A stretch of DNA of 63,131 bases, counting the filler, from Rozella allomycis CSF55 (lineage: Eukaryota), in assembly GCA_000442015.1 (NCBI GenBank). It is 13 parts of 13 records of this genome, joined end to end, with 100 filler letters (N's around TTAATTAATTAA, not from the genome) between each part and the next. Parts side by side here need not be neighbours in the genome. Positions count along the whole stretch, not along the records: positions 44,514 to 52,163 come from KE560996.1; 12 more parts are not named here. One strand, given 5' to 3'. The translations under genes and the position numbers were made by a program. Under the pieces are notes generated by a model. It worked only from the letters and a program-made list of their open reading frames with translations, was not told the DNA's origin and made no database searches. Of the stretch, positions 1-63,131 are shown in pieces. Positions within the stretch are counted from its first letter, which is position 1; each line of letters begins with the position of its first letter.

Positions 1-123
1 GAATATGAAGAGTATTTAGCTCTGAGACAATTTTATGGAAATTTTATTGTAATTGTAAGATTTGAGTGTGCAATTGTCAATTTGAAGTTATATTATTTTC
101 AAACGGTAGCATCGTGGCTTGGT

Positions 124-1534
124 ATGTCTGAAGAAAAAATTGACGAACAAGAAAACTTTTCTGAAGAGGAGTATTCTGGAGAAGAGGAAGAATTTCATAC
201 ATTTGAGGAGGAGAAGACTGGAGATTCTAATTTAAGTGCCGCTGAGAAAAAGAGAAAGTATAAGGAATTAAAAGAATCTAGAAAAAAGCATAAGCCAAAT
301 TATGAAGAAATATCTAAGGCTAAAAAATTATGGGAAATTGCCAGGAATACCAAAGTAGATGAAAAAGAAAGAGATGAAGCTATGAGTGAACTTGTGTCCA
401 CTATTAAAGGAAAACTTGGTGATGTAAAAAATATTTTTCCTGTAAATAAGATAAGTTTGAAAAGAGATGCGTCAAGAATTATACAAACATGTCTAAAGCA
501 AGGGACGCCAGAACAGAGATTACTAATTGCTTCAGAATTGAAAGGCAGCTACGTTAGTCTCTCTATGAATATGTATAGCAAGTTTATTGTCACTAAAGTT
601 TTAAATTATTGGTAAACTTTTGATGTTGTAATTGTAGCCCTTCTATGAGAAATGACATTGTAAATGAATTTCGTGGACAAATTGTAAAGTTGATAAAACA
701 TAAAGATGCCAGCAGCGTTATCGATGAAATTTTTCAAGTTTATGCTAATGCTTCACAGAAATTAACTTTGATTGAAGAATTTTTTGGATCTCAATTCATT
801 ATTTTGAAAAAGATTGATAAATCTTTAACTGTGGAGAAACTGTTTGAAAATGAGCCTAACAAAAGGGATGTCATAATGAAACATATGGGAACCACTTTGC
901 AAAGCATTGTGAATAAAGGATCTCTCCAATTCGCCTTGGTTCATCGAGTTCTCCATGATTTTCTTCTCTATGCCACTCCTTCTGAAGCAAAGGATTTGAT
1001 TGAAATGTTGAAAGAAATTGTGTTGGCTGAGCTTGTCCACACTAAGGAGGGAATGTTTGTGGCCCTTTGCGTTTTAGCCCAAAGCGAGGCCAAACAGCGC
1101 AAGTCAATTGTCAAAGGCCTTAAACAACATTTGGAGAAAATTTTGCTCGATGAATTTGGCGCTATATTTGTAGTTGGTGTTTTTTATCTCATGGACGATA
1201 CAGTCCTAGTCTCCAAAGCTATCCTTTTGGTATTTTCATCTTTAACATTTCATTTAGGATTATTTTCATAAATTGGATGATTTTATTGTTAATGAAAATG
1301 CCAGAAAAATCATTTTGTATTTGTTATGTGGATCAAGTCCAAAATGTTTTTCTCCTTTTGTCATTCAAACCCTGGAAAAAGTTTCCAAATTTTCCAAATC
1401 CAAAAAGGATTTGAAGCAAAAAGAAAAAGAACTTTTAGACTTTTCTAAGCCTTACTTGGTCGATTATTTCAAGAAAAAAGGTGAAAGTTTGTTAACTAAG
1501 GATTCAATTTCATCTTTTATTGCTCAGAATATTC
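124..1534 (+). CDS. PUF6: Pumilio/Puf-A family RNA-binding protein (3' truncated by gap)
   Basis: Acidic/basic N-terminus then PUF-like repeats (KRDASRIIQTCLKQG, KHKDASSVIDE, ELVHTKEG); mini-introns 424-450, 612-637, 1230-1257. Confidence 0.9.
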
Positions 1535-1634
1535 NNNNNNNNNNNNNNNNNNNNNNNNNNNNNNNNNNNNNNNNNNNNTTAATTAATTAANNNNNNNNNN
1601 NNNNNNNNNNNNNNNNNNNNNNNNNNNNNNNNNN
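1535..1634. other. Artificial contig spacer N-TTAATTAATTAA-N (stops in all six frames); recurs near 3413, 6515, 9033, 28916, 30663, 38500, 44414, 52164, 55902, 57804, 61738
   Basis: Identical 12-mer centred in ~44-nt N runs at every gap. Confidence 0.97.
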
Positions 1635-2866
1635 GACATCTAAGGATTGTTCGAAATGATTCACATAAGGATTTGGAAGTACCATCATCTTTTTCAGAAC
1701 TTGGATTTTCATAAACCATACTTGGTTTTATACTTGGATCAAAAGGTGTAACAGCAGTAATACAATCATTCATCTTTGGTCTCTTTAGTAAATTTGAAAC
1801 ATAACTTTTCTGATGCAGTATAATAGTCTTATTGTGTCTATTTCGAAATAACTCTAACCCTAAAACATATTTGCATTCACCCAAATCAGACATTTCAAAT
1901 CGTTTCTTCANATCATTCATCTTTGGTCTCTTTAATAAATTTGAAACATAACTTTTCTGATGCAGTATAATAGTCTTATTGTGTCTATTTTGAAATAACT
2001 CTAACCCTAAAACATATTTGCATTCACCCAAATCAGACATTTCAAATCGTTTCTTCAGAGAATTAATTATTAAATTTATTGTTTTTTCCTTTCCTGCAAT
2101 AATCAAATCACCAACATATAGACTAATAAATCCAACAATTTGATTATTAAACCACGTTTAATATAGATACAAGGATCAGAACTAGCTGGAGAGTAACCTT
2201 CACTTTGTAAAAATTTGTCAATCTCACAATTCCAAAGATGCGGCGCTTGTCTTAAACCATAAAGTGATTTCTTAAAAAGACAAACCTTGTTATTGCCTAA
2301 AGTAATTCCTAAACCAACTGAACCATCATATACACGGGTTTGTCTAAAGGTGCAAGAAGAAAAGTAGTTTTCACGTCAAGTTGATGATTTCAAGATCTTG
2401 GGTTGCTGCGATCGTGAGGAGCATGCGAATAGAAACCATATGCGAAACAGGAGCCGAAAGAGAATCTTCTTAAAAATGAACATTAGCAACTTGAGAATAT
2501 CCTCGAGCAACAAGTCTAGCTATATATCGAGCAATAGAACCATCTGTATTTCTTTTAATTCGAAAAACCCATCTATTTGATATTGGAACTTCACCTATAG
2601 GTAAATCAGTAATGTCCCAAGTTGACTTCTTATTAAAGCTACTTAGTTCTTTATTGACAGCTTCTTATCCACAAAGATTCATCAAGTCGTCCTTTGATTT
2701 CAGTATAATGTTCCGGAACTTCAGGAAGCCTATATAGAGTACAAGCAGAGTAATCAACCTTCTTACATGTTCTTCGACTATTTTCTGGAAGGATATTTTT
2801 GAAAGAGATATCAGAATATATTNTCATTACACCTCCCTCTTCTATTTCTGTTTCATCGACAAACAC
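1635..2866 (-). mobile_element. Degenerate Ty1/copia LTR-retrotransposon pol (RT) fragment
   Basis: FEMSDLGECKYVLGLE, LKKSLYGLRQAP, KARLVARG, LYVGD (mutated YVDD); frameshifts. Confidence 0.9.
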
Positions 2867-4269
2867 CTAACCCTAAACCCTTTGTTTAAATACCCTATTA
2901 CTTCATTTGTAGAGGATATTGAATTAACGTAGTGTTCTGACACTTTTACTTGAATTTAAGCCTGGTAAACGAAAAGAACTTTCAAAAAATCTTGTAAAAA
3001 GATTTCATGTTTGTTTAAAGACCTTATTACTTCAGAAACACATTATTTGGTAGACTATTGCTGTAATCTTTATTGCCCTTGAACAATGCATATTTTGTGG
3101 TACGAGTCATAAGGCTATCATTAACGGTTGAGTTTAAGGCTGGATAAACAATCAGAACTTTCAAAAAGTCCGCATCATAAAGAAATTTTAGATAAGTGAA
3201 GAGATGTCTAGGCCTTATGTAAACTTCCATAGGTTTAAAGAAATCATCATTTCGAGGATCATGTAATTTTCAGTTTAACAATTTAGAACCAAAATTTATA
3301 TTCTCTAACTCTAGAGCTATAGANAGTTTAACAATTTAGAACCAAAATTTATATTCTCTAACTCTAGAGCTATAGATATATGGAATTCTCTCTTGTCACG
3401 TTTCGCATCTGCTNNNNNNNNNNNNNNNNNNNNNNNNNNNNNNNNNNNNNNNNNNNNTTAATTAATTAANNNNNNNNNNNNNNNNNNNNNNNNNNNNNNN
3501 NNNNNNNNNNNNNTTGTAAAAGGTTAAACTTTTTATACGACTGAATAAGTAATATTTTTGTACATTACACGAATTTATCTGCGATAGCTTATCAAACCCG
3601 GTGGCGACATTTTTTTCGATATTTCCAAAAAAAGGGTTCAAATTCAGTTNTCAATCGACTCAGAAGTCTGATTTGCAATCTTCTGTGGTCTCTTACGAGG
3701 CCTGAAAGAATTTTTGTTAGCAAATTACCTTTAATTTTTTATCTAGCTCACGAAATTCTTGGCTCTGTGGTTTCAAATCGCAGTCCATTTCCTGCAGGCA
3801 CTCAATGCGAAGTGCTTCGTCTCGTTTGTAAAAGGTTAAACTTTTTATACGACTGAATAAGTAATATTTTTGTACATTACACGAATTTATCTGCGATAGC
3901 TTATCAAACCCGGTGGCGACATTTTTTTCGATATTTCCAAAAAAAGGGTTCAAATTCAGTTCAATTTTCTTAATGTTGATTTTTCCGAAACAAAGTTTTA
4001 GGTAAAAATCGGTTTCAAAATTACCTAGAAAATTTACGAAAAACCGGATGAACTGCCTGCTCCCCTGGGACGACTTGGAAATTTCCAAAAATATTGGCTC
4101 CCCTGATCTTCAGTTTTACCAATTTAATCTTTAGTATTACTTATTTTAGCAATTTGGGTAAAGGCTTAAAGCGTTAGTACAATCTCAACACTAAACGTTT
4201 GATATTCACAGTCACTTAAATAAAGGATTGTCTAAAAGTTTATACAATTATTTTATTTTTAATATTAAT

Positions 4270-5279
4270 CTATTTTTTAATTCTTCCATTTCTTTCCAGA
4301 GTAGGATCAACAAGATTCCACGCCCCACGCTCTTCACTGTTTAATGCAGGATTAGGGAAAGTATCTTTCAAACCTCCCAATGATGTATACCTTTGTGTAA
4401 CAAACATTCACATTACCCCAAATTATACAAAGAGCAATATGGAACATTGTATTTTCTGAGGTATTCCCACACGTCATGATAACTCCAGTCAAGAATTGGA
4501 TTGACTCTCATAAAGCGAGGCCAATCTTTATCAGTCAATTGAAATTCTTGTAGATCTTTTGAATAAGGGTCTGTTCGCCTGGTCCCGATAAAAATCGCTT
4601 TACAATCAAGTAACTGTTGTTTAAATGAAGAGAGAGCTTGTTTCATTTTTGCCGCGATTCTGTAAACTTTAATTGGATATCTGTCTATCTGGAAGTATGA
4701 AAGATTACCTGAATGCGCACCATTTCACAAACAACTCAACTTGGGGAAATGATTCATCACATGATACATATAATGCCGGAATCATTACGCTGTCGATGTT
4801 TAGCGTTTGAAGAAAGCTGTAGAGGAGGTGTAGGAGAACGGTGCAATCTTTGCCGCCATTGAAGCTAATAGCTAATTCGCTGAATCTAACAACATAAATG
4901 GGTCATTATACTTGTATCTTTCAAACGCAGTTTCCAATATACTTAATGTATGCCTAATTCTCTCATTCAATTGACTTGATAAAATTTCACTCGCCAATTG
5001 TGGTGGTATGCCATGTTCGTTTACAGCTCTAACATCAATGATATCTTCCACAGAAATATATTTTAACAAATATTCCACTTGTTTAGAGCCGTAAGAGATA
5101 TATGAATTTGTAATATACACATACAAAGGCTTTTCTATTCCTAATCGCTCGCTGCATTGTTTTTCCATGAGATCCGTAACTTCTTTTTTGTCGCATAATT
5201 CTAAAGTTAGTCCATTTGATTCTTTTAATTTGATTATAGCATCTTTCTCAATCAAAATGCAAGTGACCACTTGCGCCAT
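4270..5279 (-). CDS. FAD1: FAD synthetase (PAPS-reductase-like family) with N-terminal extension
   Basis: Spliced AISFNGGKDC, GTRRTDP, RVNPILDWSY, GYTSLGG; three 26-28 nt introns. Confidence 0.9.
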
Positions 5280-6614
5280 CCAGAAATTTACAATTTACAG
5301 AATAGATATTTAAAATACACTATACTCTACTTTATTGCTTGACATATCCAATGGACGTCCAATTTGAAACTTATGCAAGCATCACTGGGTTTGGAAAAGG
5401 TGTTTTTTGCTTCCAGCGCAGTCACATTTTTGCCCATGTGCAGAGTTTAAAGATTACAAATTATATGTTAAAGAAATTCTCGATGAATGTTTGTTGTTCA
5501 ACAGTCACTCACTTACAAAAGTCTCGTCGTTGAATGAGAATCCAAATATGCTTGGCATTCCGTTAAATTGTTCCATTTTACTACAAAGGAAGTTAGGAAC
5601 TGTTTATCTATTGATAAATCGCGAATTATGATCTAGAACTTCACCTGGTACATTGGAATATGAATACATGTGTAATTCCGAGGATTACCTGATAGACATC
5701 GTTTTTAATAGTACCATGTAACATGTTTGTCCTCTCTATTACTTAAAATTTAAAAATTCTCTTTCATATATTGTAACTCTTGGTAATCATCTGTGTTGCA
5801 CATGTTAAAGTTTATCATGACACAAAAAGCATACATCTACCGTGATCTGCCAAATTTAACAGTGACGATGCTTTTTAGACATTGTTAGTTGAATCATCCT
5901 TACTTGCTGGGAAATCATCGGAAATGAGGATCAAAATAGAAATCCATGACTGCCAGAGGCCCAGAATATATAAAAAGAGTTACATTAAACGGAAATTAAT
6001 TATCGTTTTCAATTATTATTAAAGTAATTTAAAAGAAAACTAATAAATAAACTCTTTTAGACTTTTTTATTTTATTTAAAGGGTCGTATTTATACCCCGT
6101 CCCTGGTTTCTCACTTCTTTCCTGAAATTTCCTTCTCACTCTCATTTTTTAGGCTTTGCGGCTGTGTTATACCCATAAATCGAAATTCTTGCTATGTCTC
6201 TTGACTACCTCACTAAATAATAGACCGGAAGTGAGAGCAGCCGGATTGCTAACTCTTCCACTTCCAACAATTATGAGTTATTCTAACATTGATTTTACTA
6301 TTATTGGAGTCTGAAACGCGAGATTTCATTGTTAAAAAACTCAAATGATTGAAAACGAGAATTAATTTCCGTTTAATGTGAGTGTACACGGGGTAGGGAA
6401 AGGGAAAATTCCTTTTTCATACAACTTACCCATAGTCACAAAAAACAGTCTCCCGAGAGGTTTTGACCTCTTAAAACCAAATAAAATGCCCTACTACAAA
6501 CAGCATTTTACAAANNNNNNNNNNNNNNNNNNNNNNNNNNNNNNNNNNNNNNNNNNNNTTAATTAATTAANNNNNNNNNNNNNNNNNNNNNNNNNNNNNN
6601 NNNNNNNNNNNNNN

Positions 6615-7760
6615 TATACAAATGACGTGTTTAGCATCAAACGAATAAAGACATGGGGAATGAGAATAACATGACCATTAATGGAACGGCGTTTCAATTT
6701 AATTAACCCGTTAACCCGCTTTCTTGAATGTCTTGAAATGTCATATTAGTCTCGGGAGTCACTGTATTATTGGGAGACACTACCTTTGGCAAGACACGCA
6801 TTGTAATGATCCTTTCAAATAGATCAGAGTACTTCCCAAGGTTTAACATGTACAAATTTCTCAAAGCGCCAATTAACTTCTTAAGTATTGAATTCCAGGC
6901 TTCTTCATTGCATACATTTGCGATGATATCACAAAATATTTCTAATGATCTGCAATGCCCACCAATTTCAGCCACGCATTGTTCAACAAATAAATTTTGC
7001 AACACCCCCGCATTTAATCTATTCGATACTATCTTCCGTGAAGACTCCATACTCAAGTATTCTAATTCAATTCTCAAAGGAAAATAGCTTGTCCTTGCAA
7101 CACTGTCAAACACTTTTCCAATATCTGTCCCGGCTGTTACAAACACCACAAACGGATCCGATTTACACAGAATACAACCGAAAGTTCTATACATGTCTGA
7201 TGTATAACACCACAAAACAATTACTATTAAATACGGTCATATTTAATGATGCGACTAAACTTACTTCATCCACACCGACCACAATCATTTTGCTACTGCA
7301 GCGTAATTGAATTAACTTAATGACATCAGTCAGTGACACCCGGAATTTTTCTGGTAACTCTAATTTAAAAATAGTTTTCAATATTCGAGAACCAATGATG
7401 CTGTCAACCTCATATCCATACTCACCATCTTTATAGACTGTACCATTTCCAAATGTGATGTTAATAAATGTTGCCTCATTTATTATTTTCTTTAGCTCGT
7501 CATTGCCATAACTTTGTACGAAATCTTTAAATGAAAGTCTCAATTCTGCCAAAAATCTTGTCTTGCCTGTTCCTGGCCCATCCGCTAAAAACGGTATTGG
7601 ATGTCCTATCCGATTCGCCTTGCATCCACGCCTCTCATCGTTTTTGTGTGGATTGCAGCAAAGTGTTCATGGCCTTGTCTCTATCTAGAAATTCCATTTT
7701 CATGCCTGACGATTTCAATATAGCCTATACAAACCATAAATAGAATATTACCTCATCATC
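6615..7760 (-). pseudogene. Crinkler/RHS-type P-loop NTPase pseudogene
   Basis: HPIPFLADGPGTGKTRFL (Walker A), ITFGNG, IVVGVDE (Walker B), IGGHCRSLE; premature stop, frameshifts, 8-nt duplication CGGGTTAA. Confidence 0.7.
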
Positions 7761-9132
7761 ACGAACAGCATAGTCCTTATAGTATTCACACAGTTCATTA
7801 AACGTCAATTTCGTAGCTTATGTATATCTTTAAAAATTCGTCTTACATATTGTTGCAGCGCCAGGTTCACTAATAGGCACTTGTTGAAAATTTTGTTGCA
7901 GTAGAAAGACTGCTCATTTTAGTTTAGTTTTAGCCCTCTCTAAAGAACTAATGTTATCATTGAGCTGCCTGGTGTTTTTGTGTTCCTTCCCATACAAATC
8001 TTTATCCATCTCAGACCATTCAATATGCGGCAAGTCCTTCAAGGTCTCGATATAGTTGACTTTTTTTGAATATCATGTATTTTCGCGTTTAGGGAATCTA
8101 TTTCCGCTTGTAAATCCATTTTATGTTAACAGCAGGGGTAATGTGTATTGACTTTTTGTTCAAAAAATAATGAATTTTTATGAAATTATCTTGACGGCTC
8201 AGGGCATGGACTCATTGTCAATTAACTAAAGGGCATTTTTTTATATTTTAAATATTTTTTATTTTAAGTAAAGGAAGGGGAAACCATTCGTCAAAATCAC
8301 CTTGGGATCCAAATCCCTCCTGAAAATTTCAAAAGAATTTAAGCTTTAAAAACCGCATCCATTGGCATTGGGAATTGAACACAGGGTTTTGACAAGGCAA
8401 TAACTTATCTTTTTCTTAATTTTAATAAATGTGGTTTCTTTAGTATGGATTGATTTGTTTTTCTTAGTATTATTATTCAATTGATAAAGAAATACTTAAT
8501 AAAACTTGAAAAGAGTTTGAGTAGTAACGATTGTTTATTTATTTTCCGATCTCTTCTTGTATCCTGATTCTTCCCTAGATACCATCAGATAAGCTTCGTC
8601 ACACTTCAATTTCTCACTAGAAATCCCATAAGGGCGAAGCTTAGCGGAGTTTGCATAAAAAGTAAGCGGGGTTTGACAAAGTTTAAAGGTCTCCAAGTTC
8701 ACACTTGGAGACCTTTCAATGCACGCTTCCAATAAATTTGCTTCTTTAATAACATCATTTCTTCCATTTCTTTCTTCTTTATTTTCATTCTTTTCCTTTA
8801 TTTTTATCATTTTAACACTTTCCCTCGAGCGTTTACCTCCTACCTNTCACACGAAGGGTTGATCAACTATTTGAGATGAATCTACGGATTCCTCGTCTTT
8901 CTAAAATTTTTAATGAGTTAAAAGACCTGTCCGTCGGCTTTTCGTTTACACTTTCTTTAGCTTTAGCCTCTTTGGTGCCTCTGACGATAAAGCTAAAGCG
9001 CTTTTGACCCCCAGTGGCACGATATTATTTATNNNNNNNNNNNNNNNNNNNNNNNNNNNNNNNNNNNNNNNNNNNNTTAATTAATTAANNNNNNNNNNNN
9101 NNNNNNNNNNNNNNNNNNNNNNNNNNNNNNNN

Positions 9133-10058
9133 AAAATACCGCGGAGTCCAAGATTCAAGTTATTGCTAAGATCCAGGTATTTGATATTCCCTAGATTACC
9201 TTGAAAATTTTCAACAGCATCACTTCCAAACATGTTGTCTGACAAATCTAACTGATGCAAAGTTCCTAAGTAATCAACGAATTTATTCAATGTTTCATCA
9301 TTCATATATGTTTTCCTTAAAACAAGTTTCGATATTTTCCCTGCCATTAACAGCTTTCCAATTCCTTCACCAGCTTGTGACAAATCAATACCTTGAATTC
9401 TAAGAGATCTTACATTTGTATTGATTAAAGATACTAACAAATCTGTTGAAAGTTGTTTCCTAAAGAAATCTGGCTCGAGGTAAAGATTGACAAATCCTAA
9501 GTGAGTAAGGGATGACAAAGCCCTTCTGTTCGCCATATTGGTAACATTTTGAAGTATCCAGCTATGACAATCGTAAAATTTCAATGAATGAATTTTATGG
9601 GTGAAAGGATCTGTAAAGAACTCATTTGGAATAACAGAAAATAGATTAGAATTAATGATAGCCTTGAATTGTTTTCTGATTGGAGCCAAAGCTTTAATCC
9701 ATTCTTTAGGTTCCCTATATTGTACAAATATTTTGATTGGAGTCATAAGATATCCTAATTCAGTCACATTTTCAATATTTTGATAACAATCCAAATTAAT
9801 TTTGCTGTAATCCAATAGGAAATGATATTCATCGTTTTCTGCGCCTATTATAACTGAAGAGCAATTGAATATCATAGATAGAGTTCTTTTGTAAAATTTT
9901 TGCGACGAAGTTAAGTTATGTGTTTGAATTTCGAATAACTGTATAATTTCTTGTCCATTCAAGTATTTAAAAATATTAATATCGATATCAAAGTTGGTAG
10001 AGAAGGCAATAAATGCGTGTATAGACTTTAAGAGGGCAAGAATAATGACTATTCTCAT
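9133..10058 (-). CDS. Predicted secreted leucine-rich-repeat protein with F-box-like N-terminal motif (3' truncated)
   Basis: Signal-like MRIVIILALLKSIHA; DINIFKYLNGQEIIQL; LRRs LHQLDLSDN, IKYLDLSNN; intronless. Confidence 0.7.
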
Positions 10059-10153
10059 ATCGAAATTTTAAGTATATTGAACAATTTTATCATTATTTAA
10101 TTATTTAATTCAAATTAGCCAAATTCATTTTATTGCGTAATATTAATGACGCT

Positions 10154-13100
10154 CTATTTATAATCGGTGACAGGAGGGCAAGTGCAAATTACATTTCGGT
10201 CCCCAAAAGCATCATCCACACGACCTACGCTTGGCCAAAATTTAAAACGCTTCAGATTTTCAACAGGATAGGCAGCTTGATCTCTGGTATATGAATGATT
10301 CCAATCTGTTTTAATCAATGATTCAATTGTGTGAGGTGCATGAACTAGCACGTTATCGTCCTTCGGAACGACGCCTCTTTCAATAGCTTCAATTTCTCTT
10401 CTAATACCTACCATAGCTTCAATCAATCTATCAAGTTCTTTCTTTGATTCGCTTTCTGTTGGCTCAATCATGAGAGTATTTGCTACTGGCCAACTCATTG
10501 TAGGACTATGAAATCCATAATCCTGTATTGTATTTAATAAAGAATTTACTTGCAGGCGTTTAGCTATATCAATCGCTTCTATCCCACTTGATTCAAAGAA
10601 GGGACGACAATCCACAATAAATTCATGTGCAACAAACCCCCTTTCGTTTGAGTATAAAATTCTATAATAGTCTTTTAAACAAGACGCCAAATAATTTGCA
10701 TTTAAAAGAGCGTATTGAGTGGCTAGCTTTAATCCCTGAAATCCCATCAAGTGCAAGTAGCACCAAGATATATTCAATATTGAACTTGAGCCGTAAGGAG
10801 ATGCTGAAACCGGTCCAATAGACGTTTTATTATTAGAAAAAGTCATTGGATGACTTGGTAAGAAAGGAATTAAATGCTTCTTTACACATATAGGACCCAT
10901 TCCCGGACCTAGTTAAGACAGGAAAATTGTGGTACCTCCACCCCCATGAGGAATGCAGAACGTTTTATGCAAGTTTAAATGACATACATCAAATCCAAGA
11001 TCACCAGGGCGGACAATACCCACTTGAGCATTCATGTTTGCGCCGTCCATGTAGACCTGACCACCAAACCCATGAACTATACTAATAGCTTCAAATAAAG
11101 TGTTCTCAAAGACGCCAAATGTCGACGGGTATGTAATCATCATTGCGCCTAGATTTTCTTTGTGTTTTTCAGCTTTGGACTTTAAATCTTTAAGGTCAAG
11201 ATTTCCGTTAGAGTCACAGAGAATTGGAACAACTTGAAACCCAGACATTGCTTTTGTTAATAATAGATTAAATTTACCTGCGGATGCAGGATTTGTCCCG
11301 TGAGCGCTAACTGGAATTAAGCAGATGTTTCTATGAGCATGCCCATTGTTTTTATGATATTCTCTTATGGTCATTAAACCAGCGTACTCGCCTTGAGCTC
11401 CACTGTTTGGTTGGACTGAAACTCCATCGAATCCTGTCAAATATGCCAACTTGTCTTCTAATTCTTTGATCATTTGATGATAACCCAACGCTTGATTATC
11501 GGGAACAAAGGGATGAATATTGGCAACTTTAGGCCATGTGACCGGGATCATTTCAGCTGTTGCGTTCAATTTCATTGTGCAGGAGCCAAGCGGTATCATA
11601 GAATGGACAAGAGATAAATCTTTGGATTGCAATCTGTGAATATAACGAGTGATTTCTGTTTCTGAATGATATGTATTAAAAACAGGATGTTGTAAATAAT
11701 CATCAGGTCTCAATTTTGGTATTTTACATTCAACATTTTCAATTGAAAGATTTAAACTTCCAACGCTGCTTTCATTCTATTTAGAATTCTGAATACTCTT
11801 ACAGCAAAACAATAAAGAATGTCTCTCAAATCGCTTTCCATGGTAGTCTCGTCAAGAGATATTCCAATTGAATCATTGTAATATTTGAAATTTATTCCTT
11901 TTTCTTCAGCTCTATCTTTAATTCCTTTCACGTTCGCAACTTCAACTTTGATTGTATCGAAAAATTGATCATTTTCTATCGTCAAACCCAAGTATTTTAA
12001 AGCATTGTACAAAACAACTGCTTGTTTATGCACTTTAAGAGCGATTTCTTTTAAACCCTATTATAAAAACTTTTTGGAATTACTTTGGGCCCATGATACA
12101 CAGCGTACATGGCAGCCATGTTGGCCAGCAGTGCTTGTGAGGTACAAATATTAGATGTAGCCTTTTCCCTCTTAATATGCTGCTCCCTTGTTTGTAATGT
12201 CAATCTATATGCCACGTTGCCGTTTGAATCCTTTGAAACGCCTATAAACCTTCCAGGCATCTTTCTTTTAAAATTGTCCTTGACAGCAAAAAAGGCAGCA
12301 TGAGGTCCTTTTAAATATTCTTTCAATGTATTACCGCCGTATCCTAGTGGTACACCAAATCTCTGTGAATTTCCAAAAGCAATGTCACATCCCTGCCTTC
12401 CTGGAGGCTCAAGTAACGTCAAAGATAATAAATCAGTAGCGCATGCGATAAATGCGCCATTTTCATGGACATGATTTGATATTTCATTTATTGAACATAT
12501 TTTCCCATGTGTGTCTGGATATTGTATTAACACTCCAAACACTTGGGAAAAATCAATACTCTGAAACTCTTTAACAAAATCCTTAATTAAAACAGTCACC
12601 CCGAGGGGTTCTGCTCTTGTTTTGACACATGCTATTGTCTGCGAATGACAATTTACGTCAATTATGAAAGTCTTTCTATTTTTTGACGAATTCAAAAACA
12701 CATTCATGGCCTCGGCGGCTGCAGTTCCTTCATCTAATAATGATGCATTTGCGACAGGCAATCCTGTTAAATCGCAAACCATTGTTTGAAAGTTTAGCAA
12801 GGATTCTAGTCTTCCTTGAGATATTTCAGGCTGGTATGGTGTGTATTGGGTGTACCAGGCCGGATTTTCCATTATATTTCTTAATATTACTTTTGGTGTA
12901 TGACAATTTGAATAACCCATTCCAATGAAAGATCGAAATACCTTATTCTTATCCATAATTTTATCAAGACATTTTAGCAACTCGTTTTCTTCAACTCCCT
13001 GAAAAGTATTTTCAGAATCAAACTTTGATTTGGAAAGTATTTTGCTCGGTATTACCATTTCTACCAAATGGTCCAAAGAGTCACATTTCACAGTTTTGAG

Positions 13101-13196
13101 CATTTCTTTAGTGTCGATTGCATTTAATGGGCCTATATGTCGCTTTACGAATGAGGAAAATGACCTTTTGAATAAGTGGCTGACAATTAGCCTCAT
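10154..13196 (-). CDS. GCV2: Glycine dehydrogenase (glycine cleavage P protein), mitochondrial
   Basis: [47 protein letters not shown]; presequence-like start; six 26-27 nt introns. Confidence 0.97.
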
Positions 13197-13253
13197 GTTT
13201 AGCCCAGGAGGCAAATCAAAACAAAAATTTAAAATAAAAACGACATTTATTAA

Positions 13254-14689
13254 TTAACTGTTCACTGAAACTTAGACTAAATGAATGACTCGTACTGTAA
13301 CTGTTGACATCAATTTTATCTGGAAGCTCTGTAATGTTAACCTCGAATCTTTCTTGAACTTGATTGAGAATTTGTGAATCTTCAGCACTAGAAACGAAAG
13401 TGACTGCAAGACCTTTGGTACCGAAACGACCAGCTCTACCAACCTTACATATATTCATCTGAATCTGCTTACTCTGTGAAGATAAGAATCAGCGCTATCT
13501 GGCATATCGTAGTTAATAACAATGTTAACTCTTTCAATATCGATTCCTCTGCCGAAAATGTCAGTACAGACCATAATTCTCTTCTTAAAGTCTTTGAATG
13601 TTTGATAACGCGAAATACTTTGGTTTTGTTTTGACTATTTGGTTACCTAAGATTTTGTCAATAAAAATGAAAAACTTACCGTTCTTCTTGTGGCAAACTG
13701 CCGTGAATGCAAATTGAAGGAAAGTTGCATTCAACTAAAAGTTTGTCAAGCTCATTAGCACGTGCGACAGATTTTACAAAGATGACAACTTGATTAAATT
13801 CTAACGCATCAAGCAAATCATTGAGCTTTTTGTTCTTTTCATTTTCTTGCAGTTTGACGTAATGCTGTTGAAGACCATGCAGTGTTAATTTAGCTTCATC
13901 ATCAACAAAAATTTCCAATGGATTTTGCATAAACTTTTTGCAAATAACCCGAATTTCTTTGTTTAGAGTCGCTGAAAACATCATGCATTGCTTTTCATGA
14001 GGTGTTTGACGGAAAATATCTTGAACATCACGTCTCATATCTTTTAATATTACATATTTATAATTACCCAAAGATTCAAGCATTTTATCACATTCGTCCA
14101 AGACAAACATTTTGACCTTCTTAAGGTTGAGGGCTTTATCACGAATAAGCGCCAAAATACGACCAGGGGTACCAACTACAATATGTGGACAGTCTGATTT
14201 TAATTGTTCCATGTTTTGTTTGATGCTAACACCTCCATAAAAAACTGCTGTCTTCACGTCAGGCATGTATTTGGTGAACCTAATGTACTCATTCTTGATT
14301 TGGAATGCAAGCTCACGAGTATGGCACATAATCAAAACAGAAACTTGGTCCTTGACAGGTTCCAATTGTTGAAGTGATGCCAAGACAAACACAGCCGTTT
14401 TCCCCATACCGGATTTAGCTTGACATAGCACGTCCATTCCAAGAACGGCTTGTGGGATACATTCTTGTTGGACTTCAGAAGGATGCTCAAAACCGCAGTC
14501 AACAAGCGCTCTCATAAGTTCTGGCTTTAGCAAAAAGTCACGAAAACCGGAAGAGTGGATACCAACGTACGATCCCTTTTTGACTTCTCTATCCGCAGCA
14601 GATGTGTTATCTCTAAGTTTCGCTACTTTTGTTGGAAGAGGAATAGCTTCATCTTCTTCAAAGTCTACTAAGTCGTCGGCAGCGCTCAT
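13254..14689 (-). CDS. SUB2: DECD-box RNA helicase UAP56/Sub2
   Basis: [22 protein letters not shown]; spliced C-terminus YMNS*. Confidence 0.97.
13618..13679 (-). other. 62-nt intron made of two abutting mini-introns (33+29 nt)
   Basis: GTAAGT...TTAG|GTAACC...AAAG; removal restores [14 protein letters not shown]. Confidence 0.75.
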
Positions 14690-14877
14690 GTTCTTCTAAA
14701 TGTTAGATTGTCCAGAAAATTGAAGTTTAAATGTTTGGCGTAGAAAGACGAGCGAAACTTGGGAGTAGCGTTGCTTACCTTCTTAATACAAGGGAAGTTG
14801 CAAAGCCACGAAATGAAATGGAAATTTACAAAATGATAGAACATGGGTTGGTTATGGTGGTCTTTATTCGCTTTAAA

Positions 14878-15742
14878 TTATCTGCGTAAAACAACATATT
14901 CACTTGTTGCCTCCTTACATATTGATCTCTTTGTTTGATCATTCAAATGCTCTACAATTAAATCAATCGCAGCTATATGGAAAATTGTTTAATACTTTAC
15001 TTTGATTTTCGACCCCTCTCGGCACAATTATGTCTGCATATCTCTTAGTCTGCATTATCTCTAAATGAAACTGCTACCGGTAATATGTATTCCTCAAAAG
15101 CAGGTTTAGCAAACCTCAAGTAATAAGAAAGTTCTTCTTCTAAGCTATCATGAGAAGACAATTTTCGAACTAATTGACCTCAAAGCAATACTTATATACC
15201 GCGTCCACTGAGTCTGCTATCACTGTCCAAATCTATAAATATCTGGTTGCTTGTAAATAATATATAAATTACTTTAATGTCAAAAAGATCTCGCAATTCT
15301 TTTAAATAGAAAAGTAATATTCCCTCGACAATCAATATGTCAATTTTGGAGCCATCATATTTAACGTTTTGGTCTCTAAATTAAGACAGCTATCCAATAA
15401 ATTACATTGAATACTTTAGAATGTTATATATTGAAACATCAATAGAACCACCATCCTTTATAGTCCTTATTACATTTGCGAGTTTCTCTAGATCAAACGA
15501 CTCTACAAGAAATGAATTTAGAAAATATACCTGGATGATCAAAATTATATTTGAATCCTTTAGCTTTCTCAATATCTTGAGCACTCAAAGACCGGTAAAA
15601 ATTCTTTAAATGAATGACTTGCATTCTGGAAGGATCAATAAGTCCAGTGATTTTTGAGCATAAGTCTTTCTAAAATCAATACATACATAAATAGAACCTT
15701 TCCTGCATGCGGGCCTCCTGATATGCCGATAACAAATACCAT
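14878..15742 (-). CDS. Uridine kinase-like protein, probably catalytically degenerate
   Basis: [52 protein letters not shown] after removing 28-30 nt introns. Confidence 0.85.
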
Positions 15743-15813
15743 ATGAGCAAGAAAATACTTAGCAATAAATTCCCTAAAATTCAGAGTTATTAAAGTTATT
15801 TATTATAAAATAA

Positions 15814-16490
15814 TTAGATAAGAATCAATAAAATAGCGCTAATGGTCCAAAATGCCGGCATTGTCATTTTGTTGCCCAAATTGCCAGCGCTTGTGATAGA
15901 GTCGAAAGGTGGCGGTGTCTTTTGATTATTTTTACCCACATCAACAGCCCTTGTACTATTAGATTTGGGACTTGAATCAGTAGATGATCCATCGTTGACC
16001 TTTAAAATGATTGGAGACAAGAACTGCCAAGAGTCTCTTTCGGTGACTATGACACATCTTATGATAACATCTTGTTTTGGAAGATTGGCTGGTGGCAACC
16101 ACTTGAAGGTAACAGGTGTCTTTTTGTCAGATGCATCCGAATGAGTAACTGTTGCATTTGACTTGTCGCATGGAACATAATGATAGTTATCATTAGGTAA
16201 TATAAAACTACCAGAAGTGGATGCTAGTAAAATTCCTTTAAAGGTTGATGAGCCATTCAGAGTAATGTTCACGCCTTTTGTGTTATTGCCTATAGTCTCA
16301 ATGTTCGAGGAGATGCTTTTAAGAATATTTATTATACTTACCTGAAGCCCAAATCAAGAGATCCTGTCCCTCCCATAGACCTCGCCATACTTTTTTCATT
16401 GACAGCACAAACAGTGGCACCAGTTGAACGGGGTTCAATCCTTGTAATCATGATTAAGCAAAGCATAATAGATATGAAATAACTGTTCAT
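15814..16490 (-). CDS. Secreted/GPI-anchored Reeler-domain protein
   Basis: Signal peptide, FKGILL, VTHSDASDKK, FKWLPP, S/T-rich linker, hydrophobic C-terminus; one 26-nt intron. Confidence 0.7.
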
Positions 16491-16596
16491 GGATTCGAGC
16501 ATGTTGTCGGCGTTTGTTATTGTTATTGTTTTGCTTTCGTCTCGTATTTATAAAGTGTCAATTTTACTAAAAAGAGCAATTGTTTTTATTTTTTGT

Positions 16597-17878
16597 TTAG
16601 TATTGGTTCAATTTCGTAACAAAGGCTAATTGCAGCTTCTGATCAAATGAAGTCATTGCGCAAAGACCTTGTTTATCAGGAGACCAATCAAATGAAGATA
16701 CTGGTTGAGTAGCCATAATTGCATCATTTAAAAGTTTTAATTCACCGCATACTCCATAAAGTTCACCCTTTTCATCCTTGAGAGTTCTTTCACTTGGGTA
16801 TTCGCTATTTCAGTATATTGAAAGAATTACTATTTAAACAATCTTACTCTTCCATTCCCATTGCCTGTCATAAATATGTCTCTGTTTTGAGGTAAATGAT
16901 TAACTGTCCAAATCGTGGATTGACCTGTAATCGAATCTTTCTACCATTTTCATAGTTAAATTAATGTACTGGTTGTATTAAATTGGCAAATCCTTTGGTT
17001 GAATGACGTGTTCGAAGGTCAATGACGTTCATGGCGCCTTCTAAACCTACGACTACCAATTTATTCATCAAAATATCTTTTCTATCAAACTGAGCACAAC
17101 AAACCTATTCAAATGATGTCATAAAATTTACGCCGTTATTTAAGTTTGTTTCATAATATAGTTTCATTGTTTTCAAGTCAAATATTTTTAAATCTCCATT
17201 CTCATAGCCAGCAACTACCATTCGTTCTTCATTATTGTAGGAGTTTCCTTTTTGTCTTTAAAAACAGCTTTATACCGAAACTAACCGACCAACAATCTCT
17301 TCCGATTTCATTTTCAGCAGGTGCGATTGTGGCAACAGGACTTCCTTTCTGCCGTGTATCCCAAACCTTTACAAATCCTTTCATGTTACTTTGCCAATTC
17401 TTTACCGTCTCGGCTTCCAGTAACGATTTCAGGAGCTCCAATGTTGTGTCCAATGCCCGCAACCCCGTCAATTGCATTAATGACTTGCTCGTGGCCTTTC
17501 ACATTGTATACAGGATTACTCAAATTTTCAATATCCCTGTAGTAAATTAAAAATATGCCTTGTACCACACCTGTAAATGGCCTTCAAGAGTTCCTGTGGC
17601 AAGCTGCCTATTTTGCAATGACGAAGCGCCAAAAGTACCACATTTGAAACCATGGGGCTTTTCACTCTAACGCAAAACAAATATTTTCTTACTTCCGATA
17701 CAAGTTTAAGTTCTGGACCATTTAATTCATATATTTGTATAGCACCTGTCCCACGAGGATGTTGGCCTAAGCATACAACCTTGGCAGAGCAAGGAATCCA
17801 TTTAGCATCAAAAGGGGAATAATTTAATGATTTGGATAAATGCGGAATTATCTGTGGTCTTTCCAATGTTACTGTCAT
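16597..17878 (-). CDS. WDR92: WD40 protein WDR92/Monad (dynein assembly factor)
   Basis: [56 protein letters not shown]; several mini-introns. Confidence 0.9.
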
Positions 17879-18100
17879 TTGTAATAATACTGTGAGACAA
17901 GGGTTGTGGCTTGTGACAGAGCGATGAGAAGCCAATTGAAGATATAAATTGAAAATATAAAGAAATAAAATCTTTCGCATTTTATAAGAAGGACTGCTCC
18001 ATCACATTTTGTTTTTTAAATATCTTAATATCAGAGTGGCGTTTGGTCTCAAAGTGAGAGATTAGATCGATNGTCAGTTCGTTTAAAGAACTATCATCGA

Positions 18101-19362
18101 ATGGTATTTTTAGTGATTTTAATTGGAGCTCTGTACTTTTTCACTATCCCTACGAATGACAACCATCCATTAGCTTCCCCAATGAGCGTAGAGAAAGAAA
18201 AAAGGGCTGTAGAGATTGCAACAAAGGCGATAGTCAGTGATTCAATACAAGCACCTGTGATACCAATTTTGATGTTTGGGTGTAACCGTCCAAGCATAAA
18301 AAGGGCACTGGAATCATTATTAGCCGTACGAAGAGAAAGAATCGATCAACATCCCATTTATGTATCACTAGACTGCAAACACACTGAAACAATAGAATCT
18401 GTAAAGGCATTCGGTGACGCAGTAAATTTTTGGGTGGTGCCAGATCATCAAGAAGAGCTGGCAAAAACCATACCACCAAACACTGAGAATTTCATGAAAC
18501 CATACTATGCAATATCATTTCATTACAAGTACGCTCTGAAGCGTCTTTTTGGCACAAATGACTACGAGCAGGTTATAATAGTTGAAGACGATTTTGAATT
18601 TTCGCCCGACTTTTTGTCATATTTCAGGGCGATGCTTCCTATTCTCGTTAAAGATAAGAGCCTGTACTGTGTTTCAAGTTGGAATGACAATGGCAAGAAC
18701 GAATTAATAAACGATGAGCGTAAGCTTATAGTGTTGGTGAAATTGTTAGGCAGGGTTTTCAGAACCGACTTTTTCCCCGGGCTTGGGTGGATGATGACAA
18801 GGGAACTGTGGAATGAAATTGAAGGGAAATGGCCGGCTGCTTTTTGGGATGATTGGCTGAGAGAACCTGAAAACAGAAACTCGAGGTATTTGAAGTGAAA
18901 TATGTTTACAGTAGGCAATGTATTGTACCTGAGGTATCGCGAACGAGTAATTTTGGAAAAATTGGCACTTCTAATGGTCAATTTTATGATTCACATATTA
19001 GACATGTGGTAAAGCAAGATGGCTTTTACGACTTTGAAGCCAACAATTGGGACTATTTAGGTGACAGGGAACGATATAATCAAGACTTTTTGAAACAGGT
19101 GTATGAATATTCTACAAAATCGAGCTTGGAAAGTGTCAAGAAGAATTTTGAGCGGGGAAATTATCGAATAGAATATGCAGATTTTAATGAATTTCAAAAT
19201 TTAGCGCGGACATTTGGCTTAATGTCGGATATTAAAGGTGGCATACCAAGAATGTCTTTTGAAGGAATAGTAACCTTGAAATATAGAAAACAGAACACCG
19301 TATACTTGGCACCAAAACGCATAGACCCAAAAGAAGACGATTTATCTAATTTAAATGAATAA
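18101..19362 (+). CDS. MGAT1: Alpha-1,3-mannosyl-glycoprotein beta-1,2-GlcNAc transferase I (GT13); 5' end uncertain
   Basis: TM anchor, EDD motif, CVSSWNDNG, RTDFFPGLGWM, FWDDWLR, PEVSRT. Confidence 0.88.
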
Positions 19363-19415
19363 AGGGCAAAACAACAAAAAAAAATTTTAAATTAATAAAA
19401 GCAAAAATAAAATAT

Positions 19416-22400
19416 TTATACAAAATTGTTTAAGAAGCGAGTCAATTTCTTTGCCAAATTTAAATTCTCCTGGATATCATTATGTTTGAGGTAACACGGA
19501 CACAGAAGCGAATCGCAAGTGTAGTTAGCTAGAAGACCAAGTGCAAAGTTCACTGACCAGTTTAAGGTTTGCCAATGCAACCTTTTCTATTTGGTTTATG
19601 AGGTTTGCAATGTAAAACACAGTTTCCTGTTTATTGCGCGTGCACTTTAGACAGACAATTGAAGAAGCGATTGGCTGCCTGCAAATCAGGCATGATCCTT
19701 GCAGGTAAAACTGATCGATAGTTTTGGCAGTTGTTGTGGGCTGAGAAGAGAGGATGAGTCTAGTTTTTATGCGGTCTGTTCTTGGCATTTGCATGTACCA
19801 GTCATTGATCTTTATGCCCATTGTGCAGAATACTCTATCGAGGGATGGGATTATTTGTTTGGTAATGTAATACGTAGAATGAAGTCTTAGTTTCTTGTCA
19901 AGGAACTCTTTTGGAGAAACAATGAAATCAACTAGTCGGTTTCCTTCTTGGCGATAAGCTACGAGGTAAGAGACGCGTTCAGCGTATTCGGGAACTGAGC
20001 GAGAGTCGTTTAGAGCAACTTGTGCAGCCAGATGAGCGGCTGGAGGAAGAGTATTTGATTTGTACCTAAAAATAATTAAAGATGAAACTTACGAACCGAA
20101 TTTGACTTTTTTGAAAAAGATGAAATCGTAAACGTTAATGTGACCGCCTAGAATAGAATTCCATTCCTTGTAGAGATATTCTTTGACTTTGGATAAATCG
20201 TTTGTTCTTGCCAAGATTCTACAAAACTTAGAATGATTTGTGTTACTTTAGAGAGTTTTCTTGTATTTTGGAAACTGCTTGGCAAGAATCTCTGCGAATG
20301 ATTTCGGTGCCTTTAGATTCCAAGATTGGATCTATTTGATCTTTGGATTCATATTTGAAACCACAGTAGCGTTTCTTTGACATTAACACACACGGTTGGT
20401 AAACCAAATTGAATTGAAAGAAAAGGAATTACTTTTTCAAATTTGAGTTTGATTGGCTTTGGATTTAAATTTGTGATTTCATTAGCGATTTCATTCCCAA
20501 TATCAAACGCTTGATCTTTAGTTCTTCCCTTGAGTAGCACAAAAACACTTTGAATGTAAATGTTGACAATTACCTGTCAGTGTCACCGTAAACAACATTT
20601 GCATTCCACTTTGGATGAGAATTAATGTAGGCGATTGTTTTTTCGAGAGTTTGTCTGCCAGAAAGAACAATAGAGTCGGCAATGTCAACACAGGGCATTC
20701 TTCCAGAGAAAGAGGCAGAAGTGTATCCATAAGTGACGTTTGAAATGTATTTTATTCCTAATTGTCTTGCATCCAAAGTTCTTTTCAGTTCCAAATCTAA
20801 TTTAAATGTAAATATTAATACTTTGTGAATCTTCATTGAATTTTTAATCATAATTCTTGTTTCTAGCAATTCCATCAACATTCTACCCAACAAACCTTCT
20901 CTGATGTGTTTCTTTACGTATTTAACGTTATTAGGAGCAACAAAAACATCATTGGATGAAAATTGATTTGAATTGAAAGATTTGTTTGAAGCTCCAAGTT
21001 TATCTTTATCATTGCCCAAACAAGTGGTGTAACAATAATTGTAAGCAATCATTAAAGAAGGATACAATGACTGGAAATCTAAAACAACTACGGGATCAAC
21101 ATAAAACTATTTATAATCAACAAAAGAAATATACTTTGGAATTTGGTTCCATTACGAGTGGCAACCCTTGAGCAGCATTCATTGAATTTATTTGATTTGC
21201 GTTGGGAGAAAATGGAATGAAATCTTCTCTTTTAGCCATTCTGAGCATCATTGATTCAACTTTGAATTGAGATCCCCTTGAAATTACAGAATAAAAATCA
21301 ACTCCAAAAACCCTTGCAAATTCACTTGTTCTGAAAATAAAATCAATTTTAGCTAAAAGTTCCAAATTACAAATAGCTTTATTTAAAATATGATCTATCA
21401 AAACATATTTTCTATTTTTAAATAGATCCAACAATTTTATTTGATCAAATTCTGGAACTCTTTATTGTTTAAAGAAATCAATTTACTTTTGATGTAGAAT
21501 GTGATAAACTGTTGTATCAAAATTATAATTTCTCAAATTTTGATCTTGTTTAATTAATCTCCAAATATTTAACATTATTCTTCCAGGTATAAAAATTCCA
21601 CTAGCGACGTTATAATTCCATTTATCATTTTTAAAATTCAACGCTCTATCTTTAATGTTATTTGTATTGTATTCAATGATTTCTCTATTGACGTCTCTAT
21701 TGTTGTCTCTAGCTTTAGCATTGTTAACGCTGTCTCTATTGTTAGTGTGGTCTCTCGCATTATCGCTAACCCTTGTTTGATCTCTTTCATCTGTAGATTT
21801 CATTCTTGATAATTCTTTAATAATGTTTATTTCATACTTTTTCAAAGATCTCTCAATTAAATAACCAAAAGATGATTGATGGATCTCAAAGCCACAACAA
21901 AAATCTGGATCTATTTCTTTAAATTTATTTATAAAAGATCTAATCATTTCTATTTCACTTGAAAAATTTATTGTTTTAAAATTTGTACATTTTCTTTCAT
22001 CAATTGAAAAAATTAAATAATCTTCAAACCCTTGTTTATGATAATAGATTGAAATCATTTTTATTTCATCAAATTCTGGATCACTCTTTAAACTCCCCCT
22101 GCTAATTGAATACAATTCCATTGATAATATCGTCATGTTTTGAAACACTTCTATTCTCTCCTTGTTATTAATCTGCGTAAATTTAAAATTAAATGTATTT
22201 CTGGGTGTTGGTGATTCCACTTGTGATTTCACCCTCTCTTGAACCCTAAACTCTTCAATCTTTGGTGGCTTGGTAATGAATTCAAACCATTTCTTCTTTT
22301 TTAATCTTTTCTGCGTTATTAAATTTATTGTTTGGCTTTTCTCAACTTCAACATTCACAGATTTATAGATTGGCTTAAACTCATCCAAGTCATTGATTGA

Positions 22401-24296
22401 CTTTAGTGTAAACCTTTGTCCATGTAGTAATACTTCACTCTGATTTATATCATCTGGATTACTGAAAATTGGATTTAAATTTTCTACAAACGTTAAATTA
22501 AAGTCATTCAAACTTTCAATCAACTCATTTACACTTGGTGGCTTAGATTTAAAAGTATAAAATTTCATTTCATTTCCAATCGATAAATTGGGTAAATAAA
22601 ACTCATTAGATTCTAAGTCATTATTTTTCATTGATTCTATTTCATCAAAAGTTACTTCTTCAACGAAATGATCTTCATCTACTCCAACTACTTCTTCTAC
22701 CTCTTCTATCTCTTCATCTACTTCTACGTCTTCAAATTGACCATTTGGTATTTCATCAGCAGATTCATCAAGTAAAGAAATTTCCCAATCAATATTTTTA
22801 AACTTATCGATAGAAGATTCAATAAATGAATTTTGTGAATCTGAAATGTGAGAATCCGAAAGGTGAGGATTTGAAAGGTGAGAATCTGAACCATCCAAAC
22901 CATCAAATTGATTCACCTTGTATTTATTAAAAGAATCTTTATTATCATTCAAAGAACTAAAAATATCATTCTCAATGTTAAAGTAATTTATTTCTTCTCC
23001 GTTATTCATCAATTCATCTTCTTCAATTTCAACGTCTTCGCGAAAGTCAACATCAATCTTTTCTTCTCCTTCAACTTCTTCTCCTTCAACATCATCTCCT
23101 TGTAGTTGCCCATCAAATAAATTGTCCAAAAATTCATCCAAATCTTCATTTCGATTTCCAAAATTATTCAATTGAGTTTGTTGAGTTGAAAATATTCTCA
23201 GCGATGAATTTGAAAAGATCAAATTTGGCTTCAAGTTTAAAATCAAAGGTTCTAGTCCTCTTATCAGAAAAATCTTTGGATAACTCAATTCAATAGACTC
23301 AAAAGCAAACGGAATATCTTTATATTCTTCTTTTTCATCAAAAATCAAATTTTCATTCAAATCTTCAATAATTTCACTTTCATTATTCCCCAATTTCCAT
23401 TCAACTTGAGTTAAATTCTTTTCTTCTCTGCGCTCCTTTTCATCCCTCCAAATACTCTTCAATGAGGGAACACAACACTCTTCTTTACTAAAATAGCCCA
23501 TTCCATTTCTTCTATTCAGTTTTTTTCTTTCTTCAATCACATTCATTCTATTCATTATACAAAAACCAAAAGTATCAATCTCTATTTCACAAACACTCTC
23601 CTTCTTCAATCTTTCATCCTTGTAATCCTCATAATACATCAAATCTTCTGAAATTGGCTCACTGCTTATCTCTGAAATAACCCTCTGTCTGGAACCGGTT
23701 TCACTTTTAAAAGCCTTTATTTCATCTATTCAATAAAAATAATCAATTCTTACCGTTAGAGAGTCTATGTCTATAATTCGAAACAGTTATCTCTCCCATC
23801 CCATAAATCCCATAGTCCATCATAAACTGCAACGTAAATGGTATATGGACTTCATACACATCAAATTTAAAATCCATAATCTTTCCATCTTGAAGCATCC
23901 TGGCCGCCTTTTCAATTTGATTAGGAACACACAACATCACTTTAACAAATAATCCCAACTCTTTCTCATATCCATACATGTTTCTTCCCTTAACAAGCAC
24001 CAGTTTATACACTGCAATCTTTTCTAATTCCAATTTTTGATGGATCATCTCCAACATTTCTTCAACTCTATCAAGCTCTATCCCAACATGTATTTCTTTT
24101 TACCAAATGGAAAATTTATATAAAAATACGGATAAACATGATGCACGTAACAGGTAATAGATCTCCTTGAATCTGTTTGGCCAACCATCCTAATCACAGG
24201 AACCATAGGCTCTGGTTTCACTAACATCGGAATATCATCAACCTGCGGTATCCCCCTTCTCATAATAGGCTGTATATCCAAAACTGTAAACTTCAT
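19416..24296 (-). CDS. REV3: DNA polymerase zeta catalytic subunit
   Basis: SRGSQFKVES, DFQSLYPS, DARQLGIK, SGRMPC, YGDTDS, KKRY, C-terminal Cys motifs; long acidic insert. Confidence 0.95.
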
Positions 24297-24325
24297 CGTA
24301 TTCTGAAATTTCTCTCCAGCCTAAA

Positions 24326-24946
24326 ATGGTTCTCTCAGTCACCCCATTTAACTCTTGCTTTACGCCATTCAATATAACATTGCAAAGCATTCGACACTAC
24401 TCCCCCATTAAAAGACACGTCTTCATGCGTCCTCGTATCAACAACTGTCCAATGCGGGTCATGCCCAAAATTAAAATGCCAGAAAATACAAGAGCTCTGC
24501 CCGCTCAGAATCTAGACGATGGTTCAACTTTTCAAATAATCAATCCGCCAGTCACAGAACTTGAAAAGAAGGCCGAATTAATGATCCCGGTTGCTTGGCC
24601 TAAACCAATTGAGGTGGAAGAGGTCCCCGAAGATGTAATTGATTATCATTGATATTAATTAAAGGTTTTAAATCAAATTAGAAATGAGAGAAAAAACGAT
24701 CCTCGCAAAAATAACGTTGTCAATTTGGCACAAAAATATGGAGTGAGCCAAAGATTCATTATGAGAAACGCTAGTCTAAAGTCATTGGGAATAGACAAAA
24801 AGTCTCTTGAAACTGAAACTGTCAAAAAGGAAATAACCGATGTCGAGAAATTGACTTATCAATGGCGTTATGAAAAAGTCAAAGCTCTAAAGAGAAGATA
24901 TTTGGAAAGAACATCATTCATTGGTAGACTTGATTATGTAAAATAA
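24326..24946 (+). CDS. Mitochondrial ribosomal protein mL58 (MRPL20)-like
   Basis: Presequence-like N-terminus; spliced QIRNERKNDPRKNNVVNLAQKYGVSQRFI resembles the mL58 motif. Confidence 0.55.
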
Positions 24947-25387
24947 AGCTATTTTATTCCTTTTGGAAGCAAATTACTTTATTCGCCTAATTCTGGTATA
25001 CTATCAAAAACCAGCTAGTTGCCTCAACCTTTTATTTCCACAAAAAATAATTAGGATAATTTTATGCCGATATGGAATAAAGGAAGCGATTAAACAATGA
25101 TAGGGTCGTGTGAAACATAGTTTTTAGTCTACATAATCACATTCCGAGAAAAGATTGATGGACTGTAAACTATGACGGAGTCAAAAACATTTTTACAAAC
25201 TCTGAACCCCCTCCCCTGTGTTACTGTTGTCATTGCTATAAATCGCATCCATACGGAATGTAATTACTCCAAATAAAGGTTTATGGAAAGCTAGGGGTGA
25301 GGCACCAAGCTGGTTTTTTACGCGGATAAAGTCTTCAGTTGTGAAAGAAATAGTAGGTGGCTGATTTTCGAACTTTATCGAAATCGT

Positions 25388-26104
25388 ATGATGTCAACGA
25401 TAGGAAAGTACAAGTAATGGTATTTTTTCTAATGATCCAAAGATATGAATGGTATCAAAATGATGATGAAGTTGTGTTTACAGTGTATATCAAGAACTGC
25501 AAAAAGGAACAAACTAAAGTTGACTTTACAATTCGCGAAGTAATTACATCCATTATTTCAAAAAAGTTTATTTTAAATATTGATCTTGGATCAAGCAACA
25601 GTTTTGAAGTTTCCAAATCGTTAAAGGAGGATATTTGTCCAGAGTCGTCATACTTTACAGTATTTCAAACAAAAATAGAAGTACGTTTAAAGAAACAAGT
25701 GAAAGGCTTAAAATGGGCCTCATTAGAAGCAGCTGAAGAAGAATCTCTTGATACCAAACCCAAGCGTATTAAAAACTGTTAGTTTTCATATAGCATCTTA
25801 TCCATCATCCTCTAAAAATCCCAAAAATTGGGACTCTATTGAAAAAGAAATTAAACAAGAAGAAGAAAAAGACAAGCCTGAAGGGGAAGATGCGTTGAAC
25901 GCATTATTCAGAAAAATATATGCAAATGCAGATGAAAATACTCGTCGAGCTATGAATAAATCATTTGTAAGTTCATCCTAACATCTTAATATATAGACTG
26001 AATCAGGCGGCACTTGCCTAAGCACTAATTGGGAAGATGTTGGAAAGAAAAAGGTCGAAGTTTCTCCTCCAGATGGTATGGAAGCTAAAAAATGGGAATC
26101 TTAA
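25388..26104 (+). CDS. SGT1: SGT1 co-chaperone (CS + SGS domains)
   Basis: [53 protein letters not shown]. Confidence 0.9.
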
Positions 26105-26319
26105 TAAATAATCTTACAAGTAATTGTCGCTAGTAGTTTAGATATACAAATTTATCAATTCCACTGTCTATTGCAGTTTATCCGTTACTTTGGTCCCAAC
26201 TCTTTCTTCATCGTGGCAAAAACAGATTTGGAATGTTTTACCAACTTTAATCTGATAATCAATGAATCAATGAAAAACTATTGCGAAATTTCGATTGTGC
26301 AATATATTTTACAATTTGC

Positions 26320-28193
26320 ATGACTAATTACAAACCATCAATACTTACGAAACCTCCAATATTCATTACCAAAGAAAGTAATATTTGAAGATTATGCTTT
26401 GAAAGAGAAAGTAGACGAAACAAATTTTTCCATAAAAGCGAATGGTTTAATGGAGGAAAATGTGCGCCCAAAGTCTTCATACAAGCCAAATTTTAACTTT
26501 ATAAAATCAAATGAGACTGAAGAGGCACCTGGTAAACAATTTATTTCCTCTTTAAAGGGGAAATAGAAATGGAGTATGACTCCGATTTCGAAAGTTCAGA
26601 TCAATCTGAAGAAAATGTTAGTGTCGAACCAAACTTGTATAACAGTGGTTCAAAAATAGACCTGTCTGGTCTTACATTATGTGCTTCGAAAAGCAAAAGC
26701 ATTAAACCTCATGTAATCAGAATGAATGTATCATTAATAATATTCAGCAAATACTAGAATCTTAAGAAGTTGATTGAATTGTCATATTCATCTTATACAT
26801 TATTTGAACAGTGCCCGTTCTCATCGTACGAGACCTACATTCAATCAATATCGACAGGAAGATCAGCGCAAGTGGCGACCCAAACCTCAGAAGATGTTGT
26901 AGAAATTGGTACACAGACTGATATTTATGACACAAAAAGAACTGGAACACAGACAGAATTGAATCACCATATTAACATTGACGGATTTGTTACGTTGGAA
27001 TCATTTGTATCTCACTTTGAAAGTTTATTCAATTCCATTTCGCTAAAATCAAATACGACTTCCCCGGAAATCGAGAGCGTTGAAGAAGGATTAATTTTCG
27101 CACAACAAAGGAAAGGGTTGCAATTGAATGTAAACAAGGACAGTCTTATAGTATCTATTCAAGAAATTGATGGATTTATTGCAGTAGAAACTAAAAATGG
27201 AAATGAAGTTTTTTTGGTCATTTATGAATTGTCAGGGACTGACAGCATTTTGACTATTTTGAAGCCGGCAACTAAAATCACTGCTATTAAGATTTTACGA
27301 ACCTGTTTGCTGAGTAGTAGATTAATTGTCGCCATTGGAACCGAAGATGGCGGAATTTATATGTATTCTGACATAAATAACAAAGATGGAAATGCAAAGA
27401 TTCCCTTTTTCCGCACTGATATTTTCCCGAGTAAATTTGACCATCTTTGCCCTTTGGTTTCATTTATCCATGAAAATGGGAATATCAAAACGTTTGACGA
27501 AAACGGGAAGATTTCTTACTTTCATATCAGCTCTGACGATCAGATAGCGGATGAGTTTCATACATTTGGTACCGATTTAAAAGTTAACCTTGATAATCAG
27601 ATTGACATACACAAGTAAATCTATTAAAAAAGTGTATCTAGCATTCTTGGATATCGTAAGGTAGTGTCTGCATTTAGTACAATCGCTGATATTTTAATTA
27701 TTTTGACAAATACTGAAGAAATCCTAAAGATAAAGTTAAACCCGCTAAACAATGAAAAACATGTTTTGTTAAGCCATTATGTTTTTCAATGCCAAATTTT
27801 AAGAGTTCATTGGCAGGGAAATATGGCATACCTAGAAGCCAAAAATGAAATCATTTATATATTTGATTTCGATTCTTTTGCCATTCTTCANNNNNNNNNN
27901 NNNNNNNNNNNNNNNNNNNNNNNNNNNNNNNNTCGATTATATATAAAGTACTTCTTCCTGCCTTTTCAATCCCTGAATTATCTATGATTTCGATTTCTTC
28001 AGCCAAGAATGATAATTACGGCATATCAGTATGGAATTTTAGCACTGACATTTCAATTCCCGCATTTTCCGGCAACCTTGTATTACATGATGTTAGTGAC
28101 GTGTTTTTGCTACAAGAGAACAAGAAAGTCTATATTTGTTGGTGCGTAGGTACATCAATTTCCATTTTTGAATTGAATTTAAATTTAGAATAA
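26320..28193 (+). CDS. WDR60/DYNC2I1-like dynein-2 intermediate chain, divergent; start uncertain
   Basis: YDSDFES, LIELSYSSYTLFEQCPFSSYETYIQS, three TQT (LC8-binding-like) motifs, beta-propeller-like C-terminus. Confidence 0.6.
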
Positions 28194-28200
28194 ACAAGAA

Positions 28201-28872
28201 TTAAAGTTTTATTTTTAATTCTTGGGTTGATAAGATAGATTTTTCTATTTCTGGACAAAATATCAACGTGAATTGCAATTCATTAGCAATTTGGTCCTGC
28301 ATTTTCCCCATGAACCCTGACCTGATAATGTTGTCTGTTTCGCCATACACTACGTGATATTTTACTCTTCCTGATTGTATTATAACACCTGATTCACGAG
28401 ATGCGAGGCGACGGGATAATCTTAATGAATTGGAGTTATTTTTTCCAATGACATATTTAGCTCCTATAAATCTTGCATACACTATTCCTATCATGTAAAA
28501 ATAAAACGCAAAGTTGGTAAATTGCCTTCTATATTGTGGAATTACATAAAAGTTTCTCATCTCAGCCGTGTTGTTCCTTTCCATCGGATATGCCAATTTC
28601 GGTTTCAACTTTTCGAAAGGGACAGAACTTTCCAACGAATATTGAAGTGAATTGGGCGGTGTAATTGATGTGATTGCAATTATTTCGTCATTATATTCCG
28701 CAATTAAATATATACTTTCTATATCTACCTTGGACATTATTTTTTCATCTGGGTATTGCTTTGGGTCGTGCTGACCTATTTCTAGCGCAAATGCTCTGAA
28801 CTGCAAACGATATAATTTTTCCCTTTCAGATTTATCAGGGTTTTCTAAACGTATTAGAATCGTATCTTTCAT
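28201..28872 (-). CDS. Intronless GNAT-fold acyltransferase, bacterial-type (LuxI/FeeM-like)
   Basis: LYRLQFRAFALEIGQH, IYLIAE..EIIAITSITPP, YSLE, AEMRNFYVIPQYRR, SGRVKY. Confidence 0.7.
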   Translation of the reverse strand: MKDTILIRLENPDKSEREKLYRLQFRAFALEIGQHDPKQYPDEKIMSKVDIESIYLIAEYNDEIIAITSITPPNSLQYSLESSVPFEKLKPKLAYPMERNNTAEMRNFYVIPQYRRQFTNFAFYFYMIGIVYARFIGAKYVIGKNNSNSLRLSRRLASRESGVIIQSGRVKYHVVYGETDNIIRSGFMGKMQDQIANELQFTLIFCPEIEKSILSTQELKIKL

Positions 28873-29015
28873 TAATCTTCCAAAATCACGTGCCGTAAAT
28901 TTAATATATGGAAAANNNNNNNNNNNNNNNNNNNNNNNNNNNNNNNNNNNNNNNNNNNNTTAATTAATTAANNNNNNNNNNNNNNNNNNNNNNNNNNNNN
29001 NNNNNNNNNNNNNNN

Positions 29016-30662
29016 ACCAATCGAACGATGTTCAAGATCACCTCCACCAAAACCGACATCCGAGTAACAAGATAACTAAAGTTCTGCTAAACCACCCAAA
29101 CAAATTCCAACATCAGGCGTTCCCTTCAAATAACGCAGTTCACGCTTAAGACATAACCAATGAATATTTCTACGAGAATCTTGGAAACGAGAAAGAAGGT
29201 TAAGTGCAAAACATATATCAGGCCTTGTCTTGATAGCTATTGAAAAAAAAACATCCAATGATTGTTCGAAATGATTCACATAAGGATTTTGAAGCACCAT
29301 CATCTTTTTCAGAACTTGGATTTTTATAAAGCATACTTGGTTTTATACTTGGATCAAAAGGTGTAACAGCAAGAATACAATCACCCATATTTGTTCTCTT
29401 TAATAAATTTGAAACATAACTTTGCTGATGCAGTATAATAGTCTTATTTTCTCTATTTCCAAATAACTCTAACCCCGAAACATATTTGCATTCACCCAAA
29501 GCAGACATTTCAAATCGTTTCTTCAAAGAATTAATTATTAAATTTATTGTTTCTTTCTTTCCTGCATCATCAACATATAGAATAATAAATCCAACAATCT
29601 TTTTATTAGAACTACGTTTAATATAGATACAAGGATCAGAACTAGCTGGAGACTAACCTTCACTTTGTAACAACTTGTTAATCTCACAATTCCAAAAATG
29701 CGGCGTATGTCTTAAACCATAAAGTGATTTCTTCAAAAGACAAACCTTGCTATTGCCTAAAGTATTTCCTAAACCATCTGGAACCATCATATACACGGGT
29801 TTGTCTGAAGGTGCAAGAAGAAAAGCAGTTTTCTCGTCAAGTTGATGAATTTCAAGATCTTGGGTTGCTGCGATCGTGAGGAGCATGCGAATAGAAACCA
29901 TATGCGAAACAGGAGCCGAAAGAGAATCTTCATCAAAATGAACATAAGCAACTTGAGAATATCCTCGAGCAACTAGTCTAGCTTTATATCGAGCAATAGA
30001 ACCATCTGGATTTCGTTTAATTCGAAAAACCCATCTGTTTGATATTGGAACTTCACCTGTAGGTAAATCAGTAAATTCTCAAGTTGACATCTTATTTAAG
30101 CTATTCAGTTCTTCATGGACAGCTTCTATCCATAAAGATTTATCAGGTCGTTCTTTGATATCAGCAAGATGTTCCGGAACTTCAGGAAACGTTTATAGAG
30201 TACAAGCAGAGCAATCAACCTTCCTACATGTTCTTCGACTATTTTCTGGAAGGATATTTTTAGTAGAAACATCAGAATAGTTTATTTTAACATCACTTGC
30301 AGCAGTTTGGACTTCTTCAAAAATTTCAGAATTTTCTAAATGCAATGTAAATTCTTCGAAGGTTGTAGAAGAGGCATTATCACTTTGAAGTTCCAAATCA
30401 TGATTTTCTGCTTCCATATATTGTCTATTATCATCCAAATTTTGTCCAGATCAATATCATCAATATCATCATTATTATCATTATTATCATTTGTCTCAAT
30501 ATCCGTATTTATATCAACATTATTCCCGCTTCCACAAGACCCAGTAGTCGAGTGGTCTGTACCTCCATCATCCGTGGTGCAGGTACCACGTTCTACTTCT
30601 GCGGTGGTCATGTTTTTATTATATTTCTTTAGAAATTTCTTGGTTGAAAAAATTTTCACCCT
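29016..30662 (-). mobile_element. Degenerate Ty1/copia pol fragment (RT to start of RNase H), same family as 1635-2866
   Basis: KARLVARG, LKKSLYGLR, LYVDD, TRPDICFA, LRYLKGT; high similarity to the first copy. Confidence 0.92.
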
Positions 30663-30762
30663 NNNNNNNNNNNNNNNNNNNNNNNNNNNNNNNNNNNNNN
30701 NNNNNNTTAATTAATTAANNNNNNNNNNNNNNNNNNNNNNNNNNNNNNNNNNNNNNNNNNNN

Positions 30763-31075
30763 CTTTGAAATCGATTCCGTTTGAGTTCCATTGTACCTCA
30801 CTGAGCGGTGCATGCCCAGCTTTTAGATCGTTTAGATCTACTACTTCCTTGCCAACACAATCTTCGGGACTGACTTCTTGAAAAGCCTTCAGGTATCCAT
30901 ATTTCCTAAAATGAAGTCCACACCTTATTATTGGCCATACTTTGTTTTACCTGTTGCACATACTTTTTCTTTCATTGTTCTCGTCGATGTAGTTTCGCCA
31001 TAGTGGAGTTGATGTAATATGACAGTTAAAGCATTCCTTGTGTCTTTCACCTTTGGCAAGTTTTTGCAAACAACC
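30763..31075 (-). CDS. GATA zinc-finger protein B (5' end unresolved, 3' truncated)
   Basis: CFNCHITSTPLWRNYIDENNERKSMCNR|CGLHFRKYG after a 27-nt intron. Confidence 0.75.
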
Positions 31076-31602
31076 TGAAATACTGTTTTGTGATGTTTTT
31101 GTCATACCCTTGCCAATACAGCCATCACATGATTGGGGTAATCAAAAATCAAAACATAGACAATAGAAAATTAGCAATCATTGGATTACGTAGTCGTAGT
31201 CTGTATATATTTAATCTACCCTTGATTGGCAGACTATATATAATAGATAAATATCCCAGTTTGGATGGGTAAAATACTGAAATTCGAAATTTAATGATGA
31301 TAATATTCATTTAAAATATCAAACCACTTCAAAATCATTTTAGTCTTGTCAGAATAATCTGTTCCAGACCACAACCAAGAACTCGGCCCTCGGAACACAA
31401 AGATCTAGACAAAATGTATTTTTGAAAATTCGTGTCATTAAACATTAAAGTTTTTGAAATCACGATTGCATGCACCCCTACTTCGGTGATTATTGTTAAT
31501 ATCGTCAGATTCGCCACTACCATTTCAAAACCATAAAAGAGTCTAGAATTATAATAGAGGGTGCTTAGAATATATCAGAAAGGGTATATGTTTATTTGTT
31601 TT

Positions 31603-32111
31603 CTATTGAGAGGTGCCTTTGGGTGAGTCATCATGATCATCAAAGGCGGAAAGGTCAATGCTGGTATTTTTTCTACTTTCCAATAGTCGAATGACCTGTA
31701 TGCTCTTCGGATCCGTCAAATCAAGGTCAATATTCTCAATGTCAAGGTGAAGGAGTGTATCTGAAATCTGGACCCTTTGTGTGATCTCAGGTGGGTGTGA
31801 CGTGTGATGCTGAGGTAATATGCCATGTTTTTTAAGATAAAGTCCGCATCTAAATAAGATTGTATTACCAAGAAGTACCGATTGCAAATGGTATGTTGTT
31901 TATGGTCGTTGCCAACATAGGTTCTCCATAAAGGAGTCTGATTTACGGCACAATTAGCGCAGGATCTGTTCAGATTGCTTTTTCTCCTTTTTCTTGAAAC
32001 AAAATTTTCTGCGTCGAAAGTGGCCTTTTGCTTTGGCATTACCCTGGTTGTTTTATTCCATAGTTCAAATTGTGCAGATTTTTCATTGGCTCGGGATTTA
32101 GCAGCCACCAA
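31603..32111 (-). CDS. GATA zinc-finger protein A
   Basis: Basic NLS then CANCAVNQTPLWRTYVGNDHKQHTICNR|CGLYLKKHG after a 29-nt intron. Confidence 0.8.
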
Positions 32112-32728
32112 TTCTATAAATTAGCGAGTTATTTTAGTGATTTTTTATGCGAATTGTTATTTTGTTTGACAAAAAGTGTTACTTGCTTGCAAAAATTTAA
32201 TTTTATCCTTTTCGTTGATTTATGGCAATGTAAGTGATATAGCTATTGTCTAGACTTTCAATATAGAAAGTTATGGATTAATCTGTTTACACTGATCGTG
32301 GCTGGGTCTAGACTCTTGAAAATGACGAAAAATGACATCATCATTGCCATTATAGCGGTACGGGCTAAAATACCCCGTACATTTCTTTTATTAATCTGTA
32401 GTTTATTTCAGAGATTTTAGATTTCACAGGAAAAGTTGATCGACTTGATTTTTAAATTTAGTTGCACTGCCACTATTAACAAGGTCACTACCTCGAAGTC
32501 TAAAAGCAAAAATATTGACAAAGGCCCCCTAGTTTCAATACTGGTGATATTATTATTATTTCGGCTATTGTAAGAAAGAAAAGAACTTAAACAAAAATAC
32601 TAATCCCTTCTTTCACTTTCAGTTTTGTCTAAGCTTCCAAGTGGACTCTATTCCATCTTTTTATAGGATTTAAACCCAATCACCAGTTCAGACAAAAGTA
32701 CTCTATCCTTTAAGAAAAATCACGAATC

Positions 32729-34093
32729 ATGTCTTCGAAAGAATACAAGTTAACTGCCCTCCGAACAACAGATAAACAGTGTATCATGATGTTCCCATCT
32801 AAAACAAAATTATTCGGACCATTATCAATGGAAAAGATGGAAGCAGAAGGTGAAGCAGTATCGGATATTTCAAAGACGCTCCCTGAGGGATACGATCCGT
32901 CGTTAGTAGCACCTGGATCGCATAAAAGGCGGGCATTTAAAAAGAAGACGACAGTTTTGACGCCAGAGCAGTTGAAGAAAGAGTCTGTGCAAAACAACTT
33001 GTCGCTGCAAGATGGCAACGGTGCGTCCTTTATTGGCAGAGAAGAGGGTGGTTTGGAAGCTGGCGAGTATGCGATTTTGGTGAAGACTGGTGAAAATAGT
33101 TTTGCGATGATACCTGTTGATAAATGGTATAGATTCCAAAACAAGATTCACTATCAAACGCTGTCGTTGGAAGAAGCAGAGCAAAAGGTATGATTTGAAT
33201 AGTGGGGATTTGCAGATGAGCCAGAAATCGAGGAATATGGATTCAGACAGATGGATGATGAAATTGAGGGCGAAAGAAATGGTTCCAGAGCACCAATCAG
33301 AGTAGAATATTTATTTTGAGATTAATAGAGTTGAAGAAGATGTGGAGGATATAGCAAAGCCGCCTAGAGATGATGAAGAAATCGATTTTGACGAAGTGTT
33401 CAGCGATGACGATGAAAAGATTGGAGAAGGCCCTGAAATGGAAGAGGATGAGCAAGTAATAAATAAAATTACTTTAAAACTGATTAAACAAAAAGCATTC
33501 AAGAAGAGGGATACCAGCGAAGAAGTTGAAGAGAACGAAGAGCTATCGTTAACAGGAAAGGATTTGAGGAGAATTGTGAGAAGATTAGAGAAGAATCAGG
33601 ATTATGAATCTGATGATGAGAAAGATCCTTATGCTGATGAAGATGATATTGATACATCGTCGTTACCGTCGACTACTTCTGGAACAGCGACTCCAATGAG
33701 CTCGCGCATGTTCTCAGGGTTTAGCTCGGGAATTTCGTCTGTGGAAGAGCGCAGGAAGCCAGAACTTTTGAGCAAGTCTACAACATCCAGTCAATCATCC
33801 AATAAAGAAAAGGAAATGATCAGACCTTTGGTGACTAAAAAAGTAAAAAGATTGTGTGTCTTTGAAAGCCTAAACTTGCACCAGCCCCATCATCTCAGCC
33901 AATTAGCATTGACGTGTTGAGAGCTGAAGTGATTAATGTGCTAAAAACTAACAATTTAACTGCGAAAGAGTTGATTAATATGTTCAAGAGAAAGATTAAA
34001 GATAACACAAAAGATTTTCAGAGTGTTGTAAAGCAGGTAGCTGAGATGGATAAAACAACAAGAATTTTGAAACTAAAAGCTGAATTCAAATGA
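32729..34093 (+). CDS. TFG1: TFIIF large subunit (RAP74/Tfg1)
   Basis: FIGREEGG, PVDKWYRF, TLSLEEAEQKM, acidic centre, C-terminal winged-helix-like segment. Confidence 0.85.
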
Positions 34094-34173
34094 AGAAGTG
34101 AAGCATTTAATAGTTTGGCAAATGGCAATAATAAAGGTATTAAAAATGTTTATTGTTTAATATTATAATTTAA

Positions 34174-37100
34174 TTATATTTGCTCGACGTAATTTGAAGG
34201 AAATAAGCCAATTCTTCCATTGATTTCCCCTTGCCACCAATCAGGTGTTGTCTTTTCAACATTTGTGATTATTGCCCCTTCAGAAAATGACAACTCATTA
34301 TTTTCAGCTACTTTTAAGTTTATAATTGTTTCTACCAGCGTCGTAATCATACAGAGCTTTAACTGTAATTTCCTCTGCGACTCCACGTGGAGGCTTAGGT
34401 GGCTCAGACTCTATCAATTCAACGTNTTGGCAAATGGCAATAATAAAGGTATTAAAAATGTTTATTGTTTAATATTATAATTTAATTATATTTGCTCGAC
34501 GTAATTTGAAGGAAATAAGCCAATTNGTGGCGATAATAAAGGTATTAAAAATGTTTATTGTTTGTATAATTTAATTATATTTGCTCGACGTAATTTGAAG
34601 GAAATAAGCCAATTCTTCCATTGAGTTCCCCTTGCCACCAATCAGGTGTTGTCTTTTCAACATTTGTGATTATTGCCCCTTCAGAAAATGACAACTCATT
34701 ATTTTCAGCTACTTTTAAGTTTATAATTGTTTCTACCAGCGTCGTAATCATACAAGGCTTTAACTTTAATCTCCTTTGCGACTCCACGTGGAGGCTTAGG
34801 TGGCTCAGACTCTATCAATTCAACGTAATTTGAAGGAAACATTCCAGTGTGTCCATCACACGTGCCTAACCACCACCCATCATCAATCTATGATTTTTAG
34901 AATTATTAAAATACCTTTTCGATTTCTGTGACAATCATTCCCTCTTTGATGGAAATTTNTCCATCATCAATCTATAATGTTTAAAATTATTGAAATACCT
35001 TTTCGATTTCTGTGACAATCATTCCCTCTTTGATGGAAATTTCATTTGATTCTTCAGCTACAAAGTCATAGAGAACCCTGGCAGTTAACAATGAATCTTT
35101 TTTGGAATCTTTTTTGATTTTATCAAATTTCGCTTCATTTTCTAATCTATCAATTTCTTCCTTTTTCAATCTTTCAGCTTCAATTTTCTCTTTTTGAATT
35201 TCTTCTAATCTCTTCTGTTCTAGCCTTTGCTCTTCCAGTCTCTGTTCTTCTTTTCTCTTCTCTTCTTCTAATCTCTTCTGTTCTTCTGCTCTCTTCTCCT
35301 CTTCTAACCTTTGCTGCTCTTCAAGTCTCTTCTGTTCCATTGATTCTCNCAGCCTTTGCTCTTCTTCTAATCTCTTCTGTTCTTCTTTTCTCTTCTGCTC
35401 TTCTAACCTTTGCTGCTCTTCAAGTCTCTTCTGTTCCATTGATTCCCTTTCTACTCTCTCTAAACGCAGAATCTCATTCTTCATCGTTATCATTGGATCT
35501 TCATCATCTGATTCTTCCTTTTCATTAATTTTCGCATTTACAACCTTTTCTACATACGTTGCTGGGAAGAGCCCCGTTTGATTATTTGATTCTTTTGTTC
35601 CAAGCCACCAATTTTCATCAATNTTTTTCATTAATTTTCGCATTTCCAACCTTTTCTACATACGTTGCTGGGAAAAGTCCCGTTTGATTATTTGATTCTT
35701 TTGTTCCAAGCCACCAATTTTCATCAATTTTAGAAATATTTATTAAAATTTCCCCCTCTTTGATTGATAATTCATCAATCTCAGCCGCATTGTAATCATA
35801 AATCACTTTATACTTTTCTTCTTCTAAATCAATGCTTTGTTTTCCCGTGTCTGTATTTTGAATTAATTTCTCTTCTTTTCTTTTACTTACTTCTTCTTCT
35901 AATCTTCTCTCTTCCATCCTTTCCTTTTCAATTCTTTCCTTTTCAATCCTCTCCCTCGCCATTCTTTTTTCTTCTTCCAACTTTTGCTCCATTTCTCTTC
36001 TCTTTTGATCTTCCTCTNGTATTTTCTCTTCTTTTCTTTTACTTTCTTCTTCTTCTAATCTTCTCTCTTCCATCTTTTTCTTTTCAATTCTTTCCTTTTC
36101 AATCCTCTCCCTCTCCATTCTTTCTTCTTCCAACTTTTGCTCCATTTCTCTTCTCTTTTGATCTTCTTCTGCCCTTTTTCTTTCTAATTTTTCTTGTTTT
36201 TCAATTTCCAATCGCCTTTCGTTTTCAATCTTCTGTCTTTGGATTCTCTCTTCTTCTAGCTGCCTTTCTCTTTCCAATCGATTCTGCTCTTCTAATTCTT
36301 TTTCTATTCTTTCTCTCTCCAATCGTTTTTCTTCTTCGCTTTTTCTCTCTGCGTTCTCTCTTTTAAATCTCTCCTGTTCTTCCATCAACTCCAGTTTTCC
36401 AATCCTCTCTCTTTCTAGTCGTTTTTCTTCCTCAACTCTCAGTTTTTCAATTCTTTCCTTTTCCAGCCTTGCGTCTTCCTCAATTCTCAATTTTTCATTT
36501 TTCTCTCTTTCCAGTCGCTCAAGTCTTAACCGTTCCTGCTTCTCCCTTTCTTGCTGNCTTTCTAATTTTTCTTGTCTTTCTCTTTCCAATCGCCTTTCAT
36601 TTTCAATCTTCTCTCTTTGGATTCTCTCTTCTTCTAGTTGTCTTTCTCTTTCCAATCGATTCTGCTCTTCCAATTCTCTTTCCATTCTTTCTCTCTCCAA
36701 TCGGTTTTTTTCTTCGCGTTTTCTCTCTGCGTTCTCTCTTTCCAATCTCTCCTGTTCTTCCATCAACTTCAGTTTTTCAATTCTCTCCCTTTCTAGTCGT
36801 TTCTCTTCCTCAACTCTCATTTTATCAATTCTTTCCCTTTCCAACCTTTCCTCTTCCTCAATTCTCAATTTTTCATTTTTCTCCCTTTCCAGTCGCTCAA
36901 GTCTTAACCGTTCCTGCTTCTCCCTTTCTTGCTGCTCCGCTTTCAATCGCAAATCCTCAAAACTATTCTTTTTATTCAAAACAATATCTTTTTTCACAGG
37001 CACACTCACGCTATTCTCATTTGCGGTTTTTCGTAAAAATGGACTATTGCTTACTGACCCTGGTCTTATATTGACTTTGGATGGACGCAATGTGGGCGAT

Positions 37101-38008
37101 GAATCGTCAGAAGACATTAAACCGCTCTCTCGCGACCTTCTAATCAATTCAGCCGCTTCTGCTGTATGATCTTTGACGTGCGTGGACTGAACTCTTGGTT
37201 CCGAATCAATGGGTTTTGGGGGCTCTGCTTGCATTGAAATTCTCTCTTGTGAATGAGACAATATTCTTTCTTTGGAATTTGTCTTTGTTTGAGCTAATGG
37301 TATTGGGGTATGATTAGAAGAGGTCCTGGAAGCTATTGAATTGGCGCTTTGTGATCTTGACATGGATGGCACTATTGGCGTTGCTTTCATATTTGATGGA
37401 TTAACAATTTTGGGCTCAATCGTTCTTGATGTGGCATTAGGGGTTGGTTGTGGTGTAGGAATGGAAATAGGCTTCTCCGCAGTTTGGTGAATAGAAAACT
37501 TTGCGCCAGACGAATCTCTGATCTTCTTTTTTATCACTTCTGGCTTTATATCAAACTCATTCCTCGCTACAATCTCTACATGGAATCCTTTCAACTTTTG
37601 CGCGACTTGTCGACTATGCATACTGAATTGTGAACGCCTGTTCATTGCGGCACCCTCAGGGCACTTAAATAATACATGTGTTTATTCTTTACCCATGCAA
37701 TGAAAACAAATTTGGGCAACCTGGTGTTGTCGTCAATTACCTTGGCAAATCCATACAGCACTTGGGTTTCATCAAAATTTTCAATCATTTCTTCTAAACC
37801 ACCCTCTATATAAATATTCATAATGTGTCCTACTGCCGCATTCTACGACCAGCAATTCATTGCTGCCTTTTGCATAGCCGTAAATTGACCTGTATATCCC
37901 TTGAAATAAGAGTTTTTACCAATTTAAAGAATCAGACTCTGAAAGTATCTTGTTGTATGTGCTGTTAATTTGAGACGCGTTTTCAAAAAATCTGATAGCC
38001 TCTGTCAT
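34174..38008 (-). CDS. ABP1: Abp1/drebrin-like actin-binding protein: ADF-H, long E/R/K coiled coil, three SH3; inflated by assembly duplications
   Basis: [38 protein letters not shown]3 motifs WW..GLFPxxYVE. Confidence 0.8.
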
Positions 38009-38599
38009 TGTGGCGCAAGCTGTAGGCATGATTTCATAATTAAAAATTCAATATTATTTTAGAATGATATTGTAATTACACTAGATTAAGACTTAAGTAT
38101 TTATATATCTTCAATATTTGATACATCTCAGAGGATCTGTTTATATTGATATGTATTCGCCAAAAAAAATCATCAAAAAATAAATACGAAACACTTTTGG
38201 CATTCTTTAATTGTCAAAATATTTTGGAACATTAAGTGAAAATAAAGCCCATTTCGTGTCTGGAAGTCAAACACAAAGAAAAATTAAAAACATCAATATA
38301 CATCGTTTTTATTATTCCATTTCGCTGATTACTTTCCAATCCTCTGGTATATCTTTAACTACAATAAAGCTCGGATATTCTACAATAATCTTCCCCTTTA
38401 AATTTTCTTTCAAAGAAGCGTTAGATGAAAGCAAAAAGTATTCTGCATGATCCGCCTGACAGAAATTCTTTTTCATCAAAAACTGGAATGAATCACGAAN
38501 NNNNNNNNNNNNNNNNNNNNNNNNNNNNNNNNNNNNNNNNNNNTTAATTAATTAANNNNNNNNNNNNNNNNNNNNNNNNNNNNNNNNNNNNNNNNNNNN

Positions 38600-40142
38600 A
38601 TAATTCTTGTCAATTCCAACTCTCTTCCATTTCTGGAAATTCTCAATAAGCCTCTTTGTGAATCAAAAATTAACGTCAAATAAATTTCTCTCGTCAAATT
38701 AAATCCATTTTCATCATCAAACACAATTTTATCCTTCAATTTCTCTTTAAATTCATTCAACAAAAGTTGCCCATGGAAATTGTAAAGGTTTGAAATTATC
38801 TTTTCAAAGCTCAACGCATTCTTATCAATTTCCATTCTAAATCCAATAAACGAATTAATCGCCATCAATTTATTGCCTTCTTTTTGAATTATCATTTTAT
38901 TTCTTTTATCTTGTTTATGATTCCAATAATTAACTCGAATGTCTTTATTTGGCTCATACGTCACAGACGCAGAAACTAGAATTGTTTTGCTCGCATGGAG
39001 ATTCAACATCCCCAATTGAATCAACACTGAAAGCTCATTTATTCGTTCAAACACTCTAGTCCATCCACTCGTCTCATAAACTACTTGCAAATGAGCCAAC
39101 GTCATCTGTTTCTGCTGTACGCTAAATATTTGCCCTATTTCTTACTTTTACATTCATTCATTTCTTACTAACATTATGAACACTCACACAAAACGATAAT
39201 TCAAAATCTACATCTTCAAACACCCATTTCCAACTAACATCAAATTGTGGCTCATATTTCAAACTCAACGTTGCAATCTCTCCAACTCTCATCTTCACTT
39301 TTAAATTTTCAAAACTAACTTTAATATCGCCATTAATTTCTTCTCTGATCAATGCTTTACTAACAAGCTCTTTCCATTCATTCACAAAATTATCCTCGCA
39401 ATCTTCAATCTTCCCGCTATTCTTAATATCCAAAATTTTAGGCATTCTTGAATAACTCCCAAGACAAAACACATCAACAGCACTGGAAATGTCATAATTG
39501 GGCATCCTNTAAAATTATTCTCGCAGTCATCAATGTTGCCACTATTCTTAATATCCAAAATCTTAGGCATTCTTGAATAAGTTCCAAGACAAAACACATC
39601 AACAGCACTGGAAATGTCATAATTGGGCATCCTATTCATAATCAATACAATATTTACTTTGCACATGCTAATGAAGATATCATCATCTGCAAGTTTGGCC
39701 CAATCATACTTCTAACTCTCTTCCCCTCGTTAAACCATCTAGTCACTTTTGATGCTGCTACAAAGGACCCAGTCGTTGCTTGATTCATATACATCGTACA
39801 CACATAAAGCTTTATAAACAAGTGCCTCCATTTTATCAAGAAATCTACAAGCCTTCTTCTTCTTTCACTACCAGAAGGTATAGATCTATTCCACATTTCA
39901 AATTCAATTTACACTTCAGTTAAGCTCATCAACTCATTAAAACAACCAAATATCACTTTTTGAAATAAATCTCTTGTTGATATCCCTTCTATATTCTCTA
40001 GATTGGGCAACACCTTATCCTTCAAAATTGCCGACAATGCATATTCTGGTATTATAGGTCTTGGGACGGGCTTGCTTATAACTTTCTTTAAAATTTTCTT
40101 TGGCTCCCTCGCTTCTTCTGCAAGTTTAAGCTTCAACTTCAT
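38600..40142 (-). CDS. MED14: Mediator subunit Med14/Rgr1-like (probably continues beyond the gap)
   Basis: ERRRRLVDFLIKWRHLFIKLYV, RMPNYDISSAVDVFCLGSYSRMP. Confidence 0.75.
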
Positions 40143-40156
40143 TTAGTAAATTTGGT

Positions 40157-41237
40157 ATGTATTTTTGCTTGAAACATCCAGGATTTTCAATTTTATTTTT
40201 CGAATTCGACTCGGAACAAGGTCCAGTGCTTTGTTATTCTTTTCCTAAAGATGATCTGTTCCAAAATTGGGCAGATAAGATTTTGTTGAATGAAGCACCA
40301 GGAAACGTCCAGGAAACAACAATTTTTAATAGAAAAGCTCTGATTTACTCTGCTACAAATCAATCAACTCTATATTTGCGCAATCAGTTTATTTGGTCCA
40401 TTGTTCTTGTTTTCCCACCTCTAGCATCTTTACAAAATATCAATCATTACATTCAATCTTGGCATCTTATAGGCGATTTCTTTTATGACCTTGAAGAATA
40501 TGGAAAATGCCTAAGTGATGACTCTAAAAAAGATTGTTTTTTTAAATGCCTTGCCGACCTTTTGTTACNTAGACAGTAAATCCGGTCTCATAGATGTTTA
40601 TTTTGAAAGCAATAGATTCTCAATTAAAATCTTTTCAGAAATCTTTGACAATCAGCCAATAGCACAATATCAAGTTCCAGTTGTTCGAAAGAACATTACA
40701 TACCAAAACCTAGACTACACTCTAGTCAAAGTCATAAAATTAATAAATGGAGTCGACTGGGTTAAAAAACTTGCCAAAAACAATTCAATTGATAATGTTA
40801 TATTTACTAATGCGCTTCATCACCTCCGATTATCTGGAATTGTATCATTCATTGATATCTTTAGATTTAGCAATGTTTATCAATTTTCCATGAGCCATGT
40901 GGATCGTGACCGTTTTAAATTGACGAACACTAATTTTTCTGCATTCGAAGTTGGGGAAATGAAAAAATTATCATATGACGAATTGACAAACATTTTTAAG
41001 ATATTAGGCAACGGACAAAATACTGTAAAAGACACAATGAGAGAATATCATGGCTATATCCATGATTTGAATGTTGATGTAAGACAAATTGTAGCTTTTG
41101 GAGTACTCTGTGGTGTTTTACAACGGAAGCACAGATACTATTTCGTGGACCGTGAATGGATACTAGACGATGAATATGCAATTTCAGATCAATATGATCA
41201 TCAAAAGTTACAAAATTTGCAATGGAAGTTCCAATAA
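40157..41237 (+). CDS. NPR2: GATOR1/SEACIT subunit Npr2
   Basis: FFEFDSEQGP, YLRNQF, QVPV, LINGVDWVKKLA, IDIFRFSNVY; frame break at n 40569. Confidence 0.8.
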
Positions 41238-41265
41238 AGTCATTTAGATAGTTAGTTTATTTATT

Positions 41266-42375
41266 TTACAAGAAATACTCCGGCGCTGGCTTCTTTGCAG
41301 GTATTCCTCTTGCATCCTACTTAATACAGCATTCTTTAACATACCTGCGGTGCAGCATCAAATATTTTATAATGTTTATTCATATGCTCATCCAGCTCGA
41401 GTATGGCGGCAACATTGCCACATCTCTTGAAAAAGTCAACAAGTATTTACCTATAGCAATAATTGGGCGCAGACCAAACCGTTACGAGGGTATCATTGAA
41501 CATTAACTTGTAGCCTTCCATTACAAGTTGATGGGCGCGTGCAATCAATTCAAGGTTGTTGTTTTGCATGAACTAGCATAACACGCACAATAAGATTCTT
41601 ACAGTAGCTGTAACGTCTCCACCAAAAAGCCATCCAGCTCCCCTCGGCGATACTCCCCAACCTTCAATGTCGTCTGGATCAGACCACAACAAGTCACTTT
41701 GACTATAAATTGATTTACTAATTACCACATTGCTCCGTCGTGGGGAACTTCTTGTTTTCTGTCTATTGTCCTTATCTTTGTCAAGACTTATTTCTTTTTA
41801 TACTTGATCCAATGTGTTAATTGCAGCAGAAAGTCCACCATGGACGCAGAATACTTTATCTTCGATTAATGCCGAGAGACTCAGGTAGTCAAAAACTTCA
41901 CAACAATATCTCCATACATTAACACTTCCATACTTTCGAAGGCATTCATCATAGAATCCATATACTTGAGTAATTTGTCGGCTTTCATGATTTCCTCTGA
42001 TAAGAGTAATGCGGTCTGGATAGCGCACTTTTAATGCTAACAATAACAAAAATGTCTCTACAGAATAATACCCACGATCCACAAAATCGCCTATAAGAAA
42101 CACAAACACTCAAGTACCCATAAACAGATAGTTGGTTTCAGGACATTTCCCTCCTACTTTAAATAATTCTTTCAAATCAAAAAATTGCCCATGAATGTCT
42201 CCACAAATCAATATTTAATAAAATAGTCTGTTACCGTAACTGGGGCGCTAATCCTCTGTACGTTGCTTTCCTCAATAAGTATTTCTCGTGCTTTATAGCA
42301 TAAGTCTTTCACTTCACTTTCTTTTATCAACTCACAATTTCTCAGCTTTTCTATTTGCTGATCCAAGTCACTCAT
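41266..42375 (-). CDS. PPH3: Ser/Thr protein phosphatase 4 catalytic subunit
   Basis: [38 protein letters not shown]-terminal EYFL. Confidence 0.93.
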
Positions 42376-42409
42376 AATGCTACAAAGAAATTTCCAAAAT
42401 TTCGGAATG

Positions 42410-42584
42410 AGGAAAACATCCTCATTTTCGGGTGGGAAGAGCGCTTGGCTTAGCCAGTGGAATTTTTTAAAACGTATTTTTTACTCACATGAGTATTCCG
42501 AATCCCAAGGAAAACATCCTCATTTTCGAGTGGAAAGAGCGCTTCGTTTAGCCAGTGGAATTTTTTAAAACGTATTTTTTACTC
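42410..42584. repeat. Imperfect tandem duplication (~76-nt units) upstream of PPH3
   Basis: AGGAAAACATCCTCATTTTCG...AAACGTATTTTT at ~42410 and ~42508, with substitutions and no n junction. Confidence 0.8.
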
Positions 42585-42885
42585 CAAATCCCAAATTGAA
42601 TCAAAACAGAGAGCTCATTTAAATATTCTTTCAAAAATTAACACTAGTGATTGTGATGACTAGTATCCCGTTTAAAGGGTTTAGGGTATATAGGGTATAT
42701 TGATATTCGTTTGCAGTAATGAGTAGGTGCATTTGTTAAAAAGGTGTTCCTTACCCTCTGTGACCGTACCTTTATCGAAGCTGATGGTGTCATCAGAATT
42801 AATAACTTGAGCAATCAAAAACAGATGTTAAGGTATTTAAAAGCCATACATAATACTAATGTCGCAGCTAAAATTAAATTGACAT

Positions 42886-43818
42886 TTATTTTCTCTCCTT
42901 CATCAATAGCATAATCTCTTTTTGCAAGCCTAATTTGTGATTTGTCTCTTGTAGACTATGTAAACCCCTTAATTCATTGACAATATCTTTAGTTTTTCCA
43001 AAGTAGATGTCTTGTAAATTTGATCTTAATTTGTTTTCCATATCTTCCACCATTGTTCCAAGGTTGGATATGTGATCAAATTTGGCATTCAACACAGTGA
43101 GCTCCTTTTGATCCTAATGAAATCGTAATTAAAATTGTACCTGCCGTGTGAGACTTCCTGTCAGACTTAAATTACATTGACCGTCTCTGATAATATACAA
43201 CATTACAGTAGATGTGAGTTTGTATTCAACTTGTATCAAACATTATAATACTTTACATTTGGAGGCTTGCTTTGGAACGATTTCAAAAACATGTATCGCA
43301 TCCCATGAGGCTTTAGTTTCTACATCCACTATTTAGATTTTCAATGTAACTAACCTTTTTTTATAGCGACTGTAGCTGCGAAACCACAATTTAGGTCCCA
43401 CATATATACGCTACTAATAGCGGTTTCATAATATCTAACAATCATGGCCCTATTTCTTACAAATCTTTATAAGTTTTAAAAGCTTCATTTGCAAGTTCCT
43501 CTAATTCTCTTAACTTAGCTGAAGGCTTTAGCTGCTCATCAAACACTTCAGGCTCGTAAGCATTGCTCCAAGGAGACCTAAATGAATCTCCATCACGGTT
43601 ATAGTCACATAATAGATATTCCTTGCCACTAACACTGCACATTCTGACTTTCAAAGGCACATCCACAGTACTAAGAAGAGACTCTGCCAAATTGGGTTCT
43701 AAATCAATAAGTGATGCTAAACTATTTTCCACTAAGACAGGTGGCAGTCTGCGTATAATGTCCAGAGCGCAATCCAGTTTATTATCCTAAGTTATGAAAA
43801 CCGAAATTGGCTCACCAT
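42886..43818 (-). CDS. CAP2: F-actin capping protein beta subunit
   Basis: [48 protein letters not shown]. Confidence 0.95.
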
Positions 43819-44159
43819 TTGAACTGGTCAAGCCACATCGATAAATGTAATCTTAATTTATGCCTTGATTGACTAGTCTTAGCAGGCTATTAAAATAGCA
43901 TGAAGGCGATGATTTTATTTACCATGACTAACTTTAAAAAATGAAATTCTGACTTTAGATATCGCTGCATGCGCTGCTTAGACAGTCGATTGCTGTATTG
44001 AAAGAAGTTTGGAAGAATGATGACTTTCGTACGACTACTTCATGGATTGTCTCCAAGCGGGAGATTCTACTTGCTAATACAGTCGATAGTTTTTTTATTT
44101 ATATTTTAAATATATACAGTTAATTGAATAATCGTAAGTATTAAGGATGAGGGAAAAAT

Positions 44160-44283
44160 CACCAAGGAGTCGAACCTTGCCTCAACCTGAAAACCCCAGA
44201 AAAATCGGAAACATGGATGGGGTTCGAACCATGCACCAAGACGACCGGAAGCATCATGGTTTGCCACTAGACCACCGGAAAGT
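44160..44283 (-). other. tRNA-derived (SINE-like/pseudo-tRNA) element
   Basis: A box TGGTCTAGTGG, B box GGTTCGAACCC, second B box GGTTCGACTCC; acceptor stem does not pair. Confidence 0.45.
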
Positions 44284-44513
44284 CAATNCTTGCTAATACA
44301 GTCGATAGTTTTTTTATTTATATTTTAAATATATACAGTTAATTGAATAATCGTAAGTATTAAGGATGAGGGAAAAATCACCAAGGAGTCGAACCTTGCC
44401 TCAACCTGAAAACNNNNNNNNNNNNNNNNNNNNNNNNNNNNNNNNNNNNNNNNNNNNTTAATTAATTAANNNNNNNNNNNNNNNNNNNNNNNNNNNNNNN
44501 NNNNNNNNNNNNN

Positions 44514-45655
44514 TTATTCATAAAGACGCATAGTTTTATTGTTGGCGCATGTGTTACTCCTACCGACCCAATTCTGGCACATTCGGTTATCAAAGGAAAA
44601 TTCGCCAACAAGTACATTCCGCATCACTTGCGCAATATAATATCAGCGGAAAGGTAGTTGATCTTTGTGTTATAAATAGCGGTGCTAATGATGGTCTCGG
44701 TTTTCCGCTTTTAATGCTTCCAATATATTTCTTGCAGACGGACAATATTGGGGAAGCATTAATGCAATGGTTAACAATTACATGGCTATATGAGATTGGA
44801 TTATCTATTGTTATTGGATTTATATTAGGCTATTCCGCCAAACATATTTTGCAGAAGAGTGAAAAGAATGGCTTGATTGATAAAGGGTCATTTCTAGCCT
44901 TTTCCATCGGACTAGCAGTAATCATTCAACTTTACATACATATAGTTAATGGTCACTGGCCTAGTGTCGTTGTTAGCGAGTGATGATTTATTAGCTGTGT
45001 TTGTCGCCGGAAACACTTTTACTTGGGACGACTGGTTTACCGAAAAAACAAAAAAGGAAAACTTTCAAGAGATCATTGATATGCTTTTTAATATAGTATT
45101 TTTTGTGATACTTGGATCTCTCTTGCCATGGGCATCATTTGCTAGTTTCGGGTTAGGAAAATTGTTTGGATTGTCTTTCCTGATACTAATTTTCCGCAGA
45201 TTACCCATTGTCCTAATATTGAAAAGATTTATTCCAGTTTTGAGATCATACCGCGAGGCATCGTTCNGCCTATTGTTCTTTTATTGAAAAGATTTATTCC
45301 AGTTTTGAGATCATACCGCGAGGCATCGTTCGCTGGCTGGTTTGGACCGATTGGTGTTGGCGCCATATTCTTTTCGCTGTTGATTGAAGAAAAGTTGAAA
45401 ATCCAAACAAATAGCGCAGATGAGATTGACTTTATTATCAATAATACGTTTACGGTAGTATCTTTTGTTGTCCTTGCGTCAATAATTGTGCATGGGATCA
45501 CGGTGCCGATTACCAATTTCCACTTGAAGAAACGAAAGCAAAAGAAATTAAGATCTAGAACGGCAAAGATCAATTTGGCATTATACGAAGAAGATGAAAC
45601 TGATGTGGGTGATGAATTGCCCAAGTTGACAAATGCGAGCAGTGTTTATGAATAA
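44514..45655 (+). CDS. NHA1: Na+/H+ antiporter, CPA1 Nha1/Sod2 type (5' truncated)
   Basis: TPTDPILA, SAESGANDGLGFP, SDDLLAVF, RRLP, GWFGPIGVGA, SIIVHG. Confidence 0.9.
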
Positions 45656-45761
45656 AATAAATCTAATACTCTATTCATTTTTTGATGTTTTATATTTTGG
45701 CGGTATAATTTCTCTAATTGAAATGTGGCGTTAACCAATTCGGGCAAGTTGAAAATTTCCA

Positions 45762-48700
45762 ATGATGCATCTTACACCAGGATTATCAAAATCGCGCAGT
45801 CGTTTGGACTTGTTTTCTTCGCAGGACATTCCGCATGTGCAAAAGAATCAAGTGTCGAGACGCAACGGTAACAAGACTTGACAATTGAAATTAGGTAATA
45901 TTCAGAGTAATTTAAGAATATAGGTAATACTTTGCTGTTAATAAACATAGGTAAGAGTGATATTTTTATCCGGTATAGGTACAATTTCATACTAAATCAT
46001 TATAGGTGCCGTGTTGGGTCGTAATACGATTCTGAAGACTGATCATTTCCACAAGGGAATAAATTTGGATTTGAGTGTACTGTTGCAGGGAGCGCCTAAT
46101 TTCCGGCAGACAGAGTTGAATATCTATGGGGTAGCGCAGCCGACGACTGTAGGGCTCGCATCTATAATGTCGTTGCTTGAATGCCGCCCTGAAGACCATA
46201 TGCATAGTAATCCCAGTGAAAACGGGCATAATTCACTTAATAGCGGGAGAGAACATGTTCATAGTGCGAGTGAAAATGCGAATGTGTCGAATGCAAATAA
46301 AAACTTTGNAGATGTGGGTGATGAATTGCCCAAGTTGACCAATGCGAGTAGTGTTTATGAATAAAGTATATCTAATACTCTTCATTCATCTTGCCTTTGT
46401 TTTGTATTTTGGCGGTATAATTCTCAAATTGAAATGTGGCGTTAACCAATTCGGGCAAGTTGAAAATTTCCAATGATGCATCTTACACCAGGATTATCAA
46501 AATCGCGCAGTCGTTTGGACTTGTTTTCTTCGCAGGACATTCCGCATGTGCAAAAGAATCAAGTGTCGAGACGCAACGGTAACAAGACTTGACAATTGAA
46601 ATTAGGTAATATTCAGAGTAATTTAAGTATATAGGTAATACTTTGCTGTAAATAACATAGGTAAGAGTGATATGTTTATTCCATATAGGTAAAATTTTAA
46701 TACTAAATCATTATAGGTGCCGTGTTGGGTCGTAATACGATTCTGAAGANAATATAGGTAATACTTTGCTGTTAATAAACATAGGTAAGAGTGATATTTT
46801 TATCCGGTATAGGTACAATTTCATACTAAATCATTATAGGTGCCGTGTTGGGTCGTAATACGATTCTGAAGACTGATCATTTCCACAAGGGAATAAATTT
46901 GGATTTGAGTGTACTGTTGCAGGGCGCGCCTAATTTCCGGCAGACAGAGTTGAATATCTATGGGGTAGCGCAGCCGACGACTGTAGGGCTCGCATCTATA
47001 ATGTCGTTGCTTGAATGCCGCCCTGAAGACCATATGCATAGTAGCAATCCCAGTGAAAACGGGCATAATCCGCTTAATACTGGGAGAGAGCATGCTCATA
47101 GTGCGAGTGAAAATGCGAATGTGTCGAATGCAAATAAAAGCTTTGGTGTTTTTTCGCAGTCGTGTAGTGATGTGTTTGAATGCAAGAGATGTACGTGGTT
47201 TAATACGCGGGAGGAGCCTGTTGTGTATATTAATGAGAAGCCGTTTGTGTTGCGCGAGTATGATAGCCCGTTTAGGAATATCAAAACGTATAATGGGATT
47301 AGTGCGAGTAGATTGGAGCAGCTGGAGTTGCGTATGAAGGAGGATGTGTTGAAGGAAGCTGAGAGAAACCATGGATTGGTGTTGGTGCATGATGAGATTA
47401 GTAAGAGAGTATTAGTTTTGAGATAGGTGATGGGAAGATTGTGCCTTATTGGGTGTCTGCTGAGCAGGTGAGAACGAGTCGGGAGGTGTTTGAGTGGTTT
47501 ATCCAGCGGGGGTATAGGGTGAGTTATTTTAGGATACCGATCTCCGCGTCGCAGGCACCGAGTGATGAGTATGTGGATGAGTTTGTGAATCGGCTGATGC
47601 GATTGGAGGTGGAGGAGAGTGTTGTGTTTAATTGTGGGATGGGGGTTGGAAGGACGACGTTTAATATGGCGATAGCGTTGCTTGTGAGGCGTATGAAAAA
47701 GGAGGGATTGAAGCATAAAAAGGAGAGTAATTGGAGTGATTGAATGGGATAGATCAAGATGAGGTGAATACGAGGAATATATTGAGGCTTGTGTATATAT
47801 TGGAGCGAGGGTTGAATAGTAAGATGTCGCCTAATTCAGCGATTGAATGGGCGTTGGCGCGTGGGAATTTGATTGACAAGTTGAAGAATGCGATTATGGG
47901 GAATTATCAAGTAAGAGATGGAGGGGAGAATGAAAGGTTATATTGGAGCTGACGAGTGTGTTGGAGAATGGACAATATTTCAAGAGGATTGTTGATGAGA
48001 CGATTAATCAATGTAAGGGTGTTGAAAGAGATTGAAAGGTGATGCTGTGATTAATTTGAGGGAGGATATATTGATGCATAGAATTAGACANAGGGAGAAT
48101 GAGAGGTTATATTGGAACTGACGAGTGTGTTGGAGAATGGACAACATTTCAAGAGGATTGTTGATGAGACGATTAACCAATGTAAGGGTGTTGAAAGAGA
48201 TTGAAAGGCGATGCTGTGATTAATTTGAGGGAGGATATATTGATGCATAGAATTAGACACAATGTGACTGAAGATTCGAGTGTGTTGGAGTTGGGGATTG
48301 GATCATTAGAGCGATATTTTACGTTGATAGCATTTGCAGCGTATTTGGGGGAAAGAGAGTTTAAGAATGGGTTTAGTCGATGGATTAATGAGAGGGCCGA
48401 GATTTGGAAGATGTTGGAGAATTTGAGAAAGAAGGGAGGGTTGTTGAGGTAGATTGATTTGTAGAGTTTAATAGACATTTCAGACCGATAGAAGAGTTGG
48501 GAATATTGAAGGAAAAGACAGAGCAAAACAAGGCTAGTCAAATATCATTGATTGAAGAAGAAACAATTTCAGCTATTAATGTAAGATTTGAATGATTTGA
48601 TTTATGAAGAATAGAAGTGGATCTGTGTTGACTTCGCATACAATATTGAAGATTGATCATTGGGGAATAGATAAGAGTCAAGTGATGATTGTTGGAGCGC

Positions 48701-51700
48701 CAAATTTTAGAAGAGTTGAAGAATTCCCAGTGTATGGAGTAGCGCAGCCAACTGAGAATGGAATCATCAATGTATTAGAGTACATCAAGCGAGAGTTGGA
48801 GTGTGAAGGGGTTGAAGGGGAGGGGGTAGAGGGTGAAGAAGGGGAGGGGGTTAGTGAAGAGGGGGTAGCAATGGGAATAGAAGGAATGATGATTGATGAG
48901 AGAATTCAAACTACTACTACTACTTTCAAACCTCATACTACATTTAAACCCCCTACTAATAAAATAGTTTGGATTAATTTGAGAGAAGAACCAATAATAT
49001 ATATCAAGGGAGAACCATTTGTGTTGAGAGATGAAAAGTATAGTTTGAGAAACATTCAAACATATTCAGGGATTACAAGTGAACGCTTNATTGGAGAGTG
49101 AAGGGGTTGAAGGTGAAGAAGGGGAGGGGGTTGAAATGGGTGAAGAAGAGAGGCTAGCAATGAGAGTAGAAGGAATGATGGTAGATGAGAGAATTCAAAC
49201 TACTACAACTACTTTTAACCCTCATACTACTATTAAACCCCCTACATTTAAACCCCCTAATACTAATAAAATAGTTTGGATTAATTTGAGAGAAGAACCG
49301 ATTATTTATATAAAGGGAGAACCATTTGTGTTGAGAGATGAGAAATATAGTTTGAGAAACATTCAAACATATTCAGGGATTACAAGTGAACGGTTAGAAT
49401 TGTTAGAGATGAGATTGAAGGATGATGTGATAGCTGAGAGTAAATATTATTCTGGTAGAATATTGTTGCATGAAGAAAATGAAAATGAAATTGTAGGGAA
49501 TTGGATTAAATTAGAGAATGGAAATGTAAAAACTGTGAATGAAACATTTAAATCTGAAATTTATGAATTTTCTAAAAAGAGTTTTATTGAATGTGAATTT
49601 TATAGAATTCCATTGACAGCTGAAGAATCACCAGAGCCAAATGATTTAGATTCTATTCTTCAATTGATTGCCAAAATGGATATCCTCAACACCAGAATCA
49701 TCATGTAAACTTTAGTTTTTGTAAAGGTAGGAATTGTCAAGTTGGGCATGGGAGATCTACAATGGGAATGATTGTAGCCATTCTAGTAATCAACTGGATA
49801 AGAAAAGGTATTGAAGGGGGAGTAGAAGTGGGGAGGGTAGAAGTAGAAGGGAATACTACCACAAGTGATACAAGAGATACTACATCTCCCACTACTTCTC
49901 CTACTACTTCTCCCCTTATATCCCCCCTTATAACATCATCACCTGCTATTGTTTATTCATTGTTGAGAGTTATACGAAATGGATTGGAATGCAAAAAGAT
50001 TGTAGATGAAACAATAAACAAATGTTCAATGACTGTCAATCTAAAAACTAAAATTGAAGAATACAAAATAAAAGCAGAAAAAGCAATGGATGAAAATGAA
50101 GCAAGAAGATTAATCATCAGGGGTGTTCAATATTTAAAAAGATATTTCCTTTTAATTGTATTTCAATCTTATTTGGAACAAACTAATGTTAATGCTTTAA
50201 ATGAAATGGAATCATTCAATTGTTGGATTAAAAGACATTTGGAAATTATTAAAATGATGGATGAAATGGAAGAAGCGTCTTCTATTGGCAACATTCAGAT
50301 TCTATCAATGGTTGACTCTGTTCCCCCTGGCGCTGGCATTGCACTAACAACTGAAGTTTTAGAAGTAGTCAAAAACAGAAAAGGTAAGAGATATGTAGTA
50401 GTAGTTATTAGGTAAAAGATATGAAATAGTAGTTATTAGGTAATAGAGTTGAAATAAGCATATAATAGGTAATCAATTACTTTATATTCTATTTCTCTAG
50501 GTAACCACTTANGAAGTTTTATTGAATGTGAGTTTTATAGAATTCCATTGACAGCTGAAGAGTCACCAGAGCCAAATGATTTGGATTCTATTCTTCAATT
50601 GATTGCCAAAATGGATATTCTCAACACCAGAATCATCATGTAAATAAAAGTTATTGTAAAGGTAGGAATTGTCAAGTTGGGCATGGGAGATCTACCATGG
50701 GAANCCTCAACACCAGAATCATCATGTAAACTTTAGTTTTTGTAAAGGTAGGAATTGTCAAGTTGGGCATGGGAGATCTACAATGGGAATGATTGTAGCC
50801 ATTTTAGTAATCAACTGGATAAGAAAAGGTATCGAGGGGGTTGAAGGGGTTGAAATGGATAGGGTTGAAATGGGGAGGGGTGGAGTAGAAGGGGGTAGAG
50901 AGAGAGTAGAAGTAGAAGTAGAAGGGAATACTACCACAAGTAATACACGTGATGCTACTACAAGAGATACTTCACATGTCAATGCTTCATCTCCCACCAC
51001 ATCCCCCACTTCTACTACTTCTCCCACTACTACTACTTCTCCCCTTGTAACATCATCACCTGCTATTGTTTATTCATTGTTGAGAGTTATACGAAATGGA
51101 TTGGAATGCAAAAAGATTGTAGATGAAACAATAAACAAATGTTCAATGACTGTCAATCTAAAAACTAAAATTGAAGAATACAAAATAAAAGCAGAAAAAG
51201 CAATGGATGAAAATGAAGCAAGAAGATTAATCATCAGGGGTGTTCAATATTTAAAAAGATATTTCCTTTTAATTGTATTTCAATCTTATTTGGAACAAAC
51301 TAATGTTAATGCTTTAAATGAAATGGAATCATTCAATTGTTGGATTAAAAGACATTTGGAAATTATTAAAATGATGGATGAAATGGAAGAAGCGTCTTCT
51401 ATTGGCAACATTCAGATTCTATCAATGGTTGACTCTGTTCCCCCTGGCGCTGGCATTGCACTAACAACTGAAGTTTTAGAAGTAGTCAAAAACAGAAAAG
51501 GTAAGAGATATGTAGTAGTAGTTATTAGGTAAAAGATATGAAATAGTAGTTATTAGGTAACCATGAATAGTTTAAGGCATAATAGGTAATCAATTACTTT
51601 ATATTCTATTTCTCTAGGTAACCACTTCACTTTCTTACTATATCAAAGGTAGTGTGTTGGCTTCGTTTACTATTTTAAAGTATGATCACTTTCCAGGTAA

Positions 51701-52163
51701 TTTACTCTCCTCTAACTCTTATAGGATGTCAGAAACTAACATTGAAAGATAGAATTGATGGAGCACCAAATTTTAGAAGAGTTACGCTTAGTTTAAATAG
51801 TTTACGCTTGGATGATATTTCTCATTCTACTTCAATTGAATCTCTTCATAGATCAAATTCATTCAAATTAGACTCAAAATGTTCTTATGTCTATGGCGTT
51901 GGTATGCCCACTCTAGATGGCATCAAGAAAACTTTATTGTTATGCCATTGTGGTCCAAATAATAATAGATCAATCAAATGGTATCTTTTCTCTTGTTTAA
52001 TTTCAAAGGACTTGCTTAAGAGAAGAACCTGTAATTTTCGTAAATGGAAGACCTTTTGTTTTAAGAACTTTTCAAGATCCAGTCTCCAATCTAGAAACAA
52101 CTGGTAAACATTCAGAAATATATTTAAATAGGAATTGTTTGTGAAAGAGTAGAATTGATGGAA
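45762..52163 (+). CDS. Paladin-like multi-repeat PTP-fold phosphatase; overlapping allelic fragments, 3' truncated
   Basis: Three repeats GxVL..TILKxDH/GAPNFR/YGVAQPT/REEP; CX5R loops FNCGMGVGRTT and NCQVGHGRST. Confidence 0.85.
45868..46005 (+). other. 138-nt intron = five abutting GT-AG mini-introns (27,29,27,28,27 nt)
   Basis: AG|GT junctions at 45894, 45923, 45950, 45978; removal gives RRNG|AVLGRNTILKTDHF. Confidence 0.85.
46579..46716 (+). other. Second (allelic) copy of the five-unit mini-intron array (27,29,26,28,28 nt)
   Basis: Internal substitutions/indels relative to 45868-46005 but all AG|GT junctions intact. Confidence 0.8.
50384..50511 (+). other. Allelic copy of the third-repeat mini-intron array (28,28,29,32 nt, fifth unit truncated at n)
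   Basis: Unit 3 differs strongly in sequence from 51557-51585 but keeps 29 nt and GT...AG. Confidence 0.8.
51501..51648 (+). other. 148-nt intron = five abutting GT-AG mini-introns (28,28,29,32,31 nt)
   Basis: AG|GT junctions at 51528, 51556, 51585, 51617; removal gives KNRKG|SVLASFTILKYDHF. Confidence 0.85.
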
Positions 52164-52263
52164 NNNNNNNNNNNNNNNNNNNNNNNNNNNNNNNNNNNNN
52201 NNNNNNNTTAATTAATTAANNNNNNNNNNNNNNNNNNNNNNNNNNNNNNNNNNNNNNNNNNNN

Positions 52264-55200
52264 AGTCGACATAAAGCGACGTTGATTGTGTGCCCGCAAG
52301 TTATATTGTCGCAGTGGGCGGATGAGATTGAATCAAAGGTGAAAGGGTTGAAGTTTATTGTGGCGAGTTGTGTGAGTGGATTGAATTTGGGGAGTGTTGA
52401 TGTTGTGTTGACGACGTATGAGGTGTTGAGGAAAGGGATTCATTATACGTATGGGCCGAGAAGGTTGCGTGGAGGGAGAGTTGTGAATAATTTGAAAAAG
52501 AATGTGTTGATTCAAACAGGTAAAGATGATTGAGGTGAATAAAAAGGTAAGAGAGAGTAAATTGATTGAAACAGAATGGTGGAGGGTTGTGTTTGATGAG
52601 TCACAAATGATAGGAAATCCCAATGCAGTGGCATCAGGTATTGAATGTGAGATTGAATTTAGTAGAATTTGCATCACATTTGAAGATGAAGAATAGATGG
52701 TTGGTGACTGGAACTCCACTAGGCAAAAAGTTGAATGAATTGTGTGGATTTATGAAATTTCTAGAATTTGAGCCACTGAATGAACTTTCACATTTTAGAA
52801 ATTTACTAAACTATTTAGAAAACTCTAAAAATTTAATTTTGTGGAAGAAATTTGAAGAAACGATAAATTTGATATCATCTAGATTGACAAAGAAGATTGT
52901 GAGTGAAGAAGTGGAGTTGCCTGGCCAGAATATGATTGTAGAGAGATTGACGTTTTCCAAAGTGGAGGATTATTACTATAGGGGGATAGTGGAGAGATGT
53001 TTAGAAGAGAATAAAGGCGAAATGGTGAATTGGATGCAGCAATTGAGGCAGGCGTGGTAAATAGAATTTATTTTGAATTAAAAGTGTTCATCCAACGTTG
53101 GGGGAGAGAAACAGTCGAGAGTTTTCAAAGAAGAAGGAAACTTTGAGTTTGAAGAAATGTTTAGAAATTATGATTAAAAATAATGTGAGTGAAAAGGAGA
53201 ATAATGAGAGAAATTTGTGTCAAGAAAAGTTGAAGATTGGGATGGGATTTGAAGTGAAGAATGATATTGAAAATTCATTAAAATTTTATAGAGAAGCGAA
53301 AGAAATTTGTGAAAAGAAGATTCAAGAATTTGATGAGGGGTTAGGAGAAGGGGTTGAGGGGGGGGGTAGAGGGGGTAGAGGTTGAGGGGGTAGAGGGAGA
53401 AGTGAAAGAAGATGAAGTCAATGAAGTCAATGAAGTTAAACTAGATCAAACACTCGATGAAGTAAATGAAGAAGATGCTGGGTGGTTGAAGATGAAGAAT
53501 TGGTTGAATTTACTTTTCCAATGTTACTTTAATATCGCTAGTTTGAAGATTGATGAGAATGAATCGAATGAAATGTTTGATGAAGCAGAAAAGATTAGAA
53601 CCAGGGTATTAAAAATAGCTGAAGATTCAATTGAAAATAAAAAGAGAAATTTAATTAATTTTTATTCAAATGAAAAGATTAAAGAAATTGAATTTAAAAG
53701 TCCAAATTTTGATGAGTTTATTACAAGAGATTATTATAGAACCCTTGAAGTATCTAGAAAAGTTTTAAATGAAATAAAAAAATGCAAAAAAGAAATTTTA
53801 GAAATATTTGAGAAACCCTTGTTTGAAAATTATGAAGAATCTGCAACGTTTCAAGAGAGGGGAAATTTAATTCAAAATTATTATTCAATTCTAATTTCTA
53901 AATTTCAAGAATTATTAAACAGCGAAAATGATGTGATTGACTTTACTTTTATTGAGGGAGTTGAAGAGAGGGAAGGGGGAGAGGGAGAAAGAGGAGAGGT
54001 TGAAAGGGGAGATAGAGAGGGAGATAGAGAGGGAGAAAGTGGAATTAACGTTGAAAGAGAGGTTAGTGTTGGAGTTGACAGAGAAGTAGAAGACCACGTA
54101 GTAATCACTGCTGATGGTCAATTGAAGAGAAAAGATGAACAAGTTCATGAACAAAGAAAAAAGTTTAAACCTAACACGGATTCAAACTCTAGTGGTTCAA
54201 ACACCTTTACAAATAACTTAAAGTGCTTGCCGTTTCATAGATTAATTTTTAATTTTCAACAATTTGTTTTAAAGAAAACTTCAAAAGAAGAAGACGAAGA
54301 AATTTCAGAAATTGATAAAATGAATTCTGAAATTTCTCAAATTGAAATTCATCAAATTAATTCTGAAATTTCTAAAATAAGAAAAGAGTTTGTTAATTAC
54401 ATTAGAGAATACAATTTAATCAACAAAATATTCAATTCTAGAATCATCTATTTCAAACAACTTCAATCTCTATCAGACAAGGTCACTCTGCCTCAAGTTG
54501 ATGACATTGATGACTTTGTCAATCAACTCTTGTTAAACACTCAAAACACTTTTGCTTTAATCAATCAACAAGAAGCCAAAATTAGATATCTTTCAAATCT
54601 TCAACAATTAAATCACAATGATGAAATTTGTGTCATTTGCAGATCTAAATATGAAAATGGTTTATTAACTGAATGTGGAGTAAATTTTATTCTTATTTCT
54701 CATGTAGCATATTGGTTGTACCAAGTGTATGACGGCTTGGATCAAATCTAAAAATAAATGTCCCGTCTGCAACGCTTCAATCAACCAGAAATTCACTCTA
54801 GTCTCAAACAATGAAATCTCTACCAAAAAACCAAAATATCTTCCGCCTCCACAATTCAGCACCAAAATTGATTTTGTTGTTCGTTCCATCCTTCATTTAA
54901 ACAAAACTGATCCCGATGCGAAATATCTCGTATTTTCTGAATGGGATCAAGCTCTCCATCTACTACAGAAAGCTCTATCTTCCCACAACATTAAATCAAT
55001 CAGACTCGAAAGAAAAAACAACGCCGTCCACCAATTCAACGTTGACGATTCAATCAAAGTTTTCATCCTGCACGCCAGAATGCAGAGCGCTGGGTTAACT
55101 CTCACAAGAGCTACTCACGTCTTTCTATTAGAACCATGCTTAAATCCAGCTCTCGAAAAGCAAGCTATTGGTCGAGTTCACAGGTTTGGGCAGAAAAGAG

Positions 55201-55328
55201 AAACTTTTGTTTATAAACCGTTTGTTATAGATACTGTGGAAGAGAGAATTTGTAATTCGGATTTAACTGATTTGAAGGTTGATAATTTGCCAATTGATTT
55301 TGTTTCAAACGTCATTTTTGGTGATTAA
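52264..55328 (+). CDS. SNF2 helicase-RING E3 ligase, SHPRH/Irc20-like (5' truncated)
   Basis: LIVCP..QWADEI, LTTYEVL, WWRVVFDESQ, VTGTP, RING CVIC..ECGH..C..C..CPVC, AGLTLTRA, QAIGRVHRFGQ. Confidence 0.88.
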
Positions 55329-56139
55329 TAAATAGTTATTTTATTTTAAAGCGTTTCTTTCAAAATTGAATATTTTAATTATTTGAATATCAAGTCCACA
55401 GAATTCTCCATTCAGTCTGGACCAAAGTTATGTGGATTATTATTGCAGTCCTTGCTCTATTAATTGTTTAAAACAGTCACACTTGACAAGACCAAACTAG
55501 TTTTCTTAAATGAAAAAGTCAACCCACAAGGTCTTTTTAAGTCTGTTTTACTAGTTTTAAAAGACCTGAGACATTACACTTTTGACTGCTCGTACTACGG
55601 ATTACTCATGGTTTTCGTCAGCGATTGACACTTTGACTAACATTTGACTGTTTATTCCATATTTTTATTTAGTGGGCATTGAAAATAGTTGGCGGTAAAA
55701 TTGAAGTTTTGGTCTTGCTTTGTCCAGTTATCCAGGAAAATTGTTTTAAATTTAGTGCTTGTCTTGGAGATTGTTTCACTAGTTTTAAAAGTCCTGAATG
55801 TTCCTTTCTCGTTTTATCAAGCGACTCCTAGGTCTAGGTTTCTTATTCCTGTTTAAATTTCTTATCATGTGGTTTTAAATTATGGGTCTTGTTGCTTCAC
55901 TNNNNNNNNNNNNNNNNNNNNNNNNNNNNNNNNNNNNNNNNNNNNTTAATTAATTAANNNNNNNNNNNNNNNNNNNNNNNNNNNNNNNNNNNNNNNNNNN
56001 NTGTTTCAACTTTAAATTCAAACTTTGTAACTTTGTCCTTTCACGAATTTGCTGAAGTAAATGACCAGGGTGAAAATGTGTTCAACCAAGAAACTTCTAA
56101 AATTCAATGAATTACCTTTAACGTTTACTTCTTTTTAAA

Positions 56140-57800
56140 TATGTGTTAGTTATCACTAGAAGCACCTTAATAGCTTTGTTAAGGTTGTGAACTCTATGAT
56201 ATCGTCAATGACCTTGGCAGGGCATTGTCCAGCATACCTTATCCATATCCATATTGGGTCTTCATGAATGAGTATGAAATCTATGTTAGTTATCAATAGA
56301 GAAACCTTAATAGCTCCATTAAGGTTGTGAACTCTATGATATCGTCAATGACCTTGGCAGGGCATTGTCTAGCGTAACTTAAGATTCAGATCCTCAATGA
56401 TGGATGTTATCATTGTATTCAGTACTACTGATAGTACCTTAAGATATATGTCAGGGAGTTAGTACCCATGCTATCGTCATAGACCCTCTCTGGGTCAGGA
56501 ATGGAATAAAATATGTACGAGCCAGCAAAATCTCTCTTGCCAGCCCACACCAATTTTCACGCGTAAAATACAGTGCAAAAATAGGCAAAAAACTGAGATT
56601 TACACTTCCCAGCCCAGTTTTCTAAATTTTGCCAATTTTGTTTACTCTTTACGGCCCACTGCTTAAGTTTTAGAGCCCACTTCTAAGCCATCAAACCTCG
56701 ATTTATCTACTAAGCCCATAATGAAATTAGATAAACTATAAATAATAATGGTTTTCTAAATAGCATAAAGACGCTTTGGCATGATGGCTAATGTCATGTC
56801 CTGTGTCTGCCTGTTCTTGGGTTCGATCCCTCGTAACGTTATTTTGCTCTCCTTTTCCCTCCTTTCTTGGGCTTTAAAACGAACAAGTTCACGCGAGGTA
56901 AAAAGTGGGCTTATGAGAGTAAATCGATGGGCTGAGAAAAATATGTGACCGTCAGGAATGACATTACCCCTTTCCAGTAGCTGGAGGCATTTACTGATTT
57001 TGTAATTTCCTATCTGTTTCGATAGTTCCATTCCTGAAAATGTGATTGTTTGAAGTTAGTAGATATAATAATGTGTAAGCGAGTATCATTCGGAATGATA
57101 ACTTGATTAATATATGGGTGTTCATGTGGATATAATAATGTGCAGTGCGAGTATCATACGGAATGGATAACTCGATTATTATGTGGGGATAATTCGCAAG
57201 GATAATAATGTGTAAGCGCAGTTGTGACTCGGAGTGCACAATTGATTATTATTTGCGTAATAACGTGTGGCGCTATCCTTATCATGCGGAATGATAAAGG
57301 ACGTAGTATGAACAGGGATTATATTTGGGATCATTATCTGAACTGTATTCGTCCGTGTGTCCTCTCAAGATCTTTTCCCGGTTTTCCGAAAGGATTAGGA
57401 TTAGTCTAATTAAATTAACGTTAATTGTTTTTGTGTATGATTTCACCATGAATTTCTTATTTCTGACCTAATCGGTCTCTTTTGAGGTCTCTTTGTTAAT
57501 CTTGATCTCTTGGCATTCTCAACCTTAATCGTACTGGTCGCGGCTTTTGCAAGTTGATTATTCTAAGATGTGTGGGATGAGAATCCCTGGTACGACATTA
57601 CCCCCTTCCAGTAGCAGGAGGCGTTTAAGATAATGAAATTTCCTATCAGTTTCGATAGTTCCATTCCTTAAAATGTAGATCTTGGAGGTAAGTGCACCCG
57701 TTTCCCGTAAAAATCNAGTTTCGATAGTTCCATTCCTTAAAATGTAGATCTTGGAGGTAAGTGCACCCGTTTCCCGTAAAAATCCTGGTAATTTTTTCCG
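56140..57800. repeat. Non-coding block of imperfect direct repeats
   Basis: ~95-nt repeat (56143/56283), ~60-nt units 57068-57240, ~85-nt repeat (56960/57594). Confidence 0.7.
56770..56840 (+). other. Degenerate tRNA-like sequence
   Basis: A-box-like TGGCATGATGG, B box GGTTCGATCCC, partial D and acceptor stems. Confidence 0.35.
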
Positions 57801-57903
57801 GTANNNNNNNNNNNNNNNNNNNNNNNNNNNNNNNNNNNNNNNNNNNNTTAATTAATTAANNNNNNNNNNNNNNNNNNNNNNNNNNNNNNNNNNNNNNNNN
57901 NNN

Positions 57904-59860
57904 TCAATGTTGCAGCAAACTTTGGTAGAAGTAGATTCCCCCACAGTTTCTAAAATTATAAGTCAGTTGGAAAACTTAGTAACGCTGGCTGACGTGAAGC
58001 TTCTTAGGCCGATCTTTTCAATGCCTCTGAATATGCTCAAATTGCAGTGGTAAGCTCTTTGAGATATTTGAACGTTCTCAATACCTCGCTTCTGGCAACA
58101 GCCTTGACATCGACCTATATGAATGTATGCGTGGAGCTTAGTGACGATGGACANAGCGGCAAAATGACATTAGAAACTGTAGCATTGGAAAAGAATGGGA
58201 AACTTGTTTGTCAGTTTTGGCTAATGGATGCTAAACTACGAAGCAAATGTATTGTTGAGCAACAGGACTGTCTTTTAAATTTTGATGATCCGCAAAGTAG
58301 AATGAATGTTGATGAAAGTACGGGTACTGAGGAAATTAAATCACTAGGATCTACGACCCCAGATTTTTTGATTGTCTCCGAAGACTATCCACCAAAAGTA
58401 AAATCAACTATTTTTGGAAATCATAGGTAATTACAGAAGAGCCGTTAACCCTGGGCAGATCTTTTGAATTGTTGTTTTCAGAAAAGGAGACAAAGAAACT
58501 TTTAGACGAATGCAGCGTAGTGTTGTAATAGTCTATAGNTGCAGCAAAAATGACATTAGAAACTGTAGCATTGGAAAAGAATGGGCAGATTTAGCTAATG
58601 GATGCTAACATACGAAGCAAATGTATTTTTGAGCAACCGGACTGTCTTTTAAATTTTGATGATCCGCAAAATAGAATGAATGTTGATGAAAGTACGGGTA
58701 CCGAGGAAAATAAATCACCGGGATCTACGACCCCAGTTTTTTTGATTTTCTCCGAAGACTATCCACCAAAAGTAAAATCATTTATTTTTGTAACTCATAG
58801 GTAATTACAGAGCCTGTAACCCTAATTACAGAGCCGTTAACCCTGGGCAGATATTTTGAATTGTTGTTTTCAGAAAAGGTGACAAAGAAACTTTTAGACG
58901 AATGCAGCGTAGTGTTGTAATAGTCTATAGTTCTGTGTAGCCACTGTATTCAGATAAGCGAAATGGTTACCCACAAAGTACTGTTCGTACTTAATGCGCA
59001 GTGCTGCAATAGTGGCTATGGACTATCAGCAAGGTTACGACATTGTCATTCCATTGCTGCTTCCATCTGAAACATTCACGGCATACAATACATAAAAATT
59101 AGAGGAAGGCACAATTGGTGCTTTTGTGATTCAGGTAAAAAACAGAAAAGACGAATTTAAGACAATTGACGATACCTACCATTTAACAGACCATTACTGA
59201 AGAATCGGCTTAGATTTAGGCGACGTTACTTTTTTTGTTAACGTTAACTTTTAGGTAAGTATAAAGTGTTTAAATATGGTAACATTTAGATATCTTTTAT
59301 ATAAANGACGACATTGTCATTCCATTGCTGCTTCCATCTAAAACATTCACGGCATACAATACATAAAAATTAGAGGAGGGCAAAATTTGTGCTTTTGTTA
59401 TTCAGGTAAAAAAACGGAGAAGACGAATTTAAGACAATTGACGCTACCTACCATTTAACAGACCATTACTGTAGAATCAGCTTAGATTTAGGCGACGTTA
59501 CTGTTTTTGTGAACGTTAACTTTTAGATAAGTATAAAGTGTTTAAATATGGTAACATTTAGATATCTTTTATATAAAGCCAACAAGGTTACCAGACAACA
59601 GACAAGAATTTCACCATCTATTTTCCAGTTCAAGGTAATAGGAATACATCTAACATTTTCACACGGATTGATCCTTATTTTGTATTCCATGTGTGATTCA
59701 CATAAACTATTGTTCCGTAAAATCATAAGTCCAAGAAGTCTCATCACACCTGAAGCACCTGTGTGTCTGGTTTCTTCAAGCGTCGATATGTCTGTGTTGG
59801 ATTATTTCAAAGACGATACGTTACCCGTTTATTCTAAAATAGATAATATATATTCATGAA
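57904..59860 (+). pseudogene. Pseudogenised restriction-endonuclease-fold (Crinkler-associated type) gene fragments, duplicated
   Basis: PLTLGRYFELLF..IVLCSHCIQ..RSAAIVAMDYQQGYDIVIP..AFVIQVKN with stops and frameshifts. Confidence 0.55.
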
Positions 59861-60689
59861 CCATTTGGCTTATCGACAACTTATTTGTTCACCAGACACG
59901 ATGCCAGTGAATGTCAAAAAGATATTTACAAAGAATANACATAAGTCCAAGAAGTCTCATCACACTTGAAACATCTGTGCCTCAGGTTTCTTCAAGCGTC
60001 GATATGTCTGTGTTGGATTATTTCAAAGACGATACGTTACCCGTTTATTCTAAAATAGATAATATATACTCATGAACCATTTGGCTTATCGAAAACTTAT
60101 TTATTCACCAGACACGATGCCAGTGAATGTCAAAAAGATATTTACAAAGAATATACATTATCTATGCCTCATAGCGAGAAAAGGCCTTTCCATAATTGTT
60201 TAAATCTTTTTGGGCGGGAAACAACCCAAACAGAACTTATGGTAATTATCTTTGGAAACCTATTGTTTCAAGTAGATTGGCATGGAATGCCAAAGTTGTT
60301 AAACGATAACAAAACGACGGTTTATCGGCTAGCTACGCAGCTTTAGAAACGGATTTGATAGAGACTGCACGAGAAATTTTCACCAAATTAGAAAACGTAT
60401 AATAGATAGTTTTATAATTGTTTTCTAGTATGTCTGAACAAAATTGTTCCAAAAAGGCAATACTAGCTTTGGAGTGTCCAATGAATGTACTCTTCACAGT
60501 CATAAATGGCATCATTATTATGGTTGTTAAAACAAATAAAAAACTGGACGTACCAGGGTAAAGAAAAAAATTTTCACGAAATTTATCTTTCGACTTATCA
60601 TTAAATTCAACAGCCTCCGATAATAAAAATTCTTTCATGTAGCTTATCTGTGTGACTCCTAATGTAGATCGATGCTTCTCAAATAATCC

Positions 60690-60820
60690 TTTATGTAAGC
60701 CTTTTGTGAAGTATCCGCGACCATGTCTTCAGTGTTTCAGCTTTCAACTTTCAAATCACCATTCTCATATTTATCTCTACTAAAGTGTAACCTTGTGTCA
60801 ATATGTTTCGTTCTTGAAGG
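60690..60820 (-). mobile_element. Ty1/copia RNase H C-terminal relic
   Basis: SRTKHIDTRLHFSRDKYENGDLKVES*NTEDMVAD. Confidence 0.75.
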
Positions 60821-61837
60821 ATTTTTATTGGTACTGACGAGAACGTTCGCCGATTAAATATTATCTTTGATGGGCTTCTCTTTATAACCGAAAATCATTG
60901 CATGCAAGAAATAATATATGTGCAATGCTTCTATTATGCCAACCAGAGCTCACATTAACAAAATACGAAAAGACGAATTTCGGTCAATCTTGAAGGTTGC
61001 GTTGAGGTAAGTGCTAATATTTCAGATTTGTTAACCGAGAGTGTAGTTGCAGACAGTCTAGGAAGTAATTACAAGGATCCGTGTGGGAATGTCGACTATA
61101 TGTTGAGGAGTGGCTCAAAGTATTGCTCTAGTTACGATCCAAAGGAGTATGTCTCCAGATATTGCACGATTTATCAGCCGACCATGACTGGAATGACCAA
61201 ATGTATGTATGAGTGTATGAGCCGCAGCAGTATTGTCTATATTGAGATACAGGGCCTTGATCCGCCTAAAAGTCCACAAAAATGGTTTATTTTCTTACCA
61301 GTAATGGAAATGTAGAAGAAAGTAGTCTACGATGGTGGACATTGTTAATGTGCTTTCCAACTTTTCTATTGCTGGAACAAAATCATGTGACGAGGTGCAA
61401 ACAATGTACGTGACAGTAAATGTGTTCCGATACTACAAGTAGTATGAGAGAGCAGGGAAACAATCGCGAAAATAAACCAAGTTTGAGAAATTTGTAACAA
61501 GCTACATATTAAAATAGCCAATATAAATATTCCACATTCGTATAACTTTTCGTTGTTGTTTGCATTGGATGACGCGGCCGTGTTGTTGAACTAGAAAAAG
61601 ACGGGTAGAGAAAATGTTGCGTTTAGAAGCTTTAGACGGGCCGCAAGGATTTTTCCGTCTTCTATATTTTGTATTGTTTTAGATCCGTCTCTAAAATAAC
61701 TGAATACATTCCACGTTTAGTAGATGATCCGTCTATANNNNNNNNNNNNNNNNNNNNNNNNNNNNNNNNNNNNNNNNNNNNTTAATTAATTAANNNNNNN
61801 NNNNNNNNNNNNNNNNNNNNNNNNNNNNNNNNNNNNN

Positions 61838-62567
61838 TCATTAAATATAATACATACCGATATAAAGCCAGAAAACATTCTTTTTATACACGATCAATTC
61901 ACCGTTGAGCCAAACTCATCGGTAAATATATCATTGCAATTTTTTTAAGACACTCGGTCATTACAGATTGATGAGCAATACCAAGATAGTACTAATAGAT
62001 TTTGGAACTGCAGTATACAACAGTCAACACAATTATCATAGCATTGTATCCACTCGCTACTATAGACCTCCCGAAGTTATTCTCAGTAAACAATTTTATT
62101 TAGATAAAATGAGCTCGGATGGACATTTGCGTGTGATATCTGGGCTGTTGGTTGTATTTCAGTTGAATTATTTACTGGAAAATTGTTGTTCAAGACACAT
62201 GACGATATAGAACATTTGGCACTAATGGAGAAAATTCTTGGCCCATTTCCAAAAGAGATGATAGAATGCGTGGATCAATCTTCATTTAAGAATTTCTTTA
62301 CTAAAAAATACAAGGTTAATAGATCTGCCTCAAAAAATGTTGAAGAAAAATACGTAAACAATGCAAAGACGATTCAAGTAAGGGTTAAGAGTCAAGAAGA
62401 TAACAAAGGAACTTATAAACCCAAAGATAAAATTTGAATACCATTTTCTTGATTTGATTAAACAATTGCTAAACTATAATCAAACCAGGCGAATATCTGC
62501 GTTGGCGAGTATATCTCACCCTTTTTTCCATTCGTCAACATCTTTTTCATCCAAAAATTTTGAATAA
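61838..62567 (+). CDS. LAMMER/CLK family protein kinase (5' truncated)
   Basis: IHTDIKPENIL, IDFG, VSTRYYRPPEVIL, EHLALMEKILG. Confidence 0.9.
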
Positions 62568-62668
62568 ACTTATCTACAAATTTAACCTAATGCAGTTTCA
62601 AATTTAATCATAACAAAGATATTTTGAAATGTTTTACTGAAATCCCGTTTAGGAATTTTGTGATTCCG

Positions 62669-63131
62669 ATGGTTTCAGAAGCGTCTAAATGTCCGGTGAA
62701 TCATAACCAGGAAATTAAATCTTGTCCTATTGATCACAATCAGAATGAATCAATAAACCCATTAACCCAAATGCCATATTCGAGCACTTTGGAGGCAGCA
62801 TCATCTGTGACGGCAGAAGATTTGTCTAATTCGCGTGAAATGTCTACAATTCCCAGAGGAGATACAGAAAAATTGTGGGAATATCCATCGCCTCGAATGT
62901 TTTATAATGCATTGCGAAGAAAAGGCTACGAAACAGATCCCGCAGATGTTGATATGATGGTCGATGTTCACAACTTTTTAAATGAGGGAGTTTGGGACGA
63001 GGTGATGAAATGGGAGAAGAAATTCCATTGGTAATTTGTTGTGAATTAATTTGATAGTGATTGTGAATCACCAGAGTTGGTAAAGTTTAGAGGAAGAGCG
63101 AAAGATTTAACACCAAAAGCAAAGTTTTATA
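62669..63131 (+). CDS. Holocytochrome c synthase (heme lyase), runs off the window
   Basis: CPV/CPI heme-regulatory motifs, REMSTIPR, WEYPSPRMFYNALRRKG, HNFLNEGVW. Confidence 0.92.

Follow-up and report, generated by a model that had tools for sequence, protein, structure and literature searches.

Ultra-short introns, candidate distance-placed 3' splice sites and unit-built long introns in a 63 kb window of Rozella DNA

Genes and verified introns

The window, by which we mean the whole 63 kb stretch of DNA that was analysed, carries genes for glycine dehydrogenase (GcvP), the UAP56/SUB2 helicase, GNT-I, a REV3-like DNA polymerase zeta, the PP4 catalytic subunit (PP4C), F-actin capping protein beta and a paladin-like phosphatase, as well as FAD-synthase/PAPS-reductase-, SGT1-, MED14- and SNF2-like genes (Table 1). 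Within this single window, and from sequence-based intron calls, we arrived at a verified set of 43 intron units, supported by alignment to homologs or by continuity of Pfam coordinates or of conserved motifs. All are 26-33 nt long (26 nt, nine units; 27, 13; 28, ten; 29, six; 30, two; 31, 32 and 33, one each), the range in which the initial annotation, from protein motif continuity, had placed almost all introns. Every unit begins with GTA; the 3' end is AG in 41 and TG in two.

Table 1. Coordinates of the genes, introns and intron arrays discussed in the text (lengths in nt in parentheses)
Feature	Position	Strand	Introns or units	Basis
FAD-synthase/PAPS-reductase-like gene, intron	4391..4416	-	26 nt	Reading frames; PAPS_reduct match, upstream exon
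GcvP gene	10157..13136	-	12308-12334 (27), 12058-12083 (26), 11777-11802 (26), 11251-11277 (27), 10909-10935 (27), 10523-10549 (27)	Homologs; GDC-P 266|268 and 341|342, GcvP2_C 58|59
UAP56/SUB2 helicase gene	13297..14689	-	14041-14067 (27), 13618-13679 (62), 13444-13472 (29)	Homologs
UAP56 two-unit intron	13618..13679	-	13647-13679 (33, GTAAG..TTAG) then 13618-13646 (29, GTAACC..AAAG); junction AG|GTA	Homologs
GNT-I gene, intron	18886..18914	+	29 nt or 26 nt (tandem CAG|TAG acceptors)	GNT-I 289|292
DNA polymerase zeta (REV3-like) gene	19528..24227	-	Verified: 21107-21134 (28), 20548-20573 (26), 20405-20432 (28, TG), 20219-20246 (28), 20066-20092 (27)	DNA_pol_B by exon: 53|55, 230|232, 270|271
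SGT1-like gene, introns	25540..25566, 25967-25996	+	27 nt, 30 nt	CS 33|39, SGS 49|50
MED14-like gene, intron	39632..39657	-	26 nt	Med14 98|103
PP4C gene	41266..42375	-	42209-42234 (26, TG), 42091-42117 (27), 41776-41803 (28), 41697-41725 (29), 41573-41602 (30), 41424-41450 (27), 41317-41344 (28)	Homologs
F-actin capping protein beta gene, introns	43114..43140, 43435-43460	-	27 nt, 26 nt	F_actin_cap_B 193|200, 104|106
Array A	45868..46005	+	138 nt, five units 27+29+27+28+27, each GTA..(T/A)AG	Reading frames
Array A, diverged duplicate	46579..46716	+	27+29+26+28+28	
Array A, partial third copy	46732-46839	+		
Paladin-like gene, intron in first phosphatase domain	47401..47426	+	26 nt	PTPlike_phytase 1-66 | 75-158 across junction
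Purine-rich intron	47911..47936	+	26 nt, GTAAG..AAAG	Gene finder
Paladin-like gene, intron	49705..49730	+	26 nt	PTPlike_phytase 130|139
Array B, duplicate	50384..50532	+	28+28+29+32+32; contains one N	
Array B	51501..51648	+	148 nt, five units 28+28+29+32+31	Reading frames
Intron after 48-nt exon	51697..51724	+	28 nt; joins ..DHFP(G) to CQKLTLKDRIDGAPNFRRV	Reading frames
SNF2-like gene, ambiguous site	52504..52574	+	Two units 52520-52546 + 52547-52574, or one 31-nt GTG..GAG intron 52504-52534	
SNF2/RING gene, intron	54680..54707	+	28 nt; joins ..LLTECG to HIGCTKCMTAWIKSKNKCPVC, completing a RING finger	Sequence reading, two flanking ORFs

Protein-to-DNA spliced alignments to non-Rozella homologs were made with an intron cost independent of length, and with them every unit in GcvP, UAP56 and PP4C falls within 26-33 nt. 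Among 15 such homologs of GcvP, four introns were found by all 15 and one by 14; for the third intron, five chose the 26-nt donor and ten an alternative 20-nt donor. The R. allomycis CSF55 GcvP record (P0001) is identical at 904 of 914 aligned residues and gives the same six introns of 26-27 nt, and the best match of a GcvP exon is glycine dehydrogenase of Rozella allomycis CSF55 (98%), followed by chytrids at about 60%. On this evidence the window is nuclear DNA from R. allomycis or from a very close relative. The 27- and 62-nt introns of UAP56 were recovered with eight of eight homologs and the 29-nt intron with seven; a global alignment to P0421 is gap-free at all three junctions. All eight full-length homologs support the PP4C introns, with 248-263 identical residues of 303-304 aligned. 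Pfam coordinates run on from exon to exon at 11 further junctions. The boundaries of 11 junctions in the verified set come from a gene finder trained with a peaked length prior; under a flat prior, the 25-29 nt bin received 13 introns with GT..AG and 0-5 with the 11 decoy dinucleotide pairs.

The interiors of the verified introns consist of 36% A, 41% T, 11% G and 12% C, and we found neither a pyrimidine tract nor a strong branch motif in them. Outside GTA(A) and [A/T]AG, information per position is at most about 0.4 bit in 69 gene-finder introns; among the 17 homology-verified units the maximum is about 0.6 bit, but this set is small, which inflates the values. The exceptions are a weak A at -4 and another at position 23. 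GTAA opens 35 of the 43 verified units; 41 have A or T at -3, 26 have A at -4 and 28 have A at position 23. The position-23 A is enriched in every length class (81, 67, 54, 67 and 57%). TAAC/TAAT-like words lie near the 3' end of several introns; among the 69 gene-finder introns, all motifs beyond single letters stay below 0.5 bit. Base composition and per-position information agree with the earlier observation that an obvious branch consensus or pyrimidine tract is usually missing. The purine-rich example given for it, GTAAGAGATGGAGGGGAGAATGAAAG, recurs on a gene-finder basis as a 26-nt intron of the "strict" set, in which the intron is needed for the frame and at least 20 codons are open on either side. 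A search for snRNA genes in the window found none.

Choice of the 3' splice site

We defined a distance rule that counts from the 5' G and takes as acceptor the earliest AG with its G at 26 nt or beyond. At this threshold the rule is correct for 40 of the 43 verified units (38 at a threshold of 25, 33 at 27), and for 16 of 17 in the homology-only set. The units contain 22 nearer internal AGs that are not used; these end at 12-25 nt, three of them at 23-25 nt. In nine verified units the AG chosen lies exactly at 26 nt. Units usually end 26-30 nt from the 5' G, and at most 33 nt from it. For the GNT-I intron the rule predicts 26 nt, and the gene finder picked 29. As judged from sequence, these counts support the view that distance explains the choice of the 3' site, which behaves as if it were measured from the 5' end.

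Some acceptors had been proposed to be TG, and two verified introns, 42209-42234(-) and 20405-20432(-), confirm this. They measure 26 and 28 nt, and AG is absent from the acceptor window of either. In PP4C, ..APVT and the metal-binding motif of the phosphatase, ICGDIHGQF, become contiguous once the GT..TG intron is removed; use of the following AG, at 36 nt, would shift the frame. The TG site was chosen by all eight homologs, and an AG-only model was forced into pseudo-introns of 14 and 36 nt, with a score about 98 lower (P0142, 1121 versus 1219). In the REV3-like gene, removal joins ..KLKFEK to VYQPCVLMSKKRYCGF, and the first AG at 26 nt or beyond comes at 58 nt, where splicing would remove the motif. 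Here the match to DNA_pol_B 232-270 spans all 38 residues of exon 20433-20546, and exon 20249-20404 starts at 271 from its first residue. TG use is rare, because among ORF-bridging candidates TG shows no enrichment (5 observed versus 5.9 expected); a second count among such candidates gave 12, in line with other dinucleotides. The two TG cases could also be base errors or alleles.

The initial annotation had inferred that introns are defined mainly by a 5' GT plus a fixed distance. The part concerning distance stands for the choice of the 3' site; as a definition of introns, GT plus distance is not enough, because verified exons (9318 nt in the wider set) contain 36 look-alike units. In the 5010 nt of homology-verified exons, 13 of 50 GTA would give pseudo-introns of 26-33 nt, versus 16 true introns. 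True units and pseudo-units differ in interior G+C (23% versus 42%), in A at position 4 (70% versus 22%) and in A or T at -3 (89% versus 56%).

An exonic GTA..AG look-alike directly abuts four intron ends, and three of these must remain unspliced. Positions 4365-4390 (-) form a unit-like 26 nt that encodes YTSLGGLKDTFPNP. The 26 nt at 20040..20065 (-), GTACAAATC..CTCCAG, abut a true intron and encode YKSNTLPP, and the DNA_pol_B match of exon 19528-20064 begins with position 375 at exon residue 1. At 51649..51680 (+), 32 nt abutting array B encode part of SVLASFTILK. We rejected all three as intron units. At the fourth site, in the SNF2-like gene, the single 31-nt intron is favoured because its exon matches SNF2-rel_dom longer and higher (118-144 at 15.9 bits, versus 126-144 at 11.9 bits in the two-unit model); on this favoured reading, the fourth look-alike stays unspliced as well.

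Long intervening sequences as chains of units

Three independent verified intervening sequences exceed 34 nt, and they are exact chains of two (62 nt), five (138 nt) and five (148 nt) GTA..AG units: 13618-13679(-) in UAP56, and arrays A and B in the paladin-like gene. The suggestion that longer introns decompose into unit-length pieces therefore holds for all three. Such exact tiling is what repeated use of the distance rule predicts. When the interiors were shuffled 200,000 times each, 487 shuffles tiled by the rule at 62 nt and none at 138 or 148 nt. Six maximal chains of at least three units were observed versus 0.11 expected per shuffle, chains of at least five units did not arise in 200 shuffles, and among 1024 pairs of start and end motifs the longest chain is that of GTA/AG. 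These multi-unit arrays come from UAP56 and one paladin-like gene, with two independent arrays plus copies that are possibly duplicated by assembly.

Array A lies in phase 1 between exon 1 (MMHLTPGL..QVSRRN) and exon 2 (AVLGRNTILKTDHF..GAPNFRQ) of the paladin-like gene; the 38 open codons upstream and 100 downstream are obtained only with all 138 nt removed. It was not reported as a tandem repeat by TRF, and its units are dissimilar to one another except at their ends, as are the later units of array B. Array A and its duplicate agree at all 25 boundary letters and disagree at nine of the 113 in the interiors; this duplication (123-nt repeat) may reflect two alleles or an artefact of assembly. 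Array B sits between ..VVKNRK(G) and a 48-nt exon at 51649-51696 (SVLASFTILKYDHFPG), and the frame closes only after removal of all five units. This exon resembles the one 3' of array A (xVLxxxTILKxDHF), and PTPlike_phytase begins in the exons that follow the next intron. Array B and its duplicate also share 25 of 25 boundary letters, with 17 of 123 interior letters differing.

Chains of only two units are not enriched as a class (8 observed versus 9.4 expected). One of the eight is verified, two (4365-4416 and 20040-20092) are ruled out by coding evidence, one (52520-52574) is doubtful, two are chance-like and two are unverified duplicates. Two homology-unverified candidate introns, of 40 nt (15233-15272) and 41 nt (15718-15758), would not tile.

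A possible splicing mechanism and comparison with known systems

We consider it probable, as one joint reading of the sequence, that the window is nuclear DNA whose genes carry ultra-short U2-type introns, that 3' sites are placed by distance, and that chains are removed unit by unit. The spliceosome would then work at its steric minimum and find the 3' site by its distance from the 5' one, probably set via a branch adenosine kept near position 23. Its reach would be at most about 34 nt, so that long introns would have to be removed unit by unit, as abutting mini-introns separated by zero-length exons; such introns could grow by unit duplication. AT-richness, A at position 4 and A or T at -3 may also help to separate true units from exonic look-alikes, and TG at 26 or 28 nt would serve as acceptor when AG is absent from the window of choice. 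Mini-introns, together with long introns built end to end, suggest a splicing machine that measures distance and does not read rich signals.

It is unlikely, in our judgement, that the 62-148 nt are instead removed whole, with a single branch point near the 3' end and the GTA..AG periodicity as an unused trace of tandem duplication. Unit duplication does occur: in array B and in its copy, the first two or three units repeat every 28 nt at 87-91% similarity. In array B they are recent duplicates, which would suit a purely historical origin of the pattern. Resemblance among the units of array A, and among the later ones of array B, is limited to their ends. Across both pairs of array and copy, all 50 boundary letters are kept against 26 changes in 236 interior letters, and long introns lacking the internal unit pattern, which the initial annotation had named as contrary evidence, number none of the three verified. 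An internal AG at 26 nt or more in a long intron should moreover be used, because single introns use such an AG in 40 of 43 cases.

We give slightly less weight still to conventional, branch-anchored recognition, in which a degenerate branch near the 3' end is followed by the first AG and the 26-nt ruler reflects selection for minimal length. The A at -4, the A or T at -3 and the TAAC/TAAT-like words fit such recognition, and U2-dependent recognition has been argued for in other animals with ultra-short introns (PMC13644364). It accounts poorly for a lower limit that is sharp from the 5' end, with AGs at 23-25 nt skipped and 26 nt used exactly, and for the lack of any signal beyond single letters at 0.5 bit; the position-23 A enriched in all length classes also speaks against it, although 43-77 introns are too few to separate the two anchorings statistically. 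We regard as very improbable an artefact in which base errors or broken alleles account for the TG acceptors, and a draft assembly with local duplications for the arrays. The window does contain N, 1126 in all, with some single-N calls, and there are local tandem duplications beside N; its GcvP differs from that of CSF55 at 10 of 914 residues. However, the two TG sites are independent, lie in otherwise intact and highly conserved genes, and both fall at 26-28 nt; arrays A and B are N-free, their flanking frames close only upon removal and their copies differ; and the UAP56 double intron lies within an N-free stretch of 8.9 kb.

The preferred reading, distance-placed 3' sites with unit-by-unit removal of chains, can be compared with several known systems. 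Recursive splicing in long Drosophila and human introns uses AG|GT ratchet points with zero-nucleotide exons and removes kilobase segments from 5' to 3' by regenerating the 5' site. The window arrays are similar in that a 3' site abuts a 5' site inside the intervening sequence, making stepwise removal possible; they differ in that the segments are complete introns of 26-33 nt, 62-148 nt in total, for which any order of removal would be workable. Stwintrons of filamentous fungi are likewise complex intervening sequences that need consecutive splicing reactions, but there an internal intron is nested and interrupts a splice signal of the outer one, whereas the window units abut with their signals intact (PMC6616335). 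Human U2-dependent GT..TG introns are also removed by the major spliceosome; their TG is an alternative site beside AG (PMC2374985), whereas in the window it is the sole frame-keeping acceptor, at the measured distance.

Short Rozella introns are already known from public gene models and passing mentions in the literature. The searchable literature yielded no description of a 26-nt threshold, arrays or TG sites in Rozella, and in the Rozella papers searched, James et al. 2013 not among them, we met no treatment of limits on intron length, of arrays or of how acceptors are chosen. Ultra-short introns occur in Paramecium and Nyctotherus (about 25 nt), Stentor (15-16), mikrocytids (16-17), dicyemids (median 27) and myxobolid Myxozoa (22-27) (PMC13644364, PMC6543705, PMC5014332, PMC10245619). 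In the available parts of these papers we met no mention of TG acceptors, of a rule selecting the first AG from 26 nt onwards or of long introns assembled from units in tandem, and the Rozellomycota, the fungal lineage of the window, are not listed. What they describe in common with it is a narrow class below 35 nt, GTA...AG signals and no pyrimidine tract; with myxobolids and Dicyema the window also shares a weak A run that lies further from the AG in longer introns.

Among fungi, the lowest intron median is given as 29 bp (PMC8042348), and intron density in Rozella as about 2.5 per kb (PMC8476143). For R. allomycis S23, two introns close to 30 nt are noted to lack the 5' and branch-site motifs seen in E. 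cuniculi (PMC6349667). In the sister lineage Microsporidia, introns are of similar size (E. cuniculi, 23-52 nt; PMC6349667), but they are few and carry extended 5' and branch motifs, whereas the motifs of Rozella are minimal.

Mini-introns and their splice signals

Introns were located with a protein-to-DNA aligner that we wrote with an intron cost constant regardless of length. Aligned with 15 non-Rozella homologs, the GcvP gene contains introns of 27, 26, 26 (or 20), 27, 27 and 27 nt, the 20-nt option arising from an alternative donor where conservation is poor. The public CSF55 model of GcvP has the identical six introns, which are therefore already in public annotation. The introns of UAP56 measure 27, 62 and 29 nt (8 homologs; the spliced protein is gap-free at every junction) and those of PP4C 26, 27, 28, 29, 30, 27 and 28 nt (8 full-length homologs). 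In addition, each predicted exon was scanned singly against Pfam, and consecutive profile coordinates were taken as support for a junction. Among others, this applied to GNT-I (289/292), DNA_pol_B (53/55, 230/232, 270/271), SGS (49/50) and CapZ-beta (104/106). A few more junctions were read directly from a restored conserved motif, such as TECG/HIGCTKC of a RING domain.

Together these approaches verified 43 single units, of 26 nt (9 units), 27 nt (13), 28 nt (10), 29 nt (6), 30 nt (2), 31 nt (1), 32 nt (1) and 33 nt (1). The ~26-33 nt proposed in the initial annotation holds for all of them, and the three longer verified sequences are chains of such units, so that in this window we find a narrow ultra-short class below 35 nt. 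Both homologs and Pfam coordinates show conserved protein restored gap-free on removal of the introns, as for U2-type introns.

Gene finders agreed on the size class and were uninformative on its number. With a flat length prior, 13 GT..AG introns fell in 25-29 nt, against 0-5 for 11 decoy dinucleotide pairs, and in all other length bins GT..AG resembled the decoys. A self-trained finder converged on 110 introns of 24-34 nt. At near-zero intron cost, GT..AG yielded 123 'introns' of 24-33 nt and the decoys 24-144, an unspecific result, and for this reason the raw counts (136 introns; 110 when self-trained) are not evidence of the number of introns. Model-free counts of ORF-bridging candidates were enriched only ~2-fold.

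Some sequences lie at the margins of the verified set. A Reeler-domain gene (-) has candidate introns of 40 nt (15233-15272) and 41 nt (15718-15758), the latter with no earlier AG; should they prove real, single units could be longer than 34 nt. An exon of GNT-I (within 18182-18883, +) carries a 30-nt GTAAG..GTTAG segment that is in frame, free of stops and codes for KLIVLVKLLG; as this exon is ~12 residues longer than the Pfam profile span, the segment may be a further intron hidden in an open frame. Stop-free 27-nt introns likewise lie inside the long ORFs of GcvP and UAP56.

At the 5' end, all 43 verified units begin with GTA and 35 with GTAA; at the 3' end, 41 end with AG and two with TG, so that both termini are those of U2-type introns. 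Among ORF-bridging candidates starting with GTA, AG was found 25 times vs 4.5 expected, and no other dinucleotide was clearly enriched. A or T occupies position -3 in 41/43 units and A position -4 in 26/43. Interior composition is A 36%, T 41%, G 11% and C 12% and therefore includes no pyrimidine tract. Every length class shows an excess of A at position 23, counted from the 5' end (81, 67, 54, 67 and 57%), a pattern resembling that of myxobolids and Dicyema (PMC13644364). The remaining positions carry at most ~0.2 (up to ~0.4) bit in 69 gene-finder introns. The earlier remark that an obvious branch consensus or pyrimidine tract is usually lacking is accordingly confirmed, the candidate branch-adenosine signal being the weak A at positions 23 and -4. 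The purine-rich example singled out at the same time (47911-47936) is present in the gene-finder set, and the coding strand of its host gene is strongly G-rich. U12-type introns are characterized by (A/G)TATCCTT as extended 5' consensus and by the branch site TCCTTAAC. Our position tables contain no U12-type consensus, position 4 being A in 35/43 units.

Selection of the 3' splice site

We examined the rule that the 3' site is the first AG whose G lies at a distance of T nt or more from the 5' G. A threshold of T=26 predicts 40/43 units, T=25 38/43 and T=27 33/43, and in the set verified by homology only, the rule is correct for 16/17. The rule misses three units, namely both TG introns and one in GNT-I with CAG/TAG tandem acceptors, for which lengths of 26 and 29 nt are indistinguishable. 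Internal AGs ending at 12-25 nt are skipped in 22 cases, three of them at 23-25 nt, and nine units end with an AG at exactly 26 nt. Unit lengths go no further than 33 nt, a much narrower spread than if each unit simply ran on to the next AG occurring by chance, so that an upper limit, or strong selection for one, must also act.

TG acceptors had been noted initially, and they stand at two sites. In PP4C, all eight homologs choose TG, and removal of the intron joins ..APVT to ICGDIHGQF; an AG-only model needs introns of 14 and 36 nt, scores ~98 units lower and abolishes the GDxHG motif. In the polymerase gene, one exon stops at DNA_pol_B position 270 and the next begins at 271, and from 26 nt onward no AG occurs before 58 nt. 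Both introns are devoid of AG between 26 and 34 nt. Two tests for TG enrichment among ORF-bridging candidates were both negative, and TG would therefore be a rare fallback acceptor.

Distance alone is insufficient. Exonic GTA..AG look-alikes, or pseudo-units, open the exons downstream of two true introns (4391-4416 and 20066-20092) and of array B, one of two five-unit chains in the paladin-like phosphatase gene. They encode GYTSLG.., YKSNTLPP.. and SVLASF.. and must remain unspliced. Verified exons contain 36 pseudo-units in 9318 nt, and the three best genes have 13 pseudo-introns vs 16 true introns. Hence, of the proposal that GT plus a fixed distance defines the introns, the part concerning the choice of the 3' site stands (40/43), but GT plus distance does not suffice by itself. 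True units differ from pseudo-units in interior G+C (23% vs 42%), in A at position 4 (70% vs 22%), in A/T at -3 (89% vs 56%) and in the concentration of their lengths at 26-30 nt; a simple leave-one-out score separated 63/73 true units from 30/36 pseudo-units.

GTAA occurs 49 times in exons vs 85 expected after codon shuffling (z = -4.7). This depletion is only suggestive, as the exon set comes from the gene finder and the reverse complement TTAC is also low (72 vs 98). GTA..AG look-alikes on both strands number 645 in the real window vs ~976 after block shuffling, which hints at a general avoidance of intron-like words.

Longer intervening sequences

Applying the unit rule repeatedly to both strands of the window gave 8, 1, 1, 3 and 1 maximal chains of 2, 3, 4, 5 and 6 units. 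In 200 block shuffles we obtained 9.4 two-unit chains, 0.11 of three or more and zero of five or more. When 1024 pairs of start and end motifs were compared, GTA/AG gave the longest chain; other pairs with chains of at least three units were low-complexity repeats, or a shifted or reverse-complement image of the same arrays. Once the coding context had been checked, three independent multi-unit intervening sequences remained (see table).

Intervening sequences made of several units, and introns ending in TG
Feature	Position	Unit lengths	Support or junction
UAP56 double	13618-13679	33+29 nt	homolog alignment
Array A, paladin-like	45868-46005	27+29+27+28+27 nt	exon 1 joined to AVLGRNTILKTDHF..GAPNFRQ, phase 1
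Array B	51501-51648	28+28+29+32+31 nt	..VVKNRK(G) joined to SVLASFTILKYDHFPG, paralogous segment
PP4C GT..TG intron	42209-42234	26 nt	8/8 homologs choose TG
Polymerase-gene GT..TG intron	between exons 20433-20546 and 20249-20404	28 nt	Pfam DNA_pol_B

As the initial annotation had claimed of the longer introns, these three (62, 138 and 148 nt) decompose into exact unit chains, and no verified long intron lacks the unit pattern (0/3; the 40- and 41-nt candidates are outside the verified set). Sites abut as AG/GT, as they would at zero-length exons, at one junction in UAP56, four in array A and four in array B. When interiors were shuffled, complete tiling arose 487 times per 200,000 trials for UAP56 and 0 times for either array.

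Other candidate chains and long introns were set aside. In the two-unit chains 4365-4416 and 20040-20092 the second unit is coding, and both were rejected; 22673-22727 and 30529-30596 look like chance, and 52520-52574 (SNF2) is doubtful, a single 31-nt GTG..GAG intron being the better explanation. None of the long introns of 131-393 nt called by the gene finder tiles into units, and all those checked result from merged genes, skipped exons or remnants of transposons.

We propose that a U2-type spliceosome works here at its steric minimum, with the 3' site set by its distance from the 5' site, probably measured via a branch A near position 23. It would take the first AG in a window of ~26-33 nt, tolerate TG if there is no AG, and be unable to span more than one unit; if it spans only one, longer sequences would persist only as chains of complete mini-introns, removed independently of each other. 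We give about an even chance to this length-gated scheme as a whole, in which only ~26-33 nt segments ending in AG, or else TG, are removed and longer introns are tandem autonomous mini-introns with zero-length exons that grow by unit duplication, a mode not described for any eukaryote in the literature searched.

Alternatively, long sequences could be removed in one step, the unit pattern being merely historical. Similarity of 87-91% among the first units of array B shows that units can duplicate, and a pattern of historical origin could look the same; array A, however, is not a sequence repeat, and the diverged duplicate copies of both arrays keep 50/50 boundary letters while 26/236 interior letters differ, which makes one-step removal unlikely. 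We consider it quite unlikely that recognition is conventional and anchored on the branch point. That the pattern is an artefact is highly improbable: judging from the two TG introns, independent base errors at exactly these letters seem unlikely.

Genomic setting and known systems

The window has a G+C content of ~34%, 1126 N in scaffold-type gaps and the standard genetic code; no tRNA genes were found in it and no Rfam RNA families matched. Pfam domains in its ORFs include the eukaryotic housekeeping proteins GcvP, a UAP56-type DEAD helicase, GNT-I, a family B polymerase and PP4C, together with CapZ-beta, SGT1, MED14, a SNF2/RING protein and the paladin-like PTP-phytase repeat protein. The top match of the GcvP exon was the glycine dehydrogenase of Rozella allomycis CSF55 (98% identity), followed by chytrids at ~60%; 904 of the 914 residues in this record are identical in the window, with 10 scattered substitutions. 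The sequence of this single gene assigns the window to R. allomycis, to a different isolate or haplotype of it, or to a very close relative. It overturns a dicyemid or myxozoan origin, which had been suggested by the 27-nt introns published for those animals. The G+C content is in line with the 34% given in PMC8042348. The CSF55 record begins with MVIPSKIL, and the window ORF and homolog alignments reach further upstream (13058-13253, -); the public model probably omits the mitochondrial presequence and a conserved N-terminal stretch.

A metagenome scan with the GcvP exon returned 80 loci, all 46-54% identical and uninterrupted, which are therefore not Rozella relatives. An RNA run under the same species label gave, on 38600-44413, only pieces 90-95% alike on the conserved PP4C core and zero joints; these pieces apparently come from other organisms. 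The fused protein P0388 was rejected as a Rozella model.

Local tandem duplications of 92-97% identity (+) occur at 45740-47160, 47924-48259, 49645-51532 and 58119-58920, and several adjoin a single N or N-runs. They comprise 123-nt and 169-nt repeats, a paladin-like domain exon present twice and a small gene present twice, and may be joined haplotypes of a draft assembly or true recent duplications. Between 45000 and 54000 (+), GC skew reaches +0.30 to +0.38, a strong strand asymmetry; in the paladin-like and SNF2/RING genes, G is abundant and C scarce on the coding strand, introns included. Ty1/copia-type reverse transcriptase fragments (Pfam RVT_2) with broken frames, at 1582-2592 (-) and 29221-30054 (-), are degenerate retrotransposon copies that the gene finder joined through false long introns. 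The gene at 34575-38029 (-) encodes a long repeat protein, rich in Glu/Arg/Lys, that has several SH3 domains; the long open frames on its antisense strand are artefactual and due to the repeat.

Because Rozella is sister to Microsporidia, our finding also bears on the reduction of splicing in that lineage. The first AG at least 26 nt from the 5' site is a simple rule open to test, and long introns surviving only as chains of complete units would show an upper besides a lower length limit. Should RNA data bear this out, Rozella would offer a model among fungi for choice of the 3' site by distance. Confirmation would also explain why gene finders mis-model such loci, with some public records possibly truncated or split, and would suggest that introns grow via unit duplication.

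Tiny introns themselves are already known. Narrow ultra-short classes with GTA..AG exist in ciliates, mikrocytids, nucleomorphs, dicyemids and myxobolids (PMC13644364; also passages of PMC5014332, PMC10245619 and PMC6543705), and how a spliceosome recognizes introns too short for the textbook signals is the open question on which the 2026 paper on animal ultra-short introns closes (PMC13644364). For R. allomycis, a passage of PMC6349667 describes two S23 introns of ~30 nt without the usual motifs, and one of PMC8476143 gives an intron density of 2.5 per kb for Rozella. The lowest fungal intron median is 29 bp in a passage of PMC8042348 that leaves the species unnamed; the supplements of that paper that we examined have no 'intron' entry, and the table behind the median was not found in them. 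Searchable literature on tandem, abutting or zero-length-exon introns, fungal recursive splicing and the spliceosome or intron length of Rozella, a scope outside which the 2013 genome paper falls, holds no description of the 26-nt threshold, the arrays or the TG sites. On the basis of 63 kb of DNA, a length gate with unit arrays appears to be new.

Of the known systems, recursive splicing is similar to the Rozella arrays in that a 3' site abuts a 5' site (AG/GT) within an intervening sequence. In stwintrons, an internal intron interrupts the donor, branch site or acceptor of an outer one, whereas the Rozella units are complete and abutting, and removal of any array unit leaves the remaining units complete.

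What the first reader, a model, noticed from the sequence alone, without database searches (positions are those of the whole stretch)
45868..46005. Intron built from five head-to-tail mini-introns with zero-length exons (candidate recursive splicing array)
Seen: the first paladin-like intron reads GTAACA..TTAG|GTAATA..ATAG|GTAATA..ATAG|GTAAGA..ATAG|GTACAA..ATAG (27,29,27,28,27 nt). Each unit matches the size and ends of ordinary single introns in this window, and only removal of all 138 nt yields the conserved RxG-x-VLGxxTILKxDHF motif without an insertion. Known: recursive splicing at AG|GT sites is described mainly in very long animal introns. Inference: a spliceosome limited to ~26-33 nt removes this intron stepwise, which could act as a timer or regulatory ratchet. 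I do not know of a description of this architecture.
Basis: partly seen in the sequence, partly recalled or inferred. Interest (0 to 1): 0.92.

Follow-up and report, generated by a model that had tools for sequence, protein, structure and literature searches.

The report
Introns built from abutting mini-introns
In a Rozella-like parasite whose ordinary introns are only 26-31 bases long, a 138-base gap in a phosphatase-like gene is made of five such mini-introns joined end to end, which suggests, without RNA proof so far, that long gaps here are cut out one small piece at a time.

Summary
Window 45868-46005 consists of five head-to-tail GTA..TAG units of 27, 29, 27, 28 and 27 nt. They lie between two exons of a paladin-like (PTP-like phytase) gene. 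Chains of three or more such units appeared in 0 of 200 dinucleotide shuffles.

The case is not isolated. The same gene carries a second five-unit array (51501-51648) at the equivalent Gly codon of another internal repeat. Two further genes carry two-unit composites: a DEAD-box helicase (13618-13679, minus strand) and an SNF2-like gene (52520-52574).

Thirty-one single introns picked in the window are 26-31 nt long. The organism is Rozella allomycis or a close relative.

Eight of 8 homologues align across both paladin junctions without a gap, so each array must be removed completely. Units have diverged from one another to background similarity, yet all keep their ends and their size. Thirteen allelic variants fall inside array 1, and none in the 30 splice-site letters.

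My best reading is abutting autonomous mini-introns removed serially through zero-length exons (about 0.6). No RNA evidence could be obtained, and nothing supports a "timer" role. This is a new variant of recursive splicing. I found no description of it.

The parts
45762..45867 (+). Putative exon 1 of the paladin-like gene. It runs from an ATG at 45762 and ends in phase 1, after the first base of a Gly codon.
   Evidence: Reading frame. The junction aligns to 8 of 8 homologues. The start codon is inferred only.
45868..45894 (+). Array 1, unit 1 (27 nt, GTA..TAG)
45895..45923 (+). Array 1, unit 2 (29 nt; 28 nt in a third variant seen in run X2)
45924..45950 (+). Array 1, unit 3 (27 nt; 26 nt in the allelic copy). 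It is the only unit whose lone retention keeps the frame open.
45951..45978 (+). Array 1, unit 4 (28 nt)
45979..46005 (+). Array 1, unit 5 (27 nt; 28 nt in the allelic copy)
46006..46308 (+). Start of exon 2. Its first two bases, GT, complete the Gly codon, followed by the conserved TILK-DHF motif. The piece ends at a single-N assembly join. The same exon continues in the redundant piece 46840-47400.
   Evidence: Pfam PF14566 hit at E 2.1e-21.
46579..46716 (+). Second (allelic) assembly copy of array 1, with units of 27, 29, 26, 28 and 28 nt (138 nt in total)
   Evidence: The same variant forms one 4960-nt contig in run X4.
46758..46839 (+). Partial third assembly copy covering units 3-5, identical to copy 1
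51501..51648 (+). Array 2 in the same gene: five units of 28, 28, 29, 32 and 31 nt (the last ends AAG). It sits at the equivalent G|GT Gly codon of the third paladin repeat.
   Evidence: The junction is ungapped in 8 of 8 homologues. Thirty-one of 31 retention patterns give a stop.
50384..50511 (+). Partial redundant copy of array 2 (four units and the start of the fifth). It differs from the other copy only inside unit 3, whose length stays 29 nt.
13618..13679 (-). Two-unit composite intron (33 + 29 nt) in a DEAD-box helicase gene
   Evidence: The frame is open and continuous only if all 62 nt are removed. Pfam Helicase_C profile positions 2-54 lie upstream and 58-105 downstream.
52520..52574 (+). 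Two-unit composite intron (27 + 28 nt) in an SNF2-like gene. This case is moderately supported.
   Evidence: The ORFs join only if both units go. The SNF2-rel_dom profile order is 52-116, then 126-144 (E 0.12), then 135-260.

Best explanation
The 138 nt form a composite intervening sequence made of five autonomous mini-introns. The units abut at AG|GT, so the 'exons' between them have zero length.

The host is Rozella allomycis or a close relative, whose standard introns are 26-31 nt long. I infer that its spliceosome recognises each unit as an ordinary intron and removes the units one at a time.

Removing any unit re-forms a normal AG|GT or exon|GT junction, so the order need not be fixed. 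Two neighbouring units probably cannot be processed at once; this point rests on inference only. The conserved reading frame is restored only after all five units are gone.

Arrays probably grow by duplication of whole units, each new copy being spliceable at birth. They are then maintained by selection on each unit's ends and length. I assume no dedicated regulatory function.

Shown here: the anatomy, its non-random nature, the need for complete removal, recurrence in three genes, and conservation of unit ends and sizes. Inferred: the unit-by-unit excision itself and the origin by duplication.
For: (1) Five GTA..TAG units of 27-29 nt are present. Chains of 3 or more units arose in 0 of 200 shuffles. 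None of 200000 random intron-like 138- or 148-mers could be decomposed into such units.

(2) Thirty-one single introns in the window are 26-31 nt long. Three of them are confirmed by the annotated Rozella protein P0121.

(3) All four verified intervening sequences longer than 36 nt (138, 148, 62 and 55 nt) decompose into units of 27-33 nt. For random 62- and 55-mers the chance is 709 and 542 in 200000.

(4) Complete removal is required. The junction is ungapped in 8 of 8 homologues at both arrays. Stop codons arise in 30 of 31 and 31 of 31 retention patterns.

(5) Units are no more alike than unrelated introns: mean interior identity is 0.53, against a background of 0.53. Yet all keep their ends and size, which argues for selection on each unit. 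One pair, at 0.86, shows a recent unit duplication.

(6) Thirteen allelic variant sites lie within the 138 nt and none in the 30 GTA/TAG letters; by my arithmetic, (108/138)^13 = 0.04. Indels leave every unit at 26-29 nt.

(7) In array 2, the 200 nt of upstream exon compared and the shared parts of units 1, 2, 4 and 5 are identical between copies, apart from the last compared base beside the assembly join. The interior of unit 3 differs at 14 alignment columns, yet its length stays 29 nt.

(8) There is no RNA structure (z +1.78 and +0.26) and no Rfam family. A hosted RNA or a structure that bridges the ends is therefore unlikely.
Against: There is no RNA evidence of any kind.

Ends plus length are not sufficient for splicing in this genome. 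Sixty-one GTA..AG stretches of 26-32 nt lie inside 12.4 kb of long exons, and one lies directly after array 2 (51649-51680). Internal sites therefore need not be used.

My dinucleotide model separates introns from decoys only weakly. Several units (array 1 unit 4, array 2 units 1 and 3, both SNF2 units) score in the lower tail of the single introns.

The allelic test is modest (P about 0.04), and the unit 3 differences in array 2 may stem from a single event.

The 31 single introns were hand-picked from 220 candidates that were searched only between 18 and 45 nt. I could not systematically exclude long non-composite introns, because the ab initio scans were too noisy.

Only 63 kb of the genome was available.
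Confidence: 0.62

Rival explanations
1. The 138 nt form one long intron that is removed in a single step, from the first GT to the last AG. The internal AG|GT sites are unused relics of how the intron grew, by unit duplication or by insertion of mini-introns.
For: One pair of units in array 2 is 86% alike, so duplication does create such sites. Sixty-one exon-internal GTA..AG stretches of the right size are evidently not spliced, so matching ends and length do not force use. No intermediates were observed, because no RNA could be examined.
Against: No verified intron in the window exceeds 33 nt unless it is composite. Most units have diverged to background similarity but keep their ends and a 26-33-nt size. 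None of 13 allelic variants touches an internal GTA or TAG, and indels keep unit sizes within range. No fold brings the ends together.
Confidence: 0.25
2. Unit-wise removal is real and has been selected as a regulatory device, such as a delay timer or a splicing-efficiency sensor that tunes paladin expression through premature stops in partly spliced RNA.
For: Nearly all partial products carry stop codons: 30 of 31 and 31 of 31 retention patterns. The same gene carries two five-unit arrays at equivalent positions.
Against: Two unrelated housekeeping-type genes (DEAD-box and SNF2-like) also carry composites. That points to a general genomic process, not a gene-specific device. Unit interiors evolve faster than the exons. 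There are no expression data.
Confidence: 0.08
3. The array is not a functioning intron. It could be an assembly artefact, a minisatellite inserted into a dead gene, or coding sequence.
For: The window is a rough pseudomolecule with redundant pieces joined by N. No Rozella protein for this exon is present in the protein collection.
Against: The array appears in contigs of three runs from three studies. The rest of the gene keeps open exons and standard introns across three paladin repeats. Retaining the whole array in frame hits a stop. Units are not repeats of one another.
Confidence: 0.04

Closest known systems
Recursive splicing through zero-length exons (ratchet points). Known in Drosophila and vertebrate long introns (PMC5126111 and PMC8605326: search listing and start of abstract only) and from two instances reported in Schizosaccharomyces pombe (10.1101/226894: passages read).
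   Same: A 3' splice site is directly followed by a 5' splice site (AG|GT) inside an intervening sequence. Removing the upstream part regenerates a donor. The intron is removed piecewise.
   Different: In those cases one or a few ratchet points divide introns of hundreds to many thousands of nt. Here the whole 138 nt is nothing but five standard-size introns of 27-29 nt, each complete in itself, in a genome whose normal introns are 26-31 nt. Order independence is possible. Use of the internal sites has not been shown.
Stwintrons and complex intervening sequences of fungi (PMC7138796: abstract and passages read; PMC9024468 and PMC8469720: search listing only)
   Same: They are fungal intervening sequences made of more than one U2-type intron and excised by consecutive standard reactions. 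Small duplications are proposed as their origin.
   Different: In a stwintron the internal intron interrupts the donor, branch or acceptor element of the external one, so the introns are nested. Here the units lie side by side and every unit has intact ends. There are up to five units instead of two.
Ultra-short intron genomes: Paramecium and Nyctotherus at about 25 bp (PMC5014332: abstract and passages), myxozoans (PMC13644364: abstract; term search found nothing on arrays), and about 30-nt introns noted in Rozella allomycis S23 (PMC6349667: passages)
   Same: A narrow intron length class of about 25-30 nt with simple GTA..AG ends.
   Different: None of the texts I read mentions concatenated introns or quantised longer introns.
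Tandem genomic duplication model of intron gain (named in passages of PMC6349667 and PMC13685798; the original papers were not seen and are recalled)
   Same: Duplicating a segment bounded by AG|GT yields a new spliceable intron. Units 1 and 2 of array 2 look like such an event.
   Different: Here an existing intron is duplicated, not exon sequence, and repetition builds arrays.

Membership tests
[quoted passage not shown] | A juxtaposed acceptor and donor (AG|GT) inside the intervening sequence | tested here: met
   Four internal TAG|GTA junctions in array 1 and four in array 2
[quoted passage not shown] | A functional donor is regenerated once the upstream segment is removed | tested here: met
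   By sequence only: after any unit is removed, the next unit's GTA follows the exon end or a TAG
[quoted passage not shown] | Splicing intermediates or segment lariats are observed | not testable with these tools
Stwintron (nested spliceosomal twin intron) | An internal intron interrupts the donor, branch or acceptor element of an external intron | tested here: not met
   Units abut, and each has its own intact GTA start and AG end
Standard mini-intron class of this genome | Length of 26-31 nt, GTA start, [T/A]AG end and an A+T-rich interior | tested here: met
   Array 1 units are 27-29 nt with A+T of 0.68-0.79. Single introns are 26-31 nt with A+T of 0.75 +/- 0.06. Array 2 and the DEAD-box composite include units of 32-33 nt, slightly above that range.
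Minisatellite or tandem repeat | Units are similar in sequence to one another | tested here: not met
   Mean interior identity is 0.53, equal to the background. Only array 2 units 1 and 2 reach 0.86.
Intron hosting a small RNA (for example a snoRNA) | A match to a known RNA family or a stable fold | tested here: not met
   Rfam gave 0 matches at E up to 1 over 44514-52163. Fold z-scores are +1.78 and +0.26.
Paladin / PTP-like phytase protein family (the host gene) | PF14566 domain and a three-repeat architecture like the fungal paladins | tested here: met
   PF14566 at E 2.1e-21. 41-48% identity to most of the listed chytrid and Mucorales paladins. tblastn maps three repeats.

The most novel reading that the evidence does not exclude
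In this Rozella lineage the spliceosome has a hard upper length limit near 33 nt. Every longer intervening sequence therefore has to be a concatemer of autonomous mini-introns, removed serially through zero-length exons.

Intron lengths would then be quantised genome-wide (about 27, 55, 83, 110 and 138 nt). Arrays would grow and shrink by whole-unit duplication and loss. That would be a distinct mode of intron evolution.

Other tiny-intron eukaryotes may share it: a telomere-capped ciliate nanochromosome from a metagenome (L060) shows four abutting 28-33-nt units at its only frame change.
Probability: 0.4. Interest if true: 0.85.

Novelty: new variant of a known kind. Interest (0 to 1): 0.7.

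Why it matters
How spliceosomes of ultra-short-intron organisms measure intron length, and whether there is a true upper limit, is an open question.

Concatenated mini-introns would be a natural experiment on that question. They predict quantised intron lengths, tiny lariats and ordered or unordered intermediates, all testable with ordinary RNA-seq and lariat sequencing.

The arrays also bear on intron gain. Whole-intron duplication at AG|GT creates new introns that work from birth.

There is a practical side as well. Gene predictors tuned to 26-nt introns may miss or split genes that carry such arrays, and no Rozella protein for this exon was found in the protein collection.

Tried and rejected
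Whole genome: none is held for this window, so nothing beyond 63 kb could be surveyed.

RNA evidence: no listed holder is on record as RNA. The one RNA run listed (X11, a metatranscriptome with a word share of 0.00) gave 0 laid contigs. This says nothing about expression.

Relatives: the protein-guided scan of metagenome contigs found none. The protein collection held no match above 50% identity to exon 2, whether among proteins of similar length or longer ones.

Nearly all are tandem repeats; only L060 looked like an intron array.

Rfam search: no match.

RNA folds: no structure.

Dispersed-repeat check: the arrays have no other copies in the window apart from the redundant assembly pieces.

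Ab initio scans for long introns were too noisy to exclude non-composite long introns. One gave 1277 candidates. The ORF-pair scan gave 64 single, 2 chain and 290 unresolved pairs, most of them spurious ORF pairs.

The dinucleotide intron-versus-decoy model discriminates only weakly.

A ciliate origin was considered and rejected. Long ORFs are open under the standard code, and GDC-P is 95% identical to Rozella allomycis.

Literature: seven full-text searches found no description of tandem mini-intron arrays. The Rozella genome paper (James et al. 2013, recalled) and the supplements of genome papers could not be seen and may hold intron-length tables.

Full report
**Observation.** Window 45868-46005 reads as five head-to-tail units of 27, 29, 27, 28 and 27 nt.

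A scan of both strands for chains of GTA..TAG units found such chains only in one contig, on the plus strand, and none on the minus strand. They are the array itself, a second full copy at 46579-46716, a partial copy at 46758-46839, and two copies of a second array.

In 200 dinucleotide-preserving shuffles of the window, no chain of three or more units appeared; the maximum was two. None of 200000 random intron-like 138-mers or 148-mers could be cut completely into GTA..AG units of 24-36 nt.

**What the window is.** The window is a pseudomolecule. Twelve N44-TTAATTAATTAA-N44 linkers separate contigs, and single N letters join partly redundant pieces that differ by a few percent. That explains the extra copies of the array.

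Long ORFs are open under the standard code. They encode ordinary eukaryotic proteins: GDC-P, a DEAD-box helicase, GNT-I, DNA polymerase B, and a cofilin/SH3 protein.

The GDC-P exon is 95% identical to the annotated Rozella allomycis CSF55 protein P0121. The next best hits are chytrids at about 60-65%. The organism is therefore Rozella allomycis or a very close relative.

P0121 maps onto the window with introns of 26, 26 and 27 nt. A published remark that R. allomycis has about 30-nt introns agrees with this (PMC6349667, passages read).

**The host gene and the junctions.** Exon 2 carries a PTP-like phytase domain (PF14566, E 2.1e-21). It is 41-48% identical to most of the listed paladin-like proteins of chytrids and Mucorales. 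tblastn of P0001 maps three paladin repeats along 45.8-52.2 kb.

Exon 1 ends after the first base of a Gly codon, and exon 2 supplies the GT. With the 138 nt removed, the translation aligns across the junction inside one ungapped block to 8 of 8 homologues.

Thirty of the 31 possible partial-retention patterns meet a stop codon. Only unit 3 retained alone stays open, and in the allelic copy that unit is 26 nt and would shift the frame.

**A second array and two more composites.** At 51501-51648 the same gene has five further units of 28, 28, 29, 32 and 31 nt. They sit at the equivalent G|GT Gly codon of the third repeat. There the junction is ungapped in 8 of 8 homologues, and 31 of 31 retention patterns give a stop.

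In another contig, a DEAD-box helicase gene needs removal of 62 nt (13618-13679, minus strand). These split at an internal TAG|GTA into 33 + 29 nt. Only this removal gives a continuous frame. The Pfam Helicase_C profile runs 2-54 before the composite and 58-105 after it.

In a third contig, an SNF2-like gene needs removal of 55 nt (52520-52574), split into 27 + 28 nt. This case is less firmly supported.

Random intron-like 62- and 55-mers are decomposable in only 709 and 542 of 200000 trials.

**Ordinary introns.** From ORF-joining candidates I picked 31 single introns. They are 26-31 nt long (median 27), start GTA, end mostly TAG or AAG, and have A+T of 0.75 +/- 0.06.

These were hand-picked from 220 candidates searched between 18 and 45 nt, so the upper bound is not an unbiased estimate. 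The introns backed by P0121 and by the paladin homologues nevertheless fall in the same range.

I found no verified non-composite intron above 33 nt. My ab initio scans were too noisy to exclude one.

**Independent DNA and variation.** Contigs of three runs from three studies cover array 1 with no deletion joint. Run X2 carries both the window's form and the allelic form at similar depth, plus a third variant. X4 carries the allelic form in one 4960-nt contig.

Thirteen variant sites, including three single-base indels, lie within the 138 nt, and none falls in the 30 GTA/TAG letters. By my arithmetic (108/138)^13 is about 0.04. Every unit stays at 26-29 nt.

Exon 1 has four variant sites in 106 nt.

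Between the two copies of array 2, the 200 nt of upstream exon compared and the shared parts of units 1, 2, 4 and 5 are identical, apart from the last compared base beside the assembly join. The 14 differing alignment columns otherwise all lie inside unit 3, whose length remains 29 nt.

**Relationship among units.** Interior identity among units averages 0.53, the same as among unrelated single introns. Only units 1 and 2 of array 2 are clearly related, at 0.86, against a background maximum of 0.75 in 465 pairs.

Whole-unit duplication therefore happens. Most units are old or unrelated, yet all retain intron ends and intron size. I take this as the strongest argument that each unit is itself under selection as an intron.

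**What it is not.** There is no Rfam family in 44514-52163. There is no stable fold: array 1 folds worse than 197 of 200 shuffles (z +1.78), and array 2 has z +0.26. There is no dispersed copy elsewhere in the window.

**Caveats.** There is no RNA evidence. Ends and length alone do not define an intron here. Sixty-one GTA..AG stretches of 26-32 nt lie within 12.4 kb of long exons, one of them immediately after array 2. A simple composition model separates real introns from these decoys only weakly, and some units score low. Single-step removal of the whole 138 nt therefore cannot be excluded.

**Comparison with the known.** Zero-length exons and recursive splicing are described for long animal introns (PMC5126111 and PMC8605326, listing and abstracts only). 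Two fission-yeast cases are also described (10.1101/226894, passages).

Nested stwintrons and other complex intervening sequences removed by consecutive reactions are known in fungi (PMC7138796, abstract and passages). The present units are abutting, not nested. There are up to five of them, and each is a standard intron of a tiny-intron genome.

Seven full-text searches and term searches in three papers on ultra-short introns found no description of such arrays. The Rozella genome paper and the supplements were not available to me.

**Side observation.** A metagenome pattern scan returned mostly tandem repeats. One exception is a 2604-nt contig with C4A4/G4T4 telomeres (L060). Four abutting GTAAG..AG units (33, 33, 28 and 33 nt) occupy its only frame change under the ciliate code. 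Because three of the units are multiples of three and contain no TGA, their removal cannot be judged from the sequence.

**Verdict.** Unit-by-unit removal is the best-supported mechanism (about 0.6) but rests on DNA evidence alone. A timer role is unsupported. This is a new variant of recursive splicing and, if general, a distinct intron architecture.

Noticed in passing
window, whole (for example 1535-1634, 44414-44513, 46309, 46750): The window is a pseudomolecule. Twelve N44-TTAATTAATTAA-N44 linkers separate unrelated contigs. Single N letters join overlapping pieces that repeat the same locus with a few percent difference, apparently uncollapsed alleles.
   Followed up: partly
window 45773-46018 in run X2: Three sequence variants of the exon 1 / array 1 region coexist in one run. 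Contig depths are about 104 versus 341 for one segment and 222 versus 233 for the next. This suggests more than two haplotypes or copies.
   Followed up: no
window 51557-51585 versus 50440-50468: The two assembly copies of array 2 are identical over the flanking exon and the neighbouring units, but the interior of unit 3 is largely replaced. Compensating indels (-5, +4, +1) keep it at 29 nt.
   Followed up: partly
window 51649-51680: The conserved exon right after array 2 itself reads GTA..AAG over 32 nt, like a sixth unit. In all, 61 such decoys lie in 12.4 kb of long exons. Some unknown signal must separate real mini-introns from look-alikes.
   Followed up: partly
window 45762-52163 (paladin-like gene): No protein more than 50% identical to exon 2 is present in the 5.8-billion-sequence collection, although the Rozella GDC-P protein is. 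The public annotation may lack or break this gene.
   Followed up: partly
L060 1094-1220 on the reverse strand as printed (a 2604-nt contig with C4A4/G4T4 telomeres): This is a ciliate nanochromosome from a metagenome. Four abutting GTAAG..AG units of 33, 33, 28 and 33 nt, each with an ACTAA-like word, sit at the only frame change of a coiled-coil gene under the ciliate code. It may be a parallel case.
   Followed up: partly
L058, L081, L099, L116 (metagenome contigs): These contigs share a family of degenerate repeats of about 31 nt, beginning GTAATA and ending GTAG, in very A+T-rich surroundings and next to a conserved A+T-rich leader. Their nature is unknown.
   Followed up: no
window 48800-48870, 49100-49170, 50830-50930: G-rich, Glu/Gly/Val-rich low-complexity inserts inside the paladin repeats differ in length between the redundant assembly pieces.
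   Followed up: no

What the first reader, a model, noticed from the sequence alone, without database searches (positions are those of the whole stretch)
51501..51648. Second five-unit mini-intron array at the homologous position of paladin repeat 3
Seen: units of 28,28,29,32,31 nt, each GTAA...AG, interrupt the same Gly codon (phase 1) of the RxG-SVL motif as the first array, yet the unit sequences are unrelated to it. Units 1 and 2 are near-duplicates (GTAAGAGATATG..GTTATTAG / GTAAAAGATATG..GTTATTAG). Inference: arrays grow by tandem duplication of a whole mini-intron, a possible mode of intron gain.
Basis: partly seen in the sequence, partly recalled or inferred. Interest (0 to 1): 0.88.

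Follow-up and report, generated by a model that had tools for sequence, protein, structure and literature searches.

The report
Chained mini-introns in a Rozella gene
A 148-base interruption of a paladin-like gene in a fungus-related parasite is built from five intron-sized pieces set end to end, which suggests that this organism removes long interruptions piece by piece and lengthens them by copying whole pieces.

Summary
Window 51501-51648 is 148 nt of non-coding sequence in phase 1 of a Gly codon. It is tiled exactly by five GTAA..AG units of 28, 28, 29, 32 and 31 nt. A fungal homologue reads straight across it. Independent contigs from public DNA runs reproduce it.

One exon of the window is 100% identical to a protein that NCBI names for Rozella allomycis. 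About 40 ordinary introns inferred in the window are all 24-30 nt.

I found four interruptions longer than 34 nt: 148, 138, 62 and 55 nt, in three genes. All four are tiled by intron-sized GTA..AG units. Chance tiling was 0 of 400,000 simulations for each of the two long ones.

The units score like ordinary introns and unlike exonic decoys. Across haplotypes there are 36 changes in the two five-unit arrays, and none touches a unit's GT or AG.

Best reading (about 0.6): a chain of autonomous mini-introns separated by zero-length exons and removed unit by unit. No RNA data could be laid, so the splicing route is inferred.

Growth by tandem duplication is partly supported. Units 1 and 2 match at 25 of 28 positions, and adjacent units are more often alike than expected. 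My literature searches found no description of such arrays.

The parts
50752..51500 (+). Exon upstream of the array (paladin-like repeat 2/3 region), ending with the first base of the Gly codon
   Evidence: P0001 residues 807-1046 align to 50753-51502. The preceding 26-nt intron 50726-50751 was read and listed.
51501..51528 (+). Unit 1, 28 nt, GTAAGAG...TTAG
   Evidence: Signal score 2.8 against an ordinary-intron mean of 2.85.
51529..51556 (+). Unit 2, 28 nt, near-duplicate of unit 1 (25 of 28 positions)
   Evidence: score 15; 0 of 780 background pairs reach it. (period 28).
51557..51585 (+). Unit 3, 29 nt. It is strongly different in the other window allele (50440-50468, also 29 nt) and in run X2.
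51586..51617 (+). Unit 4, 32 nt
51618..51648 (+). Unit 5, 31 nt. It is weakly similar to unit 4 and to the first 32 nt of the next exon.
51649..51696 (+). Short exon encoding (G)SVLASFTILKYDHFPG, followed by an ordinary 28-nt intron at 51697-51724
   Evidence: P0001 residues 1046-1062 align to 51648-51698. Sequence.
50384..50511 (+). Second copy (allele) of the same array: units 1-4 and the start of unit 5, cut by the single N at 50512
   Evidence: Identical to 51501 onward except unit 3.
45868..46005 (+). First five-unit array (27, 29, 27, 28, 27 nt) at the homologous Gly codon of repeat 1
46579..46716 (+). Allelic copy of the first array (27, 29, 26, 28, 28 nt)
   Evidence: 8 substitutions and 2 indels against 45868-46005, none at GT or AG. 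0 differences in 139 nt of flanking exon.
46751..46839 (+). Partial third copy of the first array (end of unit 2, then units 3-5), identical to copy a
   Evidence: 0 differences in 82 nt.
52520..52574 (+). Two-unit chain (27+28 nt) in an SNF2/RING helicase gene on the next contig
   Evidence: sequence; the three exons match Pfam SNF2-rel_dom positions 52-116, 126-144 and 149-260 in order. Retaining either unit gives a stop.
13618..13679 (-). Two-unit chain (33+29 nt) in a DEAD-box helicase gene (UAP56/Sub2-like by my reading)
   Evidence: Helicase_C profile positions 2-54 end the upstream exon and 58-102 start at residue 4 of the next. Four metagenome transcripts read QEER|ISRY or QEER|LTRY straight through.

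Best explanation
The 148 nt are not one intron. They are a head-to-tail chain of five autonomous spliceosomal mini-introns separated by zero-length exons.

The genome is Rozella allomycis by a 100% protein match. Its ordinary introns are 24-30 nt, and its splicing machinery appears tuned to pair a GTA(A) donor with an AG about 26-33 nt downstream.

Each unit is preceded by AG and followed by GT. Removing any unit, in any order, therefore rebuilds the same AG|GT junction and leaves the other units intact. All routes end in the same mRNA (...NRKG|SVL...).

The chain lengthens by tandem duplication of whole units, probably through slippage between the repeated AGGTA junctions. It may also have gained a unit by copying the GT..AAG start of the downstream exon. 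Unit interiors then drift freely while the ends stay fixed.

Shown here: the tiling, its non-coding nature, its recurrence at four sites in three genes, the intron-like signals of the units, and the conservation of unit ends across haplotypes. Inferred: that each unit is excised in its own splicing reaction, and that a length limit is the reason.
For: (1) Ordinary introns inferred in the window are 24-30 nt (n=40; 15 of 26 nt and 14 of 28 nt). Seven of these are exact in the threading of the organism's own annotated protein P0122.

(2) All 4 interruptions longer than 34 nt that I found are tiled by GTA..AG units of 27-33 nt: 148, 138, 62 and 55 nt. Chance tiling was 0 of 400,000 (148 nt), 0 of 400,000 (138 nt), 1,678 of 100,000 (62 nt) and 3,023 of 100,000 (55 nt).

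(3) 12 units (arrays 1-3) score on the 5' and 3' signal matrices like ordinary introns: mean 2.39 against 2.85 leave-one-out, Mann-Whitney p=0.20. They score unlike 206 exonic GT..AG decoys (mean -4.52, p=1.7e-8).

(4) Haplotype variation. Array 2 has 19 substitution sites and 7 indels across contigs of 4 runs. Array 1 has 8 substitutions and 2 indels between window copies. None of these 36 changes falls on the 40 GT/AG bases of 286 nt (about 0.004 by chance), or on the 32 internal ones (about 0.014). Both figures use the formula redone for 36 events. The 139 nt of exon flanking array 1 show 0 differences.

(5) Units 3-5 and all of array 1 have diverged beyond recognition yet keep GTA..AG ends and intron-like lengths. 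This argues that the internal sites are maintained and not merely inherited.

(6) There is no stabilising RNA structure that could bring the outer sites together (z = +1.16 and +0.93). No Rfam family lies in the region.

(7) The one annotated 'long' intron in the window (58 nt in P0122) is a mis-annotation. It deletes ten residues conserved in 4 of 4 homologues, and the real gap is 28 nt.
Against: No RNA evidence of any kind. No RNA run held the stretch, and only DNA contigs were laid.

Units are on average longer than ordinary introns (28.8 against 27.1 nt, p=0.004). Three of 14 (31, 32 and 33 nt) exceed the longest ordinary intron seen, 30 nt.

The two-unit chains have a 2-3% chance each of arising by accident. 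Four look-alike two-unit patterns turned out to be, or probably are, intron plus exon.

The ordinary-intron set comes from open-frame logic and was restricted to GT..AG. Two apparent GT..TG introns show the 3' rule is not strict, so untiled long introns with odd ends could have been missed. The window is only 63 kb.

Haplotype changes are not independent events. Recently duplicated units (1 and 2) would keep their ends by descent alone.
Confidence: 0.6

Rival explanations
1. It is one ordinary, if unusually long, 148-nt intron removed in a single reaction between the outermost GT (51501) and AG (51648). The internal AG|GT sites are unused relics of the tandem duplications that built it.
For: Units 1 and 2 are recent duplicates, so their ends are there by descent. 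No RNA intermediates have been seen (no RNA data). Related parasites are reported to have introns of 120-152 nt (passage in PMC6349667).
Against: Diverged units keep GTA..AG ends and lengths of 27-33 nt. 0 of 36 haplotype changes hit a unit end. No untiled interruption over 34 nt was found in the window, and the one annotated 58-nt intron is an error. No folding brings the ends together.
Confidence: 0.17
2. Mixed use. Any donor can pair with any downstream acceptor, so one, several or all units go at once. The chain is then a redundant, fail-safe long intron and not a strict series of five reactions.
For: By sequence, every donor-acceptor combination gives either the correct mRNA or a substrate that can still be finished (read). 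Units of 31-33 nt show that the length window is not razor sharp.
Against: The tight 24-30 nt range of 40 ordinary introns argues that pairs 55-148 nt apart are poor substrates. There is nothing direct either way.
Confidence: 0.2
3. It is an artefact of a poor, haplotype-duplicated assembly, or a dispersed mobile 'introner'-like element.
For: The scaffold holds overlapping allelic pieces joined by single Ns.
Against: Independent contigs of runs X1, X2 and X4 reproduce the array, one of them spanning it with no gaps. There is no N inside 51501-51648. Apart from units 1 and 2, the units resemble neither each other nor the 40 other introns of the window, so there is no dispersed family here.
Confidence: 0.03

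Closest known systems
Recursive splicing at ratchet points / zero-nucleotide exons (Drosophila and human long introns)
   Same: A juxtaposed splice acceptor and donor (AG|GT) lies inside an intervening sequence, so the segment upstream can be removed first and the junction regenerates a donor. [quoted passage not shown] Stepwise removal of long introns is described in the abstracts of PMC6110456 and PMC10156609 (listing).
   Different: There it serves introns of tens of kilobases with a few recursion sites (recalled). Here the whole interruption is 55-148 nt, every segment is the size of the genome's normal intron, and no part lies outside a unit. Order should not matter here. Stepwise removal is demonstrated there and only inferred here.
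Fungal stwintrons and other complex intervening sequences
   Same: Two or more U2-type introns occupy one intron position and are excised by consecutive reactions. New units are proposed to arise by new splice sites within an intron or by duplication of a donor (abstract of PMC7138796; abstracts in the listing).
   Different: Stwintrons are nested: an internal intron interrupts the donor, branch point or acceptor of an external one, so the order is obligatory. Here the units abut, each has complete ends, and nothing is interrupted. I saw up to five units, against two nested ones in those abstracts.
Genomes with uniformly tiny introns (Paramecium ~25 nt, Nyctotherus, nucleomorphs, myxozoans, dicyemids)
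   Same: A narrow intron length distribution near 25-30 nt with reduced splice signals (GTA...AG). See the abstracts in the listings, and passages of PMC13644364. Introns of ~30 nt were already noted in R. allomycis S23 (passage of PMC6349667).
   Different: None of the texts I saw mentions end-to-end chains of such introns. A term search of PMC13644364 found 0 occurrences of 'tandem' and 'recursive'. PMC13685798 uses 'tandem' only for duplication, gene or genomic, never for abutting introns.
Intron gain by tandem genomic duplication of an AGGT-containing segment
   Same: Duplication creates a GT..AG copy that can be spliced out without changing the mRNA. Tandem genomic duplication is listed among intron-gain mechanisms in the introduction of PMC13685798. 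Units 1 and 2, and the unit 5 to exon resemblance, fit it.
   Different: The classical model (recalled) makes a new intron inside an exon. Here the copy is added next to an existing intron, giving an array at an old position.

Membership tests
Ordinary spliceosomal mini-introns of this genome | GT (mostly GTAA) at the 5' end and AG at the 3' end | tested here: met
   All 14 units of the four chains start GTA and end AG. 13 of 14 start GTAA, and one starts GTAC.
Ordinary spliceosomal mini-introns of this genome | Length within the genome's narrow range | tested here: inconclusive
   Ordinary introns are 24-30 nt (n=40) and units are 27-33 nt (n=14). 11 of 14 units fall inside the range and 3 lie just above it. 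The means differ (p=0.004).
Ordinary spliceosomal mini-introns of this genome | 5' and 3' signal composition like other introns, unlike exonic GT..AG | tested here: met
   12 units have mean 2.39 against ordinary 2.85 (p=0.20) and against 206 decoys at -4.52 (p=1.7e-8). The two units of the helicase chain were not scored.
Ordinary spliceosomal mini-introns of this genome | Each is excised from the RNA on its own | not testable with these tools
   No RNA run held the stretch, and only DNA contigs were laid.
Recursive splicing (ratchet points, zero-length exons) | Internal juxtaposed acceptor|donor that regenerates a donor after the first step | tested here: met
   There are four internal AG|GTAA junctions in 51501-51648. 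They are conserved across haplotypes.
Recursive splicing (ratchet points, zero-length exons) | Occurs in very long introns as an aid to their removal | tested here: not met
   The total length is 55-148 nt.
Recursive splicing (ratchet points, zero-length exons) | Intermediates or segment lariats observed | not testable with these tools
   No RNA data.
Stwintrons (nested twin introns) | An internal intron interrupts the donor, branch point or acceptor of an external intron | tested here: not met
   Every unit has its own intact GTA..AG, and the units abut without overlap. No new splice site needs to be formed by a prior excision.
Intron creation or expansion by tandem duplication | Adjacent copies recognisably alike, with the splice junction motif at the repeat boundary | tested here: met
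   Units 1 and 2 match at 25 of 28 positions with AGGTAA at each boundary. 3 of 10 adjacent pairs reach p<0.05 against 0 of 12 non-adjacent pairs.
Intron creation or expansion by tandem duplication | Copy-number differences between alleles or isolates | tested here: not met
   Every copy and contig that spans the arrays keeps the window's unit number. Array 2 has no unit-sized gap in runs X1, X2, X4 and X8, and array 1 keeps its units in the window copies.
Introner-like mobile elements | Many dispersed near-identical copies | tested here: not met
   Within the window only: the best unit-to-ordinary-intron score is 6, inside the background range (maximum 9). The whole genome was not available.

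The most novel reading that the evidence does not exclude
The Rozella spliceosome has a hard upper length limit of roughly 33 nt. Any longer intervening sequence can therefore exist only as a concatemer of autonomous mini-introns with zero-length exons. These concatemers behave like minisatellites: they expand by unit duplication at the repeated AGGTA junctions and are sometimes seeded by copying an exonic GT..AG stretch. That would be a distinct, nearly neutral way of multiplying introns, and a natural experiment on how intron length is measured.
Probability: 0.35. Interest if true: 0.9.

Novelty: new variant of a known kind. Interest (0 to 1): 0.78.

Why it matters
How spliceosomes in tiny-intron genomes measure length, and whether there is an upper limit as well as a lower one, is an open question. 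A genome in which every interruption longer than one intron length is built from intron-sized modules would give a direct genetic handle on it: mutate one internal site and see whether the chain can still be removed.

It would also show introns multiplying in place by duplication, with the steps still visible. In one array there is a recent pair, older diverged units, and possibly an exon-derived unit.

There is a practical side too. Gene callers mis-model such loci. No copy of this gene's exon appeared among the 120 listed database hits, and the annotated polymerase gene of the window carries a wrong 58-nt intron.

Tried and rejected
RNA evidence:
- The look-up of sequencing runs listed no RNA holder. 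The one RNA run offered held next to none of the sampled words.
- Read laying could lay only DNA contigs.

Relatives:
- A metagenome scan with the exon upstream of the array matched 405 stretches, none a relative.
- A second scan with the helicase exon gave 80 loci, best 74% identity. The four I examined read straight across the junction, like transcripts. They were useful only to confirm the exon junction.

Tools and sources not available:
- The window's own genome is not held.
- The original Rozella genome paper is not held, so I could not see whether it or its supplements mention intron chains.

Searches that gave nothing:
- A homologue search with the 468-aa exon of the SNF2 gene found nothing.
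- Rfam found no family in 45700-52700.
- Folding gave no unusual structure.

Methods dropped or repeated:
- A naive intron-skipping path finder gave wrong gene models and was dropped.
- A length histogram of all frame-joining GT..AG pairs was too noisy beyond a 26-28 nt peak.
- timed out and was redone more lightly.

Candidate two-unit chains:
- Rejected: 4416-4365(-), where the second 'unit' encodes ...YTSLGGLKDTFPNP.
- Rejected: 17131-17077(-).
- Probably intron plus coding but unresolved: 58398-58458(+) and 58772-58832(+). For all four the second piece reads on as open coding sequence.

Origin tests that were not significant:
- Similarity of array 1 units to each other or to their exon.
- Array 2 allele-B unit 3 against units 1 and 2.

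Literature: no paper in the held library matched phrases for tandem, abutting, concatenated or back-to-back spliceosomal introns in a tiny-intron organism.
Full report
What the window is.
The window is a concatenation of contigs separated by N44-TTAATTAATTAA-N44 linkers. The finding lies in the scaffold 44514-52163. That scaffold is made of pieces joined by single Ns (45267, 46309, 46750, 48091, 49089, 50512, 50704). The pieces overlap one another as near-identical copies. I read these as allelic or haplotype versions placed in tandem by the assembler, and they give free allele comparisons.

One exon elsewhere in the window (21486-23729, minus strand) is 100% identical to an NCBI protein named for Rozella allomycis (P0122). 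That 1507-aa protein threads exactly onto the window. The best homologues of the gene in question are paladin-like, three-repeat phosphatase-like proteins of chytrids and Mucoromycota, at no more than 48% identity. No copy of this exon appeared among the 120 hits listed.

The observation.
The exon ends ...AAC AGA AAA G at 51500. Five abutting units follow (28, 28, 29, 32, 31 nt; each GTAA...AG), and the exon resumes GT AGT GTG TTG at 51649. Homologue P0001 aligns through residue 1046 up to 51502 and from residue 1046 again at 51648, so nothing in the 148 nt is coding.

The first array, 45868-46005 (27, 29, 27, 28, 27 nt), interrupts R-R-N-G|A-V-L in the same phase. The exon after it aligns to the starts of all three repeats of P0001 (residues 120, 586, 1046), so the two arrays sit at homologous positions of repeats 1 and 3. 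Repeat 2 has no intron in that codon; it has a 29-nt intron four codons upstream (48581-48609, read). The 5' edge of array 1 rests only on the open frame from the ATG at 45762, because homologues do not cover that N-terminal exon.

Independent contigs from public DNA runs reproduce array 2. One 4412-nt contig of X4 spans the whole stretch with no gaps.

Context: a genome of uniformly tiny introns.
Joining adjacent long open frames gives one clear class of introns. There are 40 distinct ones: 15 of 26 nt, 14 of 28, 6 of 27, and the rest 24-30. They have GTAA at the start and mostly TAG or AAG at the end. These are inferred from frames and homology, not from RNA.

Seven of them are exact in the threading of P0122. 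The eighth annotated intron of P0122, 58 nt, is wrong. It removes ten residues (VYQPCVLMSK) that 4 of 4 homologues conserve. The real gap is 28 nt and ends TG instead of AG. A published note that R. allomycis S23 has ~30-nt introns with poor consensus agrees with this picture (passage of PMC6349667).

Chains recur.
Scanning for AG|GT junctions flanked by intron-sized GT..AG pieces, and checking each candidate in its coding context, I found two further chains.
- 52520-52574 (27+28 nt) lies in an SNF2/RING gene. The three flanking exons match the Pfam SNF2 profile collinearly (positions 52-116, 126-144, 149-260).
- 13679-13618 on the minus strand (33+29 nt) lies in a DEAD-box helicase gene. The Helicase_C profile runs 2-54 to the end of one exon and 58-102 from residue 4 of the next. 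Four environmental transcripts read QEER|I(L)... straight through.

Four other look-alikes were intron plus coding exon, or probably so, and were rejected.

So all four interruptions longer than 34 nt that I could identify in three genes are tiled. A further pass over pairs of long open frames found no convincing untiled long intron. That pass required GT..AG ends and is not exhaustive.

Random intron-like sequences were tiled in 0 of 400,000 trials (148 nt), 0 of 400,000 (138 nt), 1,678 of 100,000 (62 nt) and 3,023 of 100,000 (55 nt).

Are the units introns?
Twelve units (arrays 1-3) score on 5' and 3' position matrices built from ordinary introns like those introns themselves: mean 2.39 against a leave-one-out mean of 2.85 (p=0.20). 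They score far above 206 GT..AG stretches of the same length taken from exons (mean -4.52, p=1.7e-8).

Their lengths overlap the ordinary range but are shifted up. The mean is 28.8 against 27.1 nt (p=0.004), and three of 14 are 31-33 nt.

Retaining any subset of units gives a premature stop in 31 of 31 combinations for array 2, 30 of 31 for array 1 and 3 of 3 for the SNF2 chain. The exception is the 27-nt unit 3 of array 1 retained alone.

Conservation of the unit ends.
Contigs of four runs show at least three further haplotypes of array 2. There are 19 substitution sites and 7 indels within 51501-51648, and none lies at a unit's GT or AG.

The two full window copies of array 1 differ by 8 substitutions and 2 indels in 138 nt, again none at GT or AG. 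Their 139 nt of flanking exon are identical.

With 40 of 286 positions being GT or AG, 36 misses have a probability of about 0.004, or about 0.014 counting internal sites only. These figures use the formula, which assumed 37 events, redone by hand for 36. The events are not independent, so this is indicative only.

Unit lengths are roughly kept (29 against 29 nt for the two very different versions of unit 3, and plus or minus 1 nt in array 1).

The arrays do not fold better than shuffles (z = +1.16 and +0.93). They match no Rfam family.

Origin.
- Units 1 and 2 are near-duplicates. Their score is 15, and 0 of 780 background pairs reach it (maximum 9). TRF gives period 28.
- In the other allele, unit 3 also resembles unit 2 (score 5; 10 of 780).
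- Units 4 and 5 score 5 (1.3% of background).
- The two units of the SNF2 chain score 3 (4.4%).
- Thus 3 of 10 adjacent pairs reach p<0.05, against 0 of 12 non-adjacent within-array pairs (binomial 0.0115).
- Unit 5 resembles the first 32 nt of the next exon, which is itself a GT...AAG stretch in both repeats (8 of 2000 shuffles; 1 of 40 ordinary introns).
- The 3' end of the SNF2 chain matches the end of its upstream exon at 12 of 13 positions (13 of 500 shuffles).

These are the traces expected if arrays grow by tandem copying at the repeated AGGT(A) junctions. Array 1 shows no such traces, and no haplotype differs in unit number. A second route therefore stays open: new sites arising in an old long intron.

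Mechanism proposed.
Each unit is preceded by AG and followed by GT. Excising any unit therefore restores an identical junction, and order is irrelevant. In a genome whose spliceosome pairs sites about 26-33 nt apart, the chain would be removed by five ordinary reactions.

This works like recursive splicing at zero-length exons, and like the consecutive excision of fungal complex intervening sequences. It is not a member of either class. The intron is not long, and the units are not nested (see the membership table).

I put 0.6 on unit-wise removal, 0.2 on mixed pairing of any donor with any downstream acceptor, 0.17 on single-step removal with unused relic sites, and 0.03 on artefact.

Novelty.
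Eight full-text searches and term look-ups in two recent tiny-intron papers turned up no description of end-to-end chains of mini-introns. The original genome paper and its supplements could not be seen.

I class this as a new variant of a known kind: stepwise or consecutive splicing at abutting sites, in a new setting and form. The splicing route itself remains to be shown.

Noticed in passing
window 20405-20432 (-): In the family-B DNA polymerase gene, the real intron is 28 nt and ends TTG, not AG. The public protein P0122 instead skips 58 nt and lacks ten residues (VYQPCVLMSK) that are conserved in 4 of 4 homologues. This is either a non-canonical 3' splice site or a base error.
   Followed up: partly
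window about 42209-42234 (-): A second apparent GT...TTG intron (26 nt) lies in a PP1/PP2A-like phosphatase gene, between ...PVT and (I)CGDIHGQ. Two such cases suggest that TG acceptors may be real in this genome.
   Followed up: no
window 44514-52163: The scaffold is built of pieces joined by single Ns that repeat the same gene segments with small differences (for example 45762 onward against 46473 onward, and 49580-50511 against 50513-51630). These are haplotypes laid in tandem. No copy of this gene's exon appeared among the 120 listed database hits.
   Followed up: partly
window 51557-51585 against 50440-50468; runs X1, X2, X8: Unit 3 exists in two very different 29-nt versions, while hundreds of flanking bases are identical. 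Run X1 carries one version and X2 the other. A third, lower-depth haplotype occurs in both, and a more diverged one in X8. This looks like a short conversion tract between old haplotypes.
   Followed up: partly
window 50830-51045 and 48800-48900, 49100-49260, 53345-53400: G-rich GVEG/EGG-type and T/P-rich low-complexity inserts lie inside the paladin-like and SNF2 genes. They differ in length between alleles: contigs of X1 replace 71 and 82 nt with other letters.
   Followed up: no
window 52562-52574 against 52507-52519: The last 13 nt of the two-unit chain in the SNF2 gene match the last 13 nt of the upstream exon at 12 positions. This could be a footprint of tandem duplication (13 of 500 shuffles score as well).
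   Followed up: partly
window 58398-58458 and 58772-58832 (+): Two similar copies of a gene fragment each carry a 29-nt intron followed directly by a 31-33-nt GT..AG stretch that may be coding. It is unresolved whether these are further two-unit chains.
   Followed up: partly
window 51504 and 51484: All runs that cover these two positions show T where the window has A. At 51504 (runs X1, X2 and X4) this makes unit 1 start GTAT instead of GTAA in those reads.
   Followed up: no
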